Shown: positions 1 to 64,000 of the stretch, in pieces
How the letters are laid out: the number at the start of each line of letters is the position of its first letter
How positions within the stretch are numbered: position 1 is the stretch's first letter
From: Lingula anatina
Taxonomy: Eukaryota > Animalia > Brachiopoda
Assembly: GCA_051362555.1 (NCBI GenBank)
Contig: CM120646.1
Location: forward strand, 7,750,001-7,814,000
DNA: 64,000 bases
Reading direction: 5' to 3'
The notes under the pieces: generated by a model
Database searches by the model: none
Seen by the model: the letters and a program-made list of their open reading frames with translations, nothing else
What the model was told of the DNA's origin: nothing
Made by a program: the position numbers and the translations under genes

Positions 1-2710
1 TTTCCAAGCTACATAAAAAATTGTGAAAAAAAATACCAAAGATGAAAACGTCGGTGCTAATGACAACGTCTCACGTACAAATGGGTCCTGTCACACTTAT
101 TTCAGATACACCAAAAGCGATACAGTATAGAGTCTAAATATCATCAGCGATTGTAATTATAATATGATGAACAATATACACTTCCTTACTCACCCAATTG
201 CAGCGTAATTGGAATAACTCTGTGCAGTACAGTGTCAGTAAAATACAGTCCGAAGGTTTTTAAACCATAGTGTTAAAACATAGTTACATACTGGCTACAT
301 GACCTAGATCTGAATAAGTCAAATGTTTTAACACTATTAAAAGACGCAGGCTATGCGGAATGCATACAGTGGTCCGTTCATTACTTGCTATTTTAAAACG
401 AAATGGTTGCCTAATGTACTAATACTAATTTCAGCTATTCTCACTCGAGTATGAAACGTGTTACACATTTGTGGTCCTCTTTTCTGCATATCGTTTACGT
501 TAATGTTTCTTTGATGAAGATAGGAAAAAACAAGAAAAATCTCAGAGGACAAACAATTAACCAATGTGTAATCATTCAGTAATAAATTGGTCAACACCAA
601 AAGCTGAACAATTTTTTGATAGATTTTTTTTGTCCTTTCCTGAAAATTTTATCAAAATTCATCGATAAGTCTATGGACAATGCTGGTGACGAACAAAGAG
701 ACAAGCAGAAAGACAAGCAGATGAAAGATGAAAACGTTGCATACTTGACGGAGGTAATGGCTGGAATTCGAATGCTTCTTTTTTTTTTTAATTTTAGAAA
801 GTTGTCAGTTTTTCCATTATATGTAGAAACAGGCCGCTTTGTTAATAAAAAAAATAGAAGATGGACTCTGTATTCTCTGTAAAGATAAAAAAGTAGAAGA
901 TGAGCTTAATTTTTTTTTTGATTGTCCAATTTATATCTTATCTTTCACGACCTGGAGGAGGTTACAGAGAGACCTCAAGTGCTTTTTACAGACTTTCATA
1001 GAAGAACAGCGAGGTTTCTCTTTAACTGCTTTCAGGTCAGAAAGAAGTTGTTATATAAATAATGTTAAAACCGGTGACTTTGTAAGCCCATAGGGCTAGG
1101 ACGTTACATATATATGTATTCATATTATTGCATTATGTTTAATATTTGTATATATTCGGTATATATTCGATATAAATCAATTTAACTATTTGTTAATCGA
1201 AATAGACTTTTATTCCAATAGATATAAAACCCAACAATAGTTTGTTAAGAATACAGATATGGTTGGAGATATCATATTTCAGTAATAATGAAAACAAAGT
1301 TTATGACTGTCAAGAAGAAATTAATCTTTTTATTTGTAGCTATTTATAAAAATCGAATATGATAACAGCGGATAATCAGTATGGATTCGTAATAAATGCT
1401 TTTGTTATTATTCCTTATCCAGGTCTCCGAATTCACGATGTTCTAGTCATATATTACTATGGACTATTGTGAAGATACTCATTTTTGGGGCGATATACAC
1501 CTGTAAAGGCAGTGAGGATACTCAGAAAATCATGTCCAAGCTACATTAAAGATGCATACAAAGTCAATTTTTTGTCACAAAAACCAACCAAATGCCAGCA
1601 TATAGTTTCAAGTAGTATAACTAAAACAATTACCAAAAGGCATTGTTTAATTTTACCCGAAAATGATGTTTGAACGGATTTTTCTGCTGGCATTCTAACT
1701 TGTACATGTATATCAATGGGGCAGGAAAGTAGGTCACGAAAGTAGGTTAAATTTACAACCAATAATTTTAAGAAAGGAGCAGTCTAAAGGTCTTTTATGG
1801 CTGATCGAGTGATCTATTCAGTTTATCCCGTGGCATGTCGAATTTATTTGAGTCATATAAGAATCTAGTAGAAGTGGTTTACATGTGTTAATTACTGGGA
1901 ATCCACGCTCCACCGATGCTTGGTTCGTATGTACCTTTAAAATTATGAAAAAAATACCAAGGATGAAAAAGTGGGTGCTAATGACAACGCCTCACGTACA
2001 AACGGATCCCGTCACACATAATATAGATACACCAAAAGCGACACAGTATAATTACAGTACGATTATAATTATAATTTGATGAACAGCATACGATTTCTTT
2101 TCTCAGCCCAATGCTGGAATAACTCTGTGCAATACAGTGTAGGTTTTGTAGAGTCGGAAGGGATCCAGTATAATGGTTTCTACCTGGTCTAGCGTAGTGT
2201 TAAAACAGTCAAATACTGGCGACATGACCTAGATCTGTCAAAATCAAGCACTATGATTTTAGCACAATTAAGCACTATGTTTTAGCACAGGCAATGCGGA
2301 ATACGTACAGTGATCCTTCCATTACTTGCTATTTTTAGACGAAATGGTTTGCCTACTGTATTTACATCATCCATTCTCTCTCTCTAGTATAAATCATATA
2401 AGTAACAATTTACCCTCTTTTCTGCATATCGCTTACGTTGTTTCTTTAATGAAAACAAAAACTAGAAAATCTCAGAGGACAAATAGTTAACCAATATGCA
2501 ATCATTAGTTTATAAAGTGATCATCACCAAAATCTAAACACATTTTTGCTAGAATTTTGGGGTCTTTCCTGAAAATATCATCAAAATTCATCCATAAATC
2601 TTTGGAGAACGCTGTCGACGAAAAAAGAGACAAGCAGAAAGACAAGCCGGAGGTTAAAACATAACATACTTGTCGGAGGTAAATGCTTTTTTTGAAATTT
2701 TAGAAAGTTG
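1..2710. repeat. Diverged local duplication: ~1-790 recurs at ~1930-2710
   Basis: Collinear near-matches, e.g. AAATACCAAAGATGAAAACGTCGGTGCTAATGACAACG vs AAATACCAAGGATGAAAAAGTGGGTGCTAATGACAACG, and AAAATCTCAGAGGACAAA and AGAGACAAGCAGAAAGACAAGC in both copies. Confidence 0.75.
790..940 (+). mobile_element. Non-LTR retrotransposon 3' remnant
   Basis: Across a frameshift it reads LYVETGR...LCILCKDKKVEDELNFFFDCPIY, resembling the ETGR-CxxC-VEDE-H-CPxY C-terminal zinc-knuckle of CR1/L2/RTEX-group ORF2. Confidence 0.55.
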
Positions 2711-2748
2711 GCATCCCTGTATATGCAATGTTTGTTGTGCATTTAGGG

Positions 2749-5700
2749 CGTTTCACACCCAAACCCAATATAGAGGTGCATTTCACAAGTTCAAATCTCA
2801 AAAAATGAAATTGAATGAATTCGATGTATTATCCAATTTTTTTAAACGTACATGTGTGTAGAACAAAAATCCACAAATGTCCAAATTTTACGCTCACGCG
2901 TTTCTGTTTTGTGAGCAAATAAATTGATAGCCGTTTGAAGTGAAAAAAGCGTAAGAAAGAACATACGTTACCACTGAATCGCCTGATACAAACTCGATCA
3001 TTAGTTGAGCGCTGTGGAAATTTGTGCAAGCTAAACACTATCAGAACCCTATGAGTCATTAAGTGTGTGTCCACGAGAAAACCAACCCAAATGTAGAAAA
3101 TGCGGCAAGGTGGGGGTGAACGGATTTACATCATATTTGGTGTGTTTGAACCTTTATATGAACAATATCTGAGGCTGCAATATTTCCTGAAAAAAATCCC
3201 TACTTACAGAGATATGGCCAGTGACAATTTGGGGGTATAATCAACCAAAAATTCTTCTGAAAAACAGGGTTATATTGATTGGCCTTAAAGTTTATACAGG
3301 TGTCACTGAGTGACTTAGTTTGGTGATATATTATAACCTAAAGATAGGGGATTAAAATGATATACACTTTTTTCACTCTCTTTGTTTCCATGGTAACAAC
3401 CCAAGCGTTTTTCTCCGGCCTACAAACCACATGCTTTTAACACCCCCCTTCTATTTTTGACAATATCTTCATCTTCACAGGTCTTTGGGGTAAAGCTTGT
3501 TCAGGACTAACAGATAACTCATTAATCTATTTATACATGAAATCAAAACTTACTGCTGTTCTACAACTTGTCCGTTGTAACAGATAGAACATGACCTAAT
3601 TTCTTCATTTTTCGTCAATCTATCCGGACATGTATATCGGTGCAGTCAACTTCAGCTATCTCTTTCAAGTCAACAAATGGTTTAAAACACTGTTAGTTGA
3701 ACTTTTTTATTTTCATTTTACCTATTTATATTTTTTTCTGGTTAAAACAAGCATCTAACACATTTTAAAATCATGTGAAACTAATGTACTAACGTCAGAA
3801 CAACACAACGTCATTATCCAACATGGCGGAAATAGCAGACTGTTTCTTTGCACATCTTTCTCAACGAAGTCGTGTATCATGTGGTTTATACTCTGTGTAC
3901 AGATATAAAAAAGCATGTAGTGTATTGAAAAATTGCAACAGAGATATTAACAGTCATCTTCGTCGCGTTTACGTGGAGCAAAACAGCGTGAGTTACGAAA
4001 GCAAACTGATTCTTGTCAGGTGTGGATTATTTTGTCTCCGATGATCGCAATTGGACATTTCCAAGTATCTTTGGGAGAATGAATGGGTTACACCATGTGA
4101 CCAGCACTGGGATATGGGCTTGGTTTGTGCTGGAAACCATCCACACAGGGAAAAACGAGCCTATAACGAAATATGTCATGGGATTAACTTGCAGATGTCA
4201 GTGTAGACAAAAAGCCATTTGAATATACTGGTGCCACTTGGTTCAGGTAAGAAACCGGTGTGTTTGTATTTTAATACAGACTAAAAGCCAGAAAAAAAAA
4301 GTTCACTCAGAAAAATGATCTAGGTGTAATTTTTTAATGGTAAACGGTCCATTTTTAAAAAAGAAAAATGCCCCCTTTCAAATAATGAAATTGCAGCCTA
4401 AGGACCTGTGATAATTTTCTTTTAAGCTATCTTTGTGTGGGTATTTATGTAGGTTTAATGTATTTGGGTAAAATAAATGTAAGGGTAACAATTGGAATTA
4501 GATTGAAGCTATGGCTGGTCTTGGCAAAATTGCTAGGCTCCTCATAATTAATATTCGAAACCATGCCTTACTTATAAAACATGGACAAATGGGATAATAA
4601 TTTATTTTTCATCAATGTATCAATTAACTTTCAGATAAGTGTTTGTATGTGTCTATATTAAGCTATATTTATATTTCAGGCATATTTGAGAAGTGTTATT
4701 TGACACACAGTGATCTTATGGTCAGCAAGAGTCCAAAGCCTTGCAGAAACTGAAACTAGTGTGGAAATGACGGCTGTTGTAGAAAGGCATATGTGTAAAT
4801 GAAAGCCACAATATAACAAATGCCGAGGAGATGCATGAGGCCCTAGTTTCTGCAGTTGGAGCCATTTTCTACATCCAGCTAGACAGACATCTTCCAAACC
4901 TGCGTGGACTGGAGTGTCCAATTACAACAGTTTAACTTTCTTGATTCCTACAACATGAGAAAAGGTGTCTCCCTTCCTTGAGCAGTTTTAACATGAGTGA
5001 TACTGATGTTAAAGTTAATTTGGATTTTTCTGAGGCAAATGTGCCAACTGGAACCATACCAAGCAAGATCACAAACAAGGAAATTTTTCTTGTCCAGAGA
5101 AGTCTTCTCTGAAATCTTTTGCTACCAAGACTGAAGAGTAATTGTAAGGTCCTTTTTTTAGACCACAGTTATGAAATGTGCCAAAAAAACAGCTTTTGAT
5201 CAAATTAAAGTCTAGTGGGCCAACAATCTGACTAAAGAAAAACTTAAAGCACATCAGCTGTGAGAGAACTCCACCCTCTTGAATATCTCACTGAGTTACA
5301 CAATGGATGAGCTTTAAAGTCATCTAAACCTTTGAAACTATATTCAAATAAAGTAAAGGAGTTTTACTGAATGAGTTTAGAAGGGCACAAGAAACAGGCC
5401 AGCAGAACCTAGCATTTGTGAGCATGAAGATGAGATTGAAATGTCAGTAAGGAGGGTTACAGACTAATCAGGAAGAAAAATGTATTAAAAACTTTGATGT
5501 TATGAGCTGTAATGTTTGATATAAAACTGCAAAGATGTTTCATAACACCAGGATATATTTTGCAGTTGTGTTAGTTTTGCTTTTTGAATAGAAAATTATC
5601 TTGTTTTGCTACATTATGATATAGTTTGTAATGATCACAACTAATGTTGCACTGCTTTGCATGTATTGCTGTATAACAATTTTGTGATTTTTTTATTATT

Positions 5701-8700
5701 TGTAATTATTCATCTGAGACAACAATAAACTAAATTGAATAATTTTTTAGTTACTGTATGCTCATAAATAGTCACCAAAAAGTGGTGTGGATGATTAAAA
5801 AAACCTTTTGATAATTAAAAAAGATTTGTTCTGGCTTTGCTCTCATAAATACTATGGCATATCCTGATCTCTATATGATAAATATTGCACCAAAAAGAAA
5901 TCGCTACTAAACTAAGATTTTAATTTGTATTCACCAAATTGATGATATTAAAAATATATATATATATATTAAAATTATCATGTAAACTCTCAAGTTAATT
6001 GCCAGTGCCTATCCAAAGTAACAGAATCTAAGATTTATTTCCTCTAAACTTTTTGTCCATACAAATTAAAAAGTCCATATATGGCAATTTACAAATATGA
6101 AGCCCAGTGACCTTGACCTATGACCCACTGACCTGATAATCATTAGTACACATCCACTTTCCATGCTCACCAGCCCTATTGATTTAGTAACATTATTGTA
6201 GAGCAAAATGGTTTAATATATTAATCAAACCCATTGTCTACATAGACTTGGAATGAATCCACCATGATTTTTTGCCTTAAAAATGGCCAACTTTGGGGGT
6301 ATTTTTCAGTACCTGTTTTTATACAGCAGTAACTTTTGAAACTTGATTTGGAGTGATCCATATCTGCCTAAAATATTCATGCAGTTTTATAGCTGTAAAC
6401 CCTGTGAAGATGGAGATATATGCAATTAAAGATGGTAGTATCAAAATTGGACTTTGGGGGGAGGGGTGTTATAAATGGGTGTGGCTCGCCCAAGCAGGGT
6501 CTTATCTGAATTCTACATATATCTGTGGCAAGCCAAATGATTGTTTTTAATGTTTGTAAGGTCTAATATTTTTTAGTTTTCTCCATTTTTGTTTAATTTA
6601 CACAAAATATATCATTATTTTTCCAAGGTAAAAATGGAGTCTCAAAGAGGCTACATAAGCCATGACTTATAATAGGCTATAATTCTCTGAAGAAAGGATA
6701 TTTTTGGGATTCCTTCCTAACTCATGAATAACTTCCTAATATGCCTCCATACAACAAATTTGGTTGAAATCCGCTGACCCCCACCTTGCCACCCTGGGCT
6801 GGTTCTCTCGTGGACGAGCTCTTAATAATGGAAAAGTGTTAGGAAAATACATTTAAATTGATCAGATCTAGGAAAATTACTTTCAAACTAAAGATCATTT
6901 TTTCTTTACAATTTCCACGTTGATGACTCTTTCAATGGCAGTAATTGTCAATTGTATAGAGATTTGAAAACTTTGTTACCTAAAAGTTATCTACCACTGA
7001 TCATATTCGTCGTGAATTTAAAACTCATTGACAATTTCAAATTTTGGGTGTATTAGTTACAATACCAACTACGCCTCGCATCCTTCGCATACCGTAATGT
7101 AACGTATGTTCCACAGCCATAGAAAAGATACGGGGCACGAGTTTAATAAATATTGATAAGATATTTTTTCGCTTTTTTTTCGTAGAATTAATTGAGGTGT
7201 TTAAAAGAAACTCAGACATCAAAAGTGATAACCTATTACAGCCTGTACACAAACACGATCCGCGTATCAAACGTCTAAATCATTTGCATGTAAAGAAATA
7301 CAGATCTCAGAAACATCTAACCTACCACCTCTTTAAACGAAGCCTTTTTCAACACACCTATAGGTTTTCCAATACAGCAGAGAATTCGTTCAAAATTAGC
7401 TTTACTATCCTCTCTGAAAGGTCTAAATTGTCTTGCGGATTTTGGCACTTTTGGGAATTAAAAAAAAGTATATATGTAATGTTTGTTCCATTTATAAAAA
7501 GTAATTGGCTCACAAAATTACGTTTTAGGTCTTTCCATTGAGTGAGTATAAGAAACAGATATCACTTTAGAGTTCAAGAGTCTCGATATAGTCCTTATCA
7601 GTCGCTATTTAAGACAAATTATAGGCTGCATGATTTCTTGTAAAAGTTTTCTTGAGATTTCTTAGATGTTCATACTGTGTTTTTACTCTGCCAACGTGCT
7701 CGATGATTTTTTTTTTTATTTTGGTTACTGGCGCTCTTGCGCTCTACTATAGTCGTCTCGTTCAAAAAATCGTATACAGCTTGCCTTTTTTCCCTGCTAC
7801 TCCCATCCGTCGACCTTTCGACCTGTTCATCCCCTTTTCGCGAGTTCTCGACCAACGATTCCCGGCAAATGCCAGTAGCAGCGGAAAGAAATCTGAGACA
7901 ACGGTGCGCCTTCGCAATCTTCTCAGCCACTCTATTATGCAAAATTTTCATCTTACTTCTTGGTGTAACTCGTTAAACTTGACCCACTGTAGCTAAAAAA
8001 ACATTTTCTATAAGTAGTCATATTTTTAGGATGATTAGTCTTATTGAATATTATATGTATATATGATATTATTTTCATCCCTAAGGATAAAGGCAACAAT
8101 TTGCTACATTGTTATTATTGCTAAAATAATTAGGGTAGTGGGGTTATAAAATAAAAGCGGCCTTGTTTGACTAAATCTTGAACAATCGATATTCTTTGTT
8201 GCCTTCTTTTTGTTATAAATAAGACTATGAAAGTTTGTGGTACACTGGGATGGAGGTGACATAAAAGTAATTGCTTCTGCACAGTGTTAGCTTGGGTGCA
8301 TAGCCTGCTGTATGATGCGTTCTGTCTTAATTTTGGGGCATGTGGGAAATTCAGGTGGTTCCATATTTCGTCTTCTACAATGGCTGAATCGTTGCCGGAT
8401 AGCATTCTCCCTCTTGCTTATGGCATTAACCTGTATTATGTGATTGTAGTTCTTTAATAGTTCATTGTGACTGCATTCAGTTTCTTCTCAATCGTTTCCA
8501 CGTTGTGACCACCTTGCACACACAACAAGTGGTGATTGCTGTGGACTTGCCTCGGCAACTTCTATAGCAGCTAGGAGCTTTTCTTTTCTTTGGTGAAGTT
8601 TTCGTTTTCGCGATTTAGTCTTCGCATGTCTCTTTTGTCTTTCACGACATTTATAAGGAGGCGGAAGGCAGGCCTACATAGTATTTTGAACCCGTTTCTT

Positions 8701-9883
8701 TCGCTTCCAAATAAGCGTCACTCTCGTTTCTTTTTTACGAGATCGATATTATTTTTAAATCTCAGCTCTTGTTTTTGCATTTTTCTGAAATAATGATGTT
8801 CCCGTTCGGTATCAATGTATTTGGCACTGCGCTCAATGCGCTCGTTGGCGATTATTTTTTCCTTGTATAGTTTTGTTTGACATTTATTTCCGTCTTGGAC
8901 ATTCATTTCTGTATTTGAATTTAATTTTTTATTACGACAAAATCATTCACTTCGCCTACATCGTTACTGAGGATTTTATGGATTTATTTACACTTGTAAC
9001 TAACCTCATCTAATCTTTAGCTCGAGCAGACGTCAGAAAGAACCACCTGACATCTCAAACAGAAGCTATTTTTTCTTTCGGAGCCAGTTTCGGGCACAAG
9101 TAGATTTTCACTGGTAACGTATGTTCCGGTAACGTATGTTCCAGGCCACCTAATATTTATTTTCATAACGTGTTCTTATATATTTTGAAGTGATTCGATC
9201 ATGTTAAATTAAATATGACGTAAGGACGTTTTTTTATAAATATTTAAACCGTAACTAATGGGGCCTGCGTCATAGCTTATACTAGGTAACGTATGTTCCC
9301 TAGGAAAATTGACAAAATGTTTCATTTTGTACAAGTACTTGGTGCAAGAGAAAACAATGTTTTCTTTTGTTGACAGAAAAATATATCGTGATTCCATGAT
9401 AGTTTGACATTTCAGATATAATATTTGGAGCACGAGGGGAAAAATAATTTATTAAATGCTTATTTTACTGTCGGTAGTGTGTATTTTCCCCGTTTTTTTT
9501 AATATTCAGTGACAGGCAAACTTAAGTCGCTAAAAAACAATTAACTGCTCTATACAAGAGCTTTTTGTAATTTTTCACAACGTTATACTTGTAGGAGATA
9601 AATTCAAGAACAAAAGCCGTGATTATTGAATTTTCAAAGTGATTAAAACGTTTCCACAGCTAGACGTAATGCATTTGTGACAGTAACGTATGTTCCTTTT
9701 TGGGGTTAGATGATGAATTATTTTTTATTATTCGTGGTTCAAGGAAAGTGAAACTTTAATACAAACTTCTTTATGTGGGACCCTAAAATAATCAAACATA
9801 GTTTGTAATCTGTGCACTACAGATTTTTAGGAACATGTCTGTGACATCGTTTGCACCTCTATATTGGGTTTGGGTGTTCAACG
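2749..9883. mobile_element. Old TIR DNA transposon (possibly Sola group) containing a nested element
   Basis: Imperfect ~33-bp TIRs: CGTTTCACACCCAAAACCCAATATAGAGGTGCA at 2749 and TGCACCTCTATATTGGGTTTGGGTGTTCAACG ending 9883. Motif GAACATACGTTAC occurs at ~2959 (+) and inverted at ~7099, 9115, 9129, 9286, 9683. Stop-interrupted minus-strand ORF remnants at 7670-8906. No TSD recognisable. Confidence 0.5.
3063..6821 (+). mobile_element. Degenerate Sola3-like DNA transposon
   Basis: TTAA on both sides (3059-3062, 6822-6825). TIRs GTGTGTGTCCACGAGAAAACCAACCC and revcomp of right end GAGCTCGTCCACGAGAGAACCAGCCC, with further inverted matches (GGCAAGGTGGGGGT, CGGATTT). Frameshifted Cys/His-containing ORF pieces from 3823. 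GAG termini with TTAA TSD match the described Sola3 group; family call is from recall. Confidence 0.65.
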
Positions 9884-10251
9884 TAAAGTCCAATTGCTAT
9901 GGCATATGCATAACTTGCTGCGACGATATAGATGTATATCCACCATCTTTCTACTGAAGTCGGCCATTTCCACCCTTCGAAAAGAAAGTGAAAACATCAG
10001 TATGCAATATAAATACACATAACTTATATTATATGTTATTATGCTTCCTGCCATTTTCATTCCTAACAAATATTTGTTTTGATTATGATGTTTTTATATG
10101 ATGGGGGATATTTGAACCCTGCACCGTCAAATCAAGTCAGTAATGTAACACACGTAGAAATTAGTTATAAAAACCAATTCAACTGTAATAAAGTTAACCT
10201 GACCGGAGCAAATGTCACTAACCACGTGATCAACTGACCTTGACCACAACC

Positions 10252-10794
10252 TCAACCACGGAAAGGACCCCAGAAAAGTTTAGCGGGTGTATCTGCAGTT
10301 ACTTGGAAATAATCCGTTCCAGCTTTTACGAACTCTTCCTTGCTGATCATCCCATCGTGATTGGTGTCCAGTGCCTCGAAAGATGGAGTCACCGATAGGG
10401 GGTGTACGCCGTAACATTCAAGAAAAGCAGTGTACTCGGATAGGGAAATCATCCCGTCACTATTGGCGTCCGCAGAGTCGAAGAAAGCAGCAAGACATTG
10501 TTCCGCTGACTGGTGGAAGTTCGGATCACTGAGATAGCGAGAATGGATTTGAATCATATCATCTATGTTGACGTTGTCATTGACCGCCTTGTCGGCCCAG
10601 TAGAAGTCCCAAGCCGCCGACCACAGTGGGATGTATGCCTCCGCTTTCTCCTTGGGCATGAATTGACTCACTCTCCCAGCAATCCAGTCGACGTAATCTT
10701 TCTTGTTGACCAATCCGTCAAGATCTCTGTCAAAGAGGACGAAGAAAGATCGCATTTTACGCACCCAAAAGTTGGGGTAGGGAGCTGCTGCCAT
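10252..10794 (-). CDS. SCP: Sarcoplasmic calcium-binding protein (SCP; EF-hand, SCP/calexcitin/photoprotein superfamily), 180 aa
   Basis: Uninterrupted ORF. EF loops DRDLDGLVNKKD, DANSDGMISLSE, DTNHDGMISKEE with a degenerate second site. N-terminal FWVRKMRSFF and C-terminal KLFWGP resemble annelid SCP (LWVQKMKTYF...KVFWGPL). A splice acceptor (ttccag) lies 6 nt upstream of the ATG, implying a 5'UTR intron. Confidence 0.92.
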   Translation of the reverse strand: MAAAPYPNFWVRKMRSFFVLFDRDLDGLVNKKDYVDWIAGRVSQFMPKEKAEAYIPLWSAAWDFYWADKAVNDNVNIDDMIQIHSRYLSDPNFHQSAEQCLAAFFDSADANSDGMISLSEYTAFLECYGVHPLSVTPSFEALDTNHDGMISKEEFVKAGTDYFQVTADTPAKLFWGPFRG

Positions 10795-11122
10795 TTTGTT
10801 CTGGAATTAAAGCCATCATTAGAACATTTCTTCTCTTCCAGGTAATGAAAGAAAGCAGCAGTATCTGTTGGCGTTGGTAGAGGAATCTAAAAGATTAGAA
10901 CAGTCTTGGGCAAAGCTCGGTCAACCTGTCGAGGGTGTTAGGTCTTTCCATCAAGCTGAAAACTGGCCCCGTAACTCGAAAGCATTGTATATTGCGAATA
11001 GCGATATCACATCGCTACAATGTATTATATTGGGCGAGTATGGGCGAGTTATGGAATCCAGACGATTGCGCTCGGTCGCAATGCGCGATGCTTTCGAGTT
11101 ACGGGGCCCTGGACAACATAAT

Positions 11123-11290
11123 CAGGCCCGTAGCCAGCAATTTCAAAAGGGGGGTTCTTTTTCTGAAAAAGTGGACCTTTTTCCATAAAAACTTAATGAA
11201 CCCAGATCAAATTTTACCAAGAGTGGACCTTTTCCCACCTAAAGGGGCGGTTCTTTCGAACCCCCCGAACCCCCCCTGGCTACGGGCCTG
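11123..11290 (+). mobile_element. MITE with 5-bp TSD (hAT5-like), copy 1
   Basis: TIR CAGGCCCGTAGCCAG...CTGGCTACGGGCCTG, flanked by ATAAT (11118-11122, 11291-11295). Confidence 0.85.
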
Positions 11291-13696
11291 ATAATCTTGA
11301 TACGTTTATATTATTAATTAACTCATTCATTTCTTATATACAGCTTCAGTTATACTTACTTTTTTACAAATGCAATAAGTTCAAACAGGGTCCTCTCTCA
11401 AAATATTTTCTCCTTCTGTCTTATTTATGAAAACAAGCCACATAAATGAGATGAGACTGCCCGGTGCTGAGCTCGCATGAAAAGTGGCGGACAGATAGTT
11501 TTACCTTTTAATTTTCCCCAAGGCACGCAAAACGGTTGAAATGAGATATGGTGTCTTTGTACTGGGCCAGACAGTCATTATCTTCACAGGCTTATTGTGA
11601 AACTAGTAAAATATGTATAGTTCCTCTCACCAGTGGTGAAGAATTTGGGTTAAATTAAGTGAGACACAACGGCGCTTTCGAATATGAATTTGTTAACAAA
11701 GATGGGCTTCGAAAAAAGTAAAAACTACTAGCATATACTTCTGCACTGAAAATAGGGTAATAATTGTTTACTGGGTAGCAAGAGCATTGAGGATCAAAGC
11801 AAAGGATTTTCATCTTTTTTATTTTTAGGTTTTTGTGTGGATATGATACCCAAAAACATAGCTCATGTTGAATGATATCTTTTAAACCTAAATTGATAAT
11901 GTGTTTTAAGAGTTTGTCTACCTGCACATATTGTGTCCAAGCCTACAACTAAACTACGCCTCCGTTGTATATGACCGCCGGTACAGGTGTGTGACCCTGT
12001 GTGTGTGTGGGGGGGGGGGGGGGGAGGTTAATGACAGAAAATGAGTTATGGGCCCATTATTTATGTGGTAACAGGTCAGGAGGTTATTGACTCTAAGCTG
12101 AGTTACTCCTCAAGCTTGCAGATAGCAATTTGCCAGTCAAGATCGTTCGATTACTGTCATCATTTTGGAAGGCAGGAAAATGAAGGTCGCTATCTACGTC
12201 GAGAAATCTGAAAATGATATTTAGTCGCAACGACGGCACACCTCAGGAATCCGCAATCAGCCCACTGCTATCCCTAACATGTTAGAGCGCCTTATCTATA
12301 GCTGTGTGCTGACGACTTAGAAATGTGGAAGTCATGAAGAACACCAACTACATTAAAACGTCCCTTCGTTATTTAAAGTGCACGGGTAAAGCCGAGAAAA
12401 CTTAGTAGTTCATGATGTTGTTCATGTTGCTTTGCAAGGAGGCGTGTCAGACTATTAAGCTGAGATAGATAGATTCTGCTGGACCGACAGCTTTTTATCT
12501 GATCACAGCATGAACACAGCCTTAGATAAGTCATTTTACCTGAACAAGTATATTAATATATATTATTAATCGAGGGATTCAGTGACCTCTCTCTCTCTCT
12601 CTCTATGTGGTGTTGTAGTAGCGGCTTTAATTTTTTTTCTTTTTTTGCGCAGTACACATAATGAGCTTTTTGACTGAAACATATTAAATAAACCAAGAAA
12701 ATACAATATACAGATCGGAATTTTATGACTTCTCTAAACTTACAATACATCCTATACATAAGATTTGATATTACATCGCATGAATGTCAGACACTGTTCT
12801 CAAATCAACGCACGCTTTACAGCTGACGATTATAACCGACAATATACCATCTTGAGTTAGGACAAAAATTTATCAACTATATTCACCCCTTGCTACTATA
12901 AACGAAATAGAAAGGTGTAATTTGATGGACCATATTAACGATAAGTGGCCCTTTAATGACGTCACTGTTTATCCACGACTATAAAGCGTTCTATTTTTTA
13001 ACACAATTTTTGTAAGTTATGAAAGGGCATCAGTTTTTTCTATATCAATATGATTAAATGAGTACCAGTATTCTAATTATTTTGCAATTATTTCAGATTA
13101 ATTATCAATTATACCTGTGACGTACCTTCGGCAAACCCCCTCCAACAGAATTGTCAGGACGTCGGCTCCTCTGGCGTCTGACTCATAATTCATTAACGTT
13201 AACTATATCTGAACGACTTTTATTCAGTAGAATGACAAAGTGTTTGAGCGTCAGTAATGTCTGCCAAGATGTGCTTTTTACCAGTAGGGCAGTTAAAATG
13301 CCTATGTGCACTATTTGTTTGGAAATTTTATATTAACTGTAGCTATTACAGGCGTATTCATTACGTAAATACCATTACTCAACACTATTCAATGTTTATC
13401 ACTAATACGCTTCATTCCTTTTATCAGACAGTCCTTCAATAAATGCGGCCGTCATCGGCCAAATTTCCAATATCATACATGAGTTTGTTTTATTATTTTA
13501 ATAAGTATGTCATATTATTTAAGTAGGTTTAGATCAAGGAAGACATCTTTATTAGACTGCCGTGGCCATCGAGCGTCTTGCACGGTCCACTACGGTAACA
13601 TATGCTTTCTCTTAAAGTGTTAAAATACCGCGTTAAAATGAGTCTAGATGTAACTCCATACGACTTTTTGGTGTGTAATTGTGTGATATTATACAG

Positions 13697-14134
13697 GGGG
13701 GCGTCTCGATAGTCCGAAGGTTCATTGGTCCGAAGGTTCATTGGTCTGAAAAGTGGTAACATTTTCATCGATTTTTTAATCAAGGGTTCATTGGTCCGAA
13801 GGTTCATTGGTCCGAAAAGTGGTAACATTTTCATCGATTTTTTAATCAAGGGTTCATTGGTCCGAAGGTTCATTGGTCCGAAAAGTGGTAACATTTTCAT
13901 CGATTTTTTAATCAAGGGTTCATTGGTCCGAAGGTTCATTGGTCCGAAAAGTGGTAACATTTTCATCGATTTTTTAATCAAGGGTTCATTGGTCCGAAGG
14001 TTCATTGGTCCGAAAAGTGGTAACATTTTCATCGATTTTTTAATCAAGGGTTCATTGGTCCGAAGGTTCTATAGTGAACATTCGGACCAATGAACCTTCG
14101 GACTATTGAACCTTCGGACTATCGCTACGGCCCC
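13697..14134. mobile_element. Foldback-like non-autonomous DNA transposon with an internal 66-bp tandem array (~5 units)
   Basis: TIRs GGGGGCGTCTCGATAGTCCGAAGGTTCA and revcomp GGGGCCGTAGCGATAGTCCGAAGGTTCA. 8-bp TSD TTATACAG (13689-13696, 14135-14142). The 66-bp unit explains the 22-aa repeated ORFs on both strands. Confidence 0.85.
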
Positions 14135-14915
14135 TTATACAGAACGGTTTTAGTTTCGATATGCACTGAGTGTGTATCACGTGGGTTTCTGTTTAAAGTC
14201 GGTCAATTACGAGAACATATATCTGCAACTATTTATATTTAGCATTATATCCTGCCCCATACAGTGTCAGAGACCGCACTGCTTTACTGAACGCGGCCAC
14301 TTGAATTTATGGGACATCAACCCTCGGTTCCTATTAACTTGACCGTACTGTCCATTGAACATATAAATTATATAACAGTCATTGCCTACATTAATATCTG
14401 ATGAAAATCTTTTTTACATGCCCAGCATTAGTGTGTCTAGTATGTGTGAATACAGTTAGACTGAGAGGGAAATACAATAACAATTCTACGGGTTTTATTG
14501 TCCCAGAATGACAGTAATTTATGATGCCGAAGCGGAAGAGACTTATTAGCTGTTTCTTCCTTTGATACGTGAAATGCAGGTGACATTAAACGAACTGACT
14601 CAGTTTTCCACGTGTTCAGATTTTATTTTCATTTGCTTATGTTTTCCATGTGTATATCAAGTGATATAATGTAATAACATGAAAATGTAAGAAAATTATT
14701 CAAACGAGTAATGTTGTTAAATACGCCTATCCAAACAACGTGCTCAATTCATTCTGTTAAATTGAAATTGGTCCATACATTCGTCTCTAGTATAGAAATT
14801 GAGGAGCATTCGATTAAAAGTGTAGCAAACGTGATGGGAAGAATGCAGTTGCATTATAAGTCCCAACTAACGCATTCCGTCTCGTCAAGCACAAAGATCT
14901 CCGACGAATTCGGGC

Positions 14916-14950
<35 letters not shown>

Positions 14951-15399
14951 TTTTGTTTGTTTTTGTTTTTTTTTTTTCACTGATATACTTATGACAATTT
15001 CTGATATTCAAAAGTCAAATAAATACAAATAAAACAAATATAGAAAGCGTTTACATAGATATACCACGGTTATAGGGTATGTGTTTTCTAATCTTAATAT
15101 ATGGTAAACTATAAAATAAGGTCGGGGTCAACGTTTTTAGCTCATTTTATGACTAAAACAACTGTTGTAGCACTCTTCAACAAAAACCCATGAAACAGGT
15201 TTTTTACACTTCAAAGTAAAATCTGATCAAAATTTAAAACAAAACAGAAAGAAACTCCCTCTAGCTTTTTCCATGTACTTGTATTTGCCAATTGATATAA
15301 CATTGCCAATTGATATAACAATTGATATAACAAATTCCCCGTGGGACTGCACAACAACCGTAGATTTAGCTATCAATATTTCTCTTTATTATCATTATA

Positions 15400-15620
15400 C
15401 ACGTCTTGCCCAACATTTCCAATAACTGCAATAGATTTCCAAACATGTCTCTGTCGACTTTGGCTGAAAACTTCCATATCGTATTTGTGTATCCCCTGCC
15501 TTGAGACGATTATTGCCACTGTTACGTCCAACATGTTTAGATAGGGTAGTAATGCCACGTTTACCTTACTCAATACTTTTCTTCCAAATTAACGTCCCAG
15601 AGCACATCAAGAGTGAACTA
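15400..15620 (-). mobile_element. Possible RTE-type LINE 3' remnant
   Basis: Minus-strand translation fragments (IE*GKRG..., SRQRHVWKSI) loosely resemble the RTE ORF2 C-terminus. Very decayed. Confidence 0.25.
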
Positions 15621-18600
15621 ACAAAGACCTTTTACTAGAAAACACCTCTGCACGCGGAATGTCTACACAATGAAAGGTCACGCGCTAAAACGTATTGCAT
15701 ACAACCTTTTAATAGGGGAACAGAAATCTTTGCATAAGTCTTTTTCATTTCAGGGTCATTCCATAGTTCAAACCATTTGTGACTCCTTACAATTAGCCGC
15801 TTTTCTGTGGATTTTTATATTGCAGTTTAAAAATTCAAAACGACATGTACGGTGTACGTCTGCCTCTTTAGGTCGGGTATCACTTCAGAATGAAATATTC
15901 GAGTGTTTTTATTTTTATTTTCTTTTGTTATGTTAAAACGTTTTCTCGAAGAAGATAAAGTCAAATAAGTGATGAGATCCATTTTGTTGAATGCAACTTG
16001 AATGCAACTTTTTGAAAAATCCAGTCATCCTTGGGATAATGAGTGGTGTTTTCTTCGACATTACTTTACAGTGCCTGTTGCGGGCCACATTATTCTAAAA
16101 ATTCACTCAAGCAGTCGAACCTCCTTTCATTCTTTGCAATAAGGATTAGCCTGGTTTTTTTTAAAGGTCTTAAAATGGTTATGCTAGCTATAGGCTAGTG
16201 CAGGCGGATCTCATTAACGCGAAAAGGGAATTATTTTATTTAATGAAAATAAGAAATATTCTTTAAAAAAATTCTTCAAGTTTGTTTTTCAATAAGGTTT
16301 TGAGAAGACTGCGGTTTGTTAAATATTCTGCGTTTTATCATTAATGTATAGAGAATAATCCACGTTCATGTCTCATTCGTAGTCCACGTTAAAGGTTTTT
16401 GTAGGTACTGGTACATCAGTATCTTGAGCAAACCATCAATATCTTATCATAGGCGTATGAAGAGGACGCCATACTTCCTTGATTGCAATTGTGATATATC
16501 ATACATGTAAAATTTTATTTCTCAGCATTTCTGACATCAACATCTGTCAACATACATCTAAAATACTTCGGGTTCGACAAGAACGCATGTACCATTTTCC
16601 CATTTCTTTCCACGGGTTTAGATTAATTTATGACTGAGTTCGAAGAAGAATGATGACCAAAATGTCTTCCAGCCCTCCAGCTCACGCATTTAACTTATAG
16701 CGGCAAAAATGTAGCCAGGACATCTTGCATTAAGATGTATTGGAAAGCGACCGTTAGTATAAGCAAACACGGGACTATTTGTAATAGTTTTCCTTTAGCT
16801 ATTTCCGACCGTTACAACTTTTACGTGTTCTATATACAGCTCCGAGGTTAAATCAACAATCTACATTTATATCGCTTTCTTAATGTGTTGTCAAATATAA
16901 TAACCTTGAGCGTGACCTAATAGAACTTTAACAAACACACAATGATAAATACCTAGGTCCTCATTGGTCAGCTTTTCCCGCCGTTATTTGCTGTTTGTTT
17001 AAGGCTAAGTACTAGGGGGGTAAAATCTACTTAAACTTTGTCGGGCATTTATGTCGTAGTGCGAGGGTGTAAAAGCTGTCAAATAACGGGGGAGGATTAA
17101 CAAGGCAGGATTGTAAGCGTGCGTATGTGTGTCCATACACTACTGCTGCACAAATATTGTATTCATATTTCATTACAACAAGCACTTGTTGTAACATTTA
17201 TCACATTTAGATACTCTTACAGAGTCGAGTGTATCGGACTATATAAATGCGACCACTATTATCTCTCATAACCAAAGAGTCGTGTATTATATTGACTTAA
17301 ACTCATTTGGCGATGGTTTTATAAAACTGTGTAGAGGTCTCTTTATAGCCCTTGGAACGTATGAAGCAAACGAAAAGTCCCAAAAGCAATATCAAGGTTA
17401 AGATTGAAATATGTGTCGAATTCAATTAAATTTCCAACAGGGATTTTTTATGGATTTGCATGGGAGTATTTACATTTATTACTCAATAAAACACTGTACA
17501 CAACACCGGGTTATTAACTGTGCAAATGTCCTCTTAGGACGTGGCGTTGAGGACCCCTGTTCGAGGACAAATCGAAGCTGAGTCAGCCCACGAAGCACGC
17601 GACAATTTTGAGCAGTCACCCTTAAACCTTTACTATCCGACATATATATGCAGATGAGCTGCCATTAAAGGAAAACTCATTTCAATAAACTGTCACGTGT
17701 GTTCCATGTGGCAAAGCAGGACGCGTCTGTATTGTTTGATTAGCATGAATCATACATTTTGAATTGCCGATCAATTGATACAGTGCAGGCGGCGCTTATA
17801 ACCTTTAAAATCGATTCGTTATGTTCACAGCGCATGCGCAGTAGAACCTCCACACTCGCTGGCCGCAAAGCTAGGAGGAAGGGCGGGATAATCATTGAAC
17901 ACAAAGTCGACTGTAAAAAAAAATCATTCTGATTACTTAATTCAGTTTTAATATACGGTTCTTTTAGTTCATTTGTTTTTATACAAAATTATTCCAGTAT
18001 TGTTTTTTTTTTTTTTTTTTTTTTTTGTCGCTTTTTCTTGTTTTCATTTTTTCGTCTGTCCACCCTATATGTTAGTTGGTCCTTGACGTTATCGTTGATT
18101 CAAAATCACTTGTTCTTAGAAGAAATAAAAACTGTTTACTTTATCCTTTCATCGTTTACTAGCAGTACTGATTCCTTATCAGCTTGTTAGTTTAATTTGA
18201 TCATAAACTGGAGGATTAAATAGCTATACAGATAGCAAAATTACTCTTTGATGCCTAAACATAATAATTTCCCCAGCGTTGTTGACAATTTTAGAGGTAA
18301 GGTAGAGACCAATTTTCGTCGATAGTGCCGTCGCCTATAGTATTAAACCGCCTGACACCTCCTCTTTACGACCTGGCCTCTATAAAACTTTATTTGTATT
18401 GCGTTTTAAGTGTTTGTGAGCTGGGGAGATGAAGACATCTAGTCGCGTCTAGTTAAGGCATGATATATACTTTACCATCCCGGACATTACACCTTTTATC
18501 GCAGGCAGGTGTTTAAGATAACTTCACAATGAATATAATGCGTGATGCATGTCTTTAAGACGAGACGCGGTCAACAAATAGCGCGGGGGGTGATGACACG

Positions 18601-19173
18601 GGCTTAAGTTTGACCTGTGTCCACAAATATCGGGTCAACAAAGATGTGTAAAGGCGATGGGCCGGGGGAGGAAATGGGCCTTTCATGCAAAAAAGAATTC
18701 AAAGCCGGGAACACACAATGAACGGCATATGCAGCCGATCTGATTTCGCGTCAAAGAACGAGTGAGGATTTCTGGTACTGGGGGTGGGGGTGGGGGTGGG
18801 GGGGTTACAAAGAATGCATAATAGGTAGAAATGGCGAAGGTTATAAGAGCTTCGCAAAGTGCCTGTTAAAACTTATAATGAAAGATCCCCCACAGCATCA
18901 ACACAATAAAGTACATCACACTTTAATTTTGATTAAACTAGGAAGTATAAAAGCATTTCTTTCAATGGGACTAACAGCGCACATGGCGCGGAGATTAATC
19001 ACACAAGGATATTTAATTAAAATGTCAGTCACATAGACACTATCGCATGCAGGTACGGTAGTAGTGCAACCTATTTCAATTATCTCCCCACATCACAATA
19101 GACCCTTGAGAGTGATGCTAAGTTTAATCTAATCAAGTTTTTTACGATGCAGGAAGGCACACTGGCGCTAACG

Positions 19174-19211
<38 letters not shown>

Positions 19212-20126
19212 GATGATTGTAATTTTATTTACACAATAGAGTTTGTATACCCATAAAATAAGCAAAAGTTTATCATCCTTGATCCACTCTTTGCCAGATT
19301 GCTGTTTATTGATGTCAGAAATATATACATGTAACGGGACTGAATGACGAATAGATACATGTGCCAATCTGGAGATGTACAGGTCTACACATCTTTATTC
19401 TGTATTTCATTTTAGCAGGTTACACATGAGAATGCAAAGTGATTTAACGACCACTACATCAAATTAAGCATAAAAAGGAACGACATTTCTTTGGACCTGG
19501 ATTGATAAGCGTTCTACGTGGACATGACGGAGGCAAAATTTGACCAAATTCAAGTTATCATTACAACGGATTCCAGCAAATAAATATCGAATATATTTCT
19601 TTTCTGTGACAAGTTGGTATATTTTGCAATAAATTCTAGTTAAAAGATTTAAAAAAGTAACAACACTACTTATTGACTGCAAACCAGTTAAAAGCAGAAC
19701 TCTTCCACATATGCACAATACCAAAACATCGACCGTCCTTAATACCACTTGTGCACACCTGTCCGCGTCTGCGATCGACCATGACAAACATGTCTCTTCA
19801 CTGGAGAAATGCGCCCCGCTCGGCGTCGAGATAATTATTTTGTCAGTGACCTTAAAAACCATTCAATCGGTTAAGAATGCGTAAAACCTTCTACAAGGAT
19901 ATCCAGGTAGACAGCATTGTTGGCGTGTTTTTGTATTATTATTCATGATTGATGACGTCACCAGCGTCCCCATCTGATTAAGTCAACATTCCCAGACATC
20001 CTCACCTGTGGCACACTTTGAACTGTGCTTTGAAAAGCTTAACCGCCGTGAACGCCATTTTGAAACCGGTCCACGCTGTGAGAGGTCTTACTCCCAGGGA
20101 GCTGTCGAGATTACATCAAGGAGACG

Positions 20127-20187
20127 ATGAAGGGGTTTCTAGTAGCGATCTGTATTCTGTGCTGCTATAGCACACGCCTAGCTACAG
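20127..20187 (+). CDS. R1 signal-peptide exon
   Basis: ATG context GAGACGATGAAG resembles the R2 leader (GAAGACGATGAAG). Hydrophobic core and phase-1 donor ACAG/gtaggt. Confidence 0.7.
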
Positions 20188-22704
20188 GTAGGTGTAGCCG
20201 GTGTATATGTAGGTCAGCTTAATACACCTGACCCAGCTGTTTGCTTCGTCATTTATAATGATTCGAACGATTAAACTGGTCACGGATTGATTCAAATTAA
20301 GATAAATGGACCTTAGTTTGCTCGCTTTAACTGTAATCAACAAGAGCATCTAATGGTGCGTCAAGTGTTAAACGATTCTAAAACACCGTTAAGAACGGAT
20401 TAAGTTGTCACCTGAATCGACCCTCCCCGTAAAAAATGTTTACGACGAAGGCATTTTCATTCAGGCAACGACGGCGACTGGGTTAAATTGCCTCAGCGTA
20501 GAAATCTACATAACGGTTAAACAGTGTTAAAATTGATTTCGCCTTAGGTATTTGGTGGGGGGGGGGGGGGGTGATGAAAAAGGTTAAACGTTAAATTCAG
20601 TCACGATTATAAAACTCGTTGAAGCCCGCACTCGTGGATAATTGATAAGAGAAAAAAGTGAAACCTGCAAAATAGCAGGGTAAACCCCCTTTCTTAGCAT
20701 CCTGGTCTATCGATTTAAAGCCTGTTAGGGGGTTAGTGATGGACCTTTTCAGTATTAATTCTACCAGCGCATTCCCCTTACGAAAAAAAGTCCTATTGGA
20801 TCCTATACAAAATTGGGCCAATTTCCTATAGAATCCTATGGGATCCTATATAGGACTTTTTCGTAAACTGGTGCCGATAACGGGATGATATACACTGCAT
20901 TTGAGGTCGAGATGGAAATGATTCCGTCTGTGTGAAGCCAGGGCTAAAATTCTGAAGCCTTGACTTATGACCCGTGGCTTCTGTAACTGTCCCTTTTTAG
21001 CAGCTATTGTTTGAGCTACATCATTTATTTCCCTATACTGAGACCGAAATAGAAACAGAATCCGACATCCTGATGTAGGAGAAATTATTAAAACAGCCAC
21101 ACTGTAGTTTAAACAGTTCACGCCAAATGAAAGTGGAGACTCGTGTTTCGATGACTAGGTCGATAAGAAATCATTAAAGCAAATATTAAAGTGATATCGC
21201 TTTAAAAAGGGGTCGCAACTTAAATTAAACGGTTAATAATGAAATGGTCAAATTATGGCAGACCAAAACATGAAGAAATGCTGTTTACACGACAAAAAAA
21301 AAACTTATGCTGCGGCATGCCACGAGCATGAGCACATGAACAATAACCTGGTGCAGATTAAGTCATTAAATCCATATGTAATACAGATATAATCTAGGGC
21401 AACCCTCCCCATACCATTCCATAGTACACTATCTGCCATGTTGGATATCGCGAACGGATTTGATTGGCAAATCGGCCTTGGACTTCAAGTCAAAGTGTAC
21501 AACAAACAATATGACATGAGATTAATATGCAGACCCCTTGGTGTTCAAATAGCGGTGTGCGTTTGTAATTTCTGTCCTACTCAACTGATATGAAATATTA
21601 CAATTAGCTCAATTAACTCTATAGGTCCCAGCGAATAGCAAAATCGAGGCATCAATACTAAAGCAGACGAATTTATCATATTTCGTTTCATGAGTAAAAT
21701 GCAGTCCTCTAGGTGAAATATTGTTGACAAATTGCGTCCAGGTTGGTCGTGAATTAGGTAAAAAAGTGTATTGCATCTTTGGGGAAGCCTGGGTCGCTGT
21801 CGTCCAAGGTCAGCGGTTTTATCAGGGGTGAAAGCTAGGGTAATGGCCCCTAGGGTGTGATGACTGGAGAGAAATACCACTTGAAATGATGACCTTTTTG
21901 TCTGGTTCCACCCCCACCGATCAGCCTCTCTTTGGTAAAACCTGCTTATAATATATCATCAATCTTACGTGTGCAAGTCAATATATCTTTGGAAAAAATT
22001 ACAACGGATGACTGCTCTTTTAGTTCAGCTGAATATAAACCAAGGACGTACTAATATTAATGCTTTCTATAGCCAGAACAAATAAAAGCGAGCACTGAAA
22101 TGCCTGCCCTTGCTAAATCCGATAAACCTTGAGGATATCCTGGTATTAATAGAAAAATAAAATTTCCTGATTCGTTCATCGATAACTTTCAAAGTATTCA
22201 TAAAAAATACAAACCCCTTTCTTCAGTGATATGTTTGTGCCTCGCATTATCATGAAGAAATAAAATCCCACCTGTTTAAAAAAGGTCATTAATATGAATG
22301 TAACTGCATCGAGTCTACTACATTAATATCCATACAGACACTGAATTATTCAGTGTGCCTTTTATAAAATACTGTATCATATGCAATAATATACTTATTC
22401 TTGCATACCCTTTCAATCACATGACCGTGGAGTGCATAAAGAAAACGTGCATTCGAATGCAGGCATTGTCATAGAATGACACACTGCTTATAAATTTTTA
22501 ATTCCATATCGTATCAGTAAATACCATGGCCTCGATCACTTACTAATCAATGTGTTATTCACTGACTCAGCTGGGACAGTGTGTGGTAGAGTAGTCTGTG
22601 TGATAAGATAGGGAATGAGAGGAAGATAACCTTGCTCTGCTAACCTCCACCTTGGGGTTTGAATGTCTCCTATATACTGCCTTTATATCTAAAAAAATCA
22701 ATCT

Positions 22705-22787
<83 letters not shown>

Positions 22788-25700
22788 TTGACACAACAAG
22801 CTCACACACACACAGACTGGCAAAACAACAAGCACACGCACACAGACGTGGGCCTATATGCAGACACACCTGTTCAACTTATACATTCCTTAGTCAAGTA
22901 TCCATACATTTATACAATGTGATTCTTGTAACTGCAATCTGAGTCAGCCTATATTACATCCATTATGCAGTGTAGGCATATTTGTCATACGCAGAGGTTG
23001 TCATGCACTAAGTTAATACCTAAAGTTGCCTTAACACCTGAGTTCTAATACATAACAGCACAGCAAACCGAACACTGTAAAATTATCACTATTACTTGGT
23101 CTTCCCAAGCTGAAGGTGTGAAGTTTCTCATAACACGTGTTGTGACAATGGTCAAACTTAATCCTATATCGAAAAGAGTCCCCCTATTTTCGCTTAAGGG
23201 TTAAGGGGCCCATCAATGAAGGCATAAAACTTTTTTCCCATGATAACTTGACAAATCAGAATCTGCATATGAATAGGCTAGAGGTTAATTAATTAAATCG
23301 TGACAGACTTCGTGCCTGTAGTATATTGATACTCCCCAAGGTTGTTCAAGTTGCTATGGACTACGTGTGGTAGTGATATGCTATCTAGACTCGAACGATT
23401 GGCGTTTGCAGTCACAGTGCAAACGGGTAACGGGCACAATATTTTGGAAAATATGATAAAAAGCAAATCCTGTAAGTCCAACCGTAATGTGGGGGGTAGG
23501 GGCGGGGGTAATTGCCAAGTTGAAAAAGACGGAAAGATGCGAAGGGGGGGGGGGGGGGGGTAACAAACAGACGAAGCAGACAGTGATCCCCTCTGTTTAG
23601 AATGATAAGAATGCCTTAAGCCAATAAAAAAACTGATAAAGGGTGACGCTGTGCACGCCATTAATATGTGGAACACTTTGAGAGGCGAATAAATAAAAAA
23701 GACGCTTACACTCCCACGTTAATGGAAACTTTGCTGACTCGATGTTGGTAAATATTACACAGCTATTAACCACAACATTCCTGTCAGAATTATATTGAAA
23801 GGCTGAATCATTTCTAAATACAAATGTACTCTCGTTAAAAGCATTTCGAAGAGTAAAAAAAAATAAAGATTTTTTCAATGAAGAGAACAAAAGTTACAAC
23901 TTATTGCATTTAAATCAGACGAGTGAGTCATCTAATTTATAGTAAACAAGCTCAGAGATATGCAAAGCAAACAAAGACCTACGTGTACATTTAATTATTA
24001 AGCTATACACAACTATGTGTGTTAATTCATATGTTTCGTTTATCCGGCTAGACCACAGGTAGAAATGCCGCGTAACTTTATAGTTGAAATATTACACTTA
24101 TACCGTTACGTGAAAGTGGCGGATTCAAGATATCCCGAACAAGGCAGTGGGAGGGGGGAGGGGCTTACATTTATACTGCCAACAATACCTAAGTATCTCC
24201 CACATGATCCTAACTATAAGAAATAGGGCCTAAAGACTTAAAGTTTTCTCTCCCTCCCCGTATCCCCATTTTTTATGTAATGATAAATACTGAATTATCA
24301 CTTATGTACTTGGCACATTTCACTTAAACTTATTACTAAATACTACATATTATATCCACTAGGTAATATGTAGTGAAGGGTGAACTTTAAATGTGGTTAG
24401 GTGTATTACCTTGCGTTATTTTCTTTCCTTTGATACCAAAATAATTCTTCACTGCGTTTGTCACATATGTTAGTACATTTATATGTAACAGAAACATGTA
24501 GGTGTTGTGTGACACGGTGGTACAAGACATGAAAATGGTGTATTAACTATCAACCATAGATGTATGCACGACATCATAATGCTTTTCGTTTGAAAATAGC
24601 AACTGATACAGAAAGTTTTGATTTGGCGTTGCGATATCTCTTCAAATATATTGCAAGTGAGATTAAGAATTATCTCAATGTCGTGATCTCGTACATGTAT
24701 AACAGCGGTGTAGGGGTGATATCGAAAGGTGAATATTTCTTTATTTACTTATTAAAGACAGATTGTTATTACTAAAAACTTGATTAGCATGTGCGGCTTT
24801 ATCATACATCATTACAGGCTTATGTGAAGGTATAAAAACTTTATATGTGCTTGCCAAATAATCCGGCTGTAGTAGGTGTGACACGCGTAAGTTCTTATTT
24901 GGTTATTACTTAAATTGCATTGAATTAAAAATTGTCACCATATTATCGTGAAGGATCTTTAGCTTTATACCAGGTTGACAATATGATACAGAACAATAAT
25001 ATGTCGTTTGCCTGAAATCTGTGTCTTGAATGCCTACGTCAGGTGGTTATGACTGAAAATTGTCACGATCGAGAGAAAGGCGTTTTGCGTGACATTTCAA
25101 TGCTTCCTCTTGTTTTGCTTTTATGATGCACACAAAAAGTGACATGGCTGGTATTTCCTGACACAAAATTGTTTTCATTCCTTGCACAAAGTGTTAGTAC
25201 AAACATATCTATCGAAATAATTCCATTTTCTACTTTAAAGCGTAAAAACTTTACTTCTTTGAGCAAACATATCTATCGAAATAATTCCATTTTCTACTTT
25301 AAAGCGTAAAAACTTGACTGGAATATTAACAATATAAACTTCTGAAAAATTATTCGACCTTAAAGGACAATGCAATTAGCAATTATTATGGGGTTTTACA
25401 TTTGGAGGGTTGTAATTAAGCAACGTCTTTCAGAAAGGTATGAACAACTAAGGCCCTACTAATAAATGCGTGCAACATTTTTTTTTCAGAAAAATTAAAT
25501 AAACTTACCAAAATGTCAATGAAATATAGATTTTTAATACAGTGTCCTGCAGAAGATACTGCATCTTCATTCTGGGTCAAAAAATACCGTTTTCGTTTTT
25601 GAGCAAACTTTTTTCTGTACAAAAAGTTGGCTGATATCTATATATATATAGTCTGGGTAAGAAACACTATTCAAAAAGTTCAAATTGTGAACAGCTATTG

Positions 25701-28700
25701 TTTTTTTTATGGCATTAAAATGAATAACTTTTGTAAGCAAAGGGATCGAAGCACAGAGTGTGTAACCTGGTTTTAAATTTAAAAGATGATTCCTCTAAAC
25801 ATTACATAGTAATTAAAAAACGGGCCAATGATTGTCAAGATTAGAATTAAACTGTCACAGATCACTTTTTGTTGAGTTCAATTCAGGTGAACACATCATC
25901 AAAACTACCATTCGGTATTTTCAATTTACAACTCGACCCTTATGCATAATGCTTAAAAGTGCCTACTGTCTACAGAGGCGTCAATTCTATACACAATTTT
26001 TCACTGGACACAGTACAGACAAGTGCATAGAACAAGACAAGAAATAGCTGTGCACATTTAGTAAAAAAACTGGGACCTATTATATATGTACAATCAAAGC
26101 TGCGATGCTCAAGTACAAATGTATCTGAACCGAAGAGCCACGTTTTGTAACCAAAGAAAAATGCGAATACGCATTTTGCAATCAATTTTGTAAGTTTTAG
26201 GTAATTTTTAACTAGAAAGAATTATAGAGAAACCGCTACAGTGAATACATTTTGATATTTGGGGTTGATAGTCGCCTGGTGGGTCTATAATTTTCAGAAA
26301 TAAATATTTGAAAACTTTACTTCTTTGAGCATCCACCTGTACTGCTTTATATAATTGCTTGATTATAATGCTTCGAATATTATAATGAAGGTAGTCTATA
26401 TGCAACTTAAATAAATAATTCATGTTAATGTATTCTACAGGATTACAAGTAACATTAGCTGGTTTGCCTGTCAATGGGTACGTCATGAATCCTGAGGGAG
26501 GCAACCCACAACCACTAAACCTAGTGTGCAGTTACACAGTGGATCCAGGAGAGACGGCGACGTTTGTGACTTTTTTCAAAGATGGAACTGAAACAGCAAA
26601 TCAAATAGTAGCTATAAAGGCATCTGATGGAACTCCCAAGAAATTCAACAGCTATACCACTAGAGCTGATGTGACGGCTTCAGGCTCTGATCCATCATTC
26701 ACGTTAACTATCGGTGGAGTCACCATGGCAGATGAGGGGAGCTATAGGTGTCGTGTTAACACTGATTTCAATGTAGCCACCGTGACAACTGACGAGCAAA
26801 CCCTTAGTTTACTCTGTAAGTATGACACTGTGAAAGAAAAATGGTCAATTTCAGTCCGCAGAAAAACAAAACGATTATTGTGAAATAATGTAATGATAAG
26901 GAGTAGGAGCAGTCTTTACACCTTTAGTTTGTGACTTGGATTTGCGATTGTGTTCGCCAAGTTAACGACTAAAACCATTATTTTCTTGTGCGATTGAAAA
27001 AATACTTGTTGGGAGCACGCATTATAAACTGCCAACGATTTGGCCCGCTTTTATTCTTGACTTTCGCTATTTACGTAGGAGTTTTTTCTCCATCCTGAAC
27101 TTTTTTCAGTGGGGCGAATTATACGAGAAACTGATCATTTTGTCCACCCCAAAATGATTTTCCAGCGAGCTAAGTTTTGAGCACTAATAGTTGTTTCTTT
27201 ACTACCCAGGGCGTGACACCTCAGCCAAATTTAATACTTTCTATCCCTCAGCTGTTCACTGAAAGCATCGTCGGGAGCGTATCTAGACACCGACAGTTGA
27301 GGGAACTTGCATTTCACAGCTCAACATGTATTTTTATGATAGCACTATGAAATCGCGGTTTGAGTCATTAATTCGGCGATTGTAATCATAAACCACATGT
27401 CACCCAAGTGACAAAGGGCGATTTTGTTAATAATTCAGCTAAATAGTAGTAATGAAGCTCACGACAAACGTTCACAAAACACACTCCCGCATGCTGGTTA
27501 ATGTTAGAAGCAAAGTATTTTGAATTCTTTAAATTTCACCATTTTACAGATCGACCAAACCCACCCCAGATTACACGAGGGCCCGAAGTTGCCACAAACA
27601 CCTATCGGGTATCTTGTTCCTCTGACGGCGGCAGACCAGAACCTGAGATAAAATGGTTTAAAACGCAAACTTCTGATCAGATAGAGGTCGCGATAAATGC
27701 AACTGCGAACACAGTGACACCCCAGGGAGACACCTTTCTGGTTGAAAGTGAAGTAGAAGTGATGGCAACCCAAGCAGATCCAGTTGAAGTAATTTGCCAA
27801 CTACTGCACGATTCTCTTACAAGTCAGACCAAGACAAGTGTTATAGTTCCTGAAAGTGCTGGTATGTAAAAGAAATTGTGCATGTACGTGAATTTGCTCT
27901 TTGGTTGACAATCTGTCATATTTAATTGATACAAAAACACAAAAGTAAGATGTCTAGAGATTAAAAGCATGTGTCCAGATAGACACTTTTAGATTGCATG
28001 AATTCTTTTCAAACTGAATTTAAAAAATTCCCATCGCGTTCGTGCCTCATTTTATCGCTGTACATTTCAGATACATTCTGCTTTGCAATAGGCTGTACTT
28101 ATCATTGCATGACTGATGGCTATGATTCCACTTCTTTATGGGCTAGTAATTGATTGAATATTAAGTATTGCTTTATATGCTTTCTTTCAGCGCCATCGAC
28201 TACCATCACAGTAACAACTACAAATTCAACAGGTAGGTGACATTTACAATGCTTTTGCTTCAAAATCTTCTTACTCTTTTTATATTGATTCTAAGATACA
28301 CTTTTTCACAAATCAGAACATACAATCGTTAGACCAACAATCCAAAAGTGGTCAACTGGACATAATACGGTATTTTCTATTTCCACGAAGTCCACGAAAT
28401 TTCAAATTGAATATAATTGAGCACAGCGAACTTCCACATTGCTGCTATTCAGTGCATTGCAGTTTAGAGACTTGGCTTTTAGGTTTGTCTTAAAACCAAT
28501 GCACCCAAGAATTTTTATTTATCTTGCCATCTTAGTTATTAAAAGGCACGTAACTATCGTTCTGGTACGACTGATTACAGCTGAGTTTTACCCATTGATA
28601 GACAATTAAACAATTCTACTTTTTACTCCATTAGCAATTACTAGATGTTTGCCTTTTCTGCCAAATATTTGTTTGCAAAATTATAAAGCTTCCCAAAAAT

Positions 28701-31107
28701 AGTAATAGAAATAACTTTGATGACTGTTTCATTTCCAATTAGACAAAAACCCGGGGTCTGATCGAAGCACTGCTCCTCTTGAAGGCGGCGCAGTGGCAGG
28801 CATTGTAATAGCTGTGCTCATCATCGTTGCAATCATAGTGGGCGTGGTCGTGTTCCTCGTGAGGAGGAGGAGCGCGGAACCAAAGCAGCCTAAGGAGGAG
28901 CAGACAGGCGCAGAGAACCCAGCGGCCTCACAAACCGGTAAGTGGTGCTGATGGAATATTTTAACTGCACTGTTTGTGAAGTTATTTAATTAAATAATGT
29001 AGGTCTGACTGTGATGAGATATGTCTGGACTGCCCCGCACTTAACACGTCACCTTCTACTAAATGTTTCAAAATAGAATCAACCCTTGAACAGAGCTTTC
29101 GTGGGATCATTTTTGGTACCCGCTGATATTTCAAAATTAAGCGATTATTCACTGAAATTGCCTGTGAAATTTATGTGTATATATCCGGATTTATAAATTA
29201 TGTTACTTCTTTCAACTTTAAAAAGACATCCCTTTGCAGTCTCATTTTTTAAATCAATGGGTCTTTCTGCAACGATATCAGAACTGCATCTACACAAAAT
29301 GTTAACTTGTAATGCTGAAGCAGTGGAACTGCTCCTTAATCATAACAGCTATACCTTATAAATTATCAGCATCTTCAGCTTTCTAACCAGCAACAATCTG
29401 AAGTAAACGCGGAGAACATTTTTCGAAAGCTGTCTACAATTTCTATAACTTTAGGGAGCTCATCATACGTTCCATTACTTTTCAAAGTAAAAATTACAAG
29501 CATTATAACTTTACAAACATACCTTATGTGGTCAAAGAAGCGATATAGCACAGATAACAGCCTATCGAAGAATCTTAAAGGGATAATAACTCTTCGTTTT
29601 GGCCAAAAAATGAATTTTCCTGGAGTAAACAACAATTTTCCCATACTTACCAATGGTTAATGAATCCATTTTTACATTCAAAGTTAGTCCCTGTTTTTTT
29701 TCTAAAAAGTTTGGTTTTTTGTTAAAATCTCTTAAGAGATTATAACAGAGTACAGCCATCAATGGAGGCCACGTGGTCTGAAGACAAGCTCATATATCAG
29801 AATAATAGCTATAACTGCCGTTTTTGTGGTAAAACAGAATATATTATATTTCTATGAGTTGTTCACAATGTTTTTATTGTGAAATATTGATATCATATGA
29901 AGAGTTATTATCCCTTTAAGTAAAAGCAGCACGTTCTTTGAAAATAGATATTTTTAAAAGATTAAAGGTACATGTGACGTAAACGCTTACCCAACCATGC
30001 TTATCCATTGGTTCTTCTCCCTCAGATGTTCGTGGAGGAAACACAAACCCAGCTTATCCAGGTATCACATGCTCATCAGCATATTTATTTGCGGTTTAGT
30101 TTCCAATCAATCTGCTGATCGTAATATAATTATATGCTATTCAGTTTCGAAAATCTTTGGTTACGGGTTCCTTCTCTGCAGTTTATTTTGGTTTACGACC
30201 GGTTGTAAGCATAAGTGTGACGAGTAGCTACGTACAGGGGTCCATCGACAGATTGAGTCTGTTCGTCCCACTTATATAGCTTACAACCTGCGTATTTTCC
30301 CTTTGCTGATAGGCTCGTTTTAATGACATTGTGCACGTACAGATTTGACTTGATTTTTGGTTATGGGTTTGCATTTTATTAACTTTCTTTAACTTTTACA
30401 AATTTTTGAATCTGTTACTAATATAAATATGGTTGCATTATAGAATCCACCCTTTTTTATCTTAGTATTTCTTAGAAATGCATCTTTTTAGACAGTATGT
30501 TCATTTGTAGTACAACACAACACAAGAATTTTCTGGACTCTGTATATTCATCGCACTAACATGCCTATAAAGCTAGCACCAACAATTTGACACGTAATCA
30601 AAAGAAGAGATTATTTACAATAGAAGTGCGTGTCACTTGCTTTACGTCTGTGCCTAAATTACATTACATGTCACGTACTTGAGCACACACCAAATCAATA
30701 AATGATAGGCAGAAGAATGGCAAATACTGTGCTTTTTATTAGAATATTCACTGTTCGTCTAATAATTATTGATATTTTGATAATAAGAAGTGTTTGAAAA
30801 TCATGTTTTTTAAATGTATTTTGATCAAAGATATATGTTTTAAAATCACATGAACGGGCACAGCATTCGAGATGGTACGCTAGAGAATAGCCTAATTATT
30901 CTTTTTAAGTATCGATATGCATTTTTCCTTCAGACCAAAGAGACGAGAAACCCCCAATTGAGGAATACAAACCTGAACCAACAACGTAAGTACTTTTTTT
31001 CCAAATTTTCCTATGAGCATATTAAACTATGAGCATTTAAATGAGCATATTGAAACGGGAGTTAATAATTATTAAGAAGAATTTTTTTATTTATCTGTAG
31101 GGTGTAA
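20127..31107 (+). CDS. R1: type-I membrane IgSF protein (V-set + C-type Ig, stalk, TM, NPxY and PDZ-type tail), CTX/JAM/nectin-like architecture, 359 aa
   Basis: Exons, all GT-AG and in frame, total 1080 nt: 20127-20187 leader MKGFLVAICILCCYSTRLAT; 26441-26815 V; 27550-27861 C; 28191-28232 APSTTITVTTTNST; 28743-28937 TM GGAVAGIVIAVLIIVAIIVGVVVFLV-RRR; 30026-30061 DVRGGNTNPAYP; 30934-30985 DQRDEKPPIEEYKPEPT; 31101-31107 TV-stop. The leader link across a 6.25-kb intron is the least certain part. Confidence 0.85.
20775..20866. mobile_element. Short palindromic MITE remnant
   Basis: TTACGAAAAAAAGTCCTAT...ATAGGACTTTTTCGTAA inverted ends with internal repeated GGATCCTATA-like units. Confidence 0.5.
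22707..22784. repeat. Compound (CT)n(CA)n microsatellite
   Basis: Directly visible. It produces the SLSL/THTH and RERE/CVCV ORFs. Confidence 0.95.
25201..25316. repeat. Tandem duplication, 64-bp period
   Basis: AAACATATCTATCGAAATAATTCCATTTTCTACTTTAAAGCGTAAAAACTT occurs at 25201 and 25265. Confidence 0.9.
26441..26815 (+). CDS. R1 V-set Ig exon
   Basis: 375 nt, phase 1-1. B-strand Cys (LVCSY) and FTLTI...DEGSYRC V-set signature. Confidence 0.93.
27550..27861 (+). CDS. R1 C-type (CD80/nectin-like) Ig exon
   Basis: 312 nt, phase 1-1. CSSDGGRPEPEIKW...VICQLLH. Confidence 0.92.
28743..28937 (+). CDS. R1 transmembrane exon
   Basis: Not in the ORF track. Acceptor ttag and donor G/gtaagt. Long hydrophobic run with GAVAG (GxxxG) followed by an RRR stop-transfer. 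Confidence 0.9.
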
Positions 31108-31904
31108 AAGCATCATGTCCTCAACGCCATAACTTGTGATAAAGAGATCAGCAGTGACTTTATACAAAGACAGTAGGACCTGCCCGGCAAAGACCATTGT
31201 GGACATTATGATGTCACACGTGACGTCATAACGTCCCCATAGCAACAGAGTGGGTTGTGAATGAGTAAGCCTCGACGAGTTTTCCTCCAGTCTAACGTCT
31301 GTTGGGGTGAACTAAACTGTAGTTGCTTCTTTACATTCTGAAGATTTCCCGGCAAGGGGGAAGATCATTTTGAAGATGTGTATTGCTCAATCACAAGTGT
31401 GTAAATTACAAAAACGGAGGAGCAGATTTAGAATGATTTTTAACGGATTTTCTACTTCTTGCATCGTCATGACAGCGGCAACGGAAGGCTACAGAATGTA
31501 AATTGAGCACTGGGAAAAAACTGCCAATTGTAATTTTATATTGAAAGAAACAACAGGTCGTTTTGTCAAGTTTAATTTTTTCAATATGACATAAGAATTC
31601 GTTTGTCTATCGTTGCAGTTGTTTGAGTAGCTATATTGTTTAATTTGTTGGTTACAAATTAGGTATGTTTTTTTGAGTTAGACGTCAAAGACGCTAGTTT
31701 TAAATGTTTCAATCTCTGGGGATAGTTATTAAGATGGAGAAAAATCTGCTTTGTTACATACATTCCATTCAAGCCCATTTATGTCTTTTTATTAGTAAGA
31801 AAGGAGTGTGACATGGAGATGCGATGCCCCTACCGGTCCCTTTTAGGACCGTGTCTATTTTTTGTGAAATTATTGTATAGAGAGAAAAGAACCAGATGTC
31901 CGAG

Positions 31905-31961
<57 letters not shown>

Positions 31962-32884
31962 ACAAGTTGAACGCCTGGACGATGTAAATGTGACTGTATG
32001 ATTATTTGTCTGATTGACTTGCAAGAATATTTTGGTAAGGAACGTGCCATTTCTGATGTATAATATTTTATAATAGATAATATTTCTGTTTACAGTTATA
32101 GAAAAAAAGATAAGCGATAAAGAAAACGTATTGGCGTGTATGTTATTAAATAATTTCTAACCAGCAATGTCTTATATTTCTAGGCCGAAAATGTTTTGTT
32201 ACATACTCCTTTTATTTTCATGCATATATTTTGGCTTGAGGTTTGGTAGTGTGATTTTTTCCCTCCATCTTAGTTCACTTTTTAAGTTGAATGATTTTGT
32301 CACATAAACATCTTATATTACATTTATGCTATGGCTAACTTGCATTCAAAAGCATAGGTTGTTTATAAACCAGCATTAACGTGTAAAAACTGTAAAAATG
32401 GTCTAAATTGTTAAGTGGTCATCACACATGTAAATACCTCATGTGATGAGGGTATTGCCAATATAAATCTAGAAATGAAGAGGCAGTAATTAAAGTGGCG
32501 TATTTAACTCGATACGTAAGTTAAGCAATGATACACGGTTGAAATATGCGAGGATTGTTTGTATCTCGCCATAGCTGTTAGTCACCTTAATTCCTGGTTC
32601 CTCTGTGTCAGACAGATATTAATAATGAAAAGAGAACATAATCCTATGTTTAGTATACACATCATTATTCAAGACCTACTGGGGTTTGCTGGATTGGAGA
32701 GTTTCACAATAATCACTTAATTATGCAATCATAACTTGGATCAATGTACTTTGGTTTATTAGCAGAATTTCTAATCATATATGTTACTACTATAGGGGCC
32801 TACATGATTATAAATACATTGCCTACTTTGCCTGTGAAAGTTCAAACTGACCTGACCACCCCGCTTTCTGCATTAGTAAACTTA

Positions 32885-33456
32885 GAGCGCATTCTCAACG
32901 AATTAAGCCAGGCTTTACAAAGCCGGTGACCTAAAAATGGCGGACGTACATGAAAGAAAAACCGCCTAATCTTTTAATAGTCTCTCCGCCTCTCACACGC
33001 CTCCCCACACGTCGTCCCTGCGGGGTACAGTAATTAAATCTCGGCTCCGAACATTAATATTTATATTAATATTAATTAATATTAATATTTAGTGAATATC
33101 TCTGGTGATATTATCTCCTTAGATAGTCGATTCATTGCTGCTCTACGGGCCAAATTATTCCTTTTTCGTCTCTGTTTTCAAAGATAATAGAACAGAAGAG
33201 CTTTTTTTTTGGATCGCCTTCAGCCGCTATGCCTTCTTCACCACGAGTTTAACTGATGAGCATGCGCACTTAATATTTCTCAGGTAGCTTCCGCATGGCG
33301 AACGGAGCCGAGATTTAATTACTGTACCCCGCAGGGACGACGTGTGGGGAGGCGGAGAGACTATTAAAAGATTAGGCGGTTTTTCTTTCATGTACGTCCG
33401 CCATTTTTAGGTCACCGGCTTTGTAAAGCCTGGCTTAATTCGTTGAGAATGCACTC
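32885..33456. mobile_element. PIF/Harbinger-type MITE with long TIRs
   Basis: Near-perfect ~155-165-bp TIRs starting GAGCGCATTCTCAACG / ending CGTTGAGAATGCACTC. 3-bp TSD TTA (32882-32884, 33457-33459). Confidence 0.88.
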
Positions 33457-35680
33457 TTAGGTACCAGTCCCAGTCGCCCGAATTTGCTTGCAGAGTCCGT
33501 AGTTTCATACTGCCTATCCCGATGTGACATTCCCAATTAATTTTTGAGTGATTTTTATTGTGATGTCTACTTTGTATACATAATTATAACATTATACTTT
33601 CAATTGAAAGAAATTATTAGTTTTTGTACGAATTGTGATTAGGTAGCTATTGTTATTAAATATTTGTAAAAAATAACATTATTGTTTTGATGTTCATATA
33701 CATGTACTCCTGGGTTTGGGGCTATGTGTTAATATAGGGGCCATGGAGAGTGTCTTAGTAAAAAAAATTAGGACACAAAATTTTCATATCTTTTTATAAT
33801 GATTCAGTTTCTAAGTGTAATGTTAACACAATTAACGCCACCAATTGTCTCATTTACAACATTTTAAAAATTCCAGCTTTTAAATCTCTGCTTATAAGCT
33901 CTATAGGGCATCCAAAATGTCAAAGGACTTTACAATACATATTTCAGAAATATCAAATTAAAACAAATTAAGTAATTCAGACGCAATAACTGTCTTATTA
34001 AAATAACTTCCACTTAATGACGTACAAGTAAAGAATTCAAATACAATATCTAATTTTAAATGCTACGATAAGAAGACACTTGAATTATCATAAGCAAAAC
34101 GGGAATTTGTTATCTGTGATGTGGGGGTTTATTTAAAACTGCCCAGTTCCTTACCCGTACTTATAGAAAATCTGGTAAAACCGTAAAATTTTCCACATCT
34201 TTGAACAAAGGTCGTTTATGCCCGTTCATCAATTCTAAGACAGACGGCTATATAGCACTACAAAACAATCCTTGTAATCGACGACGTGATATATGTTATC
34301 TTAAAGGTTAGAAATCATGGTAAAACAATGTCAAATATTTAGCTGATGATCCGGGGGACAAATACACTGTATTCACTACATACTGAGTTAAGGACAAATA
34401 CTCCGTTAGTAAAAAACTATAGACAAATACTTCGTCAGCCAGAATCAGCTCAAAACCCCTTTGTACAATGTTGAATTTAAACCACTGTTATATAATACCC
34501 TGTTTAGTTTCAAACAAAGCATGGTCATTTTGCATGATAACGTCATATCAACAGTTTGAGGTGAAAGTGTTAGTTTCGGTTTCTTGATTGATTCACCTAA
34601 GCTCATATCATATAAATCCCAACTGTCAGTAGGGCTGCGTGTGAGTATACATCCAACAGGTGACCGATTTTCTTTCCATTGCCCCCTGTAAATTTCCTTT
34701 TTTAATTTTTGTATGAATATTTCTTATTGTGATAAAACTAATGATGATTAATCCTTTTAAAAAGAAATATATCAAAACAAATGCTACAGTCAAGATAAAA
34801 ATCCAAGCTAGCCATATCTCTACAAAGGCAAGGAGAACACACCAAGGAGAATCCAATTAATTACATTGTTATTATAACAACCTATGGATGAATACACCTT
34901 TTATTTATTATATTGTTTATTGGCGATTAAAATTTTTCTTACAGAATGTTATTCTGTTTGTTAGCCCTAATTCACTTTGACAAAAAATTATAATTGATCT
35001 TCAACCTTACATTCTAAAACAGAGCCATTAGTTGACCAAGTTATAAGTATTGGTGATTGATGCCAATCAGCCTGGTAGATGTGCCATGTCATTACTAGAG
35101 AGTTAACCTTAGTTTCTGACACCCAGCTGATATGATATCTTAATTCAATATTATACAATATTAAAATATTTTTGATCGCAATCATTCATTTACTGGAGTT
35201 ACATATGTAAAAAGCACAAATCTTTATTTATATACAACCATAATACTACTATACAGCGTGAGTCTACAACCATAATACTACTATCCAATGTGAGGTTCAA
35301 GATTACCAAACCTGTGCATTTCTAAATAATTTCCTACTATAAAAGGGGTTAATATTTAGCCCTTAGACGTGAATTCATTTATTATTCAATACACTCACTC
35401 CAGCAGTATAGCTGTAAAACTGAGTAGCCTAGGGATTATCCTCGGGCAGTTAGGTGCTATTAGAGGCACACGTTAAGAGGTTCCTGACTATAACACAACG
35501 ATAACACTGCCACAAAATGTGGAGTTCAAGATCACTAAATCTGCTCACTTCTAGATTATTCCCTATATTAGGGTTAAATCCTTCTTTCCTAAGACATATA
35601 ATCTAATACACTCACTCACTTGGCCACTTTTGAATTGTCTAGGCTGGGGATCATCCTAGGAAACCTCAATGTAATTATAG

Positions 35681-36045
35681 TCACCAATAACATTTGGGGC
35701 TTTGGACGGCAATTGATTCCATATATTGCCCATCTAGACGGTTATCCCGCCGAAGTTCTTGGTAACTATTCGCCAGTGCAGTATCGTCGAAATCCATATT
35801 GACCCCATCAAAACCAGAGGAATGATATGTCGATCGCTGTGTAGACACCTGGTAAAATGGACTGCTGATGTTGTTTGAGTGTTCTGTTACATTGTTTGTA
35901 ATAACAGTGGCATGTTGCTGTTCAGATGCTTGTGATTCGAGTCTCCTGGACAATGACCGAATGCGGAATACAAGGTATGCAATTATGCAAAAAAGACACA
36001 TTGCTAACACGATCAAAACGATCGATACGGTTCTCCAAGCATTGC
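35681..36045 (-). CDS. R3 TM + cytoplasmic terminal exon (single intact YxxL)
   Basis: Acceptor tattacag, phase 1. Reads GNAWRTVSIVLIVLAMCLFCIIAYLVF-RIR...NSYQELRRDNRLDGQYMESIAVQSPKCYW-stop. Clear paralogue of 57547-57923. Confidence 0.85.
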
Positions 36046-37346
36046 CTGTAATACAAAAGATATTATTTAATAGGTAGTCGCGTTGAATCTTTTCTGGCTT
36101 TTGTTAACTGAAATTTAATATATAGGTCGTTTAACCGTAAACTATGTACCCATGGAATGCCCAGTAATCTATCACATGCACGTTTAATTTATAAGGATAA
36201 AACCACAACATACATTTGTTAACCGTATAGATGTGGTGAAGAAAAGTAGCGCCGAAAAATACAGGGCTCCATAACTCGACAAAATCGCAAACTGCGACCG
36301 AGCGCAGGCATGGCGATTTGTCGCTATTCTATAATTCGAAAGCACGGCAGTTTGCCGCCGAACAATAATAGCAATATCACAGTTTTGAAGCTATTATTTG
36401 AAACAAGTAAATCCTGCCTTTGCGCTAGCATAATTTTTCATTTCATAGCGTCTTTATAGTGTCTGTAATTAAACATGACGGCAAGGTTTGATCGCTTGTC
36501 GTGAAAGCATTTATCAAAGCATGGAAGTTTATAAAAGATTGAGTCACCCGGTATCTCTGATACAAAAAAAACTTTCACGTAAAGAATGCTATGCACATAG
36601 AATATCATTACATCAAAGACCAAAACAATTACTGGTGAACATTTTATAAAGTCATTTTTATGCATAAAGATTTCAAAATTTAACATTTTACATATTATTT
36701 GATATATATTTTCTGTAGTCTATAAGTAATAATGGTAAGTTTAAGTTTCATTTTCTACACTAAATGAAGCAGAAACAAAGCATTTAGTCACACTTTTATC
36801 TTCTTCAGTGTGTATTATTATGAGAATGAACACCACTTACCACTGTATCAGAAATTGTAACAGTCCAGTATTGCAAGCGCGTTCAGCTTATTTATTTATT
36901 TATTTATTTATTTAGTTATTTAGTTATTTTGGCATTTTATTGGTTTCAGACACTTGTAATATTAATATTTGTAATTGTGATATTCCTATAAATCAAAACA
37001 ATCTCATGATTAGCCTGATCATCAAATGGAATTATACTATGTGTAATTGTGTTATCAGGTCTTCACTTTATGCTGCAATCGAACTTAAGTAGTGTTCGCG
37101 GCTGTTATTGTACTTCCGGACAAGCAAATATTGCGCTGCGTTTGCTTAGGCTTCAAGTTAGCAGGTGGGTGCAATCACCATTGCTTGCGTGTCGTCACAA
37201 TTTTCGATGTTTCCGAGTTATATAGCCCAGATCATCAAGTAGAATTTCACGATCGGTTACTGAGTCTACTGAGTAATGTGTACCTCAGTTTGTGTTCAGT
37301 ACTGCTCTTGGTTTAATAAGTGCTGTTTCAGGAGACACTGCGAATG

Positions 37347-38312
37347 CAGGGGCGTAACCAGACCTTTAAAAATTGTACGCACAGATTTTTAAAATACCCA
37401 GCATGTACAGCAAAATGTAGACTAACGCAACAGATGAAAGACAGCTTAATCACAGCATATGTACCACACATCGTAGCTTAATTTCCATTAAAAATAAAAT
37501 CATCATTTAAGTCAAAAATATTCTCGCGATTTTATAAAGTTTCAATATTTTCATTTACCCAGAACGGTATATTCATTTAAAAGGAGGCTAACTTCGCAAC
37601 AGCGGACCTCCCTCCCCTCTTCGAATAATGCTGGATCCTCCTCTGAGTTGAATTTATATACGGTTTCATCCAGCTTTCATGCGGGTGCATGGCTCCCAAA
37701 AACAACCAATTATATGACACAATAGAGCTTTGATACATCTAAGTTTAAATATTTGTTTGTGAAAATTGCCCATGTCACCCTGTTAGTTTGGAGGGCTAAG
37801 CTGGATCAAGTCCGTGTGAAATTCTTTGAAGCTTTGCAGGAAAAATTCTTCCTTTGTTTCTCTAGCTCCTTATTAAACCTTGTGTCCAGATTTTAACTAG
37901 TGCCCCCAGGTCTACGGGAGCTGCTCTTTGAAAATAGCACACAGGTAGATTTTACCTGAGATTAATATCACCAGCGAGAGTGCGTTCGTTACTCTCATGA
38001 CTACTGGAGAGTTGAAGGCCACTTAACCCTCCAATTAAGAGGTAAAGGATGTTCCAGTTAGATGGACGATTACGATAGGACTTGTAAAGGTAACAGGCAT
38101 TGTTTACCTCAGTTGAATAAAAGTATGCAAGACGGGGGGTCAGAACAATTGTGCGTATACAGAGGATTTGTACATACCGGTGACTTTAATTCGCAGTGGA
38201 TTTTCGATATATATTCCGTGAAAAATACACTAAATTTATATAAAATAATATCATGGTTGGCCAAAAAATTGTACGCACAGTGCATCCGTGCGTATGCCTA
38301 GTTACGCCCATG
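37347..38312. mobile_element. Non-autonomous TIR element with 5-bp TSD (hAT5-like)
   Basis: TIRs CAGGGGCGTAACCAG and revcomp CATGGGCGTAACTAG. TSD GAATG (37342-37346, 38313-38317). Empty site visible in the paralogous intron at ~58455. Confidence 0.85.
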
Positions 38313-38593
38313 GAATGTTATAGAGAACTATCACTGACGATGACTGATCTGCATTACGTGATAGATACAATACGAGTCGTCGAGCTGTGCGTGAAATATT
38401 ACGAGTGTATGGTCGAGCCGCAGGCGAGTCTATACACGAGTAATTTTCACTAACAGTTCGGCGACGAGTGTTGTATCTGGCTTAAAACCACGACCTCTGA
38501 TTGGCTACTACACTAGTTAGAAACGGGAATATAACAGGCCGTGAAACGCTCTTGTACATGGCGTTTGTATGTCGAATACAGCACGGTCGAATC

Positions 38594-39561
38594 TCAGGCC
38601 TTCCCAACTACCAGACTCGGCACCTACGGGTCCAGTATAAACCGGTTTATCAGACCACACTACCCGTTTTCAAGGTGTGTGTCAGATCGCATTACAGAGT
38701 ATCAGCCACCACACCGATTTTGCCTGGTGCGCGATGTGATAGCAATGATCCTAAGCGGGGTTGGAAAGTAGTGCATCTCATCTAGATTCATGCGCTGCTG
38801 CAATTTTCTCTGTTTATGCTAAAATCTGACAGTACCGCACTTTTTAACATAAAATTTAGGTTCGGACATAGCCAATGATGTTTTGTAAATAAGAACTTGC
38901 AAACTTATATATTAATTTAGAAAAGTAGACCTAATTTTGATAGCAGAAGCATATTCTGTCGGGGGTTAAATATTTTCGTGACTACCGGGATGGACGAGAT
39001 TGAGGGCAGGGGTAATCCTAGAGAGGGGTGAGAAACGTCCATTGTTCTCGTCAGCGAGGCTGTCCTTTTTCAGGGTTTGTACGCACGGACAGAAAACTTA
39101 AGTATTGTGGGAACGTTACTAATGAAGCCACTGGTATAGTACTAGTAGATATCAGCCTGTAGCCTTGAACAAGCGCCTCGATGACGAGTGAACAGTTGTC
39201 AAAAACAAAAGACCCAGGTGTGGTAGTTCAACTACTGTTGATGCGTGCCGCAACGACCAAATCTAATTGCTCCTCAAGGTCACAAAACAATAACCGGTAC
39301 TGACGGCTAGGCTCGTCTTAATCATATAAGTAGCGCGTTTCCACCCCCTGATTGAGGGAGTCGTCTGTTGTATTCATGCGACTCCTACTTGACGAAAACG
39401 AGGCGCGATACCCGGATGACAGGTAGGCTTACAGAATTTGTGATAGGGTATGATACTCTTTTATGCGATCTGACACTCACCTTGAAAACGGGTAGTGTGG
39501 TCAGATATACCGGTTTATTCTGGACCCGTAGGTGCCGAGTCTGGTAGTTGGGAAGGCCTGA
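38594..39561. repeat. ~110-bp inverted repeat pair inside an insertion absent from the R2 intron
   Basis: TCAGGCCTTCCCAACTACCAGACTCGGCACCTACGGGTCCAG... at 38594-38703 and its reverse complement at ~39451-39561. Confidence 0.8.
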
Positions 39562-39901
39562 ATCTTTTGTTCTACGCGCTAGCTTTGGTTTAAATTTGGA
39601 TGTTTTGGTGGAATTTATACCTGCATCCATATGTCTATGTCAGGTAAAGCGTGACAATTGAATTAAGCCAACGATCGAGTAATTAATGATTGTGTAGAAA
39701 AGATTTATCAACAATTTACTTCGAATTGCACCTACCTAGCGCATTTGTAGATTTTGCTGTGCTGTAAGTTGAGGGAGCTGAAAAAAACAAAGAGGCACTA
39801 ATTTTTCAACGGATAACTTGCCTAGAGAAAAGTAATTGTTACCATACCTCATGGGTAGCCTTGACTACCCCCGTGCGAAGAGAAATGATTCAAAATGTGA
39901 A

Positions 39902-40383
39902 CCCAGCAGGCATAGTTGCGTTGGATCAACGTTAAAAACAGGTTGATACGTTGAATTGCCGTTGATCTACCAAAATTCAACGTCAAATCAACGTTGATCC
40001 AGCCACGTCGAAACACCGTCATAATGTGACGTTGACTCAACGTTGTATTTTGGTGATTGACACAACCTTGCAGACATGGATTATATTTTAAAATATTAAT
40101 TGTTAAAAACGTGATACTTTGTGTATCAATACTGTAACTAACTTTATCAATATAATCCAAAAAAGTGTTAAAAGTAAAAGTGACAGTTGTTTTGTGTCTT
40201 TAGTGAACTAGTGAAATTTCTTAACTTGTTATTCAGAAAAACATTCCAATAAACTGAATTCCTTGCAAGGTCAGCTAACACTAGGATGAATAAGTTGCTG
40301 TAAATGTGATGGAGTGAATTAATAAAGTTAACAATTCTTGGTAACCTGTTATACATAGACAGGTTGAGGTGACTGTGACTTTG

Positions 40384-40434
<51 letters not shown>

Positions 40435-41849
40435 TCTAAACCTTGGAAATTTTAACTTAAAGGCCATACTTTTATACCCTACCCTCAGGTCATTTCAATG
40501 TCTTTTCATGCAAGAATAACAACTGGGGTTGATACAATGTTGTTATGTGACGTTGATACAACGTTGTTATCTGAGGTTGAGTCAACTTTCAAATCCAATG
40601 TTTATCCAACGTCTTATCAACGTTATGAGTGAACGTTGTTTCAATGTTAAAACAACATATTTTGCCCGCTGGGTTTGGACTTAAGAAGAACAGTTTGTTA
40701 AAAATTTGAGTCACAGTTCAAATAACTGGTTAATTATTTCAAACCAAATCAAAACTAAACCAAAAGTGGAATAAAACTCTGGTTCTACGTGCAGGGAATG
40801 ATTCACGAGTAGGTGAAAGTGTCATTTACAGAGGAAAGGAAAGTTTGGCGTAGTCAAACGACATTTTATGGCGACAACAATCTCCAGAGCTTAATTACGC
40901 ACATGTGCATTCTGCACATGCTCAATTGTGCCCTAGAGGGGTAATCTCCATTGAGGCACATGTTGCTACTTATACCATGGGGCATCACTGCCTGGCCTCA
41001 TTCTGCTTGATTCATTCTGTTCACGGGCATGATACAATTAAGCTACAAGTTATCTCAAATCTTCAACTGAAATCTTCAGTTCAAAAAATTTCATTTTACC
41101 TCTATGAGAACTTTCCAGCAGTTCACTTGATCTGTTGAAGCGTACAGTGACAGATTCTGCACAACTTCAAGCAAGGATCAACAGTACAATTGCCGACTGT
41201 TACATGATTGCGGTAAGTTTTATTTTCTCTAGCGATTTAGCAGTTGCTGTTGACAAAACGTTTTCTATCCAGGAGTTTCTTGTTTGCTCCGATGGCGGTC
41301 ACTGTGACTGCATAAAGAAATTAAGGGTCCTTGCGTGTAGAATCTCCAGTCACCTGATGACATAGGCGGACGCAATGTCCCGAAATTTATTGGATATCAC
41401 ATGGTCACCTGCTATGCCGATTCAGTTACCTACTTTTAGTTTCCCACTTCTATCATATTCCTTGTCAGACGTTTCACTGTTCAGGGCAGATACCTTAGCA
41501 AGGTAGAGTATGCCCAGTCTGACCTGCACATCGTTATAAACCAGCTTAATCCAAAAAATCAACCCTCCTTTCCTCATCAACTATTCGTTTTTGTTATCAC
41601 TGAAGTTACCATTTATACCTACTGTTTACTTATCATTGTTTTAACGTTGAAACAACAGTTGTGTCAACCTCAGATAACAACGTTGTATCAACGTCAGAAA
41701 ACAATGTTATATCAACTCCACCCAGCGGGACATTAGCATGGATGTGTTTAGCAGTAGGACATGTTTGATGGCTAAATATATGTAGGGTATAAATGTATGG
41801 CCTTTAAGTTAGAATTTACAAGATTTATATTAATATATATAGTTATTTT

Positions 41850-41916
<67 letters not shown>

Positions 41917-42102
41917 CAAAGTCACAGACACCTCAATCTGTCAATCTATAACAGGTTACCAAGAACTGTTAATTCCATCACATTTACAGCAACTTATTCA
42001 TCCTAGTGTTAGCTGATTTTACGTTGAATTTAGGTAGATCAACGGTAATTCAATGCATCAACCTGTTTTCAACGTTGATCCAACGCAACTATGCCTGCTG
42101 GG
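39902..42102. mobile_element. 2.2-kb element with long imperfect inverted arms (CMC/EnSpm-like)
   Basis: Termini CCCAGCAGGCATAGTTGCGTTGGATCAACGTT in inverted orientation, AA on both flanks. Arms ~39902-40660 and ~41635-42102 each carry a (TA)n tract and AACGTT-rich subrepeats. Approximate empty site in the paralogous intron at ~58895. Confidence 0.75.
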
Positions 42103-42135
42103 AATAAAAGCTTCTACGCCTCTATAATTCTCATA

Positions 42136-42247
42136 GAAGGGGAAATTTTGAACGTTGCCTCCAGCACAGGATTCTAGGATTGATTGTTGCCATAAAGTGG
42201 GCACCTAGAATCCTGTGCTGGAGGAAAATTTCAAACATTCCCCTTCT
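42136..42247. mobile_element. Small hairpin MITE
   Basis: AGAAGGGGAA...CCTCCAGCACAGGATTCTAGG [spacer] CCTAGAATCCTGTGCTGGAGG...TTCCCCTTCT. Confidence 0.65.
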
Positions 42248-42708
42248 GTCATAACTTAAACAAATTGTATTCAATAATCAACCTTATTTTTATCCAAATG
42301 TGATTTTGACGTCACAACTATGACGTGGCAATTTACAACTGTGGTGTCGTAATCACATCCATAATCAAATAAATACTAAAGAGGTCCAATAGTGTTTCTT
42401 TTTTATTAAACGATACTTAATATCCAGTTACCTTCTAGCTTATTAAGAAGTGGAATTAAAGTCACCAGTTATGCAGCAATAAGTACAGCCTATTGCAAAG
42501 CGGAGTGGCTCTGCTATGTGCAGTGCTAAAATTAAGCACAAAGCCAGTAAGTATCGAAGTATGTTTTTCTGATCAGTTTAAAAGAAAGGTCCACAGCCCT
42601 GACAAGTGTCTCGAGTCTTACTGGCGATATATTGACATTTTCTTTTTAGCTTTTGGCATCTACCTTTCTGTCTTAAAAAACTCATTCAATCAACAAATTT
42701 GTACATAC

Positions 42709-43020
42709 CAGCACTTTCAGGCACAGTGGTTTTTGTCGTGATCTGACTTATAAGTGAGTCGTGTAGTAGCTGGCAAATCAATTCCACTGGATCTGCCTGG
42801 GTTGCCATCACTTCAACTGCACTTTCGACAAGAAAGGTGTCTCCCTGGAGTGTCACCGTGTTCGAGGTTGCATTTATCGGCACCTGCATCTGATCAGAAG
42901 TTTGTATTTTAAACCATTTTATCTCAGGTGCTGGTCTTCCGCCATCAGAGGAACAAGTCACCCGGTAGGTATCTGTGGCAACTTGGGGTCCTCGTGTAAT
43001 TTGGGGAGGGAACGGTCGAT
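42709..43020 (-). CDS. R3 C-type Ig exon (membrane-proximal)
   Basis: 312 nt, phase 1-1, open. RPFPPQITRGPQVATDTYRVTCSSDGGRPAPEIKW...LICQLLH. Confidence 0.9.
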
Positions 43021-43129
43021 CTGTAAATGATACAAAGAAATGCATTGTTATGGGATTATGTCATCTTAACCTCAATATCTTATTTTAGTTGTTTTTTGGT
43101 TTTCTTATCTAATATTCAAAAGCCAATGT

Positions 43130-44385
43130 AACACTGTTTATTAGTCTATCATATTAAGTGATTATTCCCCGACAACCTGCGGAGTTTTAAGGTTTAATGT
43201 GTCTGTCAATAGAAGATCTTGACAAATTTTCGTCAAGCGTTTTTGGTAAGTGCGACAACGTTTCTTTCTTTAAAAAATCTTGCGGAGATACAAATGCATG
43301 TTTTTGGACTAGACCGATTTTAGTTCGCACTCGAAAGAGATCACATCATAATCTGATAATTGCGTTTAAGAAAACAACTTTTAGGGTAGAAAGGGCTTAT
43401 ATTCTGATCGTAAAGACCTCGAAGGTTTAAAACTTAAGATATGTATTTCATTTTTAAGAATCTGCATCAACTTTTTTTACGACCGCCTCTCCTCCCTGTT
43501 GATTCTATCATAATGTATTCATGCTTTATCTGAAAGAAAAAACTAGAAATTTTTGAAAAATTTCTCTTATTTAGTCATTACTTTAGATAAAGACTTTTCT
43601 GGGCCATCAAGCATCACAGTCGTATCGTCTGCGTATCGAGTTAATAAAATAGGGGTGTTATCAATAGTGATAATTTTTATATTTTTGTTATTCTTGAGTA
43701 TTATTGAGAGTTTTTCCGCGCATAAAATAAACAAATAGGGGGCTATTGGGTCTCCCTGCCTGCAGCCTCTTTTAATCTAAAATTACTCTGAGAGATTGCC
43801 TCCTTGATTTATTGCTGCTTGGGCACCCTTTTTTTAAGTATTTATCCATTTGGTAATGCTTGCACCAAAGTTTAAAAAAAATTAGTACCCTGTTAATAAA
43901 CTTTTTCACAACATAGCGTCAAAGGCCTTTTCAAAATCTAATACAATGTAGCACTAACATTCCAGGAATATGGTTATCTTCTGTGTATTGCATAATATCA
44001 TATACAGCACGGATACTTTCCTCGATGTATCTCCCTGGAATAAACCCGCACTGATCGTCTGAAATAAGTTTGCCCAGATATTTCTTGACTCTGGTTGCTA
44101 TGACCCCGAAGGTTATTTTATAGGTAACGTTTAACAAAGAGATCGGTCTCCAGTTTTTCAAGTTTTGCTTGCTGTGGCCAGAATACGTTGAAGAACTCGA
44201 CAGTTAACCCGCCTGAGCCTGGACTCTTCTTACTTTTCTTTTTTTCCAGAATGTTGGATGCTTCGTTTAGACTAATTACACCTTCTAGTTCACTTGACTC
44301 CACATCTTTGAGCCTCAATGAATAATTGTGCGGTAGGATTGTACTTAAGTCAACATCAATCACTTCACTAGACTCTGCAAATAAC
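43130..44385 (-). mobile_element. L1/Tx1-type LINE reverse transcriptase remnant
   Basis: Frameshifted RT motifs: KSPGSGG, NWRPISLLNVTYKI, DQCGFIPGR, LDFEKAFD, RGCRQGDPIAPYLF, YADDTT. Confidence 0.85.
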
Positions 44386-44880
44386 TAAGGAACAGTGTGG
44401 AGTTGTATACCAGTGTGCGTGTCAGGTGTGTTGAGAGAAATACATCGGAGAGACAGGACGTTCCTTAACAGAAAGAATCACTGAACATCAAAAATCCATC
44501 AAAAAACGTGCTAAAAGAACAGACAGCGCATAACATCAACATAACATCAACAACCATAGAAGACAAAAATCTTGGAAAGAATACCACAAGATCTACACCG
44601 CAAAGTTCTTGAAGCAATTAACATCCGCTTACATGGGGCCAAGTTGAATCGGAATGATGGGACTGAGCTACCCAACCTCTACCTACCACTCCTAAGGGAG
44701 GGGGCAGGTAAAGGGGGGGGGGAATCTGACCAAATAGCACACCAGAGGGGGTGATAGGTTGTCATACCTGTCACAACCTCATTCCCTGATGAAGTCTGAC
44801 TGAAAGCAGACGAAATATTGGATGGTAAGATCAGACAAATATAAGTAGCTATATACAAAAGAATCCTCATAAGTCTATTA
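44385..44880 (+). mobile_element. Penelope-like element 3' remnant (GIY-YIG endonuclease and terminal repeat)
   Basis: GVVYQCACQVC*EKYIGETGRSL...RITEHQ...[10 protein letters not shown]...LNRNDG is the typical PLE GIY-YIG C-terminus. Confidence 0.8.
44780..44826 (+). ncRNA. Minimal hammerhead-ribozyme-like motif of the Penelope element
   Basis: CTGATGA (44786-44792), stem GTCTG/CAGAC, GAAA (44812-44815), short TATT, weak stem I (CATTCC/GGATG). Confidence 0.55.
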
Positions 44881-45251
44881 CAATAGCATAGCTAATGAAA
44901 CTGTTCTACAGGAAACGGAAATGGTTTTGCCCCAGATCTCCATAAGACGGGTCTCAAGAAAGAGTTGATCATTTACGGTAAACTGTACGTCACAGTCCGA
45001 AATAGAGCAGATATTATTTAGGTTATAGACAGGAAGTGCATACTGGGTTTTTATTTTATAAATAATTTTTTTTTATATTGTCAATATATTCTAAATCATC
45101 TAGCAGAGAATTATTAAATTTCCATAACCCTGTACCTTTCCTAAATGTGTTAAATTCAATATTTATCCCCACAATGGAGTGGTCCGATCTATAACTCGAT
45201 TCGATATATGAATTTTTAATACTTCTTTCAAGGTAAGTGATTTTTACTTAC

Positions 45252-45626
45252 ATACTAATTTGAGTTTCTGTGCCGAAGATATTGCCATGGGATTATTGAG
45301 TATGGTGGAAACTTTACAGTAATAGCTCCCCTCATCTGCCGACGTGACTGTGCCAATTGTCACCGTGAATGATGGATCAGAGACTGTAACCATCACGTCA
45401 GTTCTAGAGGCAAAAGAGTTCTGCAGCTGGTAACTACCGTCAGATATCACTATTCCCACTATTTGGTTTGAAGCGGTCGTTCCATTTTTATAGAAATACA
45501 CGACCTGCATCGTCTCTCCGGGATCCACTGTGTAACTGCACACAAGGTTCACAGTTGGTGGGATGCCGCTGTCGGGATTCATGACCAAGCCATAAGAAGG
45601 TAAATCAGCCAGTGTTACTACTAACC
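45252..45626 (-). CDS. R3 V-set Ig exon (divergent)
   Basis: 375 nt, phase 1-1, open. LVCSYTVDPGETMQVVYFYK...DEGSYYC. No leader exon found between it and the stalk exon at 47263. Confidence 0.9.
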
Positions 45627-47262
45627 CTATGTAATAAGAACAAATAATAATTATTAAGAATTATATTTAAAAATCCCTAGAAATATATGGCAAGAAATCC
45701 CTCAATTGTTCAATTTGTACCTTGAAGTGTTCATTTTTAGTGTTGCGTTTTATAATGTAATATGATGTGATGTAATGTGATGTATCAAACCTTGTAATTG
45801 GTTTATAGTGTAAAATGCAAGTCAAACTTTTCTTATTAAAAGAGGTACAGACTTGACATTGGATATGGAATATATCAGTATCAAGGGTATGCCTAAGTAA
45901 ATTTGCGTTCTTTTTCAAGAAAAACAAAAGATCTCATAAAAGATATGTAAATGGAGAAGTCACATGTACCGCTACCAGTGCAATGCGTAAAATGAGCCAA
46001 GCAGTGTTACATAATGACGCATTTTCAGACAGATTATTGTGTCACATGGAAGTGTCTGCATAGTTTTAAAAAATTACGACCAGGCTGATGATCAAACATG
46101 ATTTTAAACCTTATTTTCATTTATCAGTCAGAAAAATAGGAAAACATTGATGAAAACTGATTTGGAAAAAATATTCCATATTAAATACCAAGTCTGTATA
46201 TTTTTTTCTTGTATCGTAAATGTATAGTTTGTCATCATCTTGGTTAAAATGACGTATGAAGTCGCTTTTGTTCTTCTTCACCTTTTGAAAACCTGCCTAA
46301 CTTGAGGGGTCTATGGAGGCGATCTCCTTGTTGTTTAAACGATTTAAAAGAAAATTCAATAAATGTCACAACAAGATACTTGCAGGCCGACTATAAATCA
46401 GCATAGGCCGGATTAATACACGTCACAATAATTCTTGATTTTTGATAGGCTATTCACATCTCCATAAAGCCAAGAGAACATACCAATAGTAATCCATCTG
46501 AGTACATTCTTATTACACCTTTTTTTCAATTATATTGTATATGGGGGATTACAAATCGACTTTTGTCTTGCAGAAGTTTATATTGTCTGTCAGCCTTCAG
46601 TTTACTTTGACAAAATGTTTCAATTGATATTAAGCTTTAAATTAAAAATGCAGCCATTAGTTGGCGGAATAATAAGTAATATTGCTTGATAGCACCTAGC
46701 CCAGAATATGTTTCATGCTATCATTAAAAAGTTGAGGGTTTTCAAAACCCGACTGATCAGTTATTTTACTTATACCTACGTTTTATTTATCCACACCTAC
46801 TGAAGCTGTCAGGGGGTAATTAACTATTGCTTAGCAGTTTCAGTTGGCGTGCCAGACATCTTAACCGCTTAAGCTGTTTAAGCTGCAATTTAGCGAGAAT
46901 CCTGTCAGAGATGGGTCGGTCCTGCTATTTTCTAGGTATGGGAATGGGATCTAAATGACTAGGTAGCTATGTTTTCCTGTACATTAAAAAAGTAATAACC
47001 GACTTCAGGTACTTATATTTGATGGGTTCTAGATTGAATTAGACGTTGGATTTTTTTAAAACGCGTGCAGTATATCTTGAAATTATCCTCCCTGAGTAGA
47101 TACACATATAACACGTGTATGAGTATGCAAGTCATGTAAATAGGTTAAACTGGATAACACATGAGAAATGAATGGGTGACTTTACACGCTCATTCATTTT
47201 TATGTGGACAAAGGTTTAAAATGAAATAAAAGAAAAATAAATGCATCATAAATTGCACCTAC

Positions 47263-47304
47263 CTGCAACATTAGTAGATTTCGTAGTAGTGGTAGTTGAA
47301 GGAG
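47263..47304 (-). CDS. Ser/Thr stalk exon APSTTTTTKSTNVA
   Basis: 42 nt with ttttag acceptor and G/gtaggt donor. Paralogue of 59543-59584 and 28191-28232. Confidence 0.85.
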
Positions 47305-47551
47305 CTAAAAAAGCGAATTCAATCACTTCTTAAGATAAGTAATAATAAAAGTACCTCATGCACATCCACTAGACCAGCAGAATGATTCAGCACTTACGAG
47401 TCTGGTGTTGAAGTATGTTTTACTTTTTAATGTACAAACAAAGATATAAGCTCTTTGTAATAGAGCTTAGGCTTTTCCAGCACCTAATTATTTGTCTTCA
47501 GGTGAAATGTAATTGACAAACTACCAATCTGAGTAAAATACACAAACATAC

Positions 47552-47863
47552 CTGCACTCTCAGGCACTGTAATACTTGTCTTGGTTTGACTTGTCAGTGA
47601 ATCGTATAATAGTTGACAAATTACTTCAACTGGATCTGCCTGGGTTGCCATTACTTCTACTTCACTTTCGACAAGAAATGTGTCTCCCTGGGGTCTCACC
47701 GTGTTCGCAGTTGCATTTATGGCCACCTCCATCTGATCAGAACTCTGCATTTTAAACCATTTTATCTCAGGTGCTGGTCTGCCGCCATCAGAGGAACAAG
47801 ATACCCGGTAAATTTCTGTGGCAACTTGAGGTCCTCGTGTAATCTGGGGTGGATTTGGCCAAT
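47552..47863 (-). CDS. C-type Ig exon
   Basis: 312 nt, phase 1-1, open, close to the other three C exons. Confidence 0.9.
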
Positions 47864-48505
47864 CTACGGGGTTGTAATATTTAAGTTGCATATGAAATCA
47901 AATCTTTGCCACCTAGCCCGACCCAATGCCATCATATGGATTAAACAAAATCCTAGATATAAGTTAAACAAAGGTTTTCGTCGAATACATTCAGAATACG
48001 ATATTTAAGCGAAAATGTTCTGCTTTATGCCTGTGCTATGTATAACCCTTGGTCGTTTCCATCAATAATTATATGAATAATAATGTAATCGTACATGCAA
48101 TAGTAATGCAACAGACATTTCTGTGTTATTTGATGGAATTTTACCAACCGGAGGGGCCGATACATAGACTTAATTTACGACCAGATTTTTAGAAGGTGTA
48201 TTTTTAAAGCTTTTCTTTGCCTGACCAAAAGATTAATTTAGTTTTTCTTTAGGCATGTCGACACTCTTTGAATCGTACAAGACGCTAGTAAGTTGTTTAT
48301 ATGAGTTACAGGGAATCTACGCCCTCTTCATAAATGTATGTTTAGAGTACAACAGATGGTGCGCTTGAAACATTCTAGATTTGGCATGAGCTTTTAGATG
48401 ACCCATTTGTTCAGACAATTTACAGCTATATATGGCTACTGTTGAACTTTTTCAGTAATATATGGACAAAAATCGAACATGCTAATACTTATGTGATTCA
48501 CTTAC

Positions 48506-48880
48506 AGAGTAAACTAAGGATTTGCTCGTCAGTTGTCACGACGGCTGCATTGAATGTAAGGGAAACTCGACATCTATAGCTCCCCTCATCTGCCATGGTG
48601 ACTCCACCGATAGTTAACGTGAATGATGGATCAGAGCCTGAAGCCGTCACATCAGCTCTAGTGGTATAGCTGTTAAGTTTCCTGGGAGTTCCATCAAATA
48701 CCTGTATTACTACTATTTGGTTTGCTGTGTCAGTTCCATCTTTGAAAAAAGTCACATACTGAGCTGTCTCTCCTTGATCCACTGTGTAACTGCACACAAG
48801 GTTTAGTGGTTGTGGGTTGCCGCCCTCAGGATTCATGACGTACCCATTGACAGGCAAACCAGCTAATGTTACTTCCAACC
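48506..48880 (-). CDS. V-set Ig exon (R1/R2-like)
   Basis: 375 nt, phase 1-1, open. By-eye count: 17 of 125 residues differ from the R1 V domain. Confidence 0.9.
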
Positions 48881-49455
48881 CTGAAAAAGGATATACATCT
48901 TTCATTTCAATGGCAAATGCTGCCTCTCCACCTGTATAATCAGAAAAACGAAGAATAGAGATTTTTATGTAATCGTGAGAAGCATTTTATCCTGCGACGA
49001 TTGACAAAAATCAGGGTGCATCGTTACCAGCAATTAGTTTGAATCTTAAAATGCTAGTTTTTGGCATTTGTGTTCTTGTTTGAATGGAGGCAGGTATTGA
49101 ACTGTTATGACTATTGTTACGGAACCAGTAAAGTAGGTAATGTCTGTTTATGTTATTTTCCGCAATGACGTCCAGTTCAATCGATTGCTAAGCATTTATA
49201 CCAGGAAATAATTATGGGACCAATCCCTGCCAAAGTGAAACTTTGTTACTTCATACCCCTTGGAGAGTAATTATAAAAAAAAGTAATTAAGACCCATTTT
49301 TGTTACGATGAAGAATATGTGTACATCGAGGCGTGAGATTTGAGGAGGACGCATACCCCCGGTATCTATGGTTTCAGCCTAGGATAAGCTGAACTATTCT
49401 TATCATGGCTAACATACTTGGAAGCACCGTAAAGTGCAACGTTTTTACTTCCTAC

Positions 49456-49510
49456 CTTTAGTTGAATATGGAGCTGCACAGAGCAGCACATAAAGACACT
49501 ACTCCTTCAT
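49456..49510 (-). pseudogene. Leader exon with nonsense mutation
   Basis: ATG AAG GAG TAG, whereas the paralogue at 55638 has ATG AAG GAG TGG. The rest of the exon is identical and the donor is intact. Confidence 0.85.
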
Positions 49511-50408
49511 GTTCCTCCTTTGTGTAACCTTTCGTCGTTCATACCTCAATAAGCTGCTGTCACCTTTCTATTGAGAGTTTAAAATAACATACACTCTGTT
49601 ACCCGATAAGCAAATGGCACCACAGTGCAACTAACACAGTTAACTGTCGGTAAAGAAAGTGATGCTGTATAAATTACAGCATCATGGGATTTCTTAGTTG
49701 TAAAGGGTTCATCTTTGTTTTGCTATTTGACGAAATATGTTAAGAAATTGCAAATATTATTGAAACCACACATAGCATGAACACATAGCAAAAAAACATA
49801 CAGAATATCCACAATTTCTATTAGTTAAGGTGCTTTCAGAAAGTCAATCCAGCACTGGATGCTAAGCGTAATAAACGTTATAAGCATAATAAGCACAACT
49901 GCTTCTAAAGCCTCGGTCACAACCGGCCGCACGGGCTCTTACGGCATGTTTGCGTCCAAATTCTGAACAGAAGCTCACGTGCAACGCAAGTCCTTCTTCG
50001 AAATTTGAAGTTCGCAGACAGCCCGTATGCACGTACGTAAGATGTTGGGCATGTCCAAAAGATTCTATGAATAATCTGCGAACAGCGAGGCTACAAACGT
50101 AACTTGCTTCACTCGCAAGGAGTTCGCAAGTGCGACGTGCGTGGTCCAAGATGCACGTCGCAAGCAATGAAGGAGCAATCGTTCGTACGAGTAAATCCCG
50201 TCGCAATTGCCTTTGCGCATGCATAAGTCGTCATTTTATGGTCTTTTTATAGTGTCTGTAATTAAACATGGCAACAGTTTTTTTGGTTGCTGGTCATGAA
50301 AGCATATTATAACAAAGCATTGTACGTTTGATAGAAAAAAAATTGCAGTAAACTTTCAAATGAAGAATGCTATGTATATAGAATATTAAAGATAAGAATA
50401 TTTACTGA

Positions 50409-50578
50409 CAGGCCATGGGGGGGGGGGGGGGTTCGGGGGGTTCGAAAGAACCGCCCTTTTTGCTGGAAAAAGGTCCACTCTGGGTAAAATTTGACCTAGG
50501 TACATGGGGATTATATGGTAAAAGGTCCACTTTTTTTAGAAAAAGAACCCCCCTTTTAAATTGCTGGCTACAGGCCTG
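50409..50578 (-). mobile_element. MITE with 5-bp TSD (hAT5-like), copy 2
   Basis: Reverse-orientation copy of 11123-11290. TSD ACTGA (50404-50408, 50579-50583). Confidence 0.85.
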
Positions 50579-50583
50579 ACTGA

Positions 50584-51162
50584 TGAACATTTAGGATGGA
50601 GAAACCATATTTGAGCCCTGTTATTAACCTTACTGAACATCTGTGGCATGAATTGAAGTGAGCAATGCAAAGGAGAACCAAACCCCTAATTATCTGGATC
50701 ACCTCCCCAAGCTCTTTTATAAAGAATGGGACAATATCCCATAAAACAGAATTGTTACCCTTGTTGAAGGCAGGCCGCGCCACCTACAGGAGGTAATAAC
50801 AGTACGCGGTAAACACAAACGCTATTAGACAAGTAGCCTTTAACGAGCACGCCCTAATGCTAAATGTGTGTAAATTTGGTGACATTTGGAGGTGTCATTT
50901 CAATTTAATGGACATTTCTTTACCTCCGTGGAAATTACAGCGGAACATCGGATTTGGGGAATACATGTAATAAATGTGAATAAATGGTATTAAATATGGA
51001 TATCTTAACGGCTAGTTTGTATTTTCTGTACCACTAATCATGTTAGTTATGGTATCTGTAATGAAAATTACCATGCATAGCAATTAACTCCTGTGATGTG
51101 ACCATTTATAAGTAAAAGCACATTAAACTGGGGGTGGGACAACCTTTTTGACCAATGTTGTA
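50584..51162 (+). mobile_element. Tc1/mariner transposase 3' remnant
   Basis: SPVINLTEHLWHELK...EWDNIP...TLV...EVITVRGKHKRY resembles the Tc1 SPDLNPIEHLW C-terminal region. TIR-like end CTTTTTGACCAATGTTG-TA. Confidence 0.7.
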
Positions 51163-51972
51163 TTTATATTACGGGCAGAGAGCAGGTATGGTTTCATATT
51201 GCATGTAGCTTGGGTAAAATTTATGGAAATAATATAATGTAATTTAGATTTCTTTTTATATAGAAGTATTTTGTGTAATATACATAAGTTTACATGTTTT
51301 TCATAATTATAATCAGTAATTTAGGCTATGGACATTGTGTTTATTAAAGAGTATGTTGGTATGGGCGTGGCATTTTTATGAACAACACGTAATGCATTCT
51401 GAAGCTTTAATAAATCACAGTAACAGCTCAGATTGTCATGACCGTCTCTGGGCCGCCAGTTTGCAGGGGAAAACTAATATGGATATAGTTTTAGTGTAAG
51501 TGTTTGAAATTAAATAATTAGTTAAACAAAGTTACACGTATGTAAAGATTTTTTATAAGATCACACAAATGAAGTTATTTAGTATATTTAGTTTATTTAT
51601 CTCGATATTTCACTGTATTGTCAATATTATTATTTTATTTTATTTTAAAAGTTTTCACCAGTTTCTGTTCTGTTCAATTCAGTTCAGTTCAGTTGAATTC
51701 CGCTGTGAACAGTTCATATTGCGTGAATAAACGGTAGTCATACCCAACGATGTTTCTTCGTTTTTATTCGTGGTCCGCTCCAGAAAGTAGACATTTATTG
51801 AACTTCGAGACATTTTAAAACTGTTTCTCTCTAACATAAAATAGTCCAATATTTTACACACGGACAAGTATTCAAAACTGGTGCATTTGTTCAAATATAT
51901 TTAATTTAAAAAATACGCGCATTAATGTAAACTATGGGCATAAGTGTAATGCATTCATTAATGGCCACTTAC

Positions 51973-52347
51973 CAAAAACTATAAGGTTCTGTGGCGATGA
52001 CGTCACAGTATTCTGTTGGAAGTTCAGGACAACTTTACAGGTATAATTTCCTTTGTCAGAATACTGCAGAGAGGCTATTCTGAGAGTATATTGTGGGTCA
52101 TTGGTATTAACTTCGACATCGGATCTACCCTGGTAACTGTTCTGTTTCGCAGAAGCTCCATCTGCTACTTTAACTACTGCTATTTGATGAGCAGTGTCGG
52201 CACCATCTTTGTAAAATATCACATATTCTGCAGGCTGCGTGTCGGAGCCTAGGTCGTAACTACACACAAGTTGAGCCGACGGAGCCGCAGCGGCTTGGTT
52301 CATAAGGTATCCATTGGGATTCACTCCAGACAAAGTCACTGTCAAAC
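51973..52347 (-). CDS. Most divergent V-set Ig exon (no adjacent C exon)
   Basis: 375 nt, phase 1-1, open. QLVCSY...YVIFYK...YTLRIASLQYSDKGNYTC. Acceptor attttag, donor G/gtaagt. Confidence 0.88.
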
Positions 52348-52644
52348 CTAAAATCCAAAAAATGTCCATTCAAATGTTACTTACTCTAAATAATGATAAT
52401 AATGATTTCTTAAAAAACGCACTACACTACCGTCTCAGTGCTGCTCACAAATAAAAAAAATCAGAATTACAAAGTAATTGTATAAATAAGAAAAGCTAAG
52501 GTGAGTTAAACAATTGAAATGATTAATGCTGGTTGTAATAGTAATAGTCTTATCAATAAAACCTTTTCTGATAAAATGAGAAAATATATAATTTCAAGTA
52601 TTGTATTGTAGTTGAAGTACTGTGAAAATAAGAATGTTTTCAAT

Positions 52645-52755
52645 TCTTTTTTAAAAACCTCAACACTGTCAATAGTCCGAATGTATGAGGGTAGTTCATT
52701 CCATAAAATGGGTGCTGCAATTGAAAATGCCCTGTGGCCCTAGGTTTTAGTTGTT
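52645..52755 (-). mobile_element. L2/CR1-type LINE 3' remnant
   Basis: GHRAFSIAAPILWNELPSYIRTIDSVEVFKK matches the L2 ORF2 C-terminal motif. Confidence 0.7.
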
Positions 52756-54925
52756 TTTCCATTGATTTGCCTCAGATAGTCTGCAGTAAGAATGTAACTG
52801 GATGTAATTGAAGGCCAGAGTTTAGCTCATCCAATGCAAACAATAAAATGTCTGGTCTTTCAATAACGTTATACACAACATGGTTTATTCGGTTTCTTGG
52901 CTTTTTTGACAAAAAAAAAAAAAAAACGACAATAAAAAAGGAATGCACCACTCGGATCCACTTTAATAAGATTTCCGGCATTCTTAATTTCTCTTTAGAT
53001 CTTTGGTTTTAGTAACAAGTAAGAGATACATTCTACGGAAAAACAGAAAGGGGCCGCTATTATCCACGCTTGACACTACGGCACATGATGGTTTTGAACG
53101 ACACAGCAGTGGATATCGTTATCTTCAGACCATGCTTAAGAATCAGTTACAGTAGAGCAGTAAGCGTTAATTGTAATAAAATCAGTACATATACTAGTAC
53201 AGTGGGTTGTCTACTGGGGAAGGGTAATTTTCAATTATCTATGGTGTTTCACCATCTAAAACACAGTCTGGGCCTCCAGCATTGATCCGGTAGCATCTCT
53301 GATATATTTTGTCTTAAATTAGCTTTATGTGAACGGGTCCATAACAAAAAGGACATATCAATTTTTTGAGATCACGTCTCCAATAACAATAAGCTTTCCC
53401 CTGTCAGGAGCAAGTATCACGATACAACTTTTAAAAGGTTAAAAATCGTCTCTTTAAATTAAGACTGTAATTTTTGTCCACTTCATTTTATAGCAAAGCC
53501 GACATAATTCGCGAAAATAAAGTAGGAACCCATCTAAAACATTGTCAGTGTCCTTTGTCTTACCGAAACAGCACAATATTTCACTAAAGTGGGTAGTACT
53601 ATAGCAGATACATCAATGGCTAAACTCAGGCAAACAGAAATTTTATGAAGACCAATTTCTGATTTGAAAATTCAAATAAGCTTTCCCCAAACTGAAAAAG
53701 TAACATTAGTTGACATAATTTGACGGCCTTCATTATTATGACTATTATGACTTCCTCTGCTGTCATTTTTATATTTGTGCATCTTTTATATCTAAATAAG
53801 TATAAAGAAGGTGTGGTGCCTCTTTATATGAGTGATAGACCTTGGAGGTCGACTTATTGCTTAGCGCTATATGGATCGTTTATGATATACCTTGTTGTTC
53901 AGCTGATAGTTTGTCATTCAATGCAAGTAGAGACCCAGCATTATTATTTCAAAGCTTTGGAGTAGCTGGTTAGTTTTAACAGTGCACTCGTCGGCAAAAG
54001 TAATAATTACTAATTGAATGTTGATATCTGCATGTATACAGATAGTGGCGTTTAACGTGCGCAGTATAAACAACATAAGATTTAAATTTTCTTGCTTTCG
54101 ACTTTTAAGGGAAGGGGGGCTAAGTACCCCAACAATGCAGGAAATGTTTTTGCGATCCTTCTCATTTTACAACGGGTTGATTATTAGGAGAGTTACAGAC
54201 TTTTTTCTGTCGTTGATGTAGATTTTTTATCATCTTGGTTAGAAATGACATATGAAGTCGCTTTTCTTCTTTACCTTTTGAAAAGCTGCGTCACTTAATG
54301 GGTCTATGGAGGTGATCTCCTAGTTGTCTATGCATTAGTCTAAGCCGACAAATCTTCAAGTCATTAAATTATTTCAAAGGACAGAAAGGCACATTTAGTT
54401 CCTACCATCAGATGAATATAGAGTTACAAAAAGCAACACAAAAATACACTACGTCCGTCCAGGTACTTCCTGGGTTTTTTATTGGGAGATAAAAATAACA
54501 TATCCGTTGCTGCCTGATAATCAACAAAGTTGAACCTAATACAATTAACCTGTGGTATACATAACGTTATGCTAGAAAAATTACAACATCGGTTAATTTC
54601 TGTACTTAAGTCTGATCAATACTATTCTGTTTTCCGAAATATGATAAGAAAAGGCAAATAATATTGAAACACAATAAATAAAAAACATAGTATTCATAAT
54701 TTCATAAGGCGTTTTTTCAGAAAGTCAATCCAACCCTGGCTGTGGAGTACACGTTTAATATAGATAATTATTCTTTCTATTACAACGGGGATGAAATATC
54801 ATTTTCAGTTTCTTAATTTTCTCTGTTACGTGGGCGCATATCAGATAAACCCCAGCGGTTAATAGGGGCTGTGCATGAGTTCTACAAAGAGGTGCGTCTG
54901 ATTTTCTTTCAGAAACCCCTTGTAG

Positions 54926-55023
54926 GTGTAACTACACACAAGGTTTAAAGGTTGTGGGGTACCTCCCTCAGGGTTCATGACGTAACCACTTGGAAGGCAA
55001 GCCAGCTAATGTTACTTCTTACC
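54926..55023 (-). pseudogene. Truncated, inactivated V exon
   Basis: Homologous to the start of the R2 V exon, but the acceptor AG is lost, TTA is changed to TAA, there is a 1-nt frameshift, and homology ends after LVCSYT. Confidence 0.85.
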
Positions 55024-55583
55024 CCAAACAAGGGTAACAGGAAAAGGAAAGAATCGAGATATAAATGCATTCTTGGGCAGTGTGTAGCCTGTGACGATTG
55101 ACAAAAATCACGGTGTATCATTCCCAACTGTGCCTAGAGTCTTCATTTTGTTCTTAAAATGCGTTTTCTTTGCGTTTGTGTTCTTGTTTGAACGGAGGCA
55201 GGTATTGATCTGATATCACTATAGTTTAGAAACTTGATCAATATCAGACCAGTAAAATGAGGTCATGTCTGTTTATGTTATTTTCTGCAATGAACTCCAT
55301 CTTAACTCAATCGATTTATACCAATAAGTAATTATGGGACCCCTCCCTGCCAAAATGCAGATTTTTTAATTCATAACTCTTACAGGGAAATTAGAAAACG
55401 AGTTATTAAGTTCAATTTTTGTTTCGATGAAGAATGTACCATTCTGTTGATACATCAAGTCATGGGATTTGAGTAGGACGCATCCCCCAGGTATCTATTG
55501 TCTCGGCCTAGGACAAGCTGAACTATTTTAGTATGGCTAACATACTTTGAAGCACCGTAAAGAGCATCACTTTTACTTCCTAC

Positions 55584-55638
55584 CTTTAGTTGAATATGGA
55601 GCTGCACAGAGCAGCACATAAAGACACCACTCCTTCAT
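55584..55638 (-). CDS. Intact leader exon MKEWCLYVLLCAAPYSTK (putative start of R3)
   Basis: 55 nt, phase-1 donor AAAG/gtagga. Paralogue of 62597-62651. Confidence 0.82.
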
Positions 55639-57546
55639 GATCCCCCTTTGTGTTACCTTTCGTTGTTCATACATCAATAAGCTGCAGTCACTTTTCTATT
55701 GACAGTTAAAATTTACGTCCCCACTGCTACCCTATACGCAAAATGGCACCACAGTGCAACTAACACAATTAACTGTCGGTACAGAAAGTGATGCTGTATA
55801 AATTACAGCATCATGGGATTTCTTAGTTGTGAAGGGTTGATCATTGCTGTGCTATGTTACGAAATATGTTAAGAAAGTGCAAATATTATTAACACATAGC
55901 AAAAAAAAAAATACCCCGAATATTTAGAATGGTTCAGAATATATAGAATGGTTGCCACTGATCGCTGATGAGGGTACAGAAATCACACCCTGGTTGCTCA
56001 ATGGATGCACAAATATCGCAATGAACGTTGAAGGCTGCACAGTGGACTCACATGGGAGTTGAAAGTCATTCAGGTCGCTGGCAATTGGACATGAAATCCA
56101 GCCTTGGTCGTTGAAAACACACATAAGGGTAACAGACACATTTACACGGACACGGTTTTCTTGCATTGGCGACCACTGAGCGTCCTGCAGGCTAAATCTT
56201 TGGTCGTAGAGAGTCGCAGAAAGCATGCATTCAGTGATGGGGGCTTTAGTGATACACTGTATTTTGTTGTGCTATTTCTACACTGTAAAACATATATCGA
56301 TTTTATCAAGGGACATTTTTTATGTCATTTTGAGTCTGGAATTCATTGTCGCGCATAGTGACTGCCAAATGATTGCATGGACGTGGATGTTTCCAGAAGG
56401 GTTTTATTTAACAACAAATACGCACATAAAAACATGTGACGCACAAATTGTAATGAAGAAAATCAAGTTTTCAGTGTTGTGTACATTAAATTTTATATTA
56501 TTAACTTTATTATTTACGGATTTTAATCATATAGAACAATAAAAGGGATTAATAAAAATCGGTTTGAATATAATTTATTCAAATGTTAAAATTAAATCAC
56601 AGAACACCTTTATAATACATGTATGTCTATACGTAAAATAAAATTACCCACGTTACATCCAGATAAAAACATCTGTTAAGATATAAATGAACTGTTTCTT
56701 GGCATCCATGAAAACAAACCAATCTAGCTTTTAGGTGAAAAATGCTTATGTATTAATATTATCACATACACCCTTCTACATGGGTATTCCTCACTGCAAT
56801 ACTTACTTACAACTGTTTAAGCTAGCGACAATTCCTATAAAACCCAAAAGTTTAGGCAACAGGTTGAAGACGCTAAAAGCAATAACTGATGACTTATATA
56901 TCTAGGAATCAATTCTTCATTTAAGCAAAGTAATAAGCAACACATTGTCACAGTGAAAGCAAATTCCTTGAATCCTCCTACGTAATGTGAAAATACAACA
57001 CAGTCTTGGAATGTAACAAAACTATTACAGCCAATACCAACAAGTTTTCAACAATTAATTGATTTTATTAATGCCTAAAATCACAGATGTTCTCCTCTAA
57101 CAGTTTAGTCGTAGCTTGCGACACCAAACTAGCATGTTATCATAATTCAATACTGTACAGTGTGAAAATACTTAAAATCGGAATCATTTACTATAAATTG
57201 TTTTGCCTGCGTCATATACTTGTATGCAAGAAGCATGGCACTTTGATGATTGTATGACATATGCATGTAAATTTACATCTTCAAGTCATTTTGTTATACA
57301 TTGAACATTGTGGATCTTTTTAATTACGAACCAAGTACATGTTAAGAGGTTCCTGACTATAACGAAACATCTTCAACTATTGTACAGCCACAAAATGTGG
57401 AGTTCAAGATCGTTAAATCTGCAATTTTCATGATAATTTCCTATTCTTTAAGGGTTTAATATTTTTACCCTTAGGCATATTATACAATACAATCACTCAT
57501 TTGGGCCACCTTTGAATTGACTAGTCTTGAGGTCATCCTTGGAAAG

Positions 57547-57923
57547 TTAAATGTAATTATAGTCACCAATACCATTTGTGGCGGTAGACGGCAATAGGTT
57601 CTCTCCAAGTTGCATGTATTGCCCATCTGAACGGTTATCCCGTCGAAGTTCTTCGTAACTATTCGCCAATGCAGTATCGTCATAGTCAACATGAACCCAA
57701 TCAAAACCAGAGGAATGATCTGTCGCGCGATTCATAGATACTTGGACATTGAATGGACTGTTAACAGTGTTTGTAATAACACTGCCATGTTGCTGTTCAG
57801 AAGCTTGTGATTTGAGTCTCCTGGACAATGACCGAATGCGGAATACAAGGTATGCAATTATGCAAATAAGGCACATTGCTAACAACGATATCACAATGAT
57901 TGATACTGTTCTCCCATCAATGC
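57547..57923 (-). CDS. R2 TM + cytoplasmic exon with YEEL-x9-YMQL and terminal YNYI
   Basis: GIDGRTVSIIVISLLAMCLICIIAYLVF-RIR...VDYDDTALANSYEELRRDNRSDGQYMQL...GDYNYI-stop. Confidence 0.87.
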
Positions 57924-60900
57924 CTGTAATACAAAAAATATAATTTAAATGGGTTGCCAAGTATAATCCTTTCTGATTTTTGTTAACTGAAACATAATAT
58001 ACCCAGTGGTACGACCACACTAAAATATTCACCCGGAATGTCTAATGATCTACAACGTTCACATTTAATTTATAAGGATGGCACAGAAGCATAGTTAGTC
58101 GGATGAGAGTGTCCCAGTACCAAGAAAAGAGGGTGATGAATACAGATTATCGAGTAGAAGTTATCTGACTTTTGTCAACTGAAACATAATATACACATTG
58201 GTAGCACCACTGTAAAATATCAACCCGGAATGTCTTATGATGTGCCACGTTCACGTTTATGATACCGAAGCATGGTTAACCGTATGAGAGTGTCCCAGTA
58301 CAAAGAAGATTATCAAGTAGAAGTTCACGGTCGGTTACCAAAGCCCCCACCCCGCCCACCCCTTCAACCAACAGGTACTGAGTACTGTACACCTCAGTTT
58401 GTGTTCCGCAGTGCTCTTGGTTTAATTACATGTTGTTGTAGTTGGAGACACTGCAAATGTGATATAAGAGAAATACAAAACAGACTATAAATGAATAAAT
58501 TAATATGTAACCAAGTATATTCCCTGAAAAATAATTAGCGTCACCTAAACTGACTAAGATTGTTTGCATTACAGCTGGAAAGGTTGTGGTGGAATGTAAA
58601 CCTGTATGATCTTCCAATTGGCTATGCCAGATAAAGCGTGAAAATTGACTTAAACTAACGAGTACTTTATGGTTGGCTTGAAAAGTTTTTTATCATATTT
58701 TGAAGCAAACGAAAACAATTTACTCCGAACTGCACCTACCTCCTGTAGATTTTGCAGGTTTGTTAGCTGAGAGAGCTGAAAAAACATAAAGAGGCACTTA
58801 TTATTCAATCGACTACTTGCCGAGAGAAAACTAATTATAATCCTTGCATCATTGGGGGCTTGTCGATCCTATTGCAAAGAAAAATAATGCAGAAATGTGG
58901 AGCAATAAAATAAAATAAAATATGAACGAGTGAGTGTTGGAGTATATTTTTGGTATCGGAACTCTCATAGATCAATGTGACTATATTATTTTAAATAATG
59001 CCAACTTTCAAGAGTTGAAAGGCTTTTTGGTTCACTTTTTGAAGGACATTTACATTTAAAACTTAATGTTTAAGGCACTCTATTCGCCGTTTACCTGCCA
59101 AATTGACTTTTCCTCTGAAAACGACAATTTTCACTTACTAACAAATCATTGACGGCACTTGGAATCGGGGTTTCATTCGATTTTAGTTTGATTTGTTTCT
59201 AAATAAGTCACCAGTTATTTAGAAAGCTATGTCATCTTGTATATTTCAAAAATAACAACCGACGTCAAGCACTTATATTTCAGGGGTTTTTATATAGTTC
59301 TTAACGTAAGAATTAGACTTTGAATTATTTCAAAAGTGTACATTTTATTTTACTTTTAATTCTACGCCCAAGTAGATAAACATATAATGAATGCACGGAT
59401 GTGCATTCCATGTAAATAGGTAAAACCGGATAAGGCATGAGAAATGAATGGGGGACTTAATACGTCCATTCTTTTTTATTAGGACAAATAGTTTTAAAAT
59501 GAAGCAATTAAGAAAAATAAATGCATCATAAATTGTACCTACCTGCATCATTAGTTGATTTCATAGTAGTGGTAGTTGAAGGAGCTAAAAAGGGAATTCA
59601 GTCACTTCTTAAGATATGTGATAATAATTGTACCTCATGTAGGCCTACATCCATGAGCCAAGAAGAATGATTCAGAAAAGCAGTAAAACGAGCACGCACA
59701 AGTATGGTGTTGAAATATGTTTTACTGAGTATGTTACAAACAAAGATATAAGCTCTTTGCGGTAAAGTTAAGGCTTTTCCAGTAGACTTGCCCTTCAAGA
59801 AATCGACGGAAAATAGCTCTTTTTCAAATTTGAATGGGCACTGTAGAAAACATATAACAGCTAAAGCTCTCAAATTAAGCACATATGTGTGATATCATGT
59901 GAAGAATAAGTTCTGTAAATTTCAATCCAAGCAGTTCAGTACATTTTGAGACAGAACGCTTTAAATGTGCAGCAAACCGTAACGCTTATCCCTTCAAGAT
60001 CTCGACGAAAACCGGAAGTGCGTCATGACGTCTCTCACTTCTACTTGGAAAGCTGCTGGGTGATTTTCCGATGAGAAATATTTCGTGACTCATACAAATG
60101 TTCGGAAAATGACCATGCAGATAAAAGAAAATTCACTAATCAAAACTGAAACTGCGTAATTACATAGAAAAACATTGTGCATTCCTAACCTCGACTTGTC
60201 AGTGTAAACAAAGTGTACTGAACGCATCGCAAGCAAGCACGAGAATGCCGCGTTTGATACTTTGTATCAGACGCTTCGTTTTACTTGACAACACAGTGTT
60301 TACGATGGGCATGACAGGAAAAACAGTGCAAAAAACACGCACTTCCGGTTTTCGTCGATTTCTTGAAGGCGTCGATTTCTTGAAGGGCGAGTCTACCTTA
60401 TTTTGGTCCGCAAGTGAAATGAAATGAACAAACTACCAATCCGAGTAAAATACACAAACCAAATATACATACCAGCACTTTCAGGCACTATAACACTTGT
60501 CTTGGTTTGACTTGTCAGTGAATCGTGCAGTAGTTGGCAAATTACTTGAGCTGGATCTGCATGGTTTGCCATCACTTCTACTTCACTTTCCACCAGAAAG
60601 GAATCTCCCTGGGGTGTCACCGTGTTCGCTGTTGCATTTATCGCGACCTCCATCTGATCAGAACTTTGCATTTTAAACCATTTTATCTCAGGTGCTGGTC
60701 TGCCGCCATCAGAGGAACAAGATACCCGGTAGGTGCCCGTAGCGACTTCAGGTCCTCGTGTAATCTGGGGTGGGTTTGGTCGATCTACAAAGTAGTAAAA
60801 TTTTAAATTACATATGAAATCAAATCTTTGCCACTTAACCAAACCAATGAAATCATATGGTTTCAAAAACATAGATATAACAAATGTTTTCGTCGAATAC

Positions 60901-62651
60901 ATTCAGAATATGATATTTAAGGAAGTAGGTTCTACTTTCTATTTATGCTACAGTATATATAACCCTTTGTTGTTTCCATCAATAATCATTTGAATATTAA
61001 TGTAATTGCTTGTGCAATAATAATGCGCTACACATTACTACTTTATTTGGTGGACTTTTACGAACCGGAGTCACGGATAAACAGAGTAAGTTTACGACCA
61101 GAATATTTTAGAAGGTGCAGTTATAAAGTTTTGCTTTGGCTGACCAAGTGATTTATTAAGTTTATCCTTTGTCAACTTTGTCAACTTTATCCAATGTCGA
61201 CTCTCTTTGAATCATATAAGAAACTAGTCGAAATTGTTATTATGCGTTATAGGGAACATACGCTTGCTTCAAACATGTATGTAATTTAAACATAATACAG
61301 CAGACGGTGCACTTAAAACATTCAAGATGTATGTGAGTCATGCCAACATTTGGTATTAGTCTTTAAGTTGACCCATTCAGAAAATTTACACCTGCATATG
61401 ATTACTGGTGAAATAGAAGTGATAACACCTAGTAGGAGGTGCAGGCAATCATAGTCTATCAAGGTCTAATGTACAACCTCTAATGGAAAACGCTTTATTA
61501 ATATAATTTTAGGATGTTGGTCCATGCCTACTTAAATAGTAATGACTTCCTCCTTTTCTTCTAAATTATGATCAACTTTCAATACTTTCTCTCTATGGAC
61601 AGAAATCAAACATGCTAATACTTCAGTGATTTACTTACAAAGTAAACTAAGGATTTGCTCGTCAGTTGTCACGGTGGCTACATTGAATTCAGTGTTAACA
61701 CGACATGTATAGCTCCCCTCATCTGCCATGGTGACTCCACCGATTGTTAACGTGTATGATGGATCAGAGGCTGTGGTCGTCACATCAGCTCTAGTTTCAT
61801 AGCTGTGGAGTTTCCTGGGAGCTCCGGTGGATACCCGTATTACTACTATTTGGTTTGCTATGTCAGTTCCATCTTTGAAAAAAGTCACATACGTGGAAGT
61901 CTCTCCAGGATCCACTGTGTAACTGCACACAAGGTTTAGTGGTTGTGGGTTGCCTCCCTCAGGATTTATGACGTACCCATTGGCAGGCAAACCAGCTAAT
62001 GTTACTTCTAACCCTAAAACAGGATACATCTTTCATTTAAATGACAAATGTAGCTTCTCCACTTATATTATCAAAAAAGAATAGAGATATTTATGTTACC
62101 GTGGGAAGCATTCAAGCCTGGGACGATTGGTTTGAATCTTTAAATGCTAGTTATCTGCATTTGTTTTCTTGTTTGAACGGAGACGGATATTGAACCGTTG
62201 TTATTATGCCGGTGTGGTTTAGGAACTTTATCAAGGTTTCACCAGTAAAATGAGGTCATGACTGTTTATCTGAATTTCTGCAATGACATCCATCTTAATT
62301 CAATCGACTGCTTAGCATTTATACCAGGAAGTAATGATGAAATCCGTCCCTGCCAAAATGAAGCTTTTTTATTTACTTTATATCCCTTGCAGGGTAATAA
62401 TGAAAAGAGTTATTATGTTCTCTTTTTTTTTTTTTTTTTTTTTTTGATGAGGAAAATATCATTCTGTTGATAAATCGAGTCGGGGGGTTGAGGAGGACGC
62501 ATACCCCGGTATCTATGACCAAGAAGAAGCTGAAATAATTTTAAGATGGCTCACATACTTTGAAGCAGCGTACATTGCAACACTTTTACTTCCTACCTTT
62601 AGTTGTATATGGAGCTACACAGATCAGCACATAAAGACACCACGTCTTCAT
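57547..62651 (-). CDS. R2: type-I membrane IgSF receptor (V + C, stalk, TM, ITAM-like tail), 386 aa
   Basis: Exons 62651-62597 leader MKTWCLYVLICVAPYTTK; 62013-61639 V; 60784-60473 C; 59584-59543 APSTTTTMKSTNDA; 57923-57547 TM and tail. All GT-AG phase 1, total 1161 nt, open. Confidence 0.87.
59785..60393. mobile_element. Non-autonomous TIR element with TA TSD
   Basis: TIRs GACTTGCCCTTCAAGAAATCGACG / CGTCGATTTCTTGAAGGGCGAGTC flanked by TA. Empty site in the paralogous intron at ~47480. Confidence 0.82.
60473..60784 (-). CDS. R2 C-type Ig exon
   Basis: 312 nt, phase 1-1, open. Confidence 0.92.
61639..62013 (-). CDS. R2 V-set Ig exon
   Basis: 375 nt, phase 1-1, open. LVCSY...DEGSYTC. Confidence 0.92.
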
Positions 62652-63020
62652 CGTCTTCCTCTGTGTTGTCTCTCGTCGAATGTACCTTAATAAGCCGCAG
62701 TCACTTTTGTAATGAGAGGTAAAAATAACATCCTCCGCAGCACAACTAACACAATTAACCGTCGGTACAAAGCGTGTTGCTGTATAAAGTGCAGCATCAT
62801 TGTATTTTTTATTTATAAAGTGTAAATCATTGCTGTGCAATTTTCAAAAATAAGTTAAGGAAGTGCAAATATTGAAACATTCATTTATAATACAGAGAAA
62901 AAAACAGAATATTCTCAATTTTTAATAAATGTGCTTTCAGAAACTAAACCCAGAACAGGATGCTAAGCGTATTAAACTTATCTGTATTTACAGTACATTT
63001 TAGCACAACTGCATCTTAAG
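62652..63020 (-). promoter_or_regulatory. 5'UTR/promoter block shared by the three minus-strand leaders
   Basis: Collinear with ~49511-49905 and ~55639-55920 (e.g. CAACTAACACA.TTAAC.GTCGGT, GCTGTATAAA, GCAAATATT). Function is inferred from position only. Confidence 0.45.
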
Positions 63021-64000
63021 TCACAAAGAAGCATCAATAATTTTATTCTCCTCTTTTCACTAAAAAACTAATGGTAGAAGTAACAGAACTCGAGACTAAA
63101 CATTTCAGCACTCCAGGTTGCACAACAGTCGCTAAAGGACGCCCAAAAAAACGGTCATCGGTCTAACAGGAGGCAGAAAGTTCGTAAATGGTCGCCACTA
63201 ATCGCCGATATAGGTACAGAAAACGCAACGTGGTTGCTCAACGGACGCTCAAACATGGCAAAGGACTCCATAGGTTGCACAGTGGATGCACAGGGGAGGC
63301 AGGCAAGTCGTTCAGTAGACGCACAGGCCGCCAATTTTTACAGGAAATCTAGATTTGGTCGTTGAAAAGACACATCGCAGCAGAAAAAATAATAACATCA
63401 CTGGTGGATCTACATTATCAAGTAGGTGGGACATACATTTTCAGTAACCAGTGCCACACCTTTCTATCGAAGCCTATAAAGTAGCATATATACTCCCCTA
63501 GGAAAAAGTATCACTCATACCGCAATTATGAATAGTACTACAAGGGTACCCATATATTTAATTTAAATATTGCATAACAACTAGTCATCCTATCATCATG
63601 TAAAATAGGGGTGTGAGTGATGGGACATTGGCCTATTTAGCGTGAACACTGAAACCCAACACCGATTATCATTTTTTTTAATGTGGCTCGTAATTCAGAG
63701 GGATACATTTCTACCAAGCGGCTGACACAGGAGCTAGTTTTGACCCGCCGAAGTGCCAGGAGGTTGGGGTTTTCCATAAGTGTTGGGTGTTGGGTTGGGG
63801 AAGAGCCGATAAGCAGTATCTACCCAATTTTTCTGCCTCTGTCCCACAGTACGCGCCTCTCCCATACTGTAAGCAATGGCATGGGAATTCTGTCGAAAAT
63901 ATCTTTGGTAACGACATGTTAATTCCAGTGTTCACTTCCATAATGTGATGACATCATGTGATGTGATATAATGTAATGTAATAAATTTGGTTTATATTAA

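What the first reader, a model, noticed from the sequence alone, without database searches (positions are those of the whole stretch)
20127..62651. Candidate invertebrate paired/decoy Ig-receptor system: one ectodomain, two unrelated signalling tails
Seen: R1 (+) and R2 (-) have closely similar V and C exons of identical length. Their leaders are diverged and their TM/tails are unrelated: R1 has a multi-exon tail with NPAY and ...PTTV-COOH, while R2 has a single exon with YEEL-x9-YMQL. The genes converge in inverted orientation. Established: vertebrate paired receptors (CEACAM1/CEACAM3, SIRPalpha/beta, Siglec-5/14 and 11/16) share ligand-binding Ig domains but differ in signalling, and Hydractinia Alr genes are clustered V-type Ig receptors with tyrosine motifs. 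Inference: R1 is a cell-surface/junction protein, and R2/R3 are activating mimics or self/non-self sensors. I do not recognise this family; novelty is unverified.
Basis: partly seen in the sequence, partly recalled or inferred. Interest (0 to 1): 0.9.

Follow-up and report, generated by a model that had tools for sequence, protein, structure and literature searches.

The report
Brachiopod paired receptors share hypervariable ectodomain
In a brachiopod, a cell-surface immunoglobulin protein whose predicted binding face differs sharply between genome copies sits opposite near-identical twins with an activation-type (ITAM) tail, and the twins likely act as decoys that catch microbes exploiting it, as CEACAM3 does in humans.

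Summary
Database hits name the animal as Lingula anatina. R1 (+) is V-C2-stalk-TM with a PDZ-type end; RNA shows six junctions directly and the leader junction indirectly. R2 (-) has the same V-C2 with an ITAM tail. R3 is a five-domain composite with a half-degenerate ITAM.

New here:
(1) R1's likeness to R2/R3 stops at exon edges, with a 101-nt identical tract: a gene-conversion signature.
(2) R1 differs between this assembly and RefSeq at 50 of 257 ectodomain columns and 0 of 103 elsewhere; neighbouring R3 differs at 5 of 750.
(3) 9 of 13 residues of the predicted R1 homodimer interface differ between the two versions.
(4) RefSeq relatives add GPI-type members and a third ITAM gene; R3 carries V domains matching three non-ITAM relatives.

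Against: R1 has no ITIM; pN/pS on the variable face is about 1; R2's C-to-TM joint was not seen in RNA; this assembly's full R1 version was not seen in RNA; no ligand is known.

It works like a CEACAM1/3/5 decoy system but is not a CEACAM. No description was found in ten literature searches.

The parts
20127..20187 (+). R1 leader exon
   Evidence: 20 of 20 residues identical to RefSeq XP_013384543; leader letters seen as loose end on V acceptor in 65 reads of X7
26441..26815 (+). R1 V-set exon V1 (hypervariable)
   Evidence: Pfam V-set E 7e-9; 102 of 124 identical to RefSeq R1; joint 26815-27550 in 3 of 4 runs
27550..27861 (+). R1 CD80-like C2-set exon C1
   Evidence: Pfam C2-set_2 E 2.6e-8; 87 of 103 identical to RefSeq R1
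28191..28232 (+). R1 Ser/Thr stalk exon
   Evidence: joints on both sides in X7 and X8
28743..28937 (+). R1 juxtamembrane + TM + start of tail
   Evidence: extracellular start differs from RefSeq at 8 of 15 residues, TM 25 of 25 identical; helix 284-308 in model
30026..30061 (+). R1 tail exon with NPAY (optional)
   Evidence: joints seen; missing from RefSeq isoform X2
30934..30985 (+). R1 tail exon
   Evidence: joints seen
31101..31108 (+). R1 last coding bases, completing PTTV-stop; 3' UTR follows
   Evidence: joint 30985-31101 in 3 of 4 runs
35681..36045 (-). R3 TM + tail exon (YQEL-x9-YMES)
   Evidence: 121 of 121 identical to XP_013384541; RNA depth on the expected strand, which may include R2/R4 reads
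39736..39777 (-). R3 stalk exon
42709..43020 (-). R3 C exon C5
   Evidence: 104 of 104 identical to RefSeq
45252..45626 (-). R3 V exon V5 (subtype shared with XP_013384545 and XP_013384533)
   Evidence: 97-104 of 124 identical to their V domains, 69 to V1
47263..47304 (-). R3 stalk exon
47552..47863 (-). R3 C exon C3
   Evidence: 91 of 103 identical to C1
48506..48880 (-). R3 V exon V3 (R1 subtype)
   Evidence: 107 of 124 identical to V1; 101-nt identical tract with V1
49456..49510 (-). dead duplicate leader exon (stop at codon 4)
51973..52347 (-). R3 V exon V4 (subtype of GPI-type XP_013386296 / XP_013390921)
   Evidence: 115 and 117 of 124 identical to their V domains, 47 to V1
54926..55017 (-). 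truncated, frameshifted V fragment
55584..55638 (-). R3 leader exon
   Evidence: 18 of 18 identical to RefSeq
57547..57923 (-). R2 TM + tail exon with YEEL-x9-YMQL
   Evidence: open frame; covered in X1 and X7; joined to C and stalks in RefSeq model XP_013390914
58740..58775 (-). R2 second stalk exon
   Evidence: 13 of 13 identical to XP_013390914
59543..59584 (-). R2 first stalk exon
60473..60784 (-). R2 C exon C2
   Evidence: 93 of 103 identical to C1
61639..62013 (-). R2 V exon V2
   Evidence: 101 of 124 identical to V1; V-C joint in 3 reads of X1, cross-mapping from R1 possible
62597..62651 (-). R2 leader exon
   Evidence: same leader as XP_023930103; R2/R3-type leader joined to a V2-like exon in 3 reads of X7

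Best explanation
R1 is a transcribed V-C2 surface protein, predicted to pair with itself through the front face of its V domain, and R2 and R3 are ITAM-tailed twins that likely serve as decoys for microbes that grip that face. Shown: gene anatomy, opposite orientation, exon-limited likeness, ectodomain-only divergence of R1, and transcription of both gene types. Inferred steps: (1) R1 is a junction or adhesion protein anchored through its PDZ-type end; (2) a microbe binds its dimer face, which favours new R1 versions; (3) gene conversion between the facing genes copies V and C exons, keeping the twins matched and feeding R1 new residues; (4) binding to R2/R3 on phagocytic cells leads to tyrosine phosphorylation, Syk or Shark recruitment and uptake; (5) R3 would cover three non-ITAM relatives at once through its three V subtypes.
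For: Exon-limited likeness: exons 88-92% identical, while the 28 intron bases upstream match at 29-54%. blastn finds no R1 intron homologous to any R2 intron, though all 5 R2 introns match R3 introns. R1's only intron hit is to the intron after C5, yet C1 is nearer C2 (dS 0.23) than C5 (0.45). A 101-nt identical V1/V3 tract has p=0.0004, and V2 differs at 11 of those bases. R1 versus RefSeq: 50 of 257 ectodomain columns differ, 0 of 103 others; R3 5 of 750; published genome heterozygosity is 1.6% (PMC4595640, passage). 18 of 22 V differences lie in the C-C'-C''/F-G half, p=0.0009. 9 of 13 predicted dimer-interface residues differ, p=0.0009 within that half. Dimer score 0.37, best of 3 controls 0.00, runs agree in at least 85% of contacts, pLDDT at least 89; the mark was reached by 21 of 30 solved pairs and 0 of 23 single chains (animals 7 of 16). 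Same-locus V pairs (102, 105 of 124) are no closer than cross-locus pairs (101-111). Listed RNA differences are 21 replacement to 8 silent in the ectodomain and 0 to 7 in TM and tail. These features match the paired-receptor criteria in PMC5112662 (passages). An oyster Ig receptor with an ITAM recruits Syk (PMC6994640, abstract and section 10).
Against: R1 has no ITIM. pN/pS on the variable half is 0.72-1.06 among V1, V2 and V3, so positive selection is not shown. The AU test did not reject the two R1 versions as one clade (p=0.061), nor the two R2 versions (p=0.49). Only 2 of 7 exon pairs had a significant identical tract, and the V mosaic test gave p=0.07. R2's C-stalk-TM joint was not listed in RNA. 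At most listed V sites nearly all reads in X7 and X8 carry the non-window base, so this assembly's full R1 version has no RNA support. The RNA animals also differ at silent and UTR sites and may be another population or cryptic species. RefSeq 'R2' lies on another scaffold and differs at 14 of 124 TM/tail residues, so it may be a paralogue. The dimer pass may come from memory of solved nectin-like dimers. R3's ITAM is half degenerate. No ligand, cell type or Lingula Syk was examined.
Confidence: 0.5

Rival explanations
1. Self/non-self sensor. R1 binds only like versions of itself, as Hydractinia Alr1/Alr2 do, and the ITAM twins fire when they meet an R1 version on foreign cells of the same species or on damaged cells. 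No microbe is needed.
For: The two R1 versions share only 4 of 13 predicted interface residues, while each shares 6-9 of 13 with the ITAM-gene V domains. Variant-specific homophilic binding of Alr1/2 and ITAMs in Alr tails are stated in bioRxiv 10.1101/2022.03.04.482883 (passages).
Against: Lingula is solitary and has no natural fusion behaviour (recalled). R1 has no inhibitory motif to hold the ITAM genes back. Exon copying into the activating genes risks self-activation and is better explained by tracking an outside ligand (inference).
Confidence: 0.25
2. Ordinary tandem Ig expansion. Inverted genes convert each other as a by-product, exposed V residues drift under weak constraint, old haplotypes or cryptic species explain the divergence, and the tyrosine motifs serve endocytosis or general signalling.
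For: pN/pS about 1, not above. TM and tail also differ at silent sites in RNA. C domain, stalk and juxtamembrane differ too, not only the V face.
Against: Neighbouring R3 is 745 of 750 identical between the same two assemblies. Differences concentrate on the predicted interface beyond the rest of the exposed half (p=0.0009). Three separate V subtypes each occur in both an ITAM gene and a non-ITAM gene.
Confidence: 0.17
3. Assembly artefact. One of the two R1 versions is a chimera with R2-type reads, and gene counts reflect uncollapsed haplotypes.
For: The window's V1 is closest to RefSeq R2 (111 of 124); its full version was not seen in four RNA runs; RefSeq splits R2 into two models on a separate 154-kb contig.
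Against: Eight differences lie in the same exon as the invariant TM, which has no close paralogue in the window. 16 of 21 replacement changes in RNA give the RefSeq residue, so that version is real. X1 carries window bases at some sites (26446: 8 of 9 reads; 26780: 9 of 21). An artefact would not remove the R1/R2 pairing itself.
Confidence: 0.08

Closest known systems
CEACAM1 / CEACAM3 / CEACAM5-6 (and Xenopus Ceacam pairs)
   Same: One cluster with a TM adhesion protein, ITAM twins and GPI-type members; V domains 80-93% alike; conversion limited to exons; opposite orientation; variation on the CC'C''FG face (PMC5112662 passages; PMC8860441 and PMC11646289 abstracts).
   Different: No orthology shown: only a weak generic Ig hit to CEACAM6 (E 0.005); V has both cysteines; R1 has a PDZ-type end and NPxY instead of an ITIM; the C exon is shared too; R3 stacks three V subtypes; no pathogen known.
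Nectin / CADM / JAM-CAR (CTX) / B7-butyrophilin V-C2 proteins
   Same: V-set plus CD80-like C2-set; best fold match nectin-4 D1-D2, E 3e-12, 22% identity; Atlas neighbours CD96, MCAM, nectin-3, butyrophilin; PDZ-type end; predicted front-face dimer.
   Different: Two Ig domains plus a stalk rather than three; the V core Trp is replaced by Phe; orthology not shown; close relatives found only in Lingula.
Hydractinia Alr family
   Same: Invertebrate cluster of polymorphic V-type Ig proteins with divergent tails, some with ITAMs (passages).
   Different: Alr V domains lack the cysteine pin and most have an Fn3-like fold; some Alr tails have ITIMs; the host is colonial.
Botryllus Fester family and FcoR co-receptors
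   Same: Invertebrate Ig-superfamily clusters with activating-type motifs and haplotype variation (PMC12582321 passages).
   Different: There a receptor pairs head-to-head with a separate co-receptor; 'gene conversion' occurs 0 times in that text; the host is a chordate.
Oyster CgIgR; Biomphalaria PTC2
   Same: Lophotrochozoan ITAM-Syk Ig receptor for bacteria (PMC6994640); hyperdiverse clusters of single-pass proteins linked to parasite resistance (PMC7494358, abstract).
   Different: In the parts read, neither is described as a twin of a non-activating protein kept alike by conversion.

Membership tests
Paired receptors (criteria from PMC5112662) | Same gene cluster, opposite orientation | tested here: met
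   R1 on +, R2 and R3 on -, within 43 kb
Paired receptors (criteria from PMC5112662) | IgV domains 80-93% identical | tested here: met
   101 and 107 of 124
Paired receptors (criteria from PMC5112662) | Gene conversion limited to the exon | tested here: met
   no R1-R2 intron homology, dS 0.13-0.16 in V, 101-nt tract; silent changes are few but not absent
Paired receptors (criteria from PMC5112662) | Replacement changes gathered on the CC'C''FG face | tested here: met
   18 of 22; 9 of 13 predicted interface residues
Paired receptors (criteria from PMC5112662) | dN/dS above 1 | tested here: inconclusive
   0.72-1.06 on the front half among three paralogues; no DNA for the RefSeq versions
Paired receptors (criteria from PMC5112662) | Activating member with ITAM | tested here: met
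   YxxL-x9-YxxL in 3 of 4 tails, within the x6-9 consensus quoted; motif only
Paired receptors (criteria from PMC5112662) | Inhibitory member with ITIM/ITSM | tested here: not met
   no ITIM pattern and no Yxx[LIVM] in the R1 tail
Paired receptors (criteria from PMC5112662) | Shared pathogen ligand and split cell-type expression | not testable with these tools
   run tissues are not given; no binding data
CEACAM family | Sequence kinship; N domain without the disulfide (recalled) | tested here: not met
   Cys50 and Cys124 present; CEACAM6 ranks 34th of 36 PDB hits
Nectin / CADM family | V-C2 fold with front-face dimer | tested here: met
   (predicted; may reflect memory of solved dimers)
Nectin / CADM family | Three Ig domains V-C-C (recalled) | tested here: not met
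   R1 has two
Nectin / CADM family | Orthology by phylogeny | not tested
   no tree with vertebrate sequences was built
Hydractinia Alr | V domain lacking the cysteine pin; Fn3-like domain | tested here: not met
   cysteines present; no Fn3 family in the Pfam scan
Hydractinia Alr | Variant-specific homophilic binding | not testable with these tools
   only one version was folded as a dimer

The most novel reading that the evidence does not exclude
A spiralian independently built a full CEACAM-like decoy system: an adhesion protein with a hypervariable dimer face, GPI-type relatives, and ITAM twins kept in step by exon-limited gene conversion, including a composite receptor (R3) that mimics three different host surface proteins in one chain. 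It would show that paired-receptor logic and domain shuffling arose in protostomes, and that it does not need an ITIM partner.
Probability: 0.4. Interest if true: 0.88.

Novelty: new variant of a known kind. Interest (0 to 1): 0.74.

Why it matters
The paired-receptor paper I read lists only vertebrate families; the invertebrate ITAM-bearing Ig clusters I found described are in a colonial cnidarian and a colonial tunicate. A case in a solitary brachiopod would separate this design from colony fusion and from adaptive immunity, and point to convergent evolution under microbial pressure. It is directly testable: two defined R1 versions, a 13-residue predicted interface, and matched ITAM twins allow allele-swap binding and phagocytosis assays. 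The composite R3 suggests a way to guard several surface proteins with one receptor.

Tried and rejected
An apparent inversion of C5 was my misreading of BLAST strands. Reads on V4 in X7 carry residues of the GPI-type paralogues, so they were rejected as proof of R3 expression. The EF-hand gene failed as a second divergence control: its exact sequence is not in the collection. The 21-nt R3 mini-exon of RefSeq isoforms X1/X3 was not located. Metagenome scan: 141 pattern matches, none confirmed. Rfam: 0 matches. Viral fold search gave generic V-C matches led by CD200-like proteins at 12-20% identity, not informative. AU tests did not reject locus clades. Earlier findings of this scan: nothing in 3 look-ups. 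A paper on brachiopod immunity that I recall from a subscription journal is not held and may mention these genes. Literature searches; none listed a paper on this cluster, and searches returned 0 papers. No supplements were read.
Full report
What is there. Self-comparison and translation show one gene on + and two on - built from 375-nt V exons, 312-nt C exons, 36-42-nt Ser/Thr stalk exons and TM exons, all in compatible phase. R1 is leader-V-C-stalk-TM plus three tail exons, ending NPAY ... PTTV. R2 is leader-V-C-stalk-stalk-TM/tail with YEEL-x9-YMQL. R3 is leader-V4-V3-C3-stalk-V5-C5-stalk-TM/tail with YQEL-x9-YMES. A dead leader (49510) and a broken V fragment (55017) inside R3, and R2-R3 intron homology of 68-89%, show that R3 was assembled from R2-like duplicates. 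Pfam gives V-set and CD80-like C2-set. The AlphaFold model (mean pLDDT 75.6, most Ig-domain blocks 79-94) is closest to nectin-4 D1-D2.

Organism and family. All four hits to V1 among longer proteins, and the one among near-length proteins, are Lingula anatina RefSeq models with automatic names. Among 1.84 billion representatives, the full-length close relatives I looked up are again Lingula; of 8 looked up, 5 were Lingula, and the others were a cod protein, a limpet protein and an unnamed one with generic Ig or TM matches. The ITAM-tail exon found only two proteins of 218 residues or more, both Lingula. RefSeq adds a third ITAM gene (XP_013384528) and members ending in a hydrophobic stretch with 0-2 residues after it, which I read as GPI signals (XP_013384545, XP_013386296, XP_013390921, XP_013384547; no GPI predictor was run). 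V4 of R3 matches one GPI-type group at 115-117 of 124, V5 matches another group at 97-104, and V3 matches R1 at 107, while the subtypes match V1 at only 47 and 69. Some RefSeq models may be alternative haplotypes, so the gene count is uncertain.

Transcription. In one search (85% likeness; 15 of 95 joints shown) six R1 joints appear; X1 reads on R1 exons come from one strand only. The leader joint shows as a loose end. Rough depth was 83, 68, 16 and 1 on R1's TM exon and 10, 13, 2 and 0 on the ITAM-type TM exon in X7, X8, X1 and X4. These figures come from coarse bins and pool the ITAM genes. At 93% likeness R2's TM exon had depth about 1 and 3 in X1 and X7 and none in X4 and X5; the best 140-nt window against R3's TM exon is 91%, so most such reads are not from R3. 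No C-stalk-TM joint for R2 reached the 3-read bar, and none for R3 was among the rows shown. That link rests on frame, splice sites and three RefSeq models whose evidence I did not see.

Gene conversion. V1 has dS 0.16 and 0.13 to V2 and V3, and 50 of 56 and 53 of 58 fourfold sites are identical, yet no R1 intron aligns to an R2 intron; R2 and R3 have similar dS (0.15) and their introns align readily. C1's downstream intron matches that of C5, while the exon is nearer C2. V1 and V3 share 101 identical bases (p=0.0004) where V2 differs 11 times. Weaker results: only 2 of 7 pairs had a significant tract; runs tests gave p=0.07 (V) and 0.02 (C); AU tests gave 0.061 and 0.49.

Divergence of R1. 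Against RefSeq R1, 50 of 257 ectodomain columns differ and 0 of 103 leader, TM and tail columns; R3 differs at 5 of 750. Eight differences lie in the same exon as the unchanged TM. Of 2331 RNA difference rows, 40 were shown; I dropped 4 UTR rows. The 36 coding rows, each base taken alone, give 21 replacement and 8 silent changes in the ectodomain and 0 and 7 in TM and tail (Fisher p=0.0008); 16 of the 21 give the RefSeq residue. This is a selected subset, paralogue reads can contribute, and the RNA animals may be a distinct population. It shows the RefSeq version is real, and that the window's version is the unusual one.

Where the differences sit. 18 of 22 V differences fall in the half made of strands C, C', C'', F and G with their loops; on strand C positions 62, 64 and 66 vary while 63 and 65 do not. 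A homodimer prediction passed: 0.37 against a best control of 0.00, at least 85% contact agreement, pLDDT at least 89; calibration 21 of 30 pairs and 0 of 23 single chains, animals 7 of 16. It may reflect memory of solved dimers. Nine of its 13 interface residues differ between the two R1 versions (p=1.6e-5 over the domain, 0.0009 within the front half). pN/pS there is only 0.72-1.06 among paralogues.

Mechanism. I commit to a decoy model (0.5). R1 is likely a junction protein whose dimer face a microbe exploits; new versions escape; conversion keeps ITAM twins matched so that phagocytes would take the microbe up through Syk or Shark. Every functional step is inferred by analogy with CEACAM1/3 (PMC5112662 passages; PMC8860441 and PMC11646289 abstracts) and oyster CgIgR (PMC6994640 abstract and section 10). 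PMC5978004 (passages) reports Syk-like kinases in invertebrates that have Bcl10, but the passages shown do not state it for Lingula. The self-sensor rival (0.25) fits the same interface data. Neutral expansion (0.17) and artefact (0.08) remain.

Known versus new. It works like the CEACAM system and meets most published paired-receptor criteria, but it fails the ITIM test and is not a CEACAM, an Alr or a three-domain nectin. Invertebrate Ig clusters with ITAMs are known (Hydractinia; Botryllus). Ten searches of the held library listed no description of this cluster or of conversion-maintained decoy pairs in a lophotrochozoan; subscription papers are largely missing from that library. Verdict: real, a new variant of a known kind, interest 0.74.

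Noticed in passing
window 10255-10794 (-): Single-ORF EF-hand protein of about 180 aa (Pfam EF-hand_7 E 1e-17); exact sequence not in the protein collection.
   Followed up: partly
window 13719-14069: 66-bp tandem array, 5.3 copies, 99% matches, open in two long frames and flanked by an inverted copy.
   Followed up: no
window 43934-44203 (-): Reverse-transcriptase fragment (Pfam RVT_1 E 5e-8) in the R3 intron between V5 and C5.
   Followed up: partly
window 29575-29920: Short element in an R1 tail intron with RNA depth of 1,000-6,000 and many unrelated loose ends: a repeat common in other transcripts.
   Followed up: no
window 32881-33460: Inverted repeat with about 170-bp arms in R1's 3' region; RNA reads jump across it.
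   Followed up: no
window 30934-30941: X7 and X8 read 22 letters in place of 7 at the start of this R1 tail exon, a 15-nt in-frame gain not in the window or RefSeq.
   Followed up: no
window 17-757 and 1939-2682: Direct duplication of about 750 bp at 74% identity.
   Followed up: no
window 26443-26814 (+) and the other V exons: All V domains of the family have Phe in place of the core Trp of the Ig pin while keeping both cysteines.
   Followed up: partly
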